DNA of 63,272 nt, filler included, from Folioceros fuciformis (taxonomy: Eukaryota), in the NCBI GenBank assembly GCA_049999805.1. It is 12 parts of 12 records of this genome, joined end to end, with 100 filler letters (N's around TTAATTAATTAA, not from the genome) between each part and the next. Parts side by side here need not be neighbours in the genome. Positions count along the whole stretch, not along the records: positions 11,419 to 25,384 come from JBNGIO010005264.1; positions 25,485 to 31,095 come from JBNGIO010005266.1; positions 31,196 to 33,694 come from JBNGIO010005267.1; positions 33,795 to 38,263 come from JBNGIO010005268.1; positions 38,364 to 42,739 come from JBNGIO010005269.1; positions 42,840 to 46,570 come from JBNGIO010005270.1; positions 46,671 to 50,862 come from JBNGIO010005271.1; positions 50,963 to 52,556 come from JBNGIO010005274.1; 4 more parts are not named here. One strand, 5' to 3'. The notes under the pieces were generated by a model that saw nothing but the letters and a program-made list of their open reading frames with translations, searched no databases and was not told the DNA's origin. The position numbers and the translations under genes were made by a program. Shown piece after piece: positions 1 to 63,272 of the stretch (positions within the stretch are counted from its first letter, which is position 1; each line of letters begins with the position of its first letter).

Positions 1-33
1 AACATCTTACGTAAATTGAATTCTACTGTGCAG

Positions 34-1973
34 GTGGACTATGGAACTGTTTTCGTATTTCGCATCCTCATGTTTCTCGACAATGGCCTTGCATCTGGCA
101 TGGGGCTGTAAGAGTCATTTTGCTTCCTTCATGGATGCATTTTCGTCTCGCTTCTTTTTTGTTGCAAATCATGTCCTTCATGTCAGACTTGATATGGTGG
201 TTAGCTCAGTGCCACTGTTGAAATGCACTCTTGTTCTGAACATCATGATGTATACGTCAGACTCCGTGCTGTCAGCTCTTAACTGCCGGTCTCTGGAACA
301 TGCAGTGACGCGAGTGAAGCGGAAAGGTCTTTGCGGTTCAAGGGAAGGCTAGCAGTTCTCTCCTGTCTAGCATTCTTCTTGTACCCGTTTCTTTGGGCAT
401 GGACGGTCATTGGAAGCCTATGGTATAAGAGCACCAAAAGCTGTGTAAGTGGCATGGTGCGTGTGTGTAATAGGTAGAATAGCGTTCCTATTCGATGCAT
501 CCATTGGCTTGAGCCTAAGGCTTGCAACCCAATGTCAAATGCTGCACTCCTGTACATAATTTGCACACGTGTGCGATGATGTTGATCCATGTCTTTACTC
601 GAATTCTGATGTGGTAGTGTCCAGCTTTCATTGGACGTCGTGGTTCTGAGAGAGTAGCTAGTTGACACTTTTCTTATCCAATGCATTGCTGTGGATTCAG
701 CTGCCCGAGGATGGTCAAAAATGGGGGTTTCTCATCTGGTTGGTGTTCAGCTATTGTGGGCTCTTCTCCATAGCTTGCATGTCTATTGTCAAGGTTTGCA
801 AACCTCTCTTCTGTTCAATTTGACACTGTTGCTAGCGCTCATCTTAGTTTTATCTTCCGTGCATCAGATGGTGACTCAATGCAGGCTGTTTTCGCGCTCC
901 TTTAGCTAATATAAGTTGATACAAGTGCTGTGCGGACTGCAGTGGTTCATCAGACGGAGATTACGCCTACGCCTTGTCTCTCCAGGCTCTGCTCCAATGT
1001 CTGAGTTTGATGTAAGTGTCTATTCTGACCGCTTCTCTTATAAGTCCGTAGGTATAGCTGTGATCGTCACTTTGGATGTCTGCGTAAACTGTTGGAAGCT
1101 GTTATCAGCACAAATTGAGTGTGGGTGCAGGTTCTTGTTGAGCTGATTCGCGTTCCTCAGTTCGATTTCCGGTCGCCATCAAGCGTCAGCCAGGAGCTTC
1201 CTGTCCGGGCTACTTCAAGCCATGACCTTACAGCTTATCATCCTGGGCTGTATCTTACACCACTTCAGGTTCCAGTTTGGATCATGTTACTTAGCCATGG
1301 GCAAGTCGTTAGGTAGGAGTTCTTCAAGAGAAGGAGCTCAGACTAACTCGATATGTGCCAATGTTGTGGGAATGGCAGAGGGAAGCAGTTGAGGGGCATA
1401 TTCAGTTGCTACCCAAGTTCCGGCTGAAAGCAGTGCCCAGTGACTGCAGTTCATGCCCGATATGCCTTGATGAATTTGAAGTGGGAACTGAGGTAACCTT
1501 TCTTTCATCTCCGTTCACTGACTTTGACCTGGCCCGGTTGCAAGTGCTGCTTCTCCATCCTCTGGACCCTCCTGGATTTTCTGCAGGTACGAGGTTTGCC
1601 ATGTGGGCACAACTTCCACATGGCGTGTATCGACGAATGGCTGCGGCTCAATGTCAAATGCCCACATTGCCGCTCAAATGTTTTCCCTAACTTGGATTTG
1701 GCGAGTCTTGGTCGGCCGGTTACTGCTGCAGCGACGACAACCGATAGTAGTAGAAGAGGAGCGCCTGGGATGGGGACAGTTTTTGTCAGCATGTCAAGTG
1801 GACGTTTCCTGAGGACACAACCCCTCGGCCAGAACAACATGATACGCTTGCAAGACATGTTGCGGACAATCCAGATCGAGTCTGATTTCACAGTCACTGC
1901 CGCTATCTCACAGTCGGATCACCAAAGGGATACTGGCTCCCACGAGAGTAGTCCAAGGCAGCCTGGAAGGTGA
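34..1973 (+). CDS. SIS3: SUGAR-INSENSITIVE 3-like transmembrane RING-H2 E3 ubiquitin ligase (5' end lies outside the window)
   Basis: GT-AG exons at 34-107, 306-444, 701-793, 943-1011, 1131-1268, 1379-1492 and 1587-1973 (TGA). They join to VDYGTVFVFRILMFLDNGLASGMGL...LYPFLWAWTVIG...LPEDGQKWGFLIWL...YHPGLYLTP...LPKFRLKAVPSDCSSCPICLDEF...VRGLPCGHNFHMACIDEWLRLNVKCPHCR, matching recalled plant SIS3 motifs. Confidence 0.93.
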
Positions 1974-2900
1974 AACAGGATGGGTATGGACATTCCGGAG
2001 AACGGACTGAACAGAACTTGTGAATTTCGCTGTTTTGGAACACGCAATACCTTGCAGTTCTGTTCGTGCGTTAAAACAATAATATCTTGGGAGCATACCT
2101 ACACATATGGCTGTCCAAGCAGGTGGCTTCCGACACTGCAGCTGTAGTGAATGAGAGTTAAGATCTGACAACATTCGAGCAATCGGGAGCATAGATTGAA
2201 AGGCACCGGCATTGTCAAAAGGTCCGGATATTTTGAGGACAGTACTTTCCCCGTATCCTGACGAGGCTGTGGTGTCCGTCAACTACGTCACAGTACGTTA
2301 TCTTAACCCAGTCTGATATTCCAAACTCTGATGGCATAAACGATAGTCTGCGTGCAGCAGTTTAGATCAAGACATTAACGAAATGTCGTGGAACTAACTC
2401 ATTACAGTCACAGGCACAGCTAGCTTTGTGCTGCTTAGCTGCAAGCAAAAAAATTAGTAAACGCCAGTCGTTGAACTCCATTCGCACTCATTGTAGTGTA
2501 GAACATACTGCTTGCAAGTGACGAGACAGTCGATTTCGGCTGTGGATGAAGTCCCTCTGATTGCGGATGTTCAAATCGACAAGGCTGGTTACCTTTCCAC
2601 AACATTCGCGATTTATCAGTGACAAGCAGTTAGAACAGGCTGCGAGCGTCTAGACACTTGAAGCTAACACGAAAAAGAACAACCACCACCTCGATCTTGC
2701 ACTTCGCTGACAGCTGTGGAAGGCAAACGACCGGCGGTTCAAGAGCAGAAAGGACGTTTCAGGGGCATCATGGATCTCCGGATGCTGCAACATGTGAGAC
2801 AAAGCAACCAAATCGTAACCGACATAATCATGTGGGCGAGAACCACATTAATAGAAGCCCAACTGATGTGGGTTTGCTTACCTCAAGCAACTTTCAATTG

Positions 2901-5900
2901 TCAGAGGTAGATGTCCCCGGCTTCAACCTTGTCCAACAAGTCCAACCTGTTTCTCCGTTTCCAGTTATGGGCCGATGCCACAAGATTGATCAAACCTACA
3001 ATCTGCGTCTTGGTGTACTCCTGGAAGCGCATGTTACTAACGCCCGTGTATTGGTTCAAGACTTATTCCTTGCACTACAACTCTGCAAATGCTTACCGGA
3101 TGTGTCCTTATCCAATGGAGGTACTCCGTCTCTGGAAGATAGAAAGCCTGTTCAGGACAACCATGTAGCATTCAGAACGTGAGGCCAAATCTAGTGACAA
3201 ACAATGAGCCACGCTTGCACGCAGTTTATCACCCACCTTAATATAAGTTTCCACAATTAGCAAATTTGAACTTAGCCTCGGTGGGGCCAGGTGTCGCAGT
3301 CCATTGATAAGGATCTGTACGCAGTGGACACAAAATCAACCTTGCATTAGCTCATGCACTAATTCGCAAGAAATCTACGTCGATGCACACTTCAACAACC
3401 TACAACCTAGAGAAGCCTCAACGAAGCCTCTCCAAACCTGAAGATCTAGTGACATCAGTGCCCGTCCCTCATTGTTGCATTTCTTCACGCGGGACAATCC
3501 CTCCGTCAAGGTCTCAGCTATTGCGTCAACCGCATAAGCTAACAACAGCTCATGCACCTACAGTTCATTGCATGGCACTGCCAGTTCAATTTCTTGTAGC
3601 ACCCACGTTGCAAATTAACGTTCAGATATAGGTCTGCTTATATTTAGTGGTACCTCCTTTGATAGACCTCCATATGTTATCTTACTAGAGAAGTGCTTGA
3701 ACTCCCCAAGAAGAAGATCAACATGCCTGTCACGATTGAGGCCCCAATTAGAAGCTCATAGGTAGTACACTTCTACATTCAGAAAAACAAACCCATAATG
3801 CCTCTCCTAATTTGGGCTCCAACATTCCAACCTATCTGCCCCCATCATGTGCATACTTTCGTTTGCACACTACTCACCCATTATGTTGAAGGCCAAGGTC
3901 TTTCAATTCCCATTTACAATTGGCAATGCGATCAACGTATCTGTCATTAGGGCATAGTAATGAGATTGCAAAGCGGTATCTCTACTTTCTTGCAAAATGT
4001 ATACAAAGCTTTGAAAGCAGCTTACCCTCCCAGATTTAGAAGCAATTTGACAACGGTTCTGTAAACATGCTCTCTTAAATCAGAAACAGCATCCACCTGT
4101 TGGGTCATGCCATTCAGTGCGAGTGACTAGACTGAAAAGGAATTGGCATGAGCTAAGCATGTGACTGATAGGTAGCGCCAGGGGTGCCAAAAAGTTCAAG
4201 AGACATAACAACGAAAAGGAGAAGGCAACATACCGTCCTGGAATAGAAATGCTCAATTGAGGTCAGACTATCCTGAGGTTGCATTGCTTGAAACCGTACC
4301 CGCAAAGTTCTCATGACACAGGCCAGAGACATCATTGACTCAGTAGCTACAAAGCGTTCCTGAAACATGAAACTCCCACTGTCAGTCGCGCTCTCTAAAC
4401 TCAAAACTGTTCTTTGTTCACAACAACAAGGACGCCACTTGCCTTAAGGGCATAGAGGTTGCCTGCAGACATCATTATTGTCGGACCTAGCTTTCCAGTT
4501 GATGGAGATGAGATCTCTGAACTAATGGAACGACCTGGAGAAGCAGCTTTCGCTTCAGGAATCCTTGCTTGTTGCTCGTCCAGACTTTGCAATATTCTTG
4601 ATAGTGTTGTCCTAAGACGAGCTGTTATTCCTGGAAAATTTAATGACAAATGGTGTGAAGGGAGATACCCATTGTATACATGCAATTTGCCTGTGTCACA
4701 TGATGTAGCGGGCAACAAACGAACCTCCTTCAACTAAATGCACCACTTTCGACACTTACCAGCACTAGGACTCAATTGGCCTTGCACAGCCAGAACATCT
4801 TGCTGGCCGAAAAGTTTGAAGATAGTTAAAAAGTACAGCTCAAATAATTGACACAAGCCCTGAGACACAGAAGAAGCTGTTCAAGATCATTTTGCTTACT
4901 CACGTTGCATACTAGACAGTGCTAGAGCATGTTTCACAAGTGGCCACACCTTAAACACCTCAATTGATATTGGTTGCAAGATATGCATCAACTTCACATA
5001 CCGGTCAATGTACCTGCCAAGGAGCCAAAGTTAGAACCAACCTTCTCAGTAATTTTCCTCACAAAGTCCAACTCGAGTTCAAACACAACGGACAGACCTT
5101 AGGAAACTGACAGAAGAGCCTGTCAGCGTAAATGACTCATAAGCCTGTGGTCTTTCTCTCTGAGTGTCGAGCAAAGAAGTCCTTCTCCGTTCCTGAGATA
5201 CACGGCTAGGCAGCTGACTTTCCTCATCGATAAAATCTGCAAGCAGATCCTCATCGTCCTCATCATCCTCCTGCCCCACGTCTCCTTTTGCTGCCCCATT
5301 TGAGAGGCTATCTGTGTCAGCAGACACATTTCCAGGACCATCTTTTTTAAAGCCTGAACCATATGAAAGTTGAGCCTGCTTCTCATGAAAGGGGTTGCCT
5401 GCTTTGACCCACTCTCCGAAACCTGCATGAGAGCTTCGATCTGAGATAGCCTTTGATTGTTTTCTGATGCTTGGATCAGAGTCCCGTTTCCATATGGCAG
5501 TAGGGGAGAACCCCAGCACTGAAGCACCTTCACTTGTAAGACCAGCTAGATTCACAGTCTTTGTCGCAGCTGGAGAAAGTTGCTGCCATGTCTCTTTATC
5601 CAACATCATACGAAGTACCTGTCAAATGTCCAGACTCAATCATGCCTTCAAAAGGAGAAAGAACCATCCCACAAGCAATGGCAGGACCAAATGCAGACAA
5701 AAAGACCTGAACCAGGCCATTCAACCTCATGATATAGACAGTCTAAAGGAGTTTCACAACTCAAGCTGCTGCACTTTCGTATCACAGAGTAACCACTCAA
5801 GTACGACGAAAAACATGGCGAGATTGATAGCTCACTTCAAGATTCTGCCGATGATACGAGGCAAAGTACTTTTCACTGAGTTTCAAAAGCTTTGACCGTA

Positions 5901-8900
5901 AGGAGATTGCATCAGAACCACTAAATGCTTCTCCAGCTAATATGAACCTGTTCACCCAGTCCAAGCTCTGGAGAAAATGGTGCGGGCTAATTGTGAAAAT
6001 TGCTTCACAAGTAAGAAGTGCAGTAACTCGTTGGGCAGCCAGCTCCCATGCTGCCTTCCGTCCCCTCTCAAGCCCTCGATGAATGATGGCAATGGTATCT
6101 GACCTCATTTGCTGAAATGAGGTCTCAGCCACAGGTGGAACTTCAATCTCAACCTCTGCAATGCCCCTAAGCCCTTGAGGCTCCACCTGTGGGAACCCAT
6201 CCAGCGCACCTTGCGCTGAATATGCACCATTGTTTGCAGAATCCTCCCTCAACCGTCCAGTGCTGCTGGCCTGTCCTAACGAGTCAAGTGGACGGCCTAG
6301 TTCATAAAAGGGACCAACCAGAGGATGCTCCATCCCACCTCGCTACCCAACCACACACACACCCACCCCTGCTCAACCCCTCTTTCCCNNNNNNNNNNNN
6401 NNNNNNNNNNNNNNNNNNNNNNNNNNNNNNNNNNNNNNNNNNNNNNNNNNNNNNNNNNNNNNNNNNNNNNNNNNNNNNNNNNNNNNNNACTGGTTGTAGG
6501 GCCAAGTAACAGCTATAGACAACTTGTCCATAACCACTTCTTAAAACGCAGAACAGGATCAACTGGACTAACCAAATCCCCATGTGAAACAACGAAAGAC
6601 TCACCTGATAAGGGCGCCAGGCCAGCATTTGATAGTATGTACACATCATATCGAACAGGCTCTCCAGAACTTTGCATAGGCACTGCCTAAACTTTCCTTC
6701 GGGTATATGAAGACAAAGCTCGTTGTATGGAAGTCTGCAATGGTAAAACATTCAATTTGCCACAGAGACTATTTTTTCCAGCAACTAGAGGAGTGAACCC
6801 AATAGCTGGAACACAGACCTGTTACGCTTCTGAGCAATTTGCGGTTCCTCGTCCTGTAACAAAGCATCTGTGAAGGTAACTAGCTTGTATTTTTAGACCA
6901 GATCTTGTTGAGGTGCTTCTTCAGAGGACTGCTAAAGGGGACAAGGACATACACGTGATATCTGACACACAAAGCCCAGACCCCACCCTCTTTTCCAAGC
7001 TGACCTGGTTTAGCAAATCCCTGACCAAAGAATGTGTCTCCAGCACAATAATCTGCCCAAATAGATTTTGAATTTTGTCTGCTAAACTAGCCACATCGTC
7101 CATAACGTAGTAGGCATCAAGAACCTGCCAGCCAAGCCAGAACATATCTCAGTCCCAAAATCCATTCCTGAGCCCACCATGTTGTAGCCACCAGAACAAA
7201 ACGAGGCAGTACAATAAAGATCAAGTACATCACCATTCATCATCTTACTCCTGTACAGTAGTAGATAACTCACAGTGGCAAAATGTTCCCCCTGAAACTT
7301 GCGGCAAACACCATGGAGCATGCTGTCAACCTTGTCCATTGTACTTTGAAGCCACACCTAGAATATCAGAGCATCAAAAAAGATACGTTCACAGCTTGCA
7401 GGTGTTCCTACATCACTTCCCCATTACACATATCAAACGCAATAAAACTTCAGGCTGGCATGCTGTTCTCACCATGCCAATGCCCTTACAAACATCTGGA
7501 GCTAATGTGCCTCTATCCTTGGGAGCTGGTACCCACCTCAATACTGTGGTTAACCTCCTTGATTGAAGTAATCTCTGAGCAACTATCAAGAAGAAGCATG
7601 CACTCAGAGCACATCTGCAGAGCCTGTGAATAAAGCATACACAACAATGTCTTGAGAACAAGTGGCGACACTTCAGATTACATGCAACTGTAGAACAGTA
7701 TTGCCCACTTAATGACAAAACATCCCACCTTGGCAAAGTCCCCTTCCTTAGCTGTAGTATCCATCTGTGCCTTAAGCTCCATTATCTGCTGTAAGCGCAC
7801 TAGTATAGGGAGCATGTTCTTCATGAGACACAACCAATGCAAAATGGCTCAGTCGGTGACTCAATGACTGAATCAACACAGCACACTTGTTTGCAGACAT
7901 TTCGCTCGACTACATTCTTGGGTATGTAGATGTCTACAGATGCTCAAGGGCAGATCTATTCCATGCCACACATGAGAGCAGAATAGCAACGGAGCCAAAA
8001 CAGGCCAGAAGATCGAGCATCTAGCGTTCAGGGCTTTGAGGTCTTTGATACTATGTAGGCACAACAGTGCGAATGCAGACGTGCACTTACCATTAGCACC
8101 TGTCTCCTCTTCACATTGTCTGAGATAACGAGGTCCTGAGAGACCTCGTGCATAGCAGACGACAGGTGGCGCCTTCCATTCTGCACAACTATGGGTTACA
8201 TTAGGCGAGACGAGAACTAGAAAGCCCTTACCCTCAAAGCCGTAGCACGACACATACTCTTGAACATTATCACCTTGGTTATAATAGCTGAGACCTGCAT
8301 GTCTCTCTCAAGCTCTGTGACTAGCTGCATTCCCTTCACTGTGCAACAACGACAAGCATGTGAGATTTGGGAGGTGGACGGGAATTGCACGAGCTGCATT
8401 GCGAGCCACGACTCATGGACATTAATCCCACCCATCTCTTCATGATTTTCGATCACTTGCTTTGAGAGCCTTTCCATCAAAAAGTCAAGCTGCCACATTC
8501 TTTGGGCCACCTGCAAAACGCAATCCAGTAGCTTGAGCAAGCAGAGACCACGGCACTAGAGCAAACAGAGGACAAGCCAAGGCAGTGAATACCTGGAAAT
8601 CAATAAAGTTCTGGTTCACCCCTTCGTCGGGAATTTGAGCCAGCGTATGCCGCACAGGATCAAATTCCTACATTGACAGAACAAACAAAACAAACAAGCT
8701 TTACATCATGGACCTCACAATGCATGAGCGGCGTCATTGTCGAGGCGGAGGAAGAAAAGCGCTAACATGAAGAAGCGGAACGTAAAACCATGCATACCCT
8801 CTCGTAGAAGCTGTCCTCCAATTGCACCTCCACTGCCGATCCATTCGCGTCCTGCTCGTGCGCCAACGTGCTAAGGCTCAAATTAGATGACAGACCTGCG

Positions 8901-9080
8901 ATTTGCAGAGCAGGCCGAGCTCCAGAAGGAGTCTGGTCTGACAACTACAAAGTGAAACAACGAGCAGGGAAACAAAGCCAAGCCTTGAGCAAAAATCCGA
9001 TGGCAGAGCCAAAAAAATGAAAGAATATCCGAGGAAGAGGGTGCATTACCATCTCTGCCAGCTGGTGGGTTCTACCATGA
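2901..9080 (-). CDS. VPS50: Syndetin / VPS50 (EARP complex subunit), multi-exon; start codon uncertain (about 9050-9140)
   Basis: Many short exons encode LEDSFYE..FDPVRH, VKGMQLVTELERDMQV, VLDAYYVMDDVASLADKIQ, GLERGRKAAWELAAQRV, FILAGEAFSGS, EDLLADFIDEESQLPSR, EGLSRVKKCNNEGRALMSLDLQ, VETYIK|AFYLPETEYLHWIRTHP|EYTKTQIVGLINLVA. Last exon is 2901-3020, ending in TGA. A 100-N gap lies at 6389-6488. Confidence 0.92.
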
Positions 9081-9709
9081 GAATTCGAGCTCCAAAGCCT
9101 TTGTCCACTTCACCCGCCTAAACACGGCACTCAACCATGATCCAGATCTGGACACAGTTCGAGGTGGGAAAGGAGTGAGCATCTGGTGAACTAGCAATGC
9201 CAGATTACACGAAATCAGCAACCGCACAAAACCAAATTGCTGGCCAGATCTGGTGAAACTGGACCCACAGATGAGGAAGAGCAGATCTGGTCCAGACCAA
9301 GAGTGGAAGCGTGATCCGGTCCGAAAAGATAGAAGATAGGGAGCTGCTTGTGCAACTGCTCAGCAAAGGTGAGTAGCATTCTGCCACTAGAGCTGCTGGG
9401 CTGCGAAACGTCTAGACCAGATTGTCCGCCTGCACAGCAACCGCAACATGGAGCGAAAAGAGCACATCCATCCGCCGATCGTGGACGCCACGGCCGTCTA
9501 CGTATGTATGCTGGGGTCACGTGACACCCGCGAACAATTCGCCCTGTGAGGCTCACCCTGTCACCACGGCTACTCTTCAAATTCGCCAAATTTGGGCAAC
9601 TGCTAAGTACAGCAACGTACTTAGTTCACTCTAAATCCATCCTAACTATGATGGAAATCCAAGAAACAACTAATCGTTTACATGGAACAAGTCCTCCTTT
9701 CTCCAACAA

Positions 9710-9890
9710 GTCCTCCTTTCACTTCCTTTTCTAGTCCTCCTTTCACTTCCTTTTCTAGGGAAGGATTGAAAAAGCCAAGGGTGGGCCAAACTTCTTTTGT
9801 TCGTTTTATAAGGAAAGATTGAAAAAGCCAAGGGGTGGGCCAAACTTCCTTGTCTAGGGAAGGATTGAAAAAGCCAAGGGGTGGGCCTAA
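9710..9890. repeat. Short direct repeats upstream of VPS50
   Basis: Two copies of GTCCTCCTTTCACTTCCTTTTCTA, then three copies of about AGGGAAGGATTGAAAAAGCCAAGGGGTGGGCC at about 9757, 9810 and 9856. Confidence 0.85.
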
Positions 9891-9919
9891 GCCTCAAGCC
9901 TTACATAACTAATATGTGT

Positions 9920-11318
9920 AATAGGTTACTTGCATTGGAAAAGCGCACCTCAGGAGTGCGTCCTATTGTTGTAGGGGAAGTATTTTTACACCTTATCAGC
10001 CGAAGTATCGCAATTCAATTTATGGAGTACTTCCAAGCGCATCTTGCACCCCACCAATTTGGGATTGCTACCCCATGCGAGTGTGAATCTGCAGCTCTCG
10101 ACATCCAGGCGGCCCTTGAGTTACATCCTCACTAGGTAGCTTTGCAGGTTGATATTGAGAATGCTTTCAACATCGTCTCTATGGTCGCCATCTTCTCAGA
10201 GCTCAAGAGTGTAGGAGGTCAACTGGCAAGTCTTATCCCTTTTGTTCGCTCCTTCTATGGCTCGCAATCCAAGCTCTACTACCAACACGGCCCGACTATT
10301 GAAGTGGTCCAGTTTTTGATTCAGCAACAAGCACAAGATGAGGGGATCCGCTGGGGGGTGCTCTTTTTGCAATGGTGCATTTTCGTGCGTTGTCTTCTAT
10401 TGCCTTAGCATTTCGGGAATGCCTTTTCCCTTCTGTGGCTAATGACACTCATATTCTTGGGCAAGGAGTCACAGTCAAAGCAGCATTTGATTTCTTCTCA
10501 TCAGAGCTCTCCAAGGTGGGGTTGCGGGTCAAGCTATTTAAATGCAGGGTTTGGTCCCCTTCAAGCATCACTCTTCAGTATTTGGGGGGGGGGGGGATAT
10601 CACCCCTTGCAGGGACTTCAAGTCTTGGGTGTGCCTGTGGGACCTCTTGATTTTTCTCATAGGTTTGTGGACGAAGCGTTGGATGAAGATTTGGCTCATA
10701 TCATGGACGTCTCACAAATCGGTGATCCTCACATTGCGTTTGGTATCCTTTCTTCTTATTTTGCACGGCGACTAGGTTACCTCACTAGAACTGTTGCGCC
10801 TTCTCCATTTTTCTTATCAAGTCTCAAGAAGTTTGACAATCAAGTTATGCAGGCTCTTGGGAACATCATAGGTCCGAGCACCTTTGAGTGTGTTATCGGT
10901 GATTTGGCTCAAAAGCAGACTTCTTTGCCGGTCGTCTTTGGAGGGGTTGGTCTTTTGGCCATGGAGGTCTCTGCCCCAGCTGCCTTTCTCGGCAGCTGGG
11001 CCCTCTCAGCTCTAATTTTGGCTTCTCGTTTTTTGCTACAAGATTCCCCTATTCTTGAAAGTTTTATTTTAGGTGTTGAGGAGGGCGTTTTCCCTTTACA
11101 GGTGTCTCTTAGGCAAGCGAGGGATTCTCTACCTTTGGAGGCTCGTGAAGCTCTAGCTCCTTTCACCTCTCTTTCTAGGTAAGGGTTGAAGGGTCTCCAA
11201 GCCTCCCTCCTAGAAAAGCAATATGGCCAAGCACTAAGAGCCCTTCTTTCAGACTCATGCATCCCTAGGTCTTCTCGAGCTCGTATTCGATCTTGTTCAG
11301 GTAAAGGAGCGGGCTCTT
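9920..11318 (+). mobile_element. Degenerate non-LTR retrotransposon reverse transcriptase (RT), CRE/SLACS-like clade
   Basis: Fragments in several frames: LLALEK..GVRPIVVGE, PHQFG, LQVDIENAFN, GDPLG, decayed YxDD-type VANDTHILG, VLGVPVG, RLGYLTRT, QTSLPVVFGGVG, RARIRSCSGKGAG. Stops and frameshifts are present; the element is cut by the linker. Confidence 0.75.
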
Positions 11319-11418
11319 NNNNNNNNNNNNNNNNNNNNNNNNNNNNNNNNNNNNNNNNNNNNTTAATTAATTAANNNNNNNNNNNNNNNNNNNNNNNNNN
11401 NNNNNNNNNNNNNNNNNN
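11319..11418. other. Artificial contig linker (44 N + TTAATTAATTAA + 44 N); first of 11
   Basis: The same 100-bp structure, with stops in all six frames, recurs at 25385, 31096, 33695, 38264, 42740, 46571, 50863, 52557, 54045 and 58005. Confidence 0.97.
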
Positions 11419-11589
11419 CTTATATAGAGGTACTAATGGGATAATTTTTTTTATCTAAAATAAAAACTAATGATTATAAAATACGTTAATAATTTAGTTA
11501 AATAGTTTATTATATTATTGTTAGTGTTCCCGTCCGCGATGTGGTTTGTCTTGATAACCACGATTAACTAAGCCACCCCTAGATGCACA

Positions 11590-11816
11590 GGTCCTTGAAG
11601 TCGTGGATGAGCCAACCATTAGTGGTCCTTGAAGTCGTGGATGAGCCAACCATTAGTGGTCCTGCTGGCTCCGAGTTTGAGCAAGGCCTCAGCGGCCTCC
11701 TTCACAAGTGCCTTGTTCCATTGGGATTTGAGGAAGAGACCACCCCACTCTGAAACCGTTCACAAGCGCCTTGTTCCATTGGGATCTGGGGAAGAGACCG
11801 CCCCACTCTGAAACCG
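11590..11816. repeat. Two tandem duplications (34 bp x2 and 58 bp x2)
   Basis: GGTCCTTGAAGTCGTGGATGAGCCAACCATTAGT at 11590 and 11624; TTCACAAG...CTGAAACCG at 11701 and 11759. Confidence 0.9.
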
Positions 11817-12974
11817 ATCGCTAGTATACCTCCCATATCATCTGGATTGTTGAGAGGAGAGGATTGCTTCAGAACTCATAGGACTCTTGCTTCCCCCGAG
11901 CATAGCATCACACCTTGCGGGTAAACTCCCAGACCATGGTAAGAGACTGGAGGTTCCAAGGGAATTAGAACAATCCAAGCTCCCACAACTCCATCTGATC
12001 CCCCGCCGTTGTGATCCAAGGCTCGAAGTTTGGTTATGCCCTAGTTTGGATGTGGTCCTCATCGAGCTTCTAGGGGGTACCTGCTTCAAGGAATTGCTTG
12101 GGCGCCATCTGCGATTGACTAGGCAATCAAGGGCGAGAGGTCTAGGAGGAGGTGGAGAGAGGCGCTTAACCGCAAATAGTCAAGCGTACCATCTTGGGGC
12201 GAGTGGAGGGGAAGGAAACGAGAGCTGTGACGAGGAGGAGGGGCGTCGGAATGGCGTCTGGAAGGAGGCGAGCAGGGAGAGGGAGGAGGCCGGGGCATGG
12301 GGCATAAGCGTTGCACATACCTAGCATAAGAACTTATGCTGCAACCGCTCGGAGTCGGTTATGCCCACGACCACCCATGATGATAGGTACGACGCTAGTT
12401 CAAATGTGCCAGTCCGCCTGCCAATGGCTCCACTCCGGACCACCATACTCATCATGCCGCAGAGTCCAAGAATAGCAAGTGGTTATTAGAATCGGAAATA
12501 ACAAAACAGATTGTCTTTGGTTTGGAGTCTGAAGTGAGAACAAAGGTCCGTCTCCCTTTGAAGCATCGCTCGGATTATTGGAGGGATTCACACCTCCACA
12601 CTTTGAAGCTGGCCATTTGCAAACCTCCTGCATCATCTATATAGTCTAGAGGAGGGGGTTGTCTCGATTCTTGGTAGACTTTTGCTTCCCCTTAGTGTAT
12701 CCTAAAAGGTTGTGGGTGAATTCCCGGACTATTGCTGTGGACTGAATATTCTAGGGGAACTGGAATAGGCGCAACTCCAACTGCTCCATAAGGTCGCCGG
12801 CAGCCACCATCTAGGGTGAGAAGTTAAGGTACGCTCGCGTCTGTATTTGGTTGTTATTAATCTGCCATGGGTTGCCAGCCTTGAGAAACTGCCCTAGCAC
12901 CATCTGTCAAAATGAGGGAGCAGAGCAAGAAAGACCTAGAGTAGGCGAGGCAAGCAAGAATTTGGGGCGCTTGG

Positions 12975-15964
12975 AGTTAGAAATGCCATGCGAAAGCGTC
13001 TTGCATCAAGCAGATGCTTTACTAAGAAGGATAAACAATCAACTAAGGTTTAGGTTCATAGGTGGGCTTTTAAAGGGTTACGAAGGGTTATGTCCTTTCA
13101 CTAGCTTGCTAGTTAACTAACTACATTTAAAGCTAAGGCTTAGTTAGACTAACCAACGTGGTACAGAACCAACGTGGTCTTCTTTTTCTTCTAACTCTCC
13201 CTCTCATACACTTTGCGGGTTGCTGTTATCTAAGAGCTCCATTAAACAAAAGGAGATCACTCTTGTTGTAGTCAAGCTTCCAACCTTGCTCAATTCGGCT
13301 ATCACCTAGAGTCAGTCGAACTGCCTCGCGGTGAGCCTATAGTGTACAGCAACTCGTGGAGAAGAACACCACTCTTGTGACCAGAAAAGAGTAAGCTTTC
13401 TGCAACATCTTACAACTCCTAGTGACGGAACAAAAACGGATAGCCCCACCAAATGAGCGACCTAAATCGTATAGCATTATACAGTATCTACAATCTACCA
13501 TTCCAATGACCACTTTTCTGAGAAAGCCAAATAATTATATTCATCAGTGATTGCCAACAACTCCACTTAGTTACTTCAAGATTGTAACCCTTTGGAAGCG
13601 TAAGTAGAACTCCCTCTGCAGCAAAGATAATCTGCATGTCTTCAAAGGTAGTGAAGTCAGCTTGTTGAACTCCTTTTTTCTATTCCATAGGTGCCTTGGG
13701 AACGCCATGTACCGCACCCACGTAACGGGGCACCATGATCCTGATAGCAAGTTCACCGGTACTCCTCGCCATGGCTTGTTCATCTTCCCCCTCTTGAGCA
13801 TAAACTATGAACATTGGAAACGCTTGAGGTGAAGAAGCCAATTATAAAGAGTAGTGCAACTAGCATCCAGAACATGGAAGTGTGAGAAGAGTATCGCCAC
13901 GGTACGATCTCCCTCTAAATGGACCATCTATCAAGATCGATGCCACTAGATTAGTGAGGCAACAATTGTAAGAACAGATCTGCCCACGAAATGTACAAGA
14001 CATGACGCGGACGACCGCATGCAAGATCGGGTAGAGAAGACATTCTCCCTGGCCGAAATCAAGCGGAACGTGTCATCTTGCAAGACTTGTCGTACGAAGA
14101 CGATATCTTTCGCCATGATGGGAACATCTCTCAGTGGCTACAGTTGTGCACTAACGCTGCAAAAGCAATTAGCCACAGATCCTATAGATACAAACCACCA
14201 AACACAGAGTTAGAGCACGAGGTCGGGTTGATCGAGATACTGGGCAGTTGAACAAGACTTTGATCTTGTAGGCTTGAACCTGCTCGCAAAACAAGTATTG
14301 CTCCTCAACTCAATCTTGGTCTTGTAGACTTGGACCTACTCACAAGAAACGGCGTCATTTCAGAACTGGTGTCCGAAAAAGCCACGTTCACACCGTTTGG
14401 GGCGGCCCAAACCGGTTCAACGCAGAAACGGCAACTTAAGTTGCCGTTTCGCGGGCGGGGCAGCGTTTCGCCTGTGAAATGACAACTTAAGTTGTCGTTT
14501 CGGCCTCGGCACCGCTTCGCGCAAGAGCTGGGCTCTGCTTGCCCGTGGGGCGTTGCTGCGTTACGACAGTCCACCTCCAACACCTGCAGCAGGTGCGATC
14601 GGGTGTGGGCGCTGGATCAGCGAGCCACGGCGCCCTCTTGCTGAGCCCTGTGCCTAAATTTGGTGGATTTCAAGGTAGGATTAGCCGAGAATTGCGTCTC
14701 ATCGTGCAATCTTCCCCCCCTAGATCCGCCTCAATTCTCGACAAAGTTTGCTCGATTCTGGCATCATTTGGCAAAAGTTGAGTAAAAGGGAGCAGATCCT
14801 CTGAGGGAATACCTTCTCCCCCTACACGNNNNNNNNNNNNNNNNNNNNNNNNNNNNNNNNNNNNNNNNNNNNNNNNNNNNNNNNNNNNNNNNNNNNNNNN
14901 NNNNNNNNNNNNNNNNNNNNNNNNNNNNAGATCAACTGAGCTCCAATCCCCCTCCCCATCTTCCCTAATTAGGCTCCAATTAGCAATTTCTTGTGAGTTG
15001 AGGCGCCTAGATCTTAGCAGAGGAAGGGCGCCTTGTAGGCGCGACCATCCCTAGCCTGAAATTGCTGTGAACGGGGCATCGGCGCCTCCGATCATTGTGC
15101 CCATAGATCCTCCTTCTTCTTCTGTAAAACACTATATATAATTTAATTGTGTCCCTCTTGTTGTAGGGGCTTGTAGAGGCCAATGAACAGTTCTCCATTA
15201 GAATTCCACGATTAAGTGTTGGGATGAGTTACCAGACTCTAAGTTTCTTTTTGCTGGATTTTCCAATTGCACATCCCGTTTCTATAATTTAAAGTTCCTA
15301 ATTTAGGCTAGTTCATGTAACTATATAAGAGGAAGAATGTGAATAAGCAAACTTTCTTTTCTATTAGATTTGCTTTCTTGTTCTTAGTGTATCTTAAAGG
15401 TTCTATAAAAGGTTTTTTTTTTTGTTTTAAAACCCGAGACACACATCTAGAGCTCTTGCAGCCCATCGTGCTCTCCACAAACTCTTCTTTCTAAATGTAG
15501 AATATTCACAACCACCTAAGACTCATATCTTGAATTCTTAAACCCTCAATGATCTTGTGAAGTGAATTTTCTTCCATATTTTCTAATGGTTTCTAAGAAC
15601 GTAGTCTAGTACCATTAGAGCCTATCATACTCTTCAGAAACACTACAAATCTAATATGATATGCTATCTACTTTGCTCTTTATCAACAGAAGCAAAGAAG
15701 AGATAGCAAGCAAGTCCATGGCGGATCATTGCTCTGATACCAAGTTGGAAATGCCATGCGGAAGCGTTTGGCATCAAGCAGATGCTTTACTAAGAAGGAT
15801 AAACAATCAACTAAGGTTTAGACTCATAGGTGGGCTTTTAAAGGGTTACGAAGGGTTGTGTCCTTTCGCTAGCTTGCTAGTTAACTAACTACATTTAAAG
15901 CTAAGGCCTAGTTAGACTAACCAACGTGGTACAGAACCAACGTGGTCTGCTTTTTCTTCTAACT
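12975..15964 (-). mobile_element. Complete non-autonomous LTR retrotransposon (TRIM/LARD-like) with AG...CT termini
   Basis: 222-bp LTRs at 12975-13196 and 15743-15964 (about 10 differences by eye). TSD CTTGG at 12970-12974 and 15965-15969. tRNA-iMet primer-binding site (PBS) TGGTATCAGAGC at 15731-15742 (-). PPT TGAGAGGGAG at 13197-13206 (-). No gag/pol seen inside; one 100-N gap at 14829-14928. Confidence 0.92.
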
Positions 15965-16169
15965 CTTGGTGCAACCAACGGAGTGCAGCATCGCACAAGA
16001 GAGAGCAGTGTTGTGGTAGGGGCAGAATGGCGCAAAGGGAGGCGAGACAGAGGAGGGCATAACACAAAGGGAGTGAAACACCAAGTGTACCTCAGCATGA
16101 GAGCTTATGTTGCTGCCCGTGTAACCATCTAAGATGGTTACACTCACTTGTCCTCATGATGACAAGCAC

Positions 16170-16641
16170 AATAGACATTGATCCAATTGTGAGTTATATA
16201 AGTCCGTCCGCAGTTCCCAACCAAGTTGAAACACAACCTCCGAGAAGCAAAGCAATAGCTGCACTTACTACTCGGCAAGGGTGATAGGAAAAGGTAGAAT
16301 CGAGAAAGGGGTGCTTCCTTTGCTGTGCATGATTGAACTAGAAGAATGTTCCGAGATGGCAAAGATGGATTTGGATAAGTTTAGGGCGAAGAAGTACACC
16401 ATGGGCGTCCTCGGAGTCAACCACACATTCATGGCTATGAAGCATCTAGCCAACATGTCTCCGGGCAAGCAGTGCTTTTAATATGTATAGGCATATGTAT
16501 ACTACAAGTTAATATTGCAGGAGATGACGGTCTTGGCCACATATCACAATATGATGTTGGATAAGCAGAGGAAAATGTCCTTCATTTAGCATGTGAAGTA
16601 TCTTAGAGATGAACTAATAATAGACTAGGCCAAGAGTTATG
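16170..16641 (+). pseudogene. Degenerate ParB/Srx-like domain fragment, truncated by a Copia LTR
   Basis: The 16281 frame, read through TAA/TAG stops, gives ...YTMGVLGVNHTFMAMKHL...PGKQCF*YV*AYVYYKL..QEMTVLATYHN...QRKMSFI*HVKYLR. This resembles the G(G)NH(T)xxA...VYxxL...LAxxHN pattern of ParB-like domains. Confidence 0.5.
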
Positions 16642-18570
16642 TGTTAGAAACGATAGGAAATCAAGGATCAACTCTAATCTAGTACCTTGAGTACATTTAG
16701 GACCATATATTAGAATATGTAGCCCATGCTTACATATGTAGACTTCATGCATGGCAATACCTTCGTAAGGATAGACATCAACTCAATTTGCATCCTTGTA
16801 CTAACTAGATATGCAACTAGATATACTAATGCATACATAACCTTACTAGGGAGCTTGCTTTCTAACACTTCCCCTCAAGCTCAAACTATTTTAAATACTC
16901 CAAGTAGTTCACAAAAATGGAGGAACTTATCTCTACCAAGTGATTTAGTAAAGATGTATGCTACCTGATCTTTAGTATTCACGTGTTGTAGATCAATCTT
17001 CTCTGCAAGTACCATTTGTCTGATGAAATGATAATGTACTTCAATGTGTTTCAAACGAGCATGAAACATTGGATTTGTAGCCAACATGACACTACTCATG
17101 TTATCGTAGTATACCTTTTGTTTCCTTTTTAAAACAATTCCCAGATCATTGAGCAGCTTTTGTAACCAAGCTGCCTCACACGCTGCCAATGCAACTCCTT
17201 GATATTTTGATTTCATGCTTGATAAAGCAATGGTTGGCTGCTTCTTGCTTTATCAACTTATCGGACCAGTACCCAGGCTAAATACATAACCACTAGTTGA
17301 TCTTTTGTGATAGGTACAACCAGCTCAATCAGCATGTATATAGCCTGTTAACTCGAGATGTTTTCCATGTTCATAAAATAATCTATAATTTGTGATGGTT
17401 TTCACATATTGCAAGATTCTTCTCATCACATCCAAATGTGATTTGCGCGGTTTCTGCATAAATTGACTAACAAGTCCTACCACATGACTTAGATTAGGAT
17501 GTGTAATTGTTAAGTAGATCAAATTTCCGACCATTTGGCAATACATGGTAACATCCTCTAATTTTTTTCCAACATCTATTTGCAATTTTACGTTTTGCTC
17601 TAATGGTGTATCCACAGCTTTGCAATCTACCATGCCATACTTCTGTAACATATCACAAGCATCTTGTTTCTACAACAACTAGATTCCTTGAGGTGTAGAT
17701 ATAACACAATTCCTAGAAAGTATTTGAGTTCACAAAGATCCTCACTTTGAACTCTTTTTGCAAACATGCTTTGACATTAGCAATCCCATCTTCATCATTA
17801 CCAATAATGATCAAGTCGTCAACATAAATTACTAGAAATACCTTTCCTTTTGTAGTCTGTTTGACAAACATACTAGGATTTGCCTTACCAATCACAAAAC
17901 TAAGCTTCTTCACATAACTAGTGATGCGAGCATTCCATGCTCTAGACGACTGTTTCAATTCATATAGTGCCTTTTTCAATTTGCATACATATTTAGAAAA
18001 TTTCGGATGCACATATCCTATAAGTTGTTCCACGTACATTTCTTGCAACTCACCATTCAAAAACGCATTTGTGACATCCATTTGACATAGCTTTCATCCA
18101 TTAACTGCTACTAATGCTATGACTATTTGGATAGTAGTCATTTTAGCTATAGGATTAAAGGTTTCCTCATAGTCAAGGCCATGTTGTTGCGCATATCCCT
18201 TTGCAACCAACTTGGCCTTGAAACGCTCCAACGATCCATTTGATTTGAACTTCAACTTATATACCCATTTTGCACCAATTGAAAATTTGCTAACTAGCAC
18301 TTGCACTAAGTCTCATGTTCTATTCTCAATTAGTGCTAAGTATTCTTCATCCATGGCATGTCACCACTTTTCTTCTATTACTACTTTAGCAAATGTGGTT
18401 GGTTCCTTATTGGCAGCAACCCTTGTCATGTACGCGTAATGTTGTGCATTGTAACTTATAGAGTTATATATGTCAATGGGTTTTCTAACCCTCTCCAATC
18501 TTCTCAATTTTGGTTCTCTTTGAACTTGCCTCTCATGAGGTGGTACATAACCATGGAGTGATATTTCGTG
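16642..18570 (-). mobile_element. Ty1/Copia 3' part: degenerate RT and RNase H, PPT and 3' LTR
   Basis: [57 protein letters not shown] at 16868-16879; LTR TGTTAG...CTAACA at 16642-16867. Confidence 0.92.
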
Positions 18571-19799
18571 TCTAGGGACATAAGGAGATCCACATTCACC
18601 CTCTATGTTGTTGTAGTCCTAGGATTCCATCCCAAGGGAATGGTTTGTGTAAAGTTGCCCTACTTCTATGACTTCTAGACTTCTTACAATTAGTTCCTAC
18701 CCAGACGTACTCTACCACCGTGTCAGAGTCTGCCACCGCGGTAGTGGATTCAGCCACCACGGTGGTGGATTCAACCATTGTAGCAGGACCCACTTGTTAG
18801 GGAGATGTAGATTTCTTCTTCAGCGGGTAGACGGAGTCGGTCCAAAATGATGTAGGTGGGTAGGCGTGGAAACGACAGGACAGTGTAGGCGGAGTGGAGA
18901 GGCGGTTTGGTGTACCTGACCAGTCCACTGTTGAAGGGGGTGACGGCTTGACGTTGGTACGGTCACCGCGGAGCGAGGAGAGGACAGAGGGGAAGTGTGG
19001 CATGGAGGAGGAGCGGGTTGGGTCCGACGAGAATGAGGTGGAGACAGGAGAACCGAACAACAACTTACCGTCGTACGAGACATGGTCCAAGAAGTGAGAC
19101 ACACCAAACACTTACCATGGTCGGCCTTGTCAGTTTGGTTGTTGTAGTCAAGGTTGTTGGGTTCGACCCACGAATGTCGTAATCCTTCTATGTTTCTTGC
19201 ATACAAGTCTCGAACTCAATAGGTGTCAGGAAGGCAATGTAAGGAATTGGATCGGGACCTGCCTTGCGGGTCGGGAGGAAAGAGGGTCTTGGCCCGTCGG
19301 GCCTCTTGAGCAGCGAAAGGGAGGTAGGCATTGTATATGGGAGGGGAGAATGACAAGAGGTGCACGTAGTGAGGAAGAATGGATCTAAGGCCCCTGTTGC
19401 AATAGCAAGTCTGGCTTTTATAATGAAACCAAGGCCGTAGCTCGGATGGCAGTCATAAATGCAAAAAGGATGCTAACTATTCTAAGAGCTGAGCAAGCTA
19501 GCCTTGCCAGAAGCTAGCTAGCCTACTGCCATCGAACCTTAATGAGCTAGCGGTGGTGTAGGCGGGGTGGGACCAAAAGAGGAGGGTGTAGGAGATGCCT
19601 CTATCAGTGAGGTGGGGCCATGCAAGGATTCCGCTCCACCAATTGCGATAAGCAAATCGGCGGAGCCAGCTTGTGGAGACCAGACCAACAATTGGAGGTT
19701 CGGTCAGGTAGGTCCGACACTCGGATGCTCTGTGCTGCTGGGTGCCGTTCGTTTGCCCATAGGAGGTGCAAGAGTCAGTGCTGTCAAAGTTGCGGAAGC

Positions 19800-20260
19800 A
19801 TGAAAGTCTAAAATAGAATAATTATCAAAGTATTACAAAATTTGTATTTTAAAGGTCTAAGACTAACCCTGGTTAACTAACCCATGTTGGGTTAATCCCA
19901 TTAATACCCCCACTTAAGCCAAGATGGGGGCGTATACTGCTAACAAACTTCGCCTAAGTACACAAAACGGGTTCCAGCAGACACACTCCCTCATTACACC
20001 AACACGCGCAGACACAACATAAGAGACGAGAAAACGCAGGGCTTCAACCAGAATCGCATGAAGGCGGTGCATTGGCACGAGACATTCACAACGCAATGCC
20101 ACCAAGAGCGAGAAGCCGTGGAGCCCTACGCCAAGGAGTTTCTGGAGATGAGGCGCCCGACACGCATCCACCAACAACTCCGTCACCACCTGCTTCAACA
20201 GATCCTGAGCTACTGACATGCCATGTTCAAGCTCTCCAAGGTCTGCGAGTGAGATGGTGC
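19800..20260 (-). mobile_element. Probable LTR/PPT/3' region remnant of another minus-strand LTR element
   Basis: PPT-like CTTAAGTGGGGG (-) at about 19908-19919, next to AT-rich LTR-like sequence on its left. Boundaries are approximate. Confidence 0.45.
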
Positions 20261-20580
20261 GTATAAATTAGGATCGAGGTGGAAGCGAGAGCAAGCAAGA
20301 AGATGTAGAATGATAATCTTTACTTTGGCCGTGTGGCCTTAAAAAAAGACTGAACGGTTGTGTCCTGTGAGTGTGAAGGTACAACGATTAGTTTTAGGTC
20401 GCCGACCCTTGTGTATGTCGCTAGGAATCTACCGGTTCCCATCTAAATATGATTTACTATTTATTAATGCTGGATATATATAATTCTACCAATACTCCCA
20501 CTTAGCCAGCATTACCCTAGTTAGGATTGCGAAACCACAGGTTAAGAAACCTCGCCGAAGTTAGGTCTCCAGTTCTCTTC

Positions 20581-21113
20581 ATGCCCGCCGCCGCTGTTCA
20601 CAGTCCATGGATGAGCTCACAGCTGTGATTCTGGTGCTGGCGCTGTTGCTGTGTGCTTGGATTCTTCGATGTCGCCGGCCTTGCGCAGACTGCAGCAATC
20701 TGGAGAAGGCACACTCAAGATGGCGGCTGGCGCATGGTTTTTTACTGCTTGCGCCCAATGCTCCATTCCGATGCCTTACAAACTGCTTCGACAGATTTCA
20801 TGTATGCTGGCTGTGACGTCACAGATGATGGTCGGCAAATTCTCCGCTATGGTTCGCTTCTTCAGACTTGCTCTGTAAGTGACTCCTCCTACTACAGCTT
20901 GTGTAGGATGCTTTCTAACCTCATACCTTTGTGTTACGCAGAGCCTTGGTGGCGCTGCACCACAGAGATGCCATCCAGAAGGTTTCATCCTTCGTGAAGT
21001 ACCACAGGGTTAGAGTCGAGATGCTAGCTAGGTGGAAGGTTCTGGTAACTAGGACTCTGGGTCCTCAGCTAAGCCCATTGCAGCTGCAAATTTTTCGTGT
21101 TTTTCTCTGGTAA
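20581..21113 (+). other. Candidate spliced antisense ORF in the Copia 3' region
   Basis: ATGs at 20581 and 20607, hydrophobic MDELTAVILVLALLLC, and intron-like GTAAGT...CTAAC...TTACGCAG at 20875-20941. Two frames stay open across the splice. Confidence 0.45.
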
Positions 21114-24100
21114 GTGCCTTGGTGAGCAGGTCTGCAATGTTGCTATGAGTGGACACGAACTGTAAGTTTGCACGTCCCTCACTGACCACTTGCCTTATAA
21201 AGTGGTGCTTGATTTCTATGTGTTTTGTTCTGGCGTGCATGACAGGGTTCTGGGCCAAAGCTATGGCTGACTGGTTATCGCTCAGAAGGAGTGTTGGGTC
21301 AGTTTGCTCTTCCCCAAGAGAGGCCAGCAGTTCCCTGCCATGGATAATGCCTTGTGCGGCTGTGGTGGCAGATATGTACTCTGCTTCAGTGGAGGACAGA
21401 GCCACCACAGGTTGCTTCTTACTATGCCATGATATTATTGTTGCCTGTGTCTCATCTTCTCCTAGCATGAGGCAATGTGCAGATATTGACCGACGGCTGT
21501 CTGAATCAGCTGCCCAGTCGGCATCACAATAACAGGTTAGTTGCAGCTTGCTTGGTCTTTGCTTATAGAGTAACCCCATCTTTGGTGTACCACCAAGATA
21601 GCGGATACATCTCTGAACTGCTTGCCAGTGTGCTGGTCCATAGTTGGAAAGGAACAGAGATGTCACACCCACAGCGTGTGAGAGCTCAGGGCGTGTCCAG
21701 TTGCGGAAGTAGATGAGTACTCCCACTGCAGGCCGATATGGTGTCTTTTCCATCTGAATGCGTTCTGATTCATTCTTTGGACATTGCTCTAATGTGAGCT
21801 TCTCACCCACTGCCATTGGTGTTGCAGCAGGTGTAGCATTCTGCATTCTGAATCGTGCAAGGGTCTTATTTGGATGCTTTGGGTCAACGTACCCTTCAGG
21901 CTGACGCATGTATATTGTTTCCTCCCGGTCGCCATTCAAGAAGGCGGTTTTGACGTCCATGTGTTGAAGAAGGTAGTCATGCTGGGCTGCTATCGCCAGC
22001 AAGGTACGGATGGATGTAGCTCTGACTACTGGAGAGAATGTCTCCGAGTAGTCTAGTCCTTCAACTTGGCTGTAACCTCGAGCTACCAGCCGAGCTTTGT
22101 ATCTTGCTATAGATCCATCAGCCGCTTTCTTCAACTTGAATACCCATTTGCATGTTACAGCTTTTCGTCCAGGTGGTAAGTCTTCAAGTATCCATGTTTT
22201 TTTATCCATTATAGACTTGTATTCTGATTCGATTGCTTCATGCCACTTAGCTTTCTCAGGTGAGTTCATTGCCTCCTGGTAGGACTGTGGCTCACCCATG
22301 TCGATTGGCATGTCTTCATGCACTAGAAAGCTTTGGTATGAAAGTGGAGGAGTGGTCCATTCATACGGGGACGCAGTGTGATGTCTGGAACTACGGTGAG
22401 GAGCTTCCTCTGATGCTGGTTCAGGTTCAGATTCAGGTTCTGCGTCTTCCTCTTGTATTGTGGCTTCCGAAGGTGATACACTATTTGTCTCTTCATTTGG
22501 ACTTTCAGTCTCCTCTTCGACTTCATCTTCTGGGAAGTCAGAGGGTTCTGCATCACTCTCACTGTCTGTCTGGGAATCTATAGGAGCCACAGGGTGTACA
22601 ACATGTGAGGAAGTGGTACTATGCGATGTGGTTGTGAACTCTCCATCTTCACTTGTATCCTCAGGTTCGTTAGGCTGGACATCTAACCTGGGCTGGTTTA
22701 CTGAAGGAGTAAGTAGCATTTTTTCATTAAATACTACACTTCGGGCATGGATAGTTGTTCTAGTTTGTGGATCTAGCAGCTTATAGCCTTTTATTCCTTC
22801 AGTATACCCCACAAAGACGTACTTTCTTGCTTTATAATCTAACTTCACTCTTTGTTTCTCTGCAAGGTGAGCATATGCTGGGGAATCGAAGATTCGCAGG
22901 TGATTAATTCGCGGCTTGTGAGTAGTCCATCTCTCAAATGGTGTAGCTCCAGTAAAAGCTTTGGTAGGCAGTCGATTTCTGATATACGCTGCTGTTGCTA
23001 CAGCCTCACCCCAATAACCCCGTGTGAGGCCCGACACTTTAAGCATAGCCTTGGCTGCTGACTGAAGGTGTTTGTTGTTCAGCTCGGCCAAGGGATTCTA
23101 AGAAGAAGTATACGGTACAGTGAGCTGCCTATGTATTCCAAGTTCTTTGCAGTAATCCTGGAATGCGCCTGAAATAAATTCTCCACCATTGTCACTGCGC
23201 AGGGTCTTCAGCTGCTCTCCAGTTTGCCTCTAGGCAAAAGACACATACTCCTTGAAGCAGCTAAGTGTTTGGCTCTTATGCCTGAGAAGGTACACTACTA
23301 CATACCTACTCCAATCGTCAATGAAGGAAAGAATGTATAGTGCACCTCCCAAGGTTGCAGTTGACATGGGACCACATAGGTCAGTATGAACAACTTCAAG
23401 TAGCTTCGTACTCTTGTTGGGTTGTCATCTGTGTATGGACTGCGTTGGTGCTTCCCAAACACGCATGCTTCACAGAACTGCTTCTCTGCAAACTGGAGCA
23501 TGAACTTCTCTCGGTAAAGTGTATTGCTGGCTATCATTGTCTTCATTTTGTCGAAGTTGGCATGGCCCAGCCAACAGTGCCATAGCATAGCTGCATCATT
23601 GTTCTTGGTCTCTTGACTGACGTGGACTTGTGCACGTGTAAGTGGGAGACCATGCTCAGAGTTAATGTTGAGTTGATATAAATCATGGAAAGGTTCTCCT
23701 ATAGCTAACACCTTGTTCTTGTTTGTAGGGTCAATGACTTGACACTTGAGACCCGTGAAGGAGACATTCAGAGTGTGCTGTGTGGTCAGCTTACGAACTG
23801 ACACAAGATTCTTGACCATAGAAGGTACGTGCAACACATCTTCCAACACCAAGGTGGTGTTGTTACTCAACATAACTGGTACTGACCCGGTGCCCTCTAT
23901 GTGCAGGCCACTGTCATCTCCAAGAAGAACAAATTGACCGGGTGGAACAGCCCTATACTCAATAAAGGACTGCTTGCAATGACAGATGTGAGCAGACGCA
24001 CCTGAGTCTATAAACCAGACGTGTTTATTCGACGCAGTTGAGACCATGCATACAGCTAAAATGGTGTTTCCCTTACGCTGTACGACATTTGATGCTGGTG

Positions 24101-25208
24101 ATGGTGCAGTTCGTCTTGGCTCGCCTACCTTCTTTTTACGACAATCAGCTTCCCAATGGCCAGGTATGAGACACCAATTGCAGGGTCCCTTCTTTTTGGC
24201 TGATTGTGCTTGTGGTGGACGCTTTTTATAACCAGTGTTAAGATTTGGAGTCCAGGACTGCCTTGGTGGAAATCTTTTAGGACCCCTGTTTGCATACAGT
24301 GCCCTGGTTGAAGATTCTCCTCGGGAGGTGCCACCTTGGTTCACAGTTCGGGTTGACTCTTCCTCGAGAAGAGCTCCAATTATATCCGCCAATGTAATAT
24401 CAGGTTGCTGGCCTGGCTGAGCATTCTGGGCTGCATGGCGCAAAGCAGAACTCTGGTTGCTTACAAACGTGCGGTAGCTGGGAGGAAGAGAGAGAAGGAG
24501 GGCAATTGCTGCCTGCATCTCCCTGGTCCTCGTCCTACTTGAGGTAAGCTTCAATCGTAACTGTCGAAACTTCACCACATGTTGATCCACTGGTTCATTC
24601 TCACGCATTTTACAAGTATAGAACGCTCTTGTAGCTCCAACCAGCGATGAGCCGTTGCTTACTTGATATGTATGTGTGAGTGAGTCCCAAGCTTCTTTTG
24701 TATTCTCCACATCTTGTGTATGAGACATCATTGATCCATCCAATGCGGACTGGATCACTCCAAGTGCTCTCAGGTCCAGTTTCTCCCAAGCTTCTACTTG
24801 TGTAGCGGTCACAGTGGGTCCAGTTGGTTTAGGTACGGTTCCCGTGACAACTCCCCACAGGCCATTCTCTTTTAGAATTGTCTGGACTCTAAGTGACCAA
24901 ATATCAAACTGGGACCCTGAGAAGCGGTCCTTTTCCTTGAAATCTATCTTCAGGTTGGTAATAACTGGAGTGACCATGTTTACTATGATCTGATTTGCAA
25001 GGGTAGCTGCTACTAACTCAGCTTGCTTCTTACGTGCATCTGCTAGTGCCTTCCTGTGACGTGCTCGCTGAATGCGATCAAGGGCTGGATCTACTCTTGA
25101 AGTGCTACTACCTTGTGAAGATGAAGTAGCAAAGAGAGAGAGTGGATCTGAGAAATCAGGTGAAGGTGAGTTGCCTCTTCTTCTACCGCGACTTTTGCCC
25201 CTTGGCAT
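21049..25208 (-). pseudogene. Copia gag-pol polyprotein (Gag, CCHC, protease, integrase, RT, RNase H) with a frameshift, stops and an RT deletion
   Basis: ORF 23298-25208 has CNWCLIPGHWEADC, WFIDSGASAH and LWHCWLGH. ORF 21049-23091 has RYKARLVARGY, MDVKTAFLNG, YCDADWA and RTKHIEIKHHF. Frameshift near 23400; the YxDD region is absent. Confidence 0.95.
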
Positions 25209-26270
25209 GTACAGTCTTACAAGGCTCCAGCTGGTTCAGGCTCAAGTGATCTTGGTTGCCTGGTACTGCACAAAAGCATGGCCTGAATCATCTTCATAAG
25301 CTGTGTGTCTTGCTCTTGTTCTTGCTGCGAGGTCTGAACAGGTGCGACTGGAATTTGAATCAGTGCGTCCGAGATATGAACCGGNNNNNNNNNNNNNNNN
25401 NNNNNNNNNNNNNNNNNNNNNNNNNNNNTTAATTAATTAANNNNNNNNNNNNNNNNNNNNNNNNNNNNNNNNNNNNNNNNNNNNAAGAACAAGGCAGGCC
25501 TGGCCCTACATCGGCCAAATCCTCCAGCTCGCCTCAACCTCCTCTTGTGCACACATTCAGTCCCATCACCGGCGATCCCTCCTCCTACCTGCAATGTGAA
25601 TCAAAAGAAGCAGGACAAAGAGATGGAGAGGGAAGGGGAAGAAGAAGAAGAGGGGGCAAGAGGAAAAAGAAGGAGGAAGGGACAAAGCGGAAGGGGATGG
25701 GGGCGGCCGCAACCCCTGCCCTAGCTAGGGTACGGCCTCCATGTCCGTTTAGGCCAGCCAAGCAATCAGCCAGCCTCACATCGGACCCTGACCCCCTGAC
25801 ACTGACATACTCAGATTCCCGTTCCTATGTTCAAACCATTGTTTTATTATTTATTATTATTCTATTATTATTTAATCATTTAATACTATATATAATTAAT
25901 ATTAAACCAATCCCCAAACCTAGATTCAAACTTTCCCGACCCTATGGCCCGGTACCGGACCTAAACTTTCCCAGGTCTGGGACCAAACCTATACCCNNNN
26001 NNNNNNNNNNNNNNNNNNNNNNNNNNNNNNNNNNNNNNNNNNNNNNNNNNNNNNNNNNNNNNNNNNNNNNNNNNNNNNNNNNNNNNNNNNNNNNNNAAAA
26101 AGAAAACCAAACCATACCACTATTAACCCTTTTTTAACCAAAACAAACTACTACCCCAAACTTTGGAGGTTCACACAAGGCTAGGGGGATCATAAACCCT
26201 GTTTACATTCACACTGATGAGAATACTATAGATGTCTTGACAAAATCACTTCCAAAACACAAGCACCTTA

Positions 26271-26554
26271 TGATGAAAATCATGCCTTGCTCTTAGATGC
26301 AAAAGATAGAATGCAATAATTAAAGAGTAAAGTACAAGCCTTTATATAGGCTAGGTGGTTGAGGTTGTTAGGTGGTTACAACTATAAGTAGTTGTAACCA
26401 TAAGTAGTTATAACCATAAGTAGTTATAACTAATATAACAACTAACTACCTAGAGCAACTAAATAGGTAACTACCTAATGCCCTAGATGATAATATAATG
26501 TTTAAAGTGATGTGGCCCTAATGAATAGTGCCCTAAACTAGATATATTTCATCA
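26271..26554. mobile_element. Solo LTR with intact TSD
   Basis: Termini TGATGAAA...TTTCATCA; TSD CCTTA at 26266-26270 and 26555-26559; internal 15-bp tandem repeats TAAGTAGTTATAACC. Confidence 0.9.
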
Positions 26555-26784
26555 CCTTACACATATGGATGGCTTGGGCCTAGTAGATTACACTAAATAC
26601 CTTCTTGCTGCTTAGCATTTAACTTACAAAACAAGAGCGAAAACCACTCTAGAGCATCTGTTCTCTACCTAATCAAACCATGACTTGCAGCTGTCAAATG
26701 TCTTACTTTCGGTGGGAGTCTAACAGTCATGCCTTGTCCGTCCTCCTCTTCAATGTTGCGCTTACCTTCTTCATGTCATAGCCT

Positions 26785-27252
26785 CTATCTACGAGCCGCC
26801 CTACCATTTTCCACCACTTCAACCTTGGCTAGGTCACGAGCGCCTTTCTGTTTCCGTGGCATGCATGAGAGTTGAGCCTGTAACATAGCGGCCCTCTCCC
26901 TAGCTACCTCTAGTAGCTGTTCCAGGTCCTCACAGTCCTTCTCAGCGTTCTCAAGATGCCACATCACTTGTCTGTTTGCTGTCGTTGGCCACCATTTCTT
27001 CCTGCTCGACGAGCTTCCCGCTCCAGTTGAAGCAACAGCAAGCATACTGTCCACCTCTGGCACCTTGTCCTCGTGACTGGTCGAACTCCTCTGGCTGGAG
27101 ATCTCGTGAGTGCAACTCCTAACCATGTTTATTAGCACTGAGGCTAAGATGTTTGTGTAGCCAGCTACCGTGAAGACTAGCATCCAACAAAACAGAGTGA
27201 CTACAAAGTCGGTCTCCAGCTGAGCCGCTTCAAGCTGATCTGTTGTCATCAC
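26785..27252 (-). CDS. Antisense ORF (155 aa) in the Copia 3' region; N-terminal hydrophobic helix plus coiled-coil-like segment
   Basis: Open ORF between the pol stop (about 26615) and the PPT. FVVTLFCWMLVFTVAGYTNILASVLINMV is hydrophobic; HLENAEKDCEDLEQLLEVARERAAMLQAQL is heptad-like. Confidence 0.55.
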   Translation of the reverse strand: MMTTDQLEAAQLETDFVVTLFCWMLVFTVAGYTNILASVLINMVRSCTHEISSQRSSTSHEDKVPEVDSMLAVASTGAGSSSSRKKWWPTTANRQVMWHLENAEKDCEDLEQLLEVARERAAMLQAQLSCMPRKQKGARDLAKVEVVENGRAARR

Positions 27253-27459
27253 GTTTTTAGGGCTAGTATAGTTTTTTCATTTTAACCCCTTGTAGTTAAG
27301 TGGGAGTGTTGGATATATAACCAGCAAGGGTTAATATGATGACCTAGTTATTTAGGGTTACGAGACTTTATTTTGTATATTATACTTTTGCCCTTTGTTG
27401 AATATATATTACCTTTGTTTATTCCTCGCTTGCTTAGCTAGAGACAAGAGGTATTTACA

Positions 27460-30400
27460 TAGTGAACAGAGGTGGACTTGACAATAGGAGTGAATGTTTC
27501 GTTATAGTCAAGGCATGGGATTTGGTTATAGCCCTTGGCCACTAGACGGGCCTTGTATCTTCCTACGGACCCGTCAGTATTCAATTTTTTTCTTGAAAAC
27601 CCACTTACATTGAATAGGCTTTCTAGTGGGAGGGAGATCTACCAGCTTCCATGTCTTATTTTGGATGAGGGACGTGTACTCCGAATCTATGGCTGCTTGC
27701 CAAAAGGCAGCCTCAAGGCGTGCTAAGGCTTTTGTATAAGTTAAAGGCTTACCCAGGGACGTTGAAATGCTGAAAACTGTTGCAAGGGAAAATTCAGAAG
27801 TGACTATATGTGCAGAATAGGGAGGATCTTTCCACTCATGCATGGGTCGATGGATGCAGGTTGAACGACGAGGAGGTGGGACTGCCTCGCCTGATTCAAG
27901 CTCTACGATTGGGTGTAGGGACAGGCTCAACTAAAGAAGCGTCTGCATTAGGAATACCTGAGAGTTTGCTTTCATCACAAGGGCCTACTAGAGATGGTGG
28001 AGGCATTGGAAGGTCCATCTTCACCATCATTACAATCAGAAGCTGAAACTGTCTCCGTTGGATCCTGAGAAGGAGAAGCATCCTTGTCGTCAAAGAAACT
28101 GACCTCATCAGTGTCAGCAAGAACTATATCCTCAATGCCATGGATGGAAGAAGAAATAGCAGTAGCATCCGAAAGGAAAGCAGCACGATGATGGCGAAGA
28201 AGGGCAGCCTCGTGGAAAACCACACTCCGTGATAAAGCAAGCTGACGGGTGACAGGGATAAACCACTTGTAGCCCTTCACCTCTTCTAAATAGCTGACAA
28301 AAACGTCCCTGGATGCCTTGGGATCGAGCTTGGAACGCAGTGCTGGAGGGATGAGAGCATAGGCAGGAGCACGGAAAATTCGTAGGTGTCGAACTCGGGG
28401 CTTCTTACCCGTCCATCTTTCAAAAGGGGTCATGGGGCCAAGCTCCTTCATTGGCAGTCAATTCTGTATATAGTTGACGGCCATCAAAGCTTCGGCCCAA
28501 TACCCACGGGTAAGTCCAGCAAAAGAAAGAGAAGCCAAAGTGGCTTCTTGTAAAGTTCTATTTTTGCGTTCTGAAAAAGCATTCTGCTCTAGAGTAGAAG
28601 GAATTGTCAACTGATGAAGAATTCTTTCATGTGCACAGAACGATGCGAATGCATGGCTGGTGTACTCACCGCCGTTGTCTGTTCGCAAAATTCGCACCTT
28701 ACAGATAGTTTGTCGTTGAGCATAGCAAACATAGGACTTGAAACAGTCAAAAGCTTCACTTTTGTGTCGGAGCAAGAAAACTACACAACATCTGCTCCAC
28801 TCGTCGATGAAGGTCAAGAAATAGTCTGCCCTGCCAAAAGAGTTGGTGGACATAGGGCCACATATATCGCTATGCACAGTGTGAAGCAAGCCATCAGCAC
28901 GACTAAGGGCCATATCCTTAAAGGGCAGTGAATATGCCTTACTCAATTGACAGGACTCATAGAAGGTGTTTTTATCGAAAGAGAATTCAAGAGGCTCACG
29001 ATAACTCTCACCTTTGACAAGGGATTTGAGGCATTGGAAGTTGGCATGTCCAACACGATAGTGCCACAATTGTGTGAAGGGTGCCTTTGTGGAATGAACT
29101 GATTGAGTAGAACCTAACACAATCTTGACGTTCAGAAGGTACAGGTCGTGAGAAGGTGAGCCTAAGAAAAGATCATGCCCTAACTTGGAGCTTGTGACAT
29201 AGCATCCTTGCTAATCAAAACACACTCGGCAGTGTTGTTCCTGTGACAACTTTAGGACAGACATCAAGTTCTTAGTCATTGAAAGGACATAGAGAACCTT
29301 TGTGAGTGTAAGTCTAGAAGAGTCAATCAAGGAAATGATGACTGAGCCTGAGCCTTTGATAGAAAGTCCACTATTGTCCCCTAGTAGGACAAATTGTTTG
29401 GCATTAGCAGTAGGAGTGAAAGAAGAAAAAGCACGCTTGTGAAAGCAAATATGACTAGTGGCTCCTGAATCGAGAAACCATGTGCCAGATTGTACTTGTG
29501 TAGACGACAAACAAACTGCCAGGATAGAGGGCTGTTTAAGCTTGCTAATGGTGACGTTGCTCTCTGGAGGATGATCACGCCTAGGCTCTCCTCCTTTCTG
29601 CTTACGACAGTCTCGTTCATAATGGATAGGAATCTTACACCAGTTGCACACAAAAGTCTTCTTGGTGATTATATCACGTTGTAGGAACCACGTCCTCTAC
29701 CTCGACCTTAAAAGCCACCTCGTCCTCTTGATGTAAATAGCACTCTTGTGTTGTTGGAAGTGGAGCCCTTAGACTTGTGAAAACTCCTTGTGCGCTCTTC
29801 AGATATAAGGGCGCCAATTACCTCCTCGAGAGTTACCTTCGGTGGCTGGCCAGTAGTAGCTGCTTAAACAACAGCATGTATCGTGGCATTCTGACTTCGG
29901 ACAAAGTGTTGATAACTTTCTGGAAGTGAAGCCAAGATACTTATAGTTGCTTGAACTTCTATCATCACTGTACCACAATAGGCAAGATTAGCACGAAGAG
30001 TCCTAAACTTGTTGATATAAGCCTCAACAGGCTCATTGTTCCGCATCCTTAAGTTGAAGAAGTCTCCGTGCGCATGCACAAGGGACGCCAAACTCTTGTC
30101 CCAATATATCGACTGGAAAACCTTCCACACATCTGCCGAGGTCTTGGCATCTATGGTGTGTGGCATCACATTTCTATCTAAGAGAGCAATGAGTATAGCG
30201 GGCACGCCTATCCTTACGCTCCCAAGCTAGGATTGCCTTGGCCATTCTAACAGGTGTTGTCACCTTCGGTTCTGTGCCATCTACAATGGACAACAGCTCA
30301 TTCTCCTTGAACATTTGGGTCAGCCTCATGGCACAAATGTTGTAATCTGTACCATTAAACCTATCCTTGTCCCTGAATTCAATTTTCAAAGAAGGAACTA

Positions 30401-30602
30401 TAGGGACAATGGGTGAAACTCCAGACATGATTTCAAGATCAAGAATTCTATCGGGGACTAATTGCCGGTGTCGCTGTCTCTCTAATTCGAGAAGGTTGCG
30501 TGGGGAGAAGTCCCACGTAGTAAGATTGGCAGGTTCAACAAAGAGAGATGAAATGTCCACGACAAATTTATCATCAAAGTCTAAACTATCTGTTATAAAC
30601 AA
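27460..30602 (-). mobile_element. Degenerate Ty1/Copia gag-pol, interrupted in RT
   Basis: KIEFRDKDRFNG gag, CNWCKIPIHYERDC, WFLDSGATSH, HSDICGP, LRTDNGGEY, CKWVFKKK, DYNETFTPIVKSTS. Same family as the elements at 21049-25208 and 46833-50862. Confidence 0.93.
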
Positions 30603-30633
30603 AAGAGAGAACTACAACAGGGTGCAAGGCACC

Positions 30634-31095
30634 TGATGACAAGTTCGAGAAGAGCTAGCGGGCATGAGGTCCATCACACATCGCTCTTCACAAAACAAGT
30701 GGAGGACCTTAATGCTTTCCAACAGCTTCTTCATAAATGCGGTCTGTACCCTTGTCAATAGGATCGACTCCAGTCTACGTGCAAGTGTAGGAGAGGAGAG
30801 GAGAGAAGAGAGGGTGGTATTGGTGATCACAACCATGAAAACAATACACATCACCACTGTCTTATTATGGAGGTCCGAGGTCTCCATTTAAGTAGTACAT
30901 TTAGGGCTACACAACTTCCAGGTTCAATATGGGATAATCTACACTATCCTAAGTTCACTAATAACTAGAACTAGTCTAGTATGAACCCAACTGGGATAAC
31001 TAACACCACATGAGTTTAGCTCATATAGAGCTCGATAACTCAACACTCCCCCTCGAGCTCAACATAGCATCTGTACGCCTAACATAGCTCGGAAT
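30634..31095 (-). mobile_element. Copia 3' LTR, PPT and RNase H end inserted upstream of the preceding gag
   Basis: Minus strand reads FRAMLGVQMLC*, then PPT GAGGGGGAG, then TGTTGAG (LTR from 31045 leftward). Left boundary is approximate. Confidence 0.65.
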
Positions 31096-31195
31096 NNNNN
31101 NNNNNNNNNNNNNNNNNNNNNNNNNNNNNNNNNNNNNNNTTAATTAATTAANNNNNNNNNNNNNNNNNNNNNNNNNNNNNNNNNNNNNNNNNNNN

Positions 31196-32973
31196 AAGCA
31201 ATAGCAAGGTATTGACTTTGATGAGATTTTCTCACCAGTTGTCAAAATGACCACTTTGCGATGTGTTCTTGCTCTGGTTGCGAGGAATGACATGGAACTT
31301 GTCCAGATGGATGTGAATTCGGCATTTCTGCATAGTGATCTCCAAGAAGAGGTATACATGCAACAACCAGAGGGTTTCATTGAGAAGGGAAGAGAGAATC
31401 TGATGTGCAGGTTAAAAAAGAGTCTTTATGGCTTAAAACAGACACCCAAAGAGTGATATTACAAGTTCCACTCATTTATGCTTTCTCAAGGCTACAAACG
31501 TAGTGATGAGGATCATTGTCTCTATACAAAGCAAGCTAAGGATGGAAGCTTGCTCATTTTGGTCCTNNNNNNNNNNNNNNNNNNNNNNNNNNNNNNNNNN
31601 NNNNNNNNNNNNNNNNNNNNNNNNNNNNNNNNNNNNNNNNNNNNNNNNNNNNNNNNNNNNNNNNNNGTGGATGATATGCTAATTGCTGGGAATAGCAGTG
31701 ATGAGATTTCAGCGTTGAAGACAAAGTTGAATGCTCGCTTTGACATGACAAACTTGGGAGAGGCCAGCCATATTCTTGGCATACTTATTCATGGAGATAG
31801 ACATAAGCATTTGCTTTACTTGTCTCAGACTGAATACATTAATAGGGTGCTTCAACGTTTCAACATGGAGAAGGGGAAAGTATTGAGTACTCCGCGCCTC
31901 CATATGTGAAACTTTCGAGCAAGGATTGCCCAAGCTCTGCGGAGGGCAAAGCTAAAATGGAGAAGGTTCCATACTCATCAGCTAGGAGTTTGATGTAGGC
32001 AATGATTGCTACACATCCTAACATTGCTTTTGCAGTGGGAGTGGTTAGCAAGTTTATGTCAAACCCTGGCAAGAAGCATTGGGAGGCAGTAAAAGGAGTT
32101 ATGAGGTATTTAAATGGTACAAAAGCTTTGTGCATAAGTTTTGGTAGTGAGTTTGCAATTGTCGTTGGATATACGGATGTTGATTATGCGGGGGATATGG
32201 ACAAAAGGAGGTCCACATTAGGTTATGTCTTCATGTGCACTGCAGGGACAATATCATGGCGATCTCGTTCGCAATCGTGCATAACGCTATCTACCATAGA
32301 AGCCGAGTATGTTGCAGTGACTAAGGCTTGCAAGGAAGCCGTGTGGCTTGCTTGTTTAGTGGGAGATTTGGGGGTCAAGGTTGAGCTGCCACTGTTTCAT
32401 TGTAATAGCCAGAGTGCTATTCAATTGGTGAAGAATCCAGTGTTTCATGCGAAGACCAAACATGTGGAAGTGAAGTATTACTTCATTCGAGAGGTGTTGG
32501 AAGACAAGAGGGTACAGCTTCTCAAAGTTTACACCAGTCAGAACCCTGCAGATACTCTTACCAAGGGGCTCTCTACGGAGCAATTTGCACAAGCTCGGAC
32601 ACTCATGGGCATGAGGTAGACCACTCTCCTATGAAGGTAAATTGGCCTTTAAGTGGGAGGTTATAGGGTTACTAAAGCCCACTGTGCTTAGACTATTGTG
32701 TTTAGTATAAGATTAGTGTCTAATTAAGTATCATTTGTTTAGATTAGCTTAAGCTAATCTTTAGGAAGCTTCTTGCGTAGCTTCCTGTGAGCTTCTTGTG
32801 AAGCTTCCTTGGGAGTTCTTCTAGAGGGTATAAATACCCTCTTCAGCTTCCTTGCAATATAGAGTGTGAGAGACCTTGCTTTCTCCTCTCCTCCTCCATC
32901 ATGTGGCTCACCTCCTCCTTCATCATGTGGCTCACCTCCTCCTTTATCATGTGGCTCCTCTAGCGATCCTTCA
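31196..32973 (+). mobile_element. Ty1/Copia RT, RNase H and 3' LTR
   Basis: QMDVNSAFLH, LKKSLYGLKQ, VDDMLIAG, FHAKTKHVEVKYYF. PPT AAGTGGGAGG at 32651-32660. LTR at 32662-32973 contains a 24-bp tandem repeat and is similar to the LTR at 37859-38135. Confidence 0.92.
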
Positions 32974-34862
32974 CCACTTGCACTAATCTAAAATTGATTG
33001 CACCACTCTAAAACTGATTTGGATTGGGATGACTTATGTCAATACGCCGTGATCCATGACGATAGGTACGCTGAACAAAGGTAGGCAGCAAACACGAAGA
33101 TCTTTGTGCCACTACACAAGTTTGCCTCCCTTGTTGCCTTTGTGCCGCTGCACAAGTTTACCTCCTTGTTGCCTTGAGGCTCTGGGCCTTCCCTCCCTCA
33201 AGTTTCTCCAAATTTAAGCCTTCTTCCTTAGTCTCTAACTTGGGCTTCTTTGAAACACCTACTCTTCACTTTTCTACTCAACATCTAGCTCCATAACACT
33301 CTTTTATCTCAACACTTCCACTCCTCATCTCTAATAGTGTTCCTCATTTTCTCTTCTCCTCACTCACTCTCTTTCTTCTTACTCACTCTCTTTTCCTCTA
33401 TCTCCGAAATCTACCAACCTACCTCTATAGGTTCAAAACTAATATATTTTCCTAGGTTCTACTACTAGAAGGACCATTGCCGTAACATTGGTGATCACCT
33501 TAAATCAGCATCCGCTAATTTAAACCTGAGACCTAGATCCCACAATAATCTCACCTAGGACGAGACACAAGAGCGCATGCACAAGCGCAAGCACAAGCAC
33601 GGGCACGGCAATGCGGACCCAAGTGCTCGGGTCACTGTGATACCCTCCAAGCTACCAGGTGCTGCAACCACTTGCATCTGGCAGGAGCACACTTNNNNNN
33701 NNNNNNNNNNNNNNNNNNNNNNNNNNNNNNNNNNNNNNTTAATTAATTAANNNNNNNNNNNNNNNNNNNNNNNNNNNNNNNNNNNNNNNNNNNNCAAGCT
33801 ACCAGGTGCTGCAACCACTTGCATCTGGCAGGAGCACACTTGCTAAGACACAAACAAGTAGGCTCATGCTTGGAGGTAACCAACTTAATAACTTTACTTT
33901 GGAGGGATCATAGGCTCTTTAGAGTTTTGTGCTTGCAGTGTTCATATGCCCTTCCGAGTTCCAGGTTCCTAGGCTCCCAGCCGCCGGGCTAGCATTTTGG
34001 CGCCTTCCTTTTAGTTTTGGCCCCATTCTGCGTAGGTGGCCCCATTATGGTCCTATTTTGCTGAACTACACCTGCATGGTCTTATCTACTTGTACACATG
34101 TACCACAAAATTGTAGATCGATTACAATCAAGAATTTTATACGAGCAAGATCAGCGTCAAGACACGTAATAACGGAGAGTTAAGGAACACGTGAAACTCT
34201 GGTATAAAAGGCTTGGCTAGCTACATGATAACTGAATGTGTATGGCTTTGTATTATGTACAAGCGCACTCTCTAGCATCCCTATTTACTTGCTGGCAATG
34301 CGGCTTATGGCAGGCTACTCACTTGCCTTGTGCTGCAGGATGGATGGGAACTCGGTAGCCTGGGAGTCTACNNNNNNNNNNNNNNNNNNNNNNNNNNNNN
34401 NNNNNNNNNNNNNNNNNNNNNNNNNNNNNNNNNNNNNNNNNNNNNNNNNNNNNNNNNNNNNNNNNNNNNNNCTCTAGCGTCACTGTTTACTTGCTGGCGA
34501 TGCGGCTTATGGCAGGCTACTCACTTGCCTTGTGCTGTAGGATGGATGGGAACTCGGTAGCCTGGGAGTCTACTTGAGAAGGTCAGGCCCAAGTGATCTC
34601 AAAGTTCACATACGTGCATGTCCGCACGTTTCCGGAAGTATCCAAAACTTGCAGCTTGATTTTGTACAAGCCCTGCTCTAGTTGACAATACAAACCACCC
34701 ATGGTGAGACAAGGCATATGCTGAGGACCAGGACTTCATAGCAGCAAACAAATAGAGAGGGAAGGGGAGAGAGAAATATACCAGAGGCGTGATCTTCGAA
34801 AGGATTTCAAAATTGCTCAACGTGAATTCACCAGGCTGGATCGGGCGTAGTGTCTTGGAGCA

Positions 34863-37858
34863 AGATAGGAATAGTAGATTCTGTTATAGTTTGTGATGTT
34901 AGTGGTTATCAATATTATAGGGCTTATGGTAAGTCTCAAGGGTTTGTGAACTAGACTGTAGTACTATAATAGTATAGCAGTCTCTCCTAGGGTATATAAA
35001 GGGCCTCCTCTAAGGTTGGAGTGAGTCCCTTGTGGGTCTTGTCGCTGAGCCTCTTGTGAGTCTCTATTGTTGTCTCTATGATCTTGCTCTTATGTTATAA
35101 AGCCTTCTTTATGTTTATGTGATCCTGATATGATCCTATCATGGTATCAGAGCATCAAGTTTCTAAGACACGTCTAATCAACGTACCTTAGGTTTTAAGA
35201 CTTACGACATCTTGTGTTTGAGACACGTTTAATCAACATATCTTAGGTTATATATATATATATATTTTGCAAGGTAAGTGGGGTGTCTGAGAAACGTCTA
35301 ACCAGCGTTTCTCATATATCAGAGTTTTCTGAGTTAAAGATTTATGAGTAAGATCGATGCTAGAGGAGAGAGATCAAGAAGACGATAATTATATTAACNN
35401 NNNNNNNNNNNNNNNNNNNNNNNNNNNNNNNNNNNNNNNNNNNNNNNNNNNNNNNNNNNNNNNNNNNNNNNNNNNNNNNNNNNNNNNNNNNNNNNNNNCG
35501 AGTGTGTCTTGGGCTCTAAAGTTTTTTGTTTTTTGAAAGATACGTCTAACAAGCGTATCTTGGGTTTTTTGAGAGATACGTCTAACAAGCATATCTTGGG
35601 TTTTTTGAGAGGGTGTTGGGCTGATGGTGTTCCAGCCGTGGTTTTTTGAGAGGATGTTCGGCTGATGGTGTTCCAGTTGGGGTTTTTTGAGAGAGAGATT
35701 GGTTGTTGTTATTTCAGCCCTAACGGTGAGGTTGTTGTGGTTTGATGGTGTATTTTTCTAGGAATTTGTATATATACATATTTATATAATATGGTGCAAG
35801 ATCGCGAACTTTCATATAGGATACCTAAGTTCAATGGTTCTAATTTCTCTTTTTGGAAGTTTCGTGTTAAGGTTGCTCTTATAGATGATTGGTCTATTAT
35901 TGATGGTACTAAGGTTTATCCTGAAAATGGTACCCAAGCAGAAAAAATTAATTTCAAAGGAATTCAAAAGCTCTCATGCTTTTAATTGGATCTATTGAAG
36001 ATCATTGTCTTGGCCAACTTATGACTAAGACTACTGCAGCAGAGGTGTGGCAGGTGTTGCTTTCTTCCTATGAGTTACGTGGCTTGGCGCACTCTCAAGC
36101 CGATCTTGCTCGACTCATGGATTTTAAGATGGGGGTGTCTCAATCAGTTAAAGACTTCTTTGATCAATTTACTTCTCTCATTGTTGATTGTCAAGCTTCT
36201 GGATTGGAGGTGTTTATGGAAATGAAAATTTTCCATCTTCTTCAAGCATTGCCTTCTTCTTATGAGGCTTTCAAACTGTCTTTTAATAATGGTGCTCTTC
36301 CTCTTACTATTGAAGCTTTACAAGAGTTATTGCTCATTGACGAGTTACGACAGAAAAAGATACGATCTCATGCTAGTCCAGATGAGGCCTTGCTTGGCTA
36401 TCAAGCGAAAAGGCACCGTCTTTCTTAGAGTGGGGACTGGCATCCTTTTGTTCGTAATAATTCTCGTTTTTCTTTTTCTCAGGCTTCTGTGGTACCGCAG
36501 TTTTCAGGATCATCGTCTCGTCCAACAAGACCTATTACTTGTTTTCAATGTCATCGGCCAAGGCATATTGCTCGTTTTTGTCGTTTTTCTTCGTCTTCTC
36601 CTTATCAGAGTAATCTTACTATTACTGATGCTGCGTCTTCTATTCCACCTACTGGATTTCTATATCTCCTACTTTTGAGTTTTCTCTTCTTGCTCTTTTG
36701 AGTGCTGGGAGTTCTGTTGACAGTGAGTGGTATATTGATTCTGGGGCATCTCAGCATATNNNNNNNNNNNNNNNNNNNNNNNNNNNNNNNNNNNNNNNNN
36801 NNNNNNNNNNNNNNNNNNNNNNNNNNNNNNNNNNNNNNNNNNNNNNNNNNNNNNNNNNNTCAGCATATGACAGGTTGACGGGACTTATTTTCTACTTTTC
36901 GTTCTCAGTCTGATGGTCAGCAAGTTTATCTTGGTGACAATTCTTCTCATCATATTGCGGGTATTAGTGATATTGGAGTTGTTCAATCTGATGGTTCTAC
37001 TACATATCTCTGTGATGTGTTGTATGTTCCTAGTTTATAGAAAAATTTGTTATCAGTGCGTTCGATGTGTCAACTTGGTTTGTCTGTTGAGTTTCATTCT
37101 GATCGCTGTACAATTAAACAGCTTTCTACTCAAGATGTTGTTGCTACAGGCCATATTGTTGGTTAGTTATATAAGTTGGATTGCAAAGGAATTCAACCAC
37201 AAGTTAAGGGTTATTATGCAAAGTTGCCATTATAGCAATTATGGCATTTCTGTTTGGGTCATGTGCATCCACGGAAAGTTCTTCAAACAACTCATTACTA
37301 TGGTTTTTATGTTCCCTCATTAAATANNNNNNNNNNNNNNNNNNNNNNNNNNNNNNNNNNNNNNNNNNNNNNNNNNNNNNNNNNNNNNNNNNNNNNNNNN
37401 NNNNNNNNNNNNNNNNNNNNNNNNNNGCTCAGAGGTTTTTGATAAGTTCAAACTTTTTTAGACCTATTTTGAGTGTTTTACTGGTCACAAACTTAAGGTA
37501 CTCCGGACAGATAATGGTGGGGAGTACACCTCGCGTGTCTTCGAAGATTATTTATCTCTACTGTTTCTCTTCCATTAGGTCAAAAACCAATAGGTTGCAA
37601 ATGGGTTCTCCAAATCAAATACAATGCTGATGGGACTATAGAACGTTACAAAGGCTGGTTGGTTGCCAAGGGCAATTCACAGGTTGAGGATGTTGATTAC
37701 AAGCACACTTTTTCTCCGATGGTCAAACTACCTTCTGTTCGAAATCTTCTTACTCTTGTTGCCTATTTTGATCTTGAGATGTGTCAAGTGGATGTTAAGA
37801 CTACTTTTCTAAATGGAGATTTAGATGAAGAGATTTACATGGAACAACCGCCGCTATT
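34863..37858 (+). mobile_element. Degenerate Ty1/Copia (5' LTR, PBS, gag, partial pol)
   Basis: LTR ends ...TCCTATCA at 35141; PBS TGGTATCAGAGC at 35142-35153. IPKFNGSNFSFWK, CFQCHRPRHIARFC, WYIDSGASQH, LRTDNGGEY, QVDVKTTFLNG. Left boundary is approximate. Confidence 0.88.
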
Positions 37859-38263
37859 TGTAGGGTTATTAAAGCCCAATGTGCTTAATCTAAGATTAGT
37901 GTCTAGTTAAGTACCATTAGTTTAGATTAGCTTAAGCTCATATGTAGGAAGCTTCTTGCGCAGCTTCCTATGCGCTTCTCCTGAAGCTTCCTAGGGATCT
38001 CTTCTAGAGGGTATAAATACCCCCTTGAGCTCCCTTGCTATTAAGACTCTATTGTGAGAGTGTGGCCTCTCTTTTTCCTCTCCTCCTTGCCTCCTCCTCT
38101 CCTCTTCTTCACCATGCTCCTCTAGCGATCCTACAAGTGGTATCAGAGCAGGGCGGCCCGCCCGGGCCGCCCTGCTCGGGGGGTGCCAGGCCCCCAGCGG
38201 GGGCTCCAGCCCTGCGACCAGGGGCACCCGGCCCGCCCAAGGGCACAGGCCCCCGCCCAGGCA
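37859..38263 (+). mobile_element. 5' LTR and tRNA-iMet PBS of a Copia nested in the preceding RT
   Basis: TGTAGG...CCTACA at 37859-38135; PBS TGGTATCAGAGC at 38138-38149; GC-rich leader follows. Confidence 0.88.
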
Positions 38264-38363
38264 NNNNNNNNNNNNNNNNNNNNNNNNNNNNNNNNNNNNN
38301 NNNNNNNTTAATTAATTAANNNNNNNNNNNNNNNNNNNNNNNNNNNNNNNNNNNNNNNNNNNN

Positions 38364-38880
38364 AGGTAGCCATGGAGGGACCTCCTTAAGGGTCCGCACA
38401 AGTCTTAATGGACTAATTGGAGCCGTTTGCTGGCTCTTGTTGCAGGGCCCTTCAGGAAAGGAGACCGTTGGCTCTTAGCTAGTGAGCAAGCTGAGCATAT
38501 GCCAAAATCTTCAACTCGGGTGAGTGATATGCCGTCAGCTGCTCTAGTCTTGAGCATGTTTCGCATCCGCTACACGTGCATGTGTCCCAATCTAGCGTGC
38601 CATAAGAAGGTTTGATTTTGTGAGTGGTTGTTGGTGTTTGCAACTAGGGATGATGGTGGTGCCCAGGGTATAGCTACATCTAGATGGTACNNNNNNNNNN
38701 NNNNNNNNNNNNNNNNNNNNNNNNNNNNNNNNNNNNNNNNNNNNNNNNNNNNNNNNNNNNNNNNNNNNNNNNNNNNNNNNNNNNNNNNNNCTAGGGATGA
38801 TGGTGGTGCCCAGGGTATAGCTACATCTAGATGGTACAAGTTGAAACGTGATGACAAGCAGGCCACTCAAGTCATCCGCC
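38364..38880 (-). mobile_element. Copia integrase (GAG-pre-integrase) fragment
   Basis: FLWHARLGH...ICSACSLAKS...LQLVH*DLCGP. Confidence 0.8.
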
Positions 38881-38889
38881 AAGGAACCA

Positions 38890-41800
38890 AAGCTACCACG
38901 AAATAGGTAGCATGAACCCTACAAAACACTCATGGTTGTAGCGAATACCCAGCTGATACGAAATAATTAAACAGATACTAATTAAATAGATAAATGCCAG
39001 TATATAGGATATCCAAATAACTAAAAATTGTTATACCAGTAGAATCCCAAGAAGTAGGGTAGTTAGTCGAGCAGGCACAACCTTCTTGGCACTGCTCACA
39101 CACATGTATTTGTAGCGAATCCGAACATGAAGAGAACGTCCATTTTCCTAAAGCTGGAATCCAGAGCTGCCCGGTAACATCTTTGGTAGTAGAGCCTATG
39201 AGCTAGCCACCCTTAGATCTAGGATCAAGGTGGGCAGCCAGGATCTAGAGGCCAAGTTCGGGAGCATCTAGAGGTGGTAGCAGCAGCTTCCCAGCAACCA
39301 TCACTAGCGACAGAGAACGGACCAACCAGGAGGAGGGCAGAAACCAGGAGGAGTCTTAAAAATTTCTCCACGAAAGGTAGCATGGACAATCGCGCCTTGA
39401 CCCTAGCAGAGGAACCAGCAATCTCCAGCACAAGCGAGGAAGAAGACCCATTCAAAGGAATTGGAGAGAGGGTGTGCCGCCGCGCACAACAGCACCTCCG
39501 CGATTCCTCAGGAGGCCATCTCCCCCTCGTTTCACCACCGGGGCCAGAAATCGCAGAAGTGCCGGCTCCCCAGGAGCGCCAGAGCTGGGAACACACTTGC
39601 CGCCTCCTGGCTCGAGAGGAGGTCGAGAATCGGTTGCAGAGGTGCATCAAAGCAATGGTGAGGCGTCTGCAGATGATGAGATATGAGCATTGGGAGCGCC
39701 AACGAGGTCGATCGAGTGGAGAAGCTCAAGGGGGAGAAGTATACCCGTTCAAACCAAAGCCCCAACTCGACAAGGAGTGACACCAGAAAATCAAGACCAC
39801 AACGTTCGACGGAAGTGCCAAAGATGCTCAAAGTGTGCATGATTGGTTGGACAAACTCAACAAGTACCTTGTAGCCTCTGACAAAGGCGATTTGCAAAAG
39901 ATCCCGTTCTACGTGATGTTGCTTGAAGGATATGCCTACCGTTGGTGGCACTAGAGAGAAAAACAGGTGGACCTCGGCATGGAACTGCCTGTGTACTCTT
40001 GGCCAGTCCTCAAGTAGCTCTTCTTGGAACAGTTCCTACCAGTGAATCATCGCAGAGACTTGTATCAACAATTCCAAAAGATATTCCAACAAGGTAGTGT
40101 ACAAGAGTACTGTGATAAGTTTCTCCAACTCACACTTGACATGCCCAGGCTGGATGAGGAGCAAAAGATCGAGAAATTCATCGATGGACTGAAATTCGAA
40201 ATGAGAGCGGATGTGAACCAAACGAACCTAGCAACTTTGGTCGAAGCGATGCGAGCAGCCATCAATTATGGTATGAACAAATACAAACATTTCTCTTCCG
40301 CAGGTCCCTCTAAGCCTAACAGGACAGCTAACCCGTCAGACAAGAAACCAACTTTCAAAATACTGACGGAGGAGGAGAAGAAGGGATACAGTGAGAAGAG
40401 GAAATGTTTCACTTGCATGGCACAAGACCACGGTTCAAAGAACTGCCCTTTCCGCAAGGACTTCATCAGCTGGTTGAGAGAAACTGGGAAGACCACCAGA
40501 GAGAGCCATCCAAACCCAAACCCTCCCAAGAGCGGACATGCCATCAACACAACCGAGGTCAGTACCCATGCCATAGCTGCAGTGATCTCAAGGAAGTCAA
40601 ATCTCCAAGAGGGTTACCTGACCCACGTGCCCATCAAACTAGAGGTTGGTCTAGAAGGTGCCCGAGCCACAGCCCTTCTAGACTCTGGTGCCAATCATCA
40701 TTATGTGTCGAGATCCGCTGATGAAAAGGTTGGCCTGCAGATCCGTACCTCAGGACATGTGTCCACAGTAGTGACAGTGTTGGGCGAGCATGAAACTAGC
40801 AAGGAAGAGTGGATTGATGCACTAGTCACCTTCCCAGGTGGTTTTGCAGAAGTCTTCAAGCTGACTGTAATGCCATCCTTGTGTCATGACATCATTATTG
40901 GTAAGCCCTGGCTGGCCAAGCATACCCACACATTAGACATAGACTAGTTGTCTAACATAGTGAGTCTTACAAAGGGGCACAAGACATACACCATGCAGGG
41001 TGAACAGTATACCCCCGACAAACAGTTGTTTGTAGTATCTACTTTCAATATAGCCATTGCCTCTGGCAGGTTCATGTACGTAGCTAAGCTGAAAAAAGTC
41101 TTACCCCTAGAAGGAACACCAGAGTCCAGAGCTGTAGAAGCCAAGGCTCATGAGGAACTCCTACCACCTACCACCCACCATGAAGTCACTACTACAGGAG
41201 TTCCAAGATGTGTTCACCGAACTAGCAAAACTCCCCCCTAGACGTCCTATCAACCATGCCATAGAGCTCCTACCACGCCATAAACCCATCAGTATCCAGC
41301 GATACCGTACGTCAGCCACTGAAAACGAGGAAATAAAAAAACAAGTAGGCGAACTTCTACAGAAAGGGTTTGTATGCCCTTCAGTTTCCCCCTTCGGAGC
41401 CCCAGTCCTTCTTGTTGGCAAACCAGATGGTGGTGGTTGGCGACTATGCATTGACTATCGAGGACTCAACCGGGCCACAGTCAGAAATGTCTATCAGATG
41501 CCGAGGATCGATGAGATCTTGGACCAATTTCACGGTGCAAAGTGGTTTACCAAGATTGATCTGAGATCCGGCTTCCACCAAATCACGATCAAGGAAGGGG
41601 ATGAGTCTAAAACCACCTTCCGCACAAGACATGGCCACTTCGAGTTCAGGGTCATGCCATTTGGCTTGACAAACGCACCTGCAACATTCCAATGTCTCAT
41701 GCAAGACATCTTACGACCATTGTTGGGGCACGGCGTAGAAGTTTTCCTCGACGACATCCTCATATACACACCTGACCTAGAAAAACATTACACCTTGGTC

Positions 41801-42739
41801 AGAAAGGTACTTGAGCTGCTACGTGCAAACAAGTTGTTGGCCAAAAGAAGTAAGTGTGACTTCATGAGGCAAGATTGTGAATACCTGGGCCACATCATTA
41901 GTGCAACATGTATCCGGGTAGATCCCCGCAAGGTCAAAGCCGTGGTGGACTGGCCCCTACCCCAGGATATCACACAACTACGTGGGTTCTTGGGCATGAC
42001 CAGATTTTACCACCGCTCCATCCAAAGTTTCAGTAAGATAGCTATTCCCCTAACGGATGCCCTCAGGCACTCAACCACCAAACCCTTACAATTGGGGCCA
42101 GCGGCCATCCAGGCATTTGAACAGCTCAAGCAAGCCCTTAGGTCGGCTCTCGTGCTAGCGGTGGCAGACCCCCAAGCCCCATACACCCTGCACACAGACG
42201 CATCAGATTTTGCTATGGGTGCAGTACTGTCACAATAGGGTCGAGCTATTGTCTACAAATCCAGGAAGTTGCAAGGGGCACAGTTGAATTACGCTATACA
42301 TGACAAAGAGATGTTGGCGATCACCCACGCTCTCAAGGTGTGGAGGCCTTACCTCTTAGGCCAGAAGGTGGTGTGTCACACAGACCACCACTCCTTGCAA
42401 CATTTCTTCTCACAACCCAACCTCAACTCCATACAGCGCAGGTGGGCCGAATACCTGGCGGATTTCGACCTCGAGATCAAGTATGTCACTGGGACTTCTA
42501 ATGTGGTCGCAGATGCCTTGAGCAAGAGAGCCTGCACACTCATGACCACACAATCCCAAACAGTGCAGTTAGTCCGGGATGGATTGCCTCAAGACCTATA
42601 GTTGTGGCAGCTGTATCAAAATCTCTTAGCAGATGCAGCAACAAGTATTCCCACAGCACTTACCCAACTCTATTCCCTCAAGGATGCCTGTGTTTACCGT
42701 AAGGGCCGGTTGGTCATCCCCTCCTAGCTCACTGCTGTC
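38890..42739 (+). mobile_element. Ty3/Gypsy (chromovirus-like) element: LTR end, PBS, gag, protease, RT, RNase H, integrase start; degenerate
   Basis: ...GGTAACA at 39179 then PBS-like TGGTAGTAGAGC at 39184. CFTCMAQDHGSKNC, ALLDSGA, WRLCIDYRGLN, VMPFGLTNAPATFQ, VFLDDILIY, LHTDASDFAMGAVL, NVVADALS. Frameshifts and stops present; left boundary approximate. Confidence 0.93.
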
Positions 42740-42839
42740 NNNNNNNNNNNNNNNNNNNNNNNNNNNNNNNNNNNNNNNNNNNNTTAATTAATTAANNNNN
42801 NNNNNNNNNNNNNNNNNNNNNNNNNNNNNNNNNNNNNNN

Positions 42840-43743
42840 CATGCAAACTGGTGAGAGATTACGTTCCTCTATGTCTCCAAGCACTCCTGCAGAAATAGAA
42901 GAAATGAAGGATATACCCTATAAAGGTGTTGTGGGCAGTATGCAACACTTGGATTAGAATACACGACTTGATGTTGCCTGTGCTTGTAATCACAGTGCTC
43001 AATTTCAAACTTCACCTAGGAAACCGCATTGGGTGGCTGTGAAACGAATTCTTCGATATCTTCAGAAGACAAAAACTACATGTATCACCAGAAGACAAAA
43101 ACTACATGTATCACTTATACTGGTGGTGAGGGTGCCCAACACAAGCTTCTAGGATGGACAGACTCAGATTGGGCCGGTGATCCGGACACCCGAAAGTCCA
43201 CATCAGGCTATGTTTTCACTCTCGATGGAGGTGCTATGAGTTGGAAGTATAAAAAGCAAGCTTGTGTTGCTCAAAGCTCAGCAGAATCTGAGTATATTGC
43301 TGCAGCTGTTGCCGCCAAGGAAGCCGTTTGGCTTGTTCAACTTCTACAAGATCTCGGGTATCTCATTCCGGTCCTGTTGAAATTAAGTGTGACAATCAAG
43401 CTGCTATCTCTCTTTCTCGAGATCAGTGATTTCACGATCGCTCTAAGCACATCCAATTGTGGTATCATTACTTACGAGAGAAGGTGGAATCTCAAGAGCT
43501 AAAATCCGACGTCAGATCAAGCGGCAGATATCCTTACCAAACCCGTGTCGTGCCCTGTACTCGAGCACTGCTGTGCAATACTGGGCTTATCCTCTATATC
43601 TTGAGTGCGCTCACCCTCTTAGGATTACGGGGGTGTGTAGATAGTGTCAGTTAGTTCTAACCCTAGTTGCTTAATCCTAGTTAGGGTTCACGAACTGTTG
43701 CGTGCTCCTTGAGCGTTAAGAACCTTTCTGCTGCTCTAAAACA
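42840..43743 (+). mobile_element. Ty1/Copia RT and RNase H end, PPT and short LTR
   Basis: HWVAVKRILRYL, GWTDSDWAGD, SSAESEY. A 25-bp duplication at 43063-43112 causes a frameshift. PPT GATTACGGGGG ends at 43633. Confidence 0.88.
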
Positions 43744-44989
43744 TAACAATTTTTCAATACAATTTCAGTATTCATTACTTCATGAAATACCATTTCATAG
43801 ATGCTGCGACCTTCCTCCCTGTTGTTGAACACGAACTCTCCGTTGGCCTAGTACTCGCGGAGATGATCATCGGCCCTCTCGGCGGATCGGGAGATGTTGT
43901 AACCCTCCTCCCAGTTGAGCTCCTGCTTCTGCTGGAACTTGGGAAGCTTGAAACGATCAACCAAAGACGATAGCCGATCCCTCTGATTGCCCAGCAACTC
44001 GTCCACTCTGGCCTCGTCCACATCCCAAGCCTTAGCCTCACCCTGAAACCTTGGAGAAGAGAGCCATACTTCTCTTCCTCCTCCCTTACGCGACCTCGGC
44101 GATCTTCACGCTCCCTTCGCCGCCGTTCCCATTCACGCTCACGCTCCCGTTCCTCCCGTTAATGTCGCTCGCGTTCCTCACGGTCATGCTCCTTAATTGA
44201 TCTCGCTGATGCAGATGTGTCGGCAAAGCCGAGAATGTGGAGCTCCTCACTGCCGCTGTGGTTCCACCATGAAGCTACTCCCTAAGGTCGGGCAACGACA
44301 TCGCCGCGCCTGATGCGACGGATTTTGGAGCTTTGAGCGTGGCGGCTCAGAATGCCCAAAACGCCCTTACCTACAAATCCAAGCGCCATCGACAGGAGAC
44401 AAACCTTTGAGTTGGACCTCAAATCAAGACATTCAAGAACGATCTGACCTTGGGCACGCACATTCACCATATAACTGTTTCCTCTCACGTTCTTCCACAT
44501 ACCCGACAGCCGCAGAATCATAATACTTGGGCAAGAACAGACCACGTTGCTTGGGCACGACCCGTGGCCATGGAGACCATCAATGCAGATCTGATATCCA
44601 CAGTCCCAGACAATGGTCTCCACATACAGAGTGCCGTGTGGTGAGAAACGCAGTGGCGGGTAGCCGCATTTGTACTCCCAAGAGCAGTGCGGATACACTA
44701 CTGTCAGATACACTACATGGACGACATCTCTTAGATACCGGACAATTTTCATTCTCAATCAAGAGCAACCCATGCAACTGAAGAGCCAATAATCCTTTGC
44801 TAATGTTCTTGTGGAGGAAACGTCTTGGCCCGAGAGTGACCTGGATGACGTCTCTCAGACACCGGACAACTTTCATTCCTCCATCAAGAGCAACCCAGAG
44901 CTAGTCCAAGACCAAAGAGCCGAAATGCAAAGATTCTCTCAGTTCTGAATACATTTGAGATTACAATTTTGGGTGCAGAACTTTAGGTA

Positions 44990-46570
44990 TGTTAGAAATC
45001 CATAGGGTTTTGTAACAACACATCTAGAATAGAATGCTGTATGTTGTAAGTATATCCCAGGATATATAGGATAATACCATGTTCAAGATATTGTTTATCC
45101 ATAACGAGATATTGTCAATGTTTGAAGGCTATATATGTATGTATATGCCATCAATCTAAATGTACTGAAACAGAGATTGATCTTGGAACTCACTGTTTTT
45201 AACATGGTATCAGCGCCCATGTTTTAGTCCCAAGTTCCTTGGTTTGGGAGCAGCCTGCATTGACTTGTGCAAGACTATCTTTGCTCCCTTTGTGTTGTGT
45301 ACATGGCCATGCAGACTATATGTCTGTTATAAGACCTTGTGCAAGTAGGTGAAGCTTGGCGTTAGTGCAGGGAAGTCATCCTGTTCAGCCGCAAAGGACG
45401 TGAACATGGAGACATCTTCTCGAATCTCGTGTGGTGGAGAAGTTTGGAGGGAAAAACTTCACCTTATGGAAGTTGAAGATGAAGATGCTTCTTATCAAGG
45501 AGGGAGTATGGAAGTTCATTGACAAGGGTCTCGATGTTGCACCCACATAGAAAGACCTCGACAAAGATGAATGAGCGTTGGCAACAATCTTGTTGAATGT
45601 CTCAGATGATGTTCTCTCTCAATTGAGCGAATGTGCAATGTCACAAGAAGCTTGGATCACACTCTGCAATACATACGAAAAGAAAAATATGGTAAGTTTG
45701 ATGTTGTTGGAACAACAACTTGCGCACTTCATGATGGCCCAAGGCGACACCATCCAGCAACATGTCAACAAGCTAAAGAGCTTAGTGGACCAAATGAAGG
45801 CGATGGACATCAAATCGACCGAGGAAAGGATCCTCGTGGTGTTGTTGTGTAGCTTACCACCAACCTACAAGCCATTTGTGTCGGCCTTCAGGAGAACGGT
45901 CGCAATGCAATCAAGCGACAAATTGCCATCGTTGGATGAGGTGGTCGTATTGCTTTTGCAGGAGGAATTGGAGTTTTCAAATAAGAAAGAGAAGACTGAT
46001 GACGCCGTCCTTTTTGCCAAGAAAGGCAAAGCAAAGGCAAAGTTCAAGTCTAAGGATGAGAAGAAGGATGGTACAAGCCGTACGATGAAAGGATCTTGCT
46101 ATTATCGTAGGAAGCCAAGTCATCATGCCAAAGAATGTAGAACCTGGTTGGCAGACGAGTCGAAGAAGGAGAAATCCTCTCAAGCCAATCAAGTGAGTCA
46201 GCAACCTCAACAGGAACAATCTTTCGTGGCTAGCGATGGAGCTACTTCATCGACAAAGGATGAGAATCTTTACCTTGACTCTGGTGCATCTCAGCACTTC
46301 AGTTACAACCTTCCAGGGTTTATTGGCTACACTAGACTCTCAAAGGGCCATATAATGGCACTCGGTGACAATACGTCACATGATATTGAGGGGAAAGGAG
46401 TCTTACACATTCAGTTGCAAGGCGATAACCCCGCACGTATTGAGAATGTGCATCATGTACCTAATCTCACGACGAGTCGAAGATGGAGAAATCCTCTCAA
46501 TCCAATCAAGTGAGTCATCAACCTCAACAGGAACAATCTTTCGTGGCTAGCGATGGAGCTACTTCATCGA
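44990..46570 (+). mobile_element. Ty1/Copia 5' LTR, PBS, gag and protease
   Basis: LTR TGTTAG...TTAACA at 44990-45204; PBS TGGTATCAGCGC at 45205-45216. ORF 45578-46513 has LLCSLPPTY and YLDSGASQH. Sequence 46154-46253 recurs at 46471-46570. Confidence 0.9.
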
Positions 46571-46832
46571 NNNNNNNNNNNNNNNNNNNNNNNNNNNNNN
46601 NNNNNNNNNNNNNNTTAATTAATTAANNNNNNNNNNNNNNNNNNNNNNNNNNNNNNNNNNNNNNNNNNNNTTGCTCCTATTCCTGCCATGGTACCAACTA
46701 CACTCGACTATCTCAGAATTCAGTTGAACTGCATCGAGTCGCAGCTCGAGGCCCTACACATCGCGATTAGCCGCATGCCTGCCCACAGGCAATCATGAGT
46801 CAGGCAAGCCCTTTCTTGATCCTCAACATTCT

Positions 46833-49800
46833 ATGCCCAAATTTGACCCACTTTCTTCACACACCTTCAAACTCCCTCCTCAGAAACTTGTCAGTGCACC
46901 CATGGCAAATCCTGCCCCTAATCCTATCTCCACGGTAATTAACACTACCAAGGTAGAATTCAGGGACCGTGATCGCTTCACAGGAAGCGATTACGACATA
47001 TGGCACATTCGAATTACTGCCCTACTAGAGGAACACGATTTGATGTCAGTCACAAACGGGACTTTGCCACGGCCTTCCCTCACTTCTTCCACACCAGCTA
47101 CCCTTGACCAGATAGCCACATGGGACAAGAAAGACAAGAGGGCCTGCAATATTCTAATATCTGCGATTGACAAGACAATGCTGCAACACACCCAAGGTCA
47201 GGCGACCTCACATGATGTTTGGAAAGCATTCAACGATATGTTCTGGGCACAGAGTTCGATGTCCCTTATCAACGCCACAAGACAGTTTTACTCACTCAAG
47301 ATGAAGGACAGTGATAGCGTTGAACAACACGTAAACGCTTTTCGGTCCCTAAGAGCGAAGCTCTCCAATAGCGGCACCGTCATCACCGAGCTTCAGGCAG
47401 CAGTCGCACTTCTAACCTCTCTGCCTGCATCATACAGGAATTTCGTTAGCTCACAAAACGCTGCACTGAGGCAAGCCATCCAAGTAGCAGGGGCGAACGC
47501 ACCACCAGCTTACACTTTCTCCGACGTAGTAGCAGCACTACTCGAGGAAGAATCCAGCAGAGTTGGCATCACTCGTAGCAACTCTGGAATCAGCCATGCC
47601 CTCTTCGTATCTCGAGGAAGAGGCAACAGGCGCGGTGGCGGACGAGGAGGTTTCTCCAACAGAAGAGGCCAGCCTCCCATGAATTCCTCAGCTCCTTCGA
47701 ACAGACATTTTCAGCAGAGCAAACAACCCGACAGACGCATCAGTAAGGGAGCATGCAACTGGTGCAAGATTCTTGGGCACCATGAGCATGAATGCCGCAA
47801 GAAACTCGCAGGAGAGCCTCGAAGGGACACACCACGTAATGAGTCTTACCTCACCACCACAGTCAAACCTTCATCACCAAATTCAATACTAGCAATGTGT
47901 TTGACACTCATCAGAACCAATACAAGTCGCTGGTTCTTAGATTCCGGAGCCACAACTCACATATGTAGTTGCCGAGATATGTTTACCTCTTATCACATAG
48001 TCCTCTCAGATCAGCATGTCCTCCTCGGGGACGACAGCTCTCTTCCCGTCTAGGGTTCAGGAGAGGTTCTACTCCGTCTGTCCACCGGCGAACTCTTGGT
48101 AATTAATGGCGTCCTCCACGTTCCCGCCATGACCAAGAACCTGTTGTCAGTTCGTAAGTTAGCCACAGAACATGATCTCATCATCACCTTTTCAGGAAAT
48201 CATTGCACCGTCCACCATAGTAAGGACCCCCATCAAGTCACCCTTGCTCACGGCCTTTTGTTCAATGACCTGTACCTTCTCAATATCCAGTCCACCTCAA
48301 TGCTAGTCGATAGTAACTCAACCACTACTCCAGATCAGTCCCTCCTCTGGCACTGCCGAGCAGGTCATATGAACCCCAGATATCTAAACATGCTTGCTAA
48401 TCCTGCAATGTACAAGGACCCCATTAAGCTCAAAGTCCACAAGGATTTCTTTTGCGAAGTCTGTCAGTATACCAAACTGAACCAGCTCCCTTTTAATGAT
48501 CCTTCTCCTACTCGAGCCAGACGCTTACTCGAGACAGTCCACTCGGATATCCGCGGGCCCATGAGTACTGAATCTTTCGGCGGCCATAGCTACTTTATTA
48601 CCTTTCTGGACGAATGGAGCCGATACTGTCATGTCTACTTCCTCAAGCACAAGGACGAAGCTCTCCCCAGCTTCCAAGACTTCCTCCTCTCTGCTGACCG
48701 CCAAACCGGTTTTCAGGTGGCAACCCTACGCAAAGACAACGGAGGCGAGTACATTAGTCATGCCTTCCAGGACTTCTGCAAATCCAAGGGCATTCAACGA
48801 CAGTATACGGTACCTTATACTCCAGCCCAGAACTCCTTTGCCGAGCGCTTGAATCGCTCCCTTCTAGAGATATCACGCTCTCTGCTTAAGCTTGCTGGAC
48901 TTACTAAAGGCTATTGGGCCGAAGCCATATCTACTTCCAACTATCTCAAGAACAGACTTCCCACAAAGGAGCTACCCAACGTCACACCTTTTGAGCGCTG
49001 GAGCGGCAACAAACCNNNNNNNNNNNNNNNNNNNNNNNNNNNNNNNNNNNNNNNNNNNNNNNNNNNNNNNNNNNNNNNNNNNNNNNNNNNNNNNNNNNNN
49101 NNNNNNNNNNNNNNNCTCATGTTGCCGCCGAATCTAGGCGCAAATGGGACGACAAGGGCCGCAAGTTGCTTTTCATAGGCTACTCTGACCAGATCAAGGC
49201 CTATCTCCTTTTTGATCCTCATTCCCGTGAGGTAATCCACTCCCGCAGCGTTCACTTCAATGAATCCCATTTGCTTACTGTCCTCCTTCATTATTCTGTC
49301 ACTTCTACTCCTCTTCCGGCACCTAGCATTTTCGGTCACTCTGCCACTGTTCCCCCTCTTGAGCTTGAGGGGGCCACCACTTATGATAGCGAGAGCTACC
49401 TTAATCAACCTCAAGAGGTCCTCCAGCCGCAGGTCACATCCCAACTCACGCAGCCTACACCCCAACTTCCACAGGCTGTGCCACAACCAACACCAATAAC
49501 TCAGATAGCACAACCTGACCAACCAGCCTCACCTGATCCCCTAGAAGCTTTAAGAAGATCTTCCAGACACAAACCTCCGAGAGCCGAGTGGAATGAACCG
49601 CCTTACGTTCCTGGAGACACACTTGTCAGTCGTACATTACCAAAGGAAAAGTTAACACCCCAGCCTCTTTCAGATTCTCTGGACGAAGCTGCACATCAGG
49701 CCCTATCAGCCATTGAGATGCAGGGGGTACCTCTTTCCATCGAGGAAGCCCTCACTTCCCCTGAATGGACAGCTGCCGTCCAGTCGGAGTACGACTCCCT

Positions 49801-50862
49801 CATAAGCAATAAGACCTGGAAATTGGTGAGTTTACCAGAGGGAAGAAAACCGATTTCATGCAAATGGACTTTCAGAAGTAAGCTGAACCCCGATGGAACA
49901 GTAGCAAGGCATAAGGCGAGATTGGTGGCACGTGGTTTCACTCAAGTCCCCGGATTCGACTACGAAGAAAACAGGCTTTTTAGTCCAGTGGTGAAGTCAA
50001 CCTCAATCAGAATCCTTCTAGCTTTCGCTGCACATCATCATCTGCAAATACACCAAGTCGACGTCAAAACCGCCTTTTTATATGGTACTCTGAGCGAAGA
50101 CATATATGTGATGCAACCACCTGGGTTCGTGAAGGACCCACTCAAGGTATGCAAACTGCTCAAGTCAATCTACGGACTCAAGCAATCCGCTCAGGTATGG
50201 AATGAGACTGTCGACCTGTACCTGAAGAAGTGTGGTTTCTCGCCACTCACTTCCGATCCCAGCGTGTATGTGCTCAAGGAAACTGGTAGGTTAGTCGTCA
50301 TTACCTTGTACGTGGACGACAACTTCATCTTTGGTGATAGCTTAGCATCTGTACAATATGCGAAGGATCTGCTGTCAAAGGAGTACGACGTTGTTGACAT
50401 GGGCCCCTTGCGCTATGCTTTGGGTGTTCAGTTTGAAAGTAACCCTGCAGATAGCTCCTTCTTCATACATCAGCAACACTACGTCGATCAGTTACTTGAG
50501 AGATTCAAGCTCAAGGACGTTAAACCGGTATCTACACCCATAGCCACAGGAGAGAAAATATCGGCGGAAGACTGCCCGAGCACACCTGAGGAGACTAGAG
50601 AAATGCAACAAGTACCCTACAGCGAGGCAGTCGGAAGTTTACTCTACCTGTCCATATGGATGAGGCCAGACATATCTCAGGCAGTGAACATAGCCTCGAG
50701 ATACCTGTCTAACCCAGGAAGAGCACACTGGACCTACGTAAAACGAATCTTCCGATACCTGAAGGGAACCAAATCCCTCGGCTTGCTATACAGAGGTATT
50801 TCCATCAGGCTGACACTCAAATCTTACTCTGACGCGGACTGGGCAGGTGATCCGGACGCCAG
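46833..50862 (+). mobile_element. Near-intact Ty1/Copia gag-pol (one visible in-frame TAG; truncated by linker)
   Basis: KVEFRDRDRFTG, CNWCKILGHHEHEC, WFLDSGATTH, TAG at 48051-48053, LWHCRAGH, DNGGEY, RHKARLVARGF, LYVDDNFIFG, YSDADWAGD. Gap at 49016-49115. Confidence 0.95.
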
Positions 50863-50962
50863 NNNNNNNNNNNNNNNNNNNNNNNNNNNNNNNNNNNNNN
50901 NNNNNNTTAATTAATTAANNNNNNNNNNNNNNNNNNNNNNNNNNNNNNNNNNNNNNNNNNNN

Positions 50963-52556
50963 CCCCCTTCCCCCCCCCCCAGCATCAAGCCAGTATGACC
51001 ATGTAGTGTAGCCAGGGAATGGGAGATGAACAGCATCTGCAGCACAAGTGTGGGAGAAATGGGGGACATGAGGAGGACCTATGCGAGACATGAGTTGAAA
51101 GGCCAAGCAGATGTTGACCAGCCATGTCACTGCATGAAGATCCATAGCACAGCCCAAGGTTGACCACCGCTGCTAAACTGTGACTTGATGTGCTGCTGTA
51201 GAATGAGTGTGAAAACCCATCACTCGCTCCCGTTCCTCCACATTGGGTTCCTCCCANNNNNNNNNNNNNNNNNNNNNNNNNNNNNNNNNNNNNNNNNNNN
51301 NNNNNNNNNNNNNNNNNNNNNNNNNNNNNNNNNNNNNNNNNNNNNNNNNNNNNNNNGTGTGTCAGTGTTCAACAGCATGCCAGCTCCCTACCCTCTATAT
51401 GCATGAGAGCTGGGATAGCTCACCAATGTAGGAAGGGTGCTGCGTGGTTGTCCTGGGACGTTGGTGCTGTACCAGGGCTTCCTCTTAGCAGCACGAACAG
51501 GTCGGGGCTGGTGATTGCTGTCTAGGACTGTGACCAAGCTCAAGGATGGGTCCCGAGTGGTACCAGCCAACACCAATTCTAGCAAGGGTTGGGGTGCAAG
51601 GTTGGTCCAAAAATTACGCAAGCAATATGCGTAATTACCCACCTGTACAGCATCAAGTAACAAAGGAACTCCCACATGCTACTGGATCAAGCCATGTCCT
51701 GTCGAACCTGTAGTCAAGAATCCAGCTAGGCTGGAGTGTTCTCCAAAATGTAAGCACAAGTAGGGTTGCGGGCCTAACTCCACACCAAGATGCGTCGTAG
51801 ATCCCAAAAAAGAGCAGAGCGCGTATCTTGCAAGCCTACTCCAATGCCAGCTGAGGAAAACCCTTGGCATTCCCAACCAGCCACAACGATGTTTATGGGT
51901 GGTAGGCGCTGAATGTGTCCAACCTGGATGTACTGGACATCCTGTGGAAGGGCTGTAAACATGGCAGCCGTGGCAATGAGTGGCAGCTGTGCTGGAAATT
52001 GGGATTGAAGTCCCTGAATTCAAAAAGCAGCTAGCGTCTTGGCTATGGGACACTTGTCACAATAAATGTATTGGGCCACAACCAGCCCATTCTGCAGCAT
52101 GGCTTCCAATCCAGTGCATAGGCCCCCAAACAGTTCCAGAACTATCAAGCCAGGTGCAGAGGGTGTCCATGCTATGATGGAGTGATTGACATCGCCAAGC
52201 GTTGGTTGCTCATCTGGTGCGGGAGGTGGCTGCATCCCTTGAAGGGCCAATTGCACATGTGAGGTGGCCACATGCAAGACGTCTGCAGATGGGTCACCCG
52301 TGTCATTTTCCAACAACACATCCCTCAAGCACGAGGTTGCTGCTAATGACTGTCTTGGCTGGTCCATCATTCCATCCTCATCATCAAGATTGGTATCCAG
52401 CCAAGTGTCCACCTGCCTGGTGTCAAGAATCAAGGTGCATGTAAGCACGAGTGGAGCAATCAAGGTGGCAGTTTCCACCTCACTAGCTCCATGGAGATCA
52501 AGAGGCAAGTAGGCCACCTGCTGACCTCCGTTCCTCCAATCAGGCCTATAGTAGGC
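50963..52556 (-). pseudogene. C5 cytosine DNA methyltransferase of the retrotransposon-borne type, degenerate
   Basis: Motifs in canonical order: I LELFGGLCTG (about 52125), IV VVAGWECQGFSSAG (about 51870), RSALFW, VI YILENT (about 51740), VIII-like LRNFWTN, IX EERERVMGF (about 51220), X LGCAMD (about 51145). No introns; several stops and a frameshift. Confidence 0.85.
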
Positions 52557-52656
52557 NNNNNNNNNNNNNNNNNNNNNNNNNNNNNNNNNNNNNNNNNNNN
52601 TTAATTAATTAANNNNNNNNNNNNNNNNNNNNNNNNNNNNNNNNNNNNNNNNNNNN

Positions 52657-54044
52657 CAAAGAACTTTATTGGATTTGAGGCCCAAGACTTGGTGAATATT
52701 ATGTTGGAGTTGGAGTTATGTTATGAAGCANNNNNNNNNNNNNNNNNNNNNNNNNNNNNNNNNNNNNNNNNNNNNNNNNNNNNNNNNNNNNNNNNNNNNN
52801 NNNNNNNNNNNNNNNNNNNNNNNNNNNNNNATCGATCAAAGGCCAGATTTGAACATGGACAGATCTCTAAAATGGCTCACTGAAAAAACGAGCAAGGATC
52901 CGCCATATAACTTTTTAGGACGGAGATTACTATGTGAAGATAATCGTACCTTTTTAACTGAAGGTTTTTTCCCAAGGTTTCAGGTATGTATCCAAACTTT
53001 GTTTCACCAATCTGGGTTTGAGATGAGATAAATAACATCATGAGACTTTGTTTCACCAATTTGGGTTTGAGATGAGATAAATAACATCATGAGAAAAAGC
53101 ACATTATCCACTAACTCTTTTCACTCTTCAAATTGAAGGTGGTGTTGCGTAATAATCTTTTCTCCAAAACGCATTTGGGAATGAAAAGTGATGACTACAA
53201 ATTTGGGTACAACCTTATTTCAGTAGACTATAATGGGATGGATGTTCTTATAGAATACAGCGGAGGAGACACAACCATCTACTATGTTGACATCTTGATG
53301 AGGTCAAGACAGCCTCCTAGGATTGCTCATACATTTATGAGAGAGCATATTTTGCAAGACTTGAGAGAGTTTTGTGCTTCATCAAGAGGTTGTCCTGGGG
53401 TCTCTCTAGGAGAAGGATTCATCAATCCATACTGTGTAGAGCATTTGATCCCTTGCAAGTTGAGGCAAAACCAAGCCAAACATGAGTCAGAATTGACAAA
53501 GTTTCTTCTGGACGAAGAACAAGGTTGGGAGTGCAGCCAAGGGTATTTTGGTTATCGTGATCCTATATTGGATTTCAGACATAGTTGGCCTACTATAGGG
53601 GTGGATAATGGCATCAAGGTCTCCCATAAACTGGAGGAGTTTGTGGATACAGATTACTTGGATGACATAGTGCAAAGGAATAAAGAGTTTCATCAACGGC
53701 AGAAAGATTGCATTGAGAAAGCCTTAACAGAGCTTGGACTGAACACAAGTTCAGAACCTTCGGCCAACCCCATTCCTGCCCCTGCACGGTGTCGATCTGA
53801 TCTCTCCCTGGACAAAAGGAGCACTGAAACGTATGCGTTCCGCAAGCAGGTGATCGAGAAACTGGAGAAGCTGGAACGTAATGATAAGGAGATCCTTGAT
53901 GCGATTAGGTCACTGGAAGCAGAGGTTGTGAGATCCAAACAGGAGACACTACGGACTTTGAACAGTAAGATGGATGATATTCTAGGGTACCATGGTTCCA
54001 CCACGCCCCGTCGCCCGTTTTTGTCTGTTGATGGTGTTTCCTTG
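52657..54044 (+). CDS. TORNADO1-like (LRR-ROC-COR) protein, internal partial
   Basis: MLELELCYE, GRRLLCED..FLTEGFFPRFQ|V, YVDILMRS, LREFCASSRGCPGVSL, CVEHLIPC, HSWP, then a coiled-coil-like segment. GT-AG intron at 52984-53138 contains a roughly 48-bp tandem duplication. Confidence 0.8.
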
Positions 54045-54144
54045 NNNNNNNNNNNNNNNNNNNNNNNNNNNNNNNNNNNNNNNNNNNNTTAATTAATTAA
54101 NNNNNNNNNNNNNNNNNNNNNNNNNNNNNNNNNNNNNNNNNNNN

Positions 54145-54470
54145 GCCTCAGTCAACCACCCAGCAATCTCTCTCTGACCTAAGCCGGCCCTAATTCTGAC
54201 CTAAACCTAACTCTGACCTAACCCTAACTTTGACCCAAACCTAGTTTTGACCTGAAAGGGGTTGTGTCCCATGGACACCACTAGGTGCCCTTACCAAAAT
54301 TGACCAACCTCTCAAGACTACCAAAATGGTCAGTGCCTCTAAACACTCTCCCTCCTCTTTCAAATCATTCCATCCCTTCTCTCAGATCATTCCAGCAACC
54401 CTTCAAAGACACATCTCACCTCCCCATTAATCTAGCTACTAATCTTTCCTAATCTTTTAACTATTTCACC
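54145..54470. repeat. Repeat; inverted copy at about 56902-57228
   Basis: 54145-54390 is the reverse complement of about 56982-57228 (identical by eye). The next roughly 80 bp are similar but diverged. Confidence 0.9.
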
Positions 54471-54570
54471 NNNNNNNNNNNNNNNNNNNNNNNNNNNNNN
54501 NNNNNNNNNNNNNNNNNNNNNNNNNNNNNNNNNNNNNNNNNNNNNNNNNNNNNNNNNNNNNNNNNNNNNN

Positions 54571-55387
54571 CACTTATCTACGTGCCCACAGATGCAAATT
54601 ATGCAGACCTGCTTACAAAACCATTAAGCCGAGAACGGCATGAGTCTCATGTCCAGAGCCTAGGGATGATAGACAGCACACCGCTCCTGGCACATGCTCT
54701 GAAGCCAAGTTAGGTCAGTCTGTGTCATACTCTGATTCTGACCAATTCATGTAGGTGCTAGGTCTAGAGTCGGGTTTCCACAGAGAGCATTCACACCCAG
54801 AGTCGCTGTCAGAAGTCATGTAGGTGCATTCCCGCAAGTACCCTGCCATCTGGAAGACCTGCAATTCCATAACTGCAAATTACAAGCACTTTGTATCAAG
54901 CCACAGAAGCGGATCTTGCTAACATTCCAGACAATGGAGAAAGGAGAACCACTCACAGTAACGTGAACGAGCTCACCTTCAGCATCAGCTTAGAAGTGTC
55001 CCAGTCTCGATACTGGTCTGGAGGGCCAACGGCAGTCGGCTTCCGGCCACCACAGAAAACACGAGAGCAACATCGCGAGAAAGCCGTCGTAGGCAGTAAT
55101 CAAAGTCGGCACGAAATTAGGTTAGAAAACATGCGTCTAAGAGGGAGTGTCAAGGGCCTAAGTGTTTGGGCCTTAGGCATTAAGTAGCCGCATATCATAA
55201 CCTAAATCTAATCGCCACCAGGACCAGCCGCTGCTGGGTATGACGGTTGAGTCAAGGGACACGTCCCTAGACCTGGACGTGTCCGCTGACCCTTATGTAT
55301 CACGCTGCTCGCGTGAGCTAATCTAATCTTGTCTTTCTGCTAGCATGCATATGATCTCTAGTTTTTTGCCTATCTCCTATGTTGCCA
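54571..55387 (+). mobile_element. Ty1/Copia 3' end (RNase H C-terminus, 3' region, PPT, 3' LTR)
   Basis: YVPTDANYADLLTKPLSRERH...LGM, stop at 54711-54713. PPT AAGAGGGAG ends at 55147; LTR starts TGTCAA at 55148; right end approximate. Confidence 0.8.
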
Positions 55388-56823
55388 TAATGCGATACCT
55401 TCATCTTATGTACCCATTTGCATGGCAATGCCTTCTTGCCCCTAGGCAAGCGAACCAACTTCTAAGTTTGGTTCTTATGAAGCGAATCCATCTGCGACTG
55501 CATCACCTTTTCCCACTTGTCCTTGTCAGTCACTAACATGGACTCTTGATAACAAGAGGGCTCCCCACAATCCGTCAGCATGACATAATCAGGAGGACGT
55601 GAGATCCTTCTTGACCTACGAAGCACTAGCGCCTCGCCCGGAGCTGGTTGCACTCTCTCCTCTTCTACAAGTGGAGAAACTTGTTCTTGCACATCACAAC
55701 ATTCAACTTGCGCGGGAGAGTCAAATCCATCTTCTTGAAAGACCACCCGTCGCACCTCCACAGTTGGAGTAGGATTCTTGTGCATCTTGGTCTCATTGAA
55801 GAACACTTCATTGCTGCGAACCATCCTCTTGGTCTCTGGATCCTGCAGACGGTATCCCATCTCACCAGATTCACCATAGCCAAGAAAAATACATTTGCTT
55901 GACTTAGGAGCCAACTTGTCCCGAAACTCCTTCGGAACATGGTATTATGCCTCGCAGCCAAACACTCGTAGATGCGTGTAAGACGGCTTCTTCCCATACA
56001 ACATCTCCTCTAGAACCTACTCATCCACAGCCCTACTAGGAGATTTGTTAATAAGATGCACCGCAGTAACTACCGCTTCTGCCCAAAATCCGTTAAGCAA
56101 TCCAGAGTTTGACAACAAATTACGCATCCCTTCCTAGATGGTTCTGTTCATCCATTCAACCACACCATTTTGGGGAGGAGTATACGGCGCAGTCAATTCT
56201 CTCTTGATTCCCTTGGAATCATAGAATGATTGGAAAGCCTTTGAAACATACTCTCCCCCATTATCTATCCTTAGACACTTCAGTTGGAGGCCAAACTGAT
56301 TCTCCACAAGGGTGTCGAATTTCTGAAACACTATCAGAACATCATCCTTTTTCCTCAAAGGATAAACCCACACCTTGCGTGAGAAATCATCTATGAAAGT
56401 GACAAAATAGGATGCACCACCTAACGATATAGTGGGCATAGGTCCACAAACGTCACTGTGAACCAATTCAAGAGGTTTACTTTTGTGTTTACCTCTTGCT
56501 CCATGTGGTGACTTCGTCTATTTCCCATACAAACAATGCTCACACGCGGAGAAATTGGAGAAGGGTTTTAGGACGTAACCAAAACGAGATAGGATCTTCA
56601 TTCCTTTTTGAGACATATGTCCTAACCGACTATGCCACTAGGAAACACTTAGCTGTTCCGTTACACAAATTACATGATCCTGGACAGTGGTTACATGAAG
56701 TGAGTACAAAGAGCCACACTTCGATCCATGAGCTAACACAAGAGAACCTTTGGAGATCTTCCAAGAACTATCTGCAAACCAACAGTGGTAGCCAGCATCA
56801 TCCAACTGCCCTGTGCTAATCAT
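55388..56823 (-). mobile_element. Degenerate Ty1/Copia integrase and RT start
   Basis: ISTGQLD, VHSDVCGP, FIDDFSRK, DNGGEY, KCIFLGY, LPCKWV. Confidence 0.92.
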
Positions 56824-57599
56824 GCTGTGGACTCCACATGCTGAATAGGTCCTTGGAAAATGGTAGGATTTCTCTTTTTGGGAATCTCTAAGTGCACCCT
56901 GTGGTGAAATGGTTAAAAGATTAGGTTAGATTAGTAGCTAGATTAATGGTGAGGCGAGACGCATCTTTGATCGGTTGCTGAAATGATCTGAGAGAAGGGA
57001 TGGAATGATTTGAAAGAGGAGGGAGAGTGTTTAGAGGCACTGACCATTTTGGTAGTCTTGAGAGGTTGGTCAATTTTGGTAAGGGCACCTAGTGGTGTCC
57101 ATGGGACACAACCCCTTTCAGGTCAAAACTAGGTTTGGGTCAAAGTTAGGGTTAGGTCAGAGTTAGGTTTAGGTCAGAATTAGGGCCGGCTTAGGTCAGA
57201 GAGAGATTGCTGGGTGGTTGACTGAGGCTAACCCTAATAGATAGAGATGGAGGTTTGGGCCAAGGTAGTATAAGAGGCTAGACCTGCCATTGAGGAGGGG
57301 GCTGTCTACGGTGCGATTTCCCTGGACCTTGGGTGCAGAACTCCTGGCTTAGCGCGCTGAGCTAGTTGAGACTAAACCAAGGTCTTGATTTCCCTTGCCA
57401 CTAGGGGAACGTGGAGGATCCCAAGACTGCCAAGATTCGTGTGGCCGGATCCGCAATGGCTGACCACCTTGCATGCTGGCTGAGGTGAGGTTGCAAGGCC
57501 GTGAGCCAAGGAGGCTACCCAGCCCTAGGCCTCGCCTCTGCCTTGAAGGGAAGGCTGCAAGAGGGAAGGCTGTTGTGTTCCAAATTGCAGGAGAGAAGG

Positions 57600-57800
57600 G
57601 TTGAGTTGCAGATTTTGGAAGTGGAAGTGTTGAAGTGAGGAGTTGAGCTGAAGTGAGGGGCTGGAGGGTAAAGTGAAGTGCTAAAGTGAAGAACTAAAGT
57701 GCTGAAGTGAAGGACTAAATGCTGGGGTGAAGTGCTGAAGTGGTGGAATGAAGTGTTGAAGCTGGAGTGAGGAGCTAGCTGAAGTTGAGGTTCTCGTTTA
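57600..57800. repeat. Degenerate short tandem repeat (GCTGAAGTG-like)
   Basis: Many imperfect TGAAGTG / CTGAAGTGA units. Confidence 0.6.
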
Positions 57801-59269
57801 GCTGCGGAGGTAGCTAGCACTAGGTGCTGAGAGTTGGAGGCCAGACTTGGGGCTGGAGCCTCCTCTCAGCACTGAAGTGATTGATACTTGGAGCTAGAAA
57901 TGAAGGCTGAAGACAATGCTGGAGTTCTCATTTTGTTAAGGCTGGGGTTGGTGTTGTGGTAGGAGCCGAAGACAGGACCGAGACTTCTGACCTATTGCTG
58001 TAGCNNNNNNNNNNNNNNNNNNNNNNNNNNNNNNNNNNNNNNNNNNNNTTAATTAATTAANNNNNNNNNNNNNNNNNNNNNNNNNNNNNNNNNNNNNNNN
58101 NNNNGTTCCGGCTGCTGATCCCACTCCTTCCCACCTCTTCTCTATCTTTCCCATTGCGCATGCTCCTCCCCTAGAGGCTGGCTCAGCCACCAAGGGTGAA
58201 CAGTTGCAGGGGAAGACTAGCGGGCGACCATCCAGCAAGGAAGAGGCGGCGTCCGCAGATCTTTGAAGATCAGACATCCTCCGAAGTCTGTGGATAGTCT
58301 AAGAGGTGGTAGATCCTTGTGGTGGTAGGGCCAGAAGCTCATTGGTGGCAGGTTGTGCTAGAAGTCTAAATAAGTGGCTGGTNNNNNNNNNNNNNNNNNN
58401 NNNNNNNNNNNNNNNNNNNNNNNNNNNNNNNNNNNNNNNNNNNNNNNNNNNNNNNNNNNNNNNNNNNNNNNNNNNNNNNNNNGGAGTCATTCACTTTTGG
58501 GAGTCAGTCTATCTCTTTGTGAGCTCTTGTGGTCTGTCCCTGCTTGGTTTAGGACCTGCAGTGTGTTGCCGGCTGTGCACCGTCAGGTAGGATCGCGGGC
58601 AGCGTGTCGCCGGTTGTATAGTGTCTGGTAGGATCACAAGGTGTAATGACCAGGGTGTGGGGGCTTGCCCCTAGCTCTTGATTGTAAAGGGTGTGTCTTT
58701 CTCTCAACCTGTCCACTCTTGTTCCTTGCTTGGTCAAGTGCTGTAGGCCGGCCATGTCTCATGGCGTCTGGTAAGGTTGTGGGGAGGAGATACCCAAGAG
58801 GGGAGTGTGTTCCCTTCTTCCTTTTGTTTGGGGTTAGTCTAGTGACTCTTGCCGGGTAGGAGGAGTCCGTAGGGAAGTGTAGAAGGTAGTGGTGTCGTTG
58901 CTGGTTGCTGGTAGTTGTTGGTGTTGGTGCTGGAGTAAGAGAGTGAGTGAAGTGAGTGAGGGAAGTCGCAGATCTGAGAGGTTAGGGTCGTGGTAGTGAC
59001 AAGAGTGAGTTTGTGGGCACCGAGAGAGGTGCAGCTGACCGCCGGACAGCGAGGCCTGTCCTACGCCTGATCAGAGCTGGAGGGGAGCCCTCGAATCCAT
59101 CATCGAGTTGATCAAGTCCGACCCTCCATCCACAGCAGCAAGGAACCCCATCGCTCCTTCGTGGGAACGAAACCCAATGTCTCAACGACAGTGGGATAAG
59201 TGTGGCCACTAAAGGTGGAATCCGTCGGCAATCAGTGCCCGGGGTTTTGCCTCCACAAGGAGTTTGTCA

Positions 59270-60751
59270 GCTTACTATTTTATCCTCTCTCATGAAGCCG
59301 TTAGTTGGAGCTATAAGAAACAGGCTTCCTTGGCACTTTCTTCCACAGAGGCGGAGTACAAGCTATTGACTGATGCTTGAAAAGAAGCTGAGTGGCAGCG
59401 TCAGTTCTTGGAATATGTTAAACAAGCCCAACTAGGACCAACAAAGTTAATGCGCAACAATATGAGTGCCATTGCACTTGTCTCTAACCCTAGATTCCAT
59501 GCCCGCACAAAACACATCAAGCTGTATCACCACTATATCAGGGATGTGGCTGAGAGAGGTGCAATCAAAGTGAAGTATGTGAGCACACATGATAACACTA
59601 CAGACATTTTTACAAAAGGGCTGACCAAGAGCAAACACTTTCAGCATCTGGCAGCCTTGGGTCTGAGTGAGTTTGCATATCCACATCAGCCATAGTGGCA
59701 ATTGTTTGTGCAAGGAAAAACACGTGTCACCAGTCTGTCTTGTCCATGTGCCTATTTCCTACACACACATTTAGGTGAAACCTGTGTGTGTTTCTCTATC
59801 GTCAGAAGGTCACTTGCTTAGGGCACAACCTTACTTTCTTCTTGCACAGTACACAGATTGTCATTGTCAGCCCTCAACTGTTTGGTTCAGTGGACGAAGC
59901 CTAAGCTTACCCATTTAGTCGAGAACAAACAGTTGTTAGTCATGAGGGCTATACCTTCCCAAGGAGCCTTCCACACAAAACGCATATCTTGCTCTGATTA
60001 GCGCAAGCACAATAATCACGCTTACCATGAGCTCTATCTCTAGTGGGAGATTTGGGATCTGCAGCTTGGTTCCTCATGGCAACCTTTTCTCTGCTAAAGT
60101 TGTCCAGATGCATATCCACCTCTGCCCTCTTTGTAGTGAGGAGTTCCTCCACTTCCTTCAGTGTCTCAGTCAGCGCTCTTGATTGATCCATTAGTCTGTT
60201 CACTGTGGCTCTTGTCGTAACCTGTGGAGTATTATCAGCTTATCTGTCTCTACAGTAGTGTTGAGCGCAGCCTGAATGGTGGTAATGCTGGGAGCAAATG
60301 AAGACTCTGAGGATATCAAATCAATCACATGGTTCCATGGCAGACGAGCTAGTTGAGCTGGCGTCGACTCTCGCACTGCAATTGGGAGGATTTCTTCCTG
60401 AAGATGAGCTGCCTGGTTTGCTTGTCGTGTTGGATTCCGTCCGCGTCGGGAAGCTCCACCACCATCGCCGCTGATACTTGCGCGCTTCATTTTCAAGACT
60501 TGGAGCTGAGAGCAAAGTCTCTAGTCCCGTCTTTCGAGACTGAGGTGTTAGGCTTCCATTAAATCATGTTAGGTTTAGTGGGAGTGTTGGGGTGTAGAAA
60601 CCCTAACATGATTAAATATGCAGTTTAGGGTTAGGTTAACTAACCAACCGACACCTTACAATTTTGCTACTTAAACTCTTATTTCTTAATTAAATGTTGT
60701 CTTTGTAAAATATGCTTCCGCAAGTTTTTCATTACTTTAGGCCATAGAGAC
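59270..60751 (+). mobile_element. Ty1/Copia 3' end (RNase H, 3' region, PPT, 3' LTR)
   Basis: ALSSTEAEY, FHARTKHIKLYHHYIR, DIFTKGL, stop at 59695. PPT TTTAGTGGGAG ends at 60584; LTR starts TGTTGG at 60585; right end approximate. Confidence 0.85.
59949..60559 (-). pseudogene. Degenerate antisense ORF (about 200 aa) in the Copia 3' region; coiled-coil-like segment plus Cys-rich tail
   Basis: ATG at 60559 is in frame with ORF 60200-60496 through two stops. One frameshift joins ORF 59949-60203 (RALTETLKEVEELLTTKRAEVD...YCACANQSKICVLCG). Confidence 0.5.
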
Positions 60752-62640
60752 ATACCATATCTTCTTTGCCTATGACCTCATAATCCTCCGGTTGTTTCAT
60801 GTATATTTCTTCTTGAATGTGTCCATGCAAATAAGCAGTTTGACGTCCATTATGTGAAGATGTAAATCATGTTGAGCGGTCAAGGCAATTATCATTCTTA
60901 AGGAGGCAAATTTTGCTACTAGAGCATAAGGATCCAAGGGTATGTAATCTAAACCAGGTATTTGGGTGAAGCCTCTGGCTACTAATATTGCCTTATGCCT
61001 CTCAATGGAACCATCACCCTTGAGTTTGATCTTGAATACCCATTTGCTCCCAAACTATTTCTCTCCCTTTGAGTGCTTTGACTAATTCCCATGTGCAGTT
61101 CTTAATTAGGGAGTCATACTCAAAGTCCATTACAACTTTCCATAAATCTTTTTGAGGGGAGAAAAGCACTTGTTTTAAGGTTAGTGACTCTTCATGATCA
61201 ACTATAGCTTTGTAAATAGCTTGATCTAAAATGGGAGAAAGGTGAGGAGGGATCATCAAAAGTAGTAAGGTATCCCAAGGGTGGTTCCTTTCATCCTGTT
61301 GGCCCAGAGATAGCATTTCTGGTTCTTAGATTGTACCTTGGTGCAAGTTATACATCTTCAGAGAAGACTTGTTCTAAAGTGTTCTCATATGCTTCATAAG
61401 TGAGTTCGCTGATAGGAGGAACTAGCTCATCCTCATAGAGATATTCTAGGTCAAAAAGTCATTGTCTGGGATATCAAGAATATCTTCAAGGTGTTGAGGA
61501 ATTTTCAAATCAAGATATGGAGTAGTGGGTCGTCTTGGAGAACGTGGCTCCTCCTCCTCCTGTAGTATAGGTGCAACCAAGAGAGAGGAAGGGTAATGTA
61601 GGGTAATAAATTTAGCATCATCAAAGGATGAGGGAAGATGATTGTCATCAGGAACGAAGATGGGAGAATCCACTAAAGGAGAAAGTATTTGAGACTCGTG
61701 AAATGTAACGCTCCGAGCGTATCTTAGTCTCTTGGTAACGAGATCAAATAATTTATATCCTTTGATGCCTTCAGTGTAGCCAATAAAAGTATACTTTGTA
61801 GCCTTATCATCTAGTTTCTTACGCTGTGCTTTAGGAATAAAAACATAAGCGGTACAACCAAAAATCTGAAGATGATTTATGGAAGGCTTTCTGCTGGTGA
61901 ATGCTTTTAACCACAGAGGTTGGTAGTCTATTGATAAGATACGTTGCTGTAAGCATTGCTTCTGCCCAGTTTGGTTTGGTTAATTTGGCTTGGAAGAGCA
62001 AGGAACTGGTGTTCTCTTGAAGTTGTAAGTTCTTGTTTTCTGCTACGCCATTTTGTTGAGGTGTATATACAACTGTGAGTTGTTGAGCTATACCTCAAGC
62101 TCCACAAAAATCAGTACAAGCATTTCAAATAAACTCACCGACATTGTTGGAACGAAGGGTCTTGAGTTCCTTGTTTGGAAGTCTCTCAGTCCACATCATG
62201 TAATCCTTGGAGTACTAAAAATCTTCACTTTTGTGCTTAAGGATGTATGTTGAGGTAAAATGGGAGAAATTATCAATAATTGTAAGGAAGTATCTACAAC
62301 CAGTAAAGGATGGTGCAAAAATTGGGCCACAAATGTCTAAGTGAACTAACTCAAGGGGTGCTTAAGTCCGCTGTGGAGAATTATTTTAAAAGGGAGCTTT
62401 TAAAAAGGTGTCTTTTGGTTACGACACAAGCTTCACACCAGGATAGAGGTTCTATCGCAGAAAGGGAAGGACTTCTATAGAGATTTTCCTTAGATATTTG
62501 AATGAGTTTTTGGTTGTTAGGGTGATCTAAACGACAGTGCCAAAGTATGGAGTAGGAGGATGTTACAGAATTTTGAGAAGCTACATCTATCATATCATAT
62601 AAGGGACCCACTTGGACAAGCAGTTTGTATAACCCGTCCT
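60752..62640 (-). mobile_element. Degenerate Ty1/Copia integrase and RT, interrupted in RT
   Basis: LWHCRLDH, LVHLDICGP, FIGYTEGIKGY, EYDSLIKNCTWELV, EEIYMKQPE. Confidence 0.9.
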
Positions 62641-62641
62641 C

Positions 62642-62926
62642 TGAGATGCCTGAGTAAATGGTATGTGACTTAATGATATATAGTGCTGATATATGATTAA
62701 AGGGTTTATGCTTGATTTAAGATACGTTGAGTTATGGTTAAATAGTTTATGGTGTCGTTTCTTTAGAGTTACGACTCCAAGTGAAGAGCTACAACGTTTC
62801 ACATTTTTAGTTTAATTTGTGCTATATTTTATAGACACTTATTTCTTCTTTTCTAAGAGAACTAATTATGTAAATTTTTTAATGAAATTAATTGCATTTA
62901 CTTATATTTCATCATGGTATCAGAGC
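62642..62926 (+). mobile_element. Probable 5' LTR and tRNA-iMet PBS
   Basis: ...TTTCATCA at 62914 directly followed by TGGTATCAGAGC at 62915-62926. Left boundary is uncertain. Confidence 0.65.
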
Positions 62927-63272
62927 CATGCTTGTTGTTGCTTGTATTCAGATGAATGCATAATAAAATTGTGCATTAGAAAATATGCACAGTTCTATGT
63001 TTGTTTTGTTTTCTTGTTTCTGAAATAAATTTGAATTTCAAGAAACGTAATCTTTAAAAGAATGTTTTTCATTCTTGTTTTAGATTGATGAATTCATACA
63101 GAGTTTCTGCATAATCAGGTAGATAATCTAGTGCACTTCTATGTGAATTGATATCAAGATCAATTGAATGGAGGCCCACTAGAGTAGCTGCCTGGCTGGC
63201 AGAATTATATATTAAAAATTAAATAAGAAAACAGACAATGCAGAGTTTCTGCATTTCATCATTTAGAAAATT

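Follow-up and report, generated by a model that had tools for sequence, protein, structure and literature searches.

Extra ORFs on the strand opposite gag-pol, located between pol and the 3' LTR, are known from Ty3/gypsy elements and comprise gene23 of Grande, RIRE2, the TRP28 proteins of Retand and the ORF2 families of common bean (available parts of PMC7264820, PMC11963269 and PMC4093653). The frames described here, which belong to Ty1/copia elements, share this position between pol and the polypurine tract (PPT) or 3' LTR as well as the antisense orientation, and the gypsy ORFs are likewise without an assigned function in these sources. The pol-to-LTR regions of the Ty3/gypsy elements span 2.9–6.6 kb and their ORFs mostly exceed 200 aa, whereas the Ty1/copia spacers in the window (the whole analysed stretch of 63,272 nucleotides of Folioceros fuciformis DNA) measure 0.4–1.0 kb and hold frames of 70–190 codons. 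According to the same partial sources, the gypsy ORFs are conserved both within a species and across species, and many of them encode Transposase_28 or SMC domains, while the window frames lack a domain recognisable with Pfam.

Within Ty1/copia, the sense env-like ORF of SIRE is the only extra ORF with the status of a lineage trait in the accessible literature that we found. The eORF-3'F of SIRE/Maximus resembles the situation in the window, since it provides Ty1/copia elements with additional coding capacity in the interval from pol to the 3' LTR (PMC6317226, PMC4093653, both in part). Its env-like products are described there as highly heterogeneous, with transmembrane and coiled-coil features. 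However, the SIRE/Maximus ORFs run in the sense direction, comprise 250 codons or more and belong to long-LTR elements of about 10 kb, as far as these sources go, whereas the window frames are antisense and short and the candidate LTRs have 147–198 bp. A large survey, in its available part, set a minimum of 250 codons for the ORFs it counted and would have missed frames as small as those in the window.

The HBZ gene of HTLV-1, the comparison named in the accessible text of PMC7264820, is similar in layout only, in that its antisense frame begins close to the 3' LTR. HBZ is a retroviral bZIP protein whose antisense promoter has been mapped and whose mRNA is spliced, while Pfam detected neither bZIP nor any other family in the window frames. 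Antisense promoters have been reported for the Ty1/copia elements AtRE1 and Mdoryco1-1 (same source, in part), and the antisense RNAs of Ty1 are a related case of non-coding antisense transcription of Copia-type elements. In none of these cases is an ORF next to the PPT described. PMC11624286 mentions antisense factors that transposons encode themselves and that control their copy number, with no Copia element named in the part available. In the literature accessible to us, antisense extra ORFs are thus documented for Ty3/gypsy and were not found described for Ty1/copia, although the supplementary tables of the survey may list reverse-strand Copia ORFs.

Anatomy of the four 3' ends

The window contains four Copia 3' ends (A to D) in which a real pol C-terminus is followed by a long stretch, a PPT and the start of an LTR, as originally predicted. 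They belong to different, mostly defective Ty1/copia elements. In all four, pol ends with TAG, and the spacer between this stop and the PPT measures 545 bp in A, about 1001 bp in B, 425 bp in C and 880 bp in D.

Element A, on the minus strand, is the youngest and most intact copy. Its 3' pol ORF (21049–23097, stop 21049–21051) covers the integrase SH3-like domain, RT and RNase H, followed by the spacer (20504–21048), the PPT core AAGTGGGAG (20495–20503) and an LTR running leftwards from 20494 to a candidate end near 20304. The domain order gag, protease, integrase, RT and RNase H typical of Ty1/copia is present in A, where Pfam yields Retrotran_gag_2, Pol_BBD, gag_pre-integrs, SH3_retrovirus and RVT_2 ahead of an RNase H-like tail. 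An in-frame deletion has removed the C-terminal half of the RT (RVT_2 match at profile positions 2–113 of 244).

The contigs of B, C and D, all read on the plus strand, retain only the RNase H tail of pol. The tail of B (26138–26296) has an internal gap relative to A. Its frame ends at 26293 and its stop lies at 26294–26296; the position near 26615 given earlier was misplaced by about 320 bp too far to the right. The B spacer (26297–27297) therefore has about 1001 bp, and the expected range of 0.4–0.9 kb applies to A, C and D only. It is followed by the PPT (27298–27306) and a short candidate LTR (27307–27468, TGTTGG...GTGAACA). The pol C-terminus of C lies at 54573–54713 (stop 54711–54713), its spacer at 54714–55138, its PPT at 55139–55147 and its candidate LTR at 55148 to about 55345. 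In D, the C-terminal 145 aa of RNase H with one internal stop (59252–59695, stop 59693–59695) precede the spacer (59696–60575), the PPT (60576–60584) and the candidate LTR (60585–60731). No second LTR copy of any of the four was present in the window, and the short LTR lengths are therefore candidate values.

A PPT directly before an LTR starting with TG, as expected of Ty1/copia, was scored as present. The PPT/LTR junctions read AAGTGGGAG/TGTTGG in B, TAGTGGGAG/TGTTGG in D, AAGAGGGAG/TGTCAA in C and AAGTGGGAG/TATTGG in A. A, B and D have the PPT core AGTGGGAG in common (within AAGTGGGAG in A and B and TAGTGGGAG in D), followed by T[GA]TTGG. The statement that other Copia ends are almost without a spacer held for those at 16881 (4 nt) and 32619 (31 nt); the end at 43600 has a short spacer next to a degenerate pol, and at 31046 the contig ends 41 nt past the PPT. 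The pol C-terminal pattern TKxLxxx[KR]H occurs in 4/4 spacer-bearing ends versus 0/2 readable short-spacer ends. Judged by these sequence features, the spacer-bearing ends look like one sublineage.

Elements A to D are embedded in nests of insertions. The LTRs of B, C and D are each followed by the RT of a further Copia element in inverted orientation: in B a different decayed Copia from gag to the RT N-terminus (27465–30485, minus strand), whose RT stops where the B LTR ends, in C an RT from 55357 and in D one from about 60735. Insertions of the sublineage seem to cluster in RT-coding parts of other Copia elements. A fold-back or autointegration origin of these junctions was considered; guest and host are without an overlapping domain.

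Antisense frames in the spacers

Each spacer had been predicted to read as an antisense ORF. This applies to two of the four, as the frames of B and D exceed chance and those of A and C lie within it. The same division results when extra ORFs are sought as aORF-3R, that is, between pol and the 3' LTR and antisense to gag-pol. At family level, this category requires the ORF in all or most family copies, as opposed to a one-off transduction (Vicient and Casacuberta 2020).

The antisense ORF of B (26785–27249, minus strand) encodes 154 aa from an ATG at 27249 and comprises 163 codons from stop to stop, a length matched or exceeded by 0/1000 dinucleotide shuffles. This frame is unbroken, while the adjoining pol tail is decayed (stop 52 codons before the end, internal gap). 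Its product shows a hydrophobic helix and a linker rich in Ser, together with two long predicted helices. Its codon-frame score is ordinary (p 0.26), and three-base periodicity is found in the first 90 codons (p 0.03) and is weak in the last 90 (p 0.15). The AlphaFold single-sequence model contains helices only, at medium confidence (mean pLDDT 60.7). An upstream ORF of 5 codons starts at 27280. The B spacer is composite, with an AT-rich part (26297 to about 26650) that carries a 16-bp tandem repeat (26375–26430) and a TATA-like motif, and then the ORF part. A TG...CA pair and the TATA-like box had suggested a minus-strand solo LTR at 26300–26627; this was dropped because the 5 nt on its two sides differ.

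In D, two antisense frames abut on the minus strand. D1 (60200–60490) encodes 96 aa from an ATG at 60490 and has 106 codons from stop to stop. D2 (59949–60239) has 96 codons, appears helix- and coiled-coil-like and overlaps D1 by 37 nt in another frame. The single frame gave p 0.069; allowing one frame change, the abutting frames span 189 codons (p 0.01). Codon use was TE-coding-like in both D1 (p 0.013) and D2 (p 0.021), and three-base periodicity gave p 0.10 and p 0.01, respectively. A second PPT-like 16-mer lies within the D spacer at 60041–60056.

The antisense frames of A (20607–20875, plus strand) consist of an ATG frame at 20607–20813, encoding 69 aa with a hydrophobic N-terminus, and a second frame open to 20875. 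The antisense frame of 122 codons in A reaches p 0.053 against dinucleotide shuffles (p 0.14 with one frame change), and codon use in the longest A frame does not resemble that of coding sequence (p 0.84). In C, no antisense frame exceeds 57 codons, a length that chance would give (p 0.57). A fifth candidate spacer at 19916–20303 was rejected, its frames being within chance (p 0.115 antisense, 0.05 sense).

Two antisense GT-AG introns had also been proposed. One intron-like signal of 67 nt was recovered in A (20875–20941, plus strand; GTAAGT, CTAAC, pyrimidine-rich run, CAG); with identical rules, B, C and D yielded none. Under strict rules, 1.6% of 1000 shuffles contained such a signal, and under relaxed rules 10%; with four spacers counted, it is not significant. 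The antisense ATGs are 57 nt away from the LTR edge in B, 94 nt in D and 112 nt in A. A TATA-like run stands at the very start of the LTR in A and B. The expected hydrophobic or coiled-coil-like character was seen as hydrophobic segments in A1 and B and long predicted helices in B.

On the sense strand, the longest spacer frames have 72–88 codons (p 0.24–0.67), and a SIRE-type sense ORF of at least 250 codons after pol is absent from the four spacers. The excess of ORF length is thus confined to the antisense strand. As a background control, 24 windows of 900 bp without TE-protein homology were compared, 3 of which also gave p ≤ 0.01 for ORF length, so a long frame is not rare in unannotated parts of the window.

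The antisense products are mutually unlike, as anticipated (best blastp E-value 0.36), and the spacers gave only matches of 12–20 nt to each other with blastn and tblastx. Comparison of the products with the translated window (tblastn) yielded a best E-value of 0.03 and no match to a TE protein. Word-indexed protein searches returned no relatives of B, D1 or D2, and HMMER against 1.84 billion representatives returned a single match for them (E 9e-4), a tandem-repeat protein (P0002) that was judged spurious. With Pfam (E ≤ 1), the best value for B, D1, D2 and the 122-codon frame of A was E 0.04, and neither Transposase_28 (PF04195) nor an SMC-like domain was detected in these four; bZIP and other families were also absent from the antisense products. 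In the ESM Atlas, B had no usable match and the best score of D2 was 0.78. Terminal repeats or target duplications were not found around any spacer sub-block.

Origin and coding potential of the spacers

The reading we prefer, at a probability of roughly 0.42, is that the spacers represent a rapidly changing region after pol, private to each family within one Copia sublineage, and contain no shared antisense gene. In four Ty1/copia elements of one apparent sublineage, a stretch of 0.4–1.0 kb peculiar to each family would part pol from the PPT. It would form an untranslated 3' part of the element's genomic RNA and be copied along with the element, and would drift and gain and lose sequence fast because pol places no constraint on it. 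The antisense frames of A and C would be products of composition alone, and those of B and D family-private orphan frames, either new or relics, which makes the latter candidate orphan genes.

We counted in favour of this non-coding reading the shared anatomy, the chance-level frames of A and C, the lack of mutual likeness and of relatives, the control value of 3/24 and the joint in a contig of run X2 described below. Counted against it were the frame length of B (0/1000), the span of D, the codon use of D1 and D2, the periodicity of D2 and B and the restriction of the excess to the antisense strand. The ATGs 57–112 nt from the LTR edge, the TATA-like LTR starts of A and B and the unbroken B frame beside a decayed pol also speak against it. 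Of the original interpretation, one sublineage and frames beyond chance in B and D are retained; the frames of A and C and the second intron are not.

If the frames are not genes, the spacers would be an ordinary variable 3' untranslated region, and frames of 100 codons arise easily at 45–52% GC. The stretch would be non-coding in function, and non-coding antisense transcription of the kind reported for Copia-type elements would give the spacer a role without any protein. The start point of any antisense RNA would presumably be the U3 edge of the 3' LTR, and one may speculate that this LTR could drive it.

It is possible, if doubtful, that a genuine antisense accessory gene lies between pol and the PPT in the B and D families at least. 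Such a gene would encode a small membrane-anchored and/or coiled-coil protein, have its antisense promoter at the U3 edge of the 3' LTR and evolve too fast for likeness between families to persist. The length of both frames, the codon use of D1 and D2, the periodicity of D2 and of the first half of B, the antisense-only excess, the distance of only 57–94 nt that separates the B and D ATGs from the LTR edge, and the hydrophobic and long predicted helices of B argue for it. Mutual dissimilarity is compatible with such a gene, as the extra ORFs of one lineage form many mutually dissimilar groups in the available part of Neumann et al. (2019, PMC6317226). However, protein searches found no relatives, the codon use of B and the periodicity of its last 90 codons are unremarkable, its model consists of helices alone at a mean pLDDT of 60.7, and 3/24 unannotated windows reach p ≤ 0.01 as well. 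In addition, neither C nor A, the youngest and most intact copy, has a significant frame.

An extension to the whole sublineage defined by TKxLxxx[KR]H and an (A/T)AG(T/A)GGGAG PPT is unlikely. Small antisense genes for membrane-anchored or coiled-coil proteins would then lie next to the 3' LTR in this sublineage, evolve very rapidly and have their transcription start at the U3 edge, as the first antisense accessory genes described in Pseudoviridae, with an HBZ-, Retand- or Grande-like layout. Should the frames of B and D prove to be genuine genes, Copia elements would be added to the retroelements with antisense accessory genes, and TE annotation would have to cover small ORFs.

At least as improbable is that the spacers are one-off acquisitions, i.e. 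inserted or transduced pieces of mobile elements or of the host, in which the B and D frames are foreign coding relics that are antisense by chance. The absence of sequence common to the spacers, the composite B spacer, the second PPT-like 16-mer in D, the location in insertion nests and a related contig that joins across most of the A spacer are consistent with this, as is a 14-nt imperfect direct repeat bounding the A spacer (20534–20547/21001–21014). In contrast, the sub-blocks lack terminal repeats and target duplications, and no counterpart of the frames was found among the TE proteins of the window, in Pfam or in the large protein libraries, which is unusual for captured host genes. As 4/4 members of the apparent sublineage have a spacer, it fits an inherited trait better than four accidents.

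Assembly context and sequencing-run contigs

The window is a concatenation of short unplaced scaffolds, which the original prediction had overlooked, so elements that stand side by side are not truly adjacent. The contigs are short-read-like, with 0.3–10 kb, and are joined by 100 N and linkers of the form 44 N, TTAATTAATTAA, 44 N. The scaffold at 54145–58004 opens with an inverted 96.6% copy of its own positions 56903–57228. Scans of the window with Rfam and for tRNAs gave no match.

That the spacers are assembly artefacts, with chimeric contigs uniting unrelated pieces, is most improbable: the short contigs, the inverted scaffold start and the inverted RTs beside the LTRs of B, C and D could point that way, but each of the four spacers lies inside a single contig that also contains the pol tail before it and a canonical PPT and LTR start after it, and Logan contigs of two runs, which represent one sample and possibly the assembly's own source, cover the A pol tail and whole spacer (20496–21688) unbroken.

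Among the sequencing runs, for which only element A was compared, its spacer is carried by one collapsed contig. The pol of A had no relatives among viral contigs. In run X4, possibly RNA, five short pieces were less than 95% alike and matched conserved pol parts only, none of them on the A spacer, which makes the run uninformative on expression. Run X3, with C>T differences at 363 places and G>A differences at 120, looks chemically converted, and its differences were set aside. A contig of run X1 breaks at 20496, within the A PPT.

A contig of run X2 (depth 24) connects 20513 to 20936 and skips the stretch with the antisense frame of A. It may derive from a related copy of A in which this stretch is missing or replaced, but the joint is weak evidence because its shorter side has only 21 letters. 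The Logan contigs covering the A spacer differ from the window by 8 letters and 1 gap in 1193 bases, and at 20737 the window copy departs from the commoner run form by a one-letter length change.

Spacer anatomy of the Copia 3' ends

Four Copia 3' ends in the window, here termed elements A to D, have a long spacer between the pol stop and the PPT. The spacers are located at 20504-21048 (A, minus strand), 26297-27297 (B), 54714-55138 (C) and 59696-60575 (D) and measure 545, about 1001, 425 and 880 bp, respectively. These positions agree with the original prediction for A, C and D, whereas the pol stop of B lies about 320 bp to the left of the 'about 26615' proposed there.

On the minus strand, element A features two long pol frames of 645 and 682 aa in Copia domain order. 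The match of its RT is restricted to profile positions 2-113 of 244; in translation, the C-terminal half of the RT is lost in frame, followed by a normal RNase H. Its pol ends in LTKALTREKHEKFAAAMGLAEDPES, with the stop codon TAG at 21049-21051. With A's pol and the complete RT of 49118-50860 as queries, tblastn located the RNase H tails of C (54573-54674, plus strand) and D (59252-59671, plus strand), while the tail of B was found by tblastx (26183-26266, plus strand). The tail frames end at 26293 (B), 54710 (C) and 59692 (D), and TAG is next in each. Downstream, the PPT/LTR junction is canonical in all four elements: AAGTGGGAG/TATTGG in A (PPT 20495-20503, minus strand), AAGTGGGAG/TGTTGG in B (PPT 27298-27306, plus strand), AAGAGGGAG/TGTCAA in C (PPT 55139-55147, plus strand) and TAGTGGGAG/TGTTGG in D (PPT 60576-60584, plus strand).

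The other Copia 3' ends had been described as having almost no spacer. This holds for 16881 (4 nt), 32619 (31 nt) and 43600 (short, with a degenerate pol); at 31046 the contig runs only 41 nt past the PPT. When six pol tails are aligned, the four elements with a spacer all end in TKxLxxx[KR]H, while the corresponding position in the two short-spacer elements that can be read is [KQ]F. This common pol ending weakly supports a single sublineage for the spacer-bearing elements, the tails being too short for a tree. The spacer anatomy is genuine, recurs in the four 3' ends and probably identifies a single Copia sublineage.

Antisense frames and their products

The spacers were proposed to carry recurrent antisense genes. 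The longest stop-free run was compared with 1000 dinucleotide-preserving shuffles per spacer. Antisense to pol, it was 122 codons in A (p = 0.053), 163 in B (0 of 1000 shuffles), 57 in C (p = 0.57) and 106 in D (p = 0.069); sense-strand runs gave p values of 0.24-0.67. When one frame change was allowed (500 shuffles), the runs were 143 codons in A (p = 0.14), 182 in B (0 of 500), 99 in C (p = 0.27) and 189 in D (p = 0.01).

Of 41 held-out pieces of 100 codons, a codon-frame likelihood test trained on 14 recognised TE frames from the window ranked the true frame first in 38. With 774 shuffle-derived null frames as the reference, this test yielded p = 0.013 and 0.021 for the two frames of D (D1, 60200-60490; D2, 59949-60239; both minus strand), 0.26 for the frame of B (26785-27249, minus strand) and 0.84 for A's 122-codon frame. 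Three-base periodicity (934 null frames) gave p = 0.01 for D2, 0.10 for D1, 0.14 for A, and 0.03 and 0.15 for the first and last 90 codons of B. Among 24 control windows of 900 bp without homology to TE proteins, ORF length reached p ≤ 0.01 in three and p ≤ 0.05 in eight. Control windows at 53115-54092, 5401-6300 and 11419-12318 are among those with p ≤ 0.01, and some ORF-rich control windows may be unrecognised coding sequence. Long frames without a recognised family were observed at the same three places; that of 53115-54092 (plus strand) comprises 325 aa, with a best Pfam E value of 0.003, below the cut-off.

Two antisense GT-AG introns had also been proposed. One such signal is present in A, where GTAAGT at 20875 is followed by CTAAC, a pyrimidine-rich run and a CAG ending at 20941 (67 nt). 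Shuffles contained this type of signal in 1.6% of cases with a strict donor and in 10% with a relaxed donor; since four spacers were examined, the single match is not significant. The second intron was not found, as the rules used for A detected no such signal in the spacers of B, C and D. D1 and D2 overlap by 37 nt, consistent with a change of frame rather than an intron.

The antisense products of A to D show no likeness to each other (best E value 0.36) or to anything else in the window, and Pfam yielded nothing better than E = 0.04. For B, a long N-terminal helix is predicted that includes 19 hydrophobic residues (hydropathy 1.74); a Ser-rich, disordered linker and two more helices come next, and the mean pLDDT is 60.7. 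The N-terminus of A1, an ATG frame of A (20607-20813, 69 aa), is strongly hydrophobic (hydropathy 2.54).

The claim of recurrent antisense genes stands for two of the four elements, B and D, in that their frames are longer and more coding-like than expected by chance, and not for A and C. The frames of B and D are probably coding sequence of some kind, now or formerly; A and C contain no such frame. When the measure is a conserved and expressed gene, the claim stands for none of the four. We favour, at a probability of about 0.42, the reading that the spacers are untranslated and change rapidly, their frames being incidental or relics. A tentative alternative, for which the frame statistics of B and D speak, is that these two elements carry real antisense genes private to their families. 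That the spacers are acquired foreign sequence is unlikely. Searches found no relatives of D1 or D2, and none of B in the word-indexed protein library, in Atlas, or in viral and metagenome contigs. A HMMER pass of B over 1.84 billion representatives returned one match, rejected as a repetitive protein.

Antisense ORFs between pol and the 3' LTR are described for the Ty3/gypsy elements Grande, RIRE2 and Retand (Vicient and Casacuberta 2020, PMC7264820; Vicient 2025, PMC11963269), and the common-bean example, pvRetro13, is also Ty3/gypsy (Gao et al. 2014, PMC4093653). Of the 65 Copia families in the common-bean survey, 63 carried the retrotransposase ORF alone and two a sense env-like ORF (PMC4093653). 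Neumann et al. (2019, PMC6317226) counted extra ORFs only from at least 250 codons, and the one Copia lineage trait named is the sense ORF of SIRE. No account of small antisense ORFs next to a Copia PPT turned up in the literature searched; the supplementary tables of PMC6317226 may list reverse-strand Copia ORFs.

Genomic surroundings of the elements

The 63,272 bases contain 36 N runs of two patterns: 100 N, found within scaffolds, and 44 N + TTAATTAATTAA + 44 N, which separates one scaffold from the next (for example 25385-25484). At least 12 short scaffolds are thus strung together end to end. Adjacency across linkers is not biological, and elements on different scaffolds are not true neighbours. 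Contig sizes range from 0.07 to 10.5 kb, and most scaffolds start with a contig of 0.07-0.6 kb followed by a gap. Each feature is held by a single contig (A, 14929-25384; B, 26097-31095; C, 54571-58004; D, 58483-63272), and an assembly artefact as the source of the spacers is highly improbable. Self-comparison of the window revealed no second copy of A, B, C, D or their LTRs. The short first contig of one scaffold (54145-54470) is an inverted 96.6% copy of 56903-57228, part of the integrase region of that scaffold's minus-strand Copia, and represents either another member of this family or an artefact of scaffolding.

The candidate LTRs are short (B 162, C 198, D 147 bp) and all end in CA. In B, C and D, each passes directly into the inverted RT of another, decayed Copia element, at 27465-27469, about 55345-55357 and about 60731-60735. 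These host RTs break at approximately residues 297 (B), 268 (C) and 356 (D), numbered as in the complete RT at 49118-50860, within an 88-residue stretch before YVDD at 398. A's in-frame RT deletion (near 21862) begins in the same stretch. The clustering may reflect rearrangement, a preference of insertion or chance. Beyond A's LTR, another PPT and LTR start on the minus strand are located at 19907-19915 (AAGTGGGGG/TATTAATGG), so that A seems to be nested downstream of pol in a further Copia element. The approximately 390 bp to the right of this PPT stop at the end of A's candidate LTR (19907-20303), and the frames in them do not exceed chance (antisense p = 0.115, sense p = 0.05).

Short inverted repeats, differing in sequence, flank the PPT/LTR junction in several Copia elements of the window (20465-20514, 27284-27335, 60558-60617, 16850-16880 and 31035-31065), with arms of 12-19 nt in A, B and D and 7-8 nt in two short-spacer elements. 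Junction folding energy was clearly better than in shuffles in just one of nine cases (z = -5.45) and modestly better in three more (z = -1.8 to -2.5). The strongest fold is that of D, whose minimum-energy structure does not use the bracketing repeat. D's spacer also holds a second PPT-like 16-mer, TAGTGGGAGATTTGGG, at 60041-60056 within D2, 88% like the true junction at 60576-60591. In B's spacer, the stretch 26340-26430 contains 3.5 copies of a 16-bp tandem repeat (26375-26430) and, next to them on the minus strand, the motif CCTATATAAAGGC, which is directed into pol from a distance of some 50 nt to its stop.

Copies of element A in public sequencing runs

The stretch of A was found in two runs of one sample, possibly the one that was assembled. 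Positions 20496-21688 are spanned by a single Logan contig (depth 51), with eight differing letters and one gap compared to the window; the flanking contig 19000-19836 has a depth of 13.6 and is identical to it. Based on these depths and differences, A's spacer belongs to a family of a few near-identical copies, with the window copy as a minority variant. The lone gap, at 20737, is a length difference of one letter in a T-run where A's two antisense frames overlap; read as one and unspliced, they give about 90 codons, against a shuffle mean longest run of 80.

In run X2, a contig of depth 24 links 20513 to 20936, pointing to a related copy in which the part carrying A's frame is missing or replaced; the shorter side of this joint has just 21 letters, with unknown letters between. 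Another contig has a joint at 21862/21871, the site of the window copy's RT deletion, which suggests that other copies have extra sequence there. A DNA run of the same sample, X3, differs from 19000-25384 by 363 C>T and 120 G>A changes, against some dozens of all other types. This pattern resembles chemical conversion of the bisulfite kind, and the differences of this run are thus not taken as copy variation.
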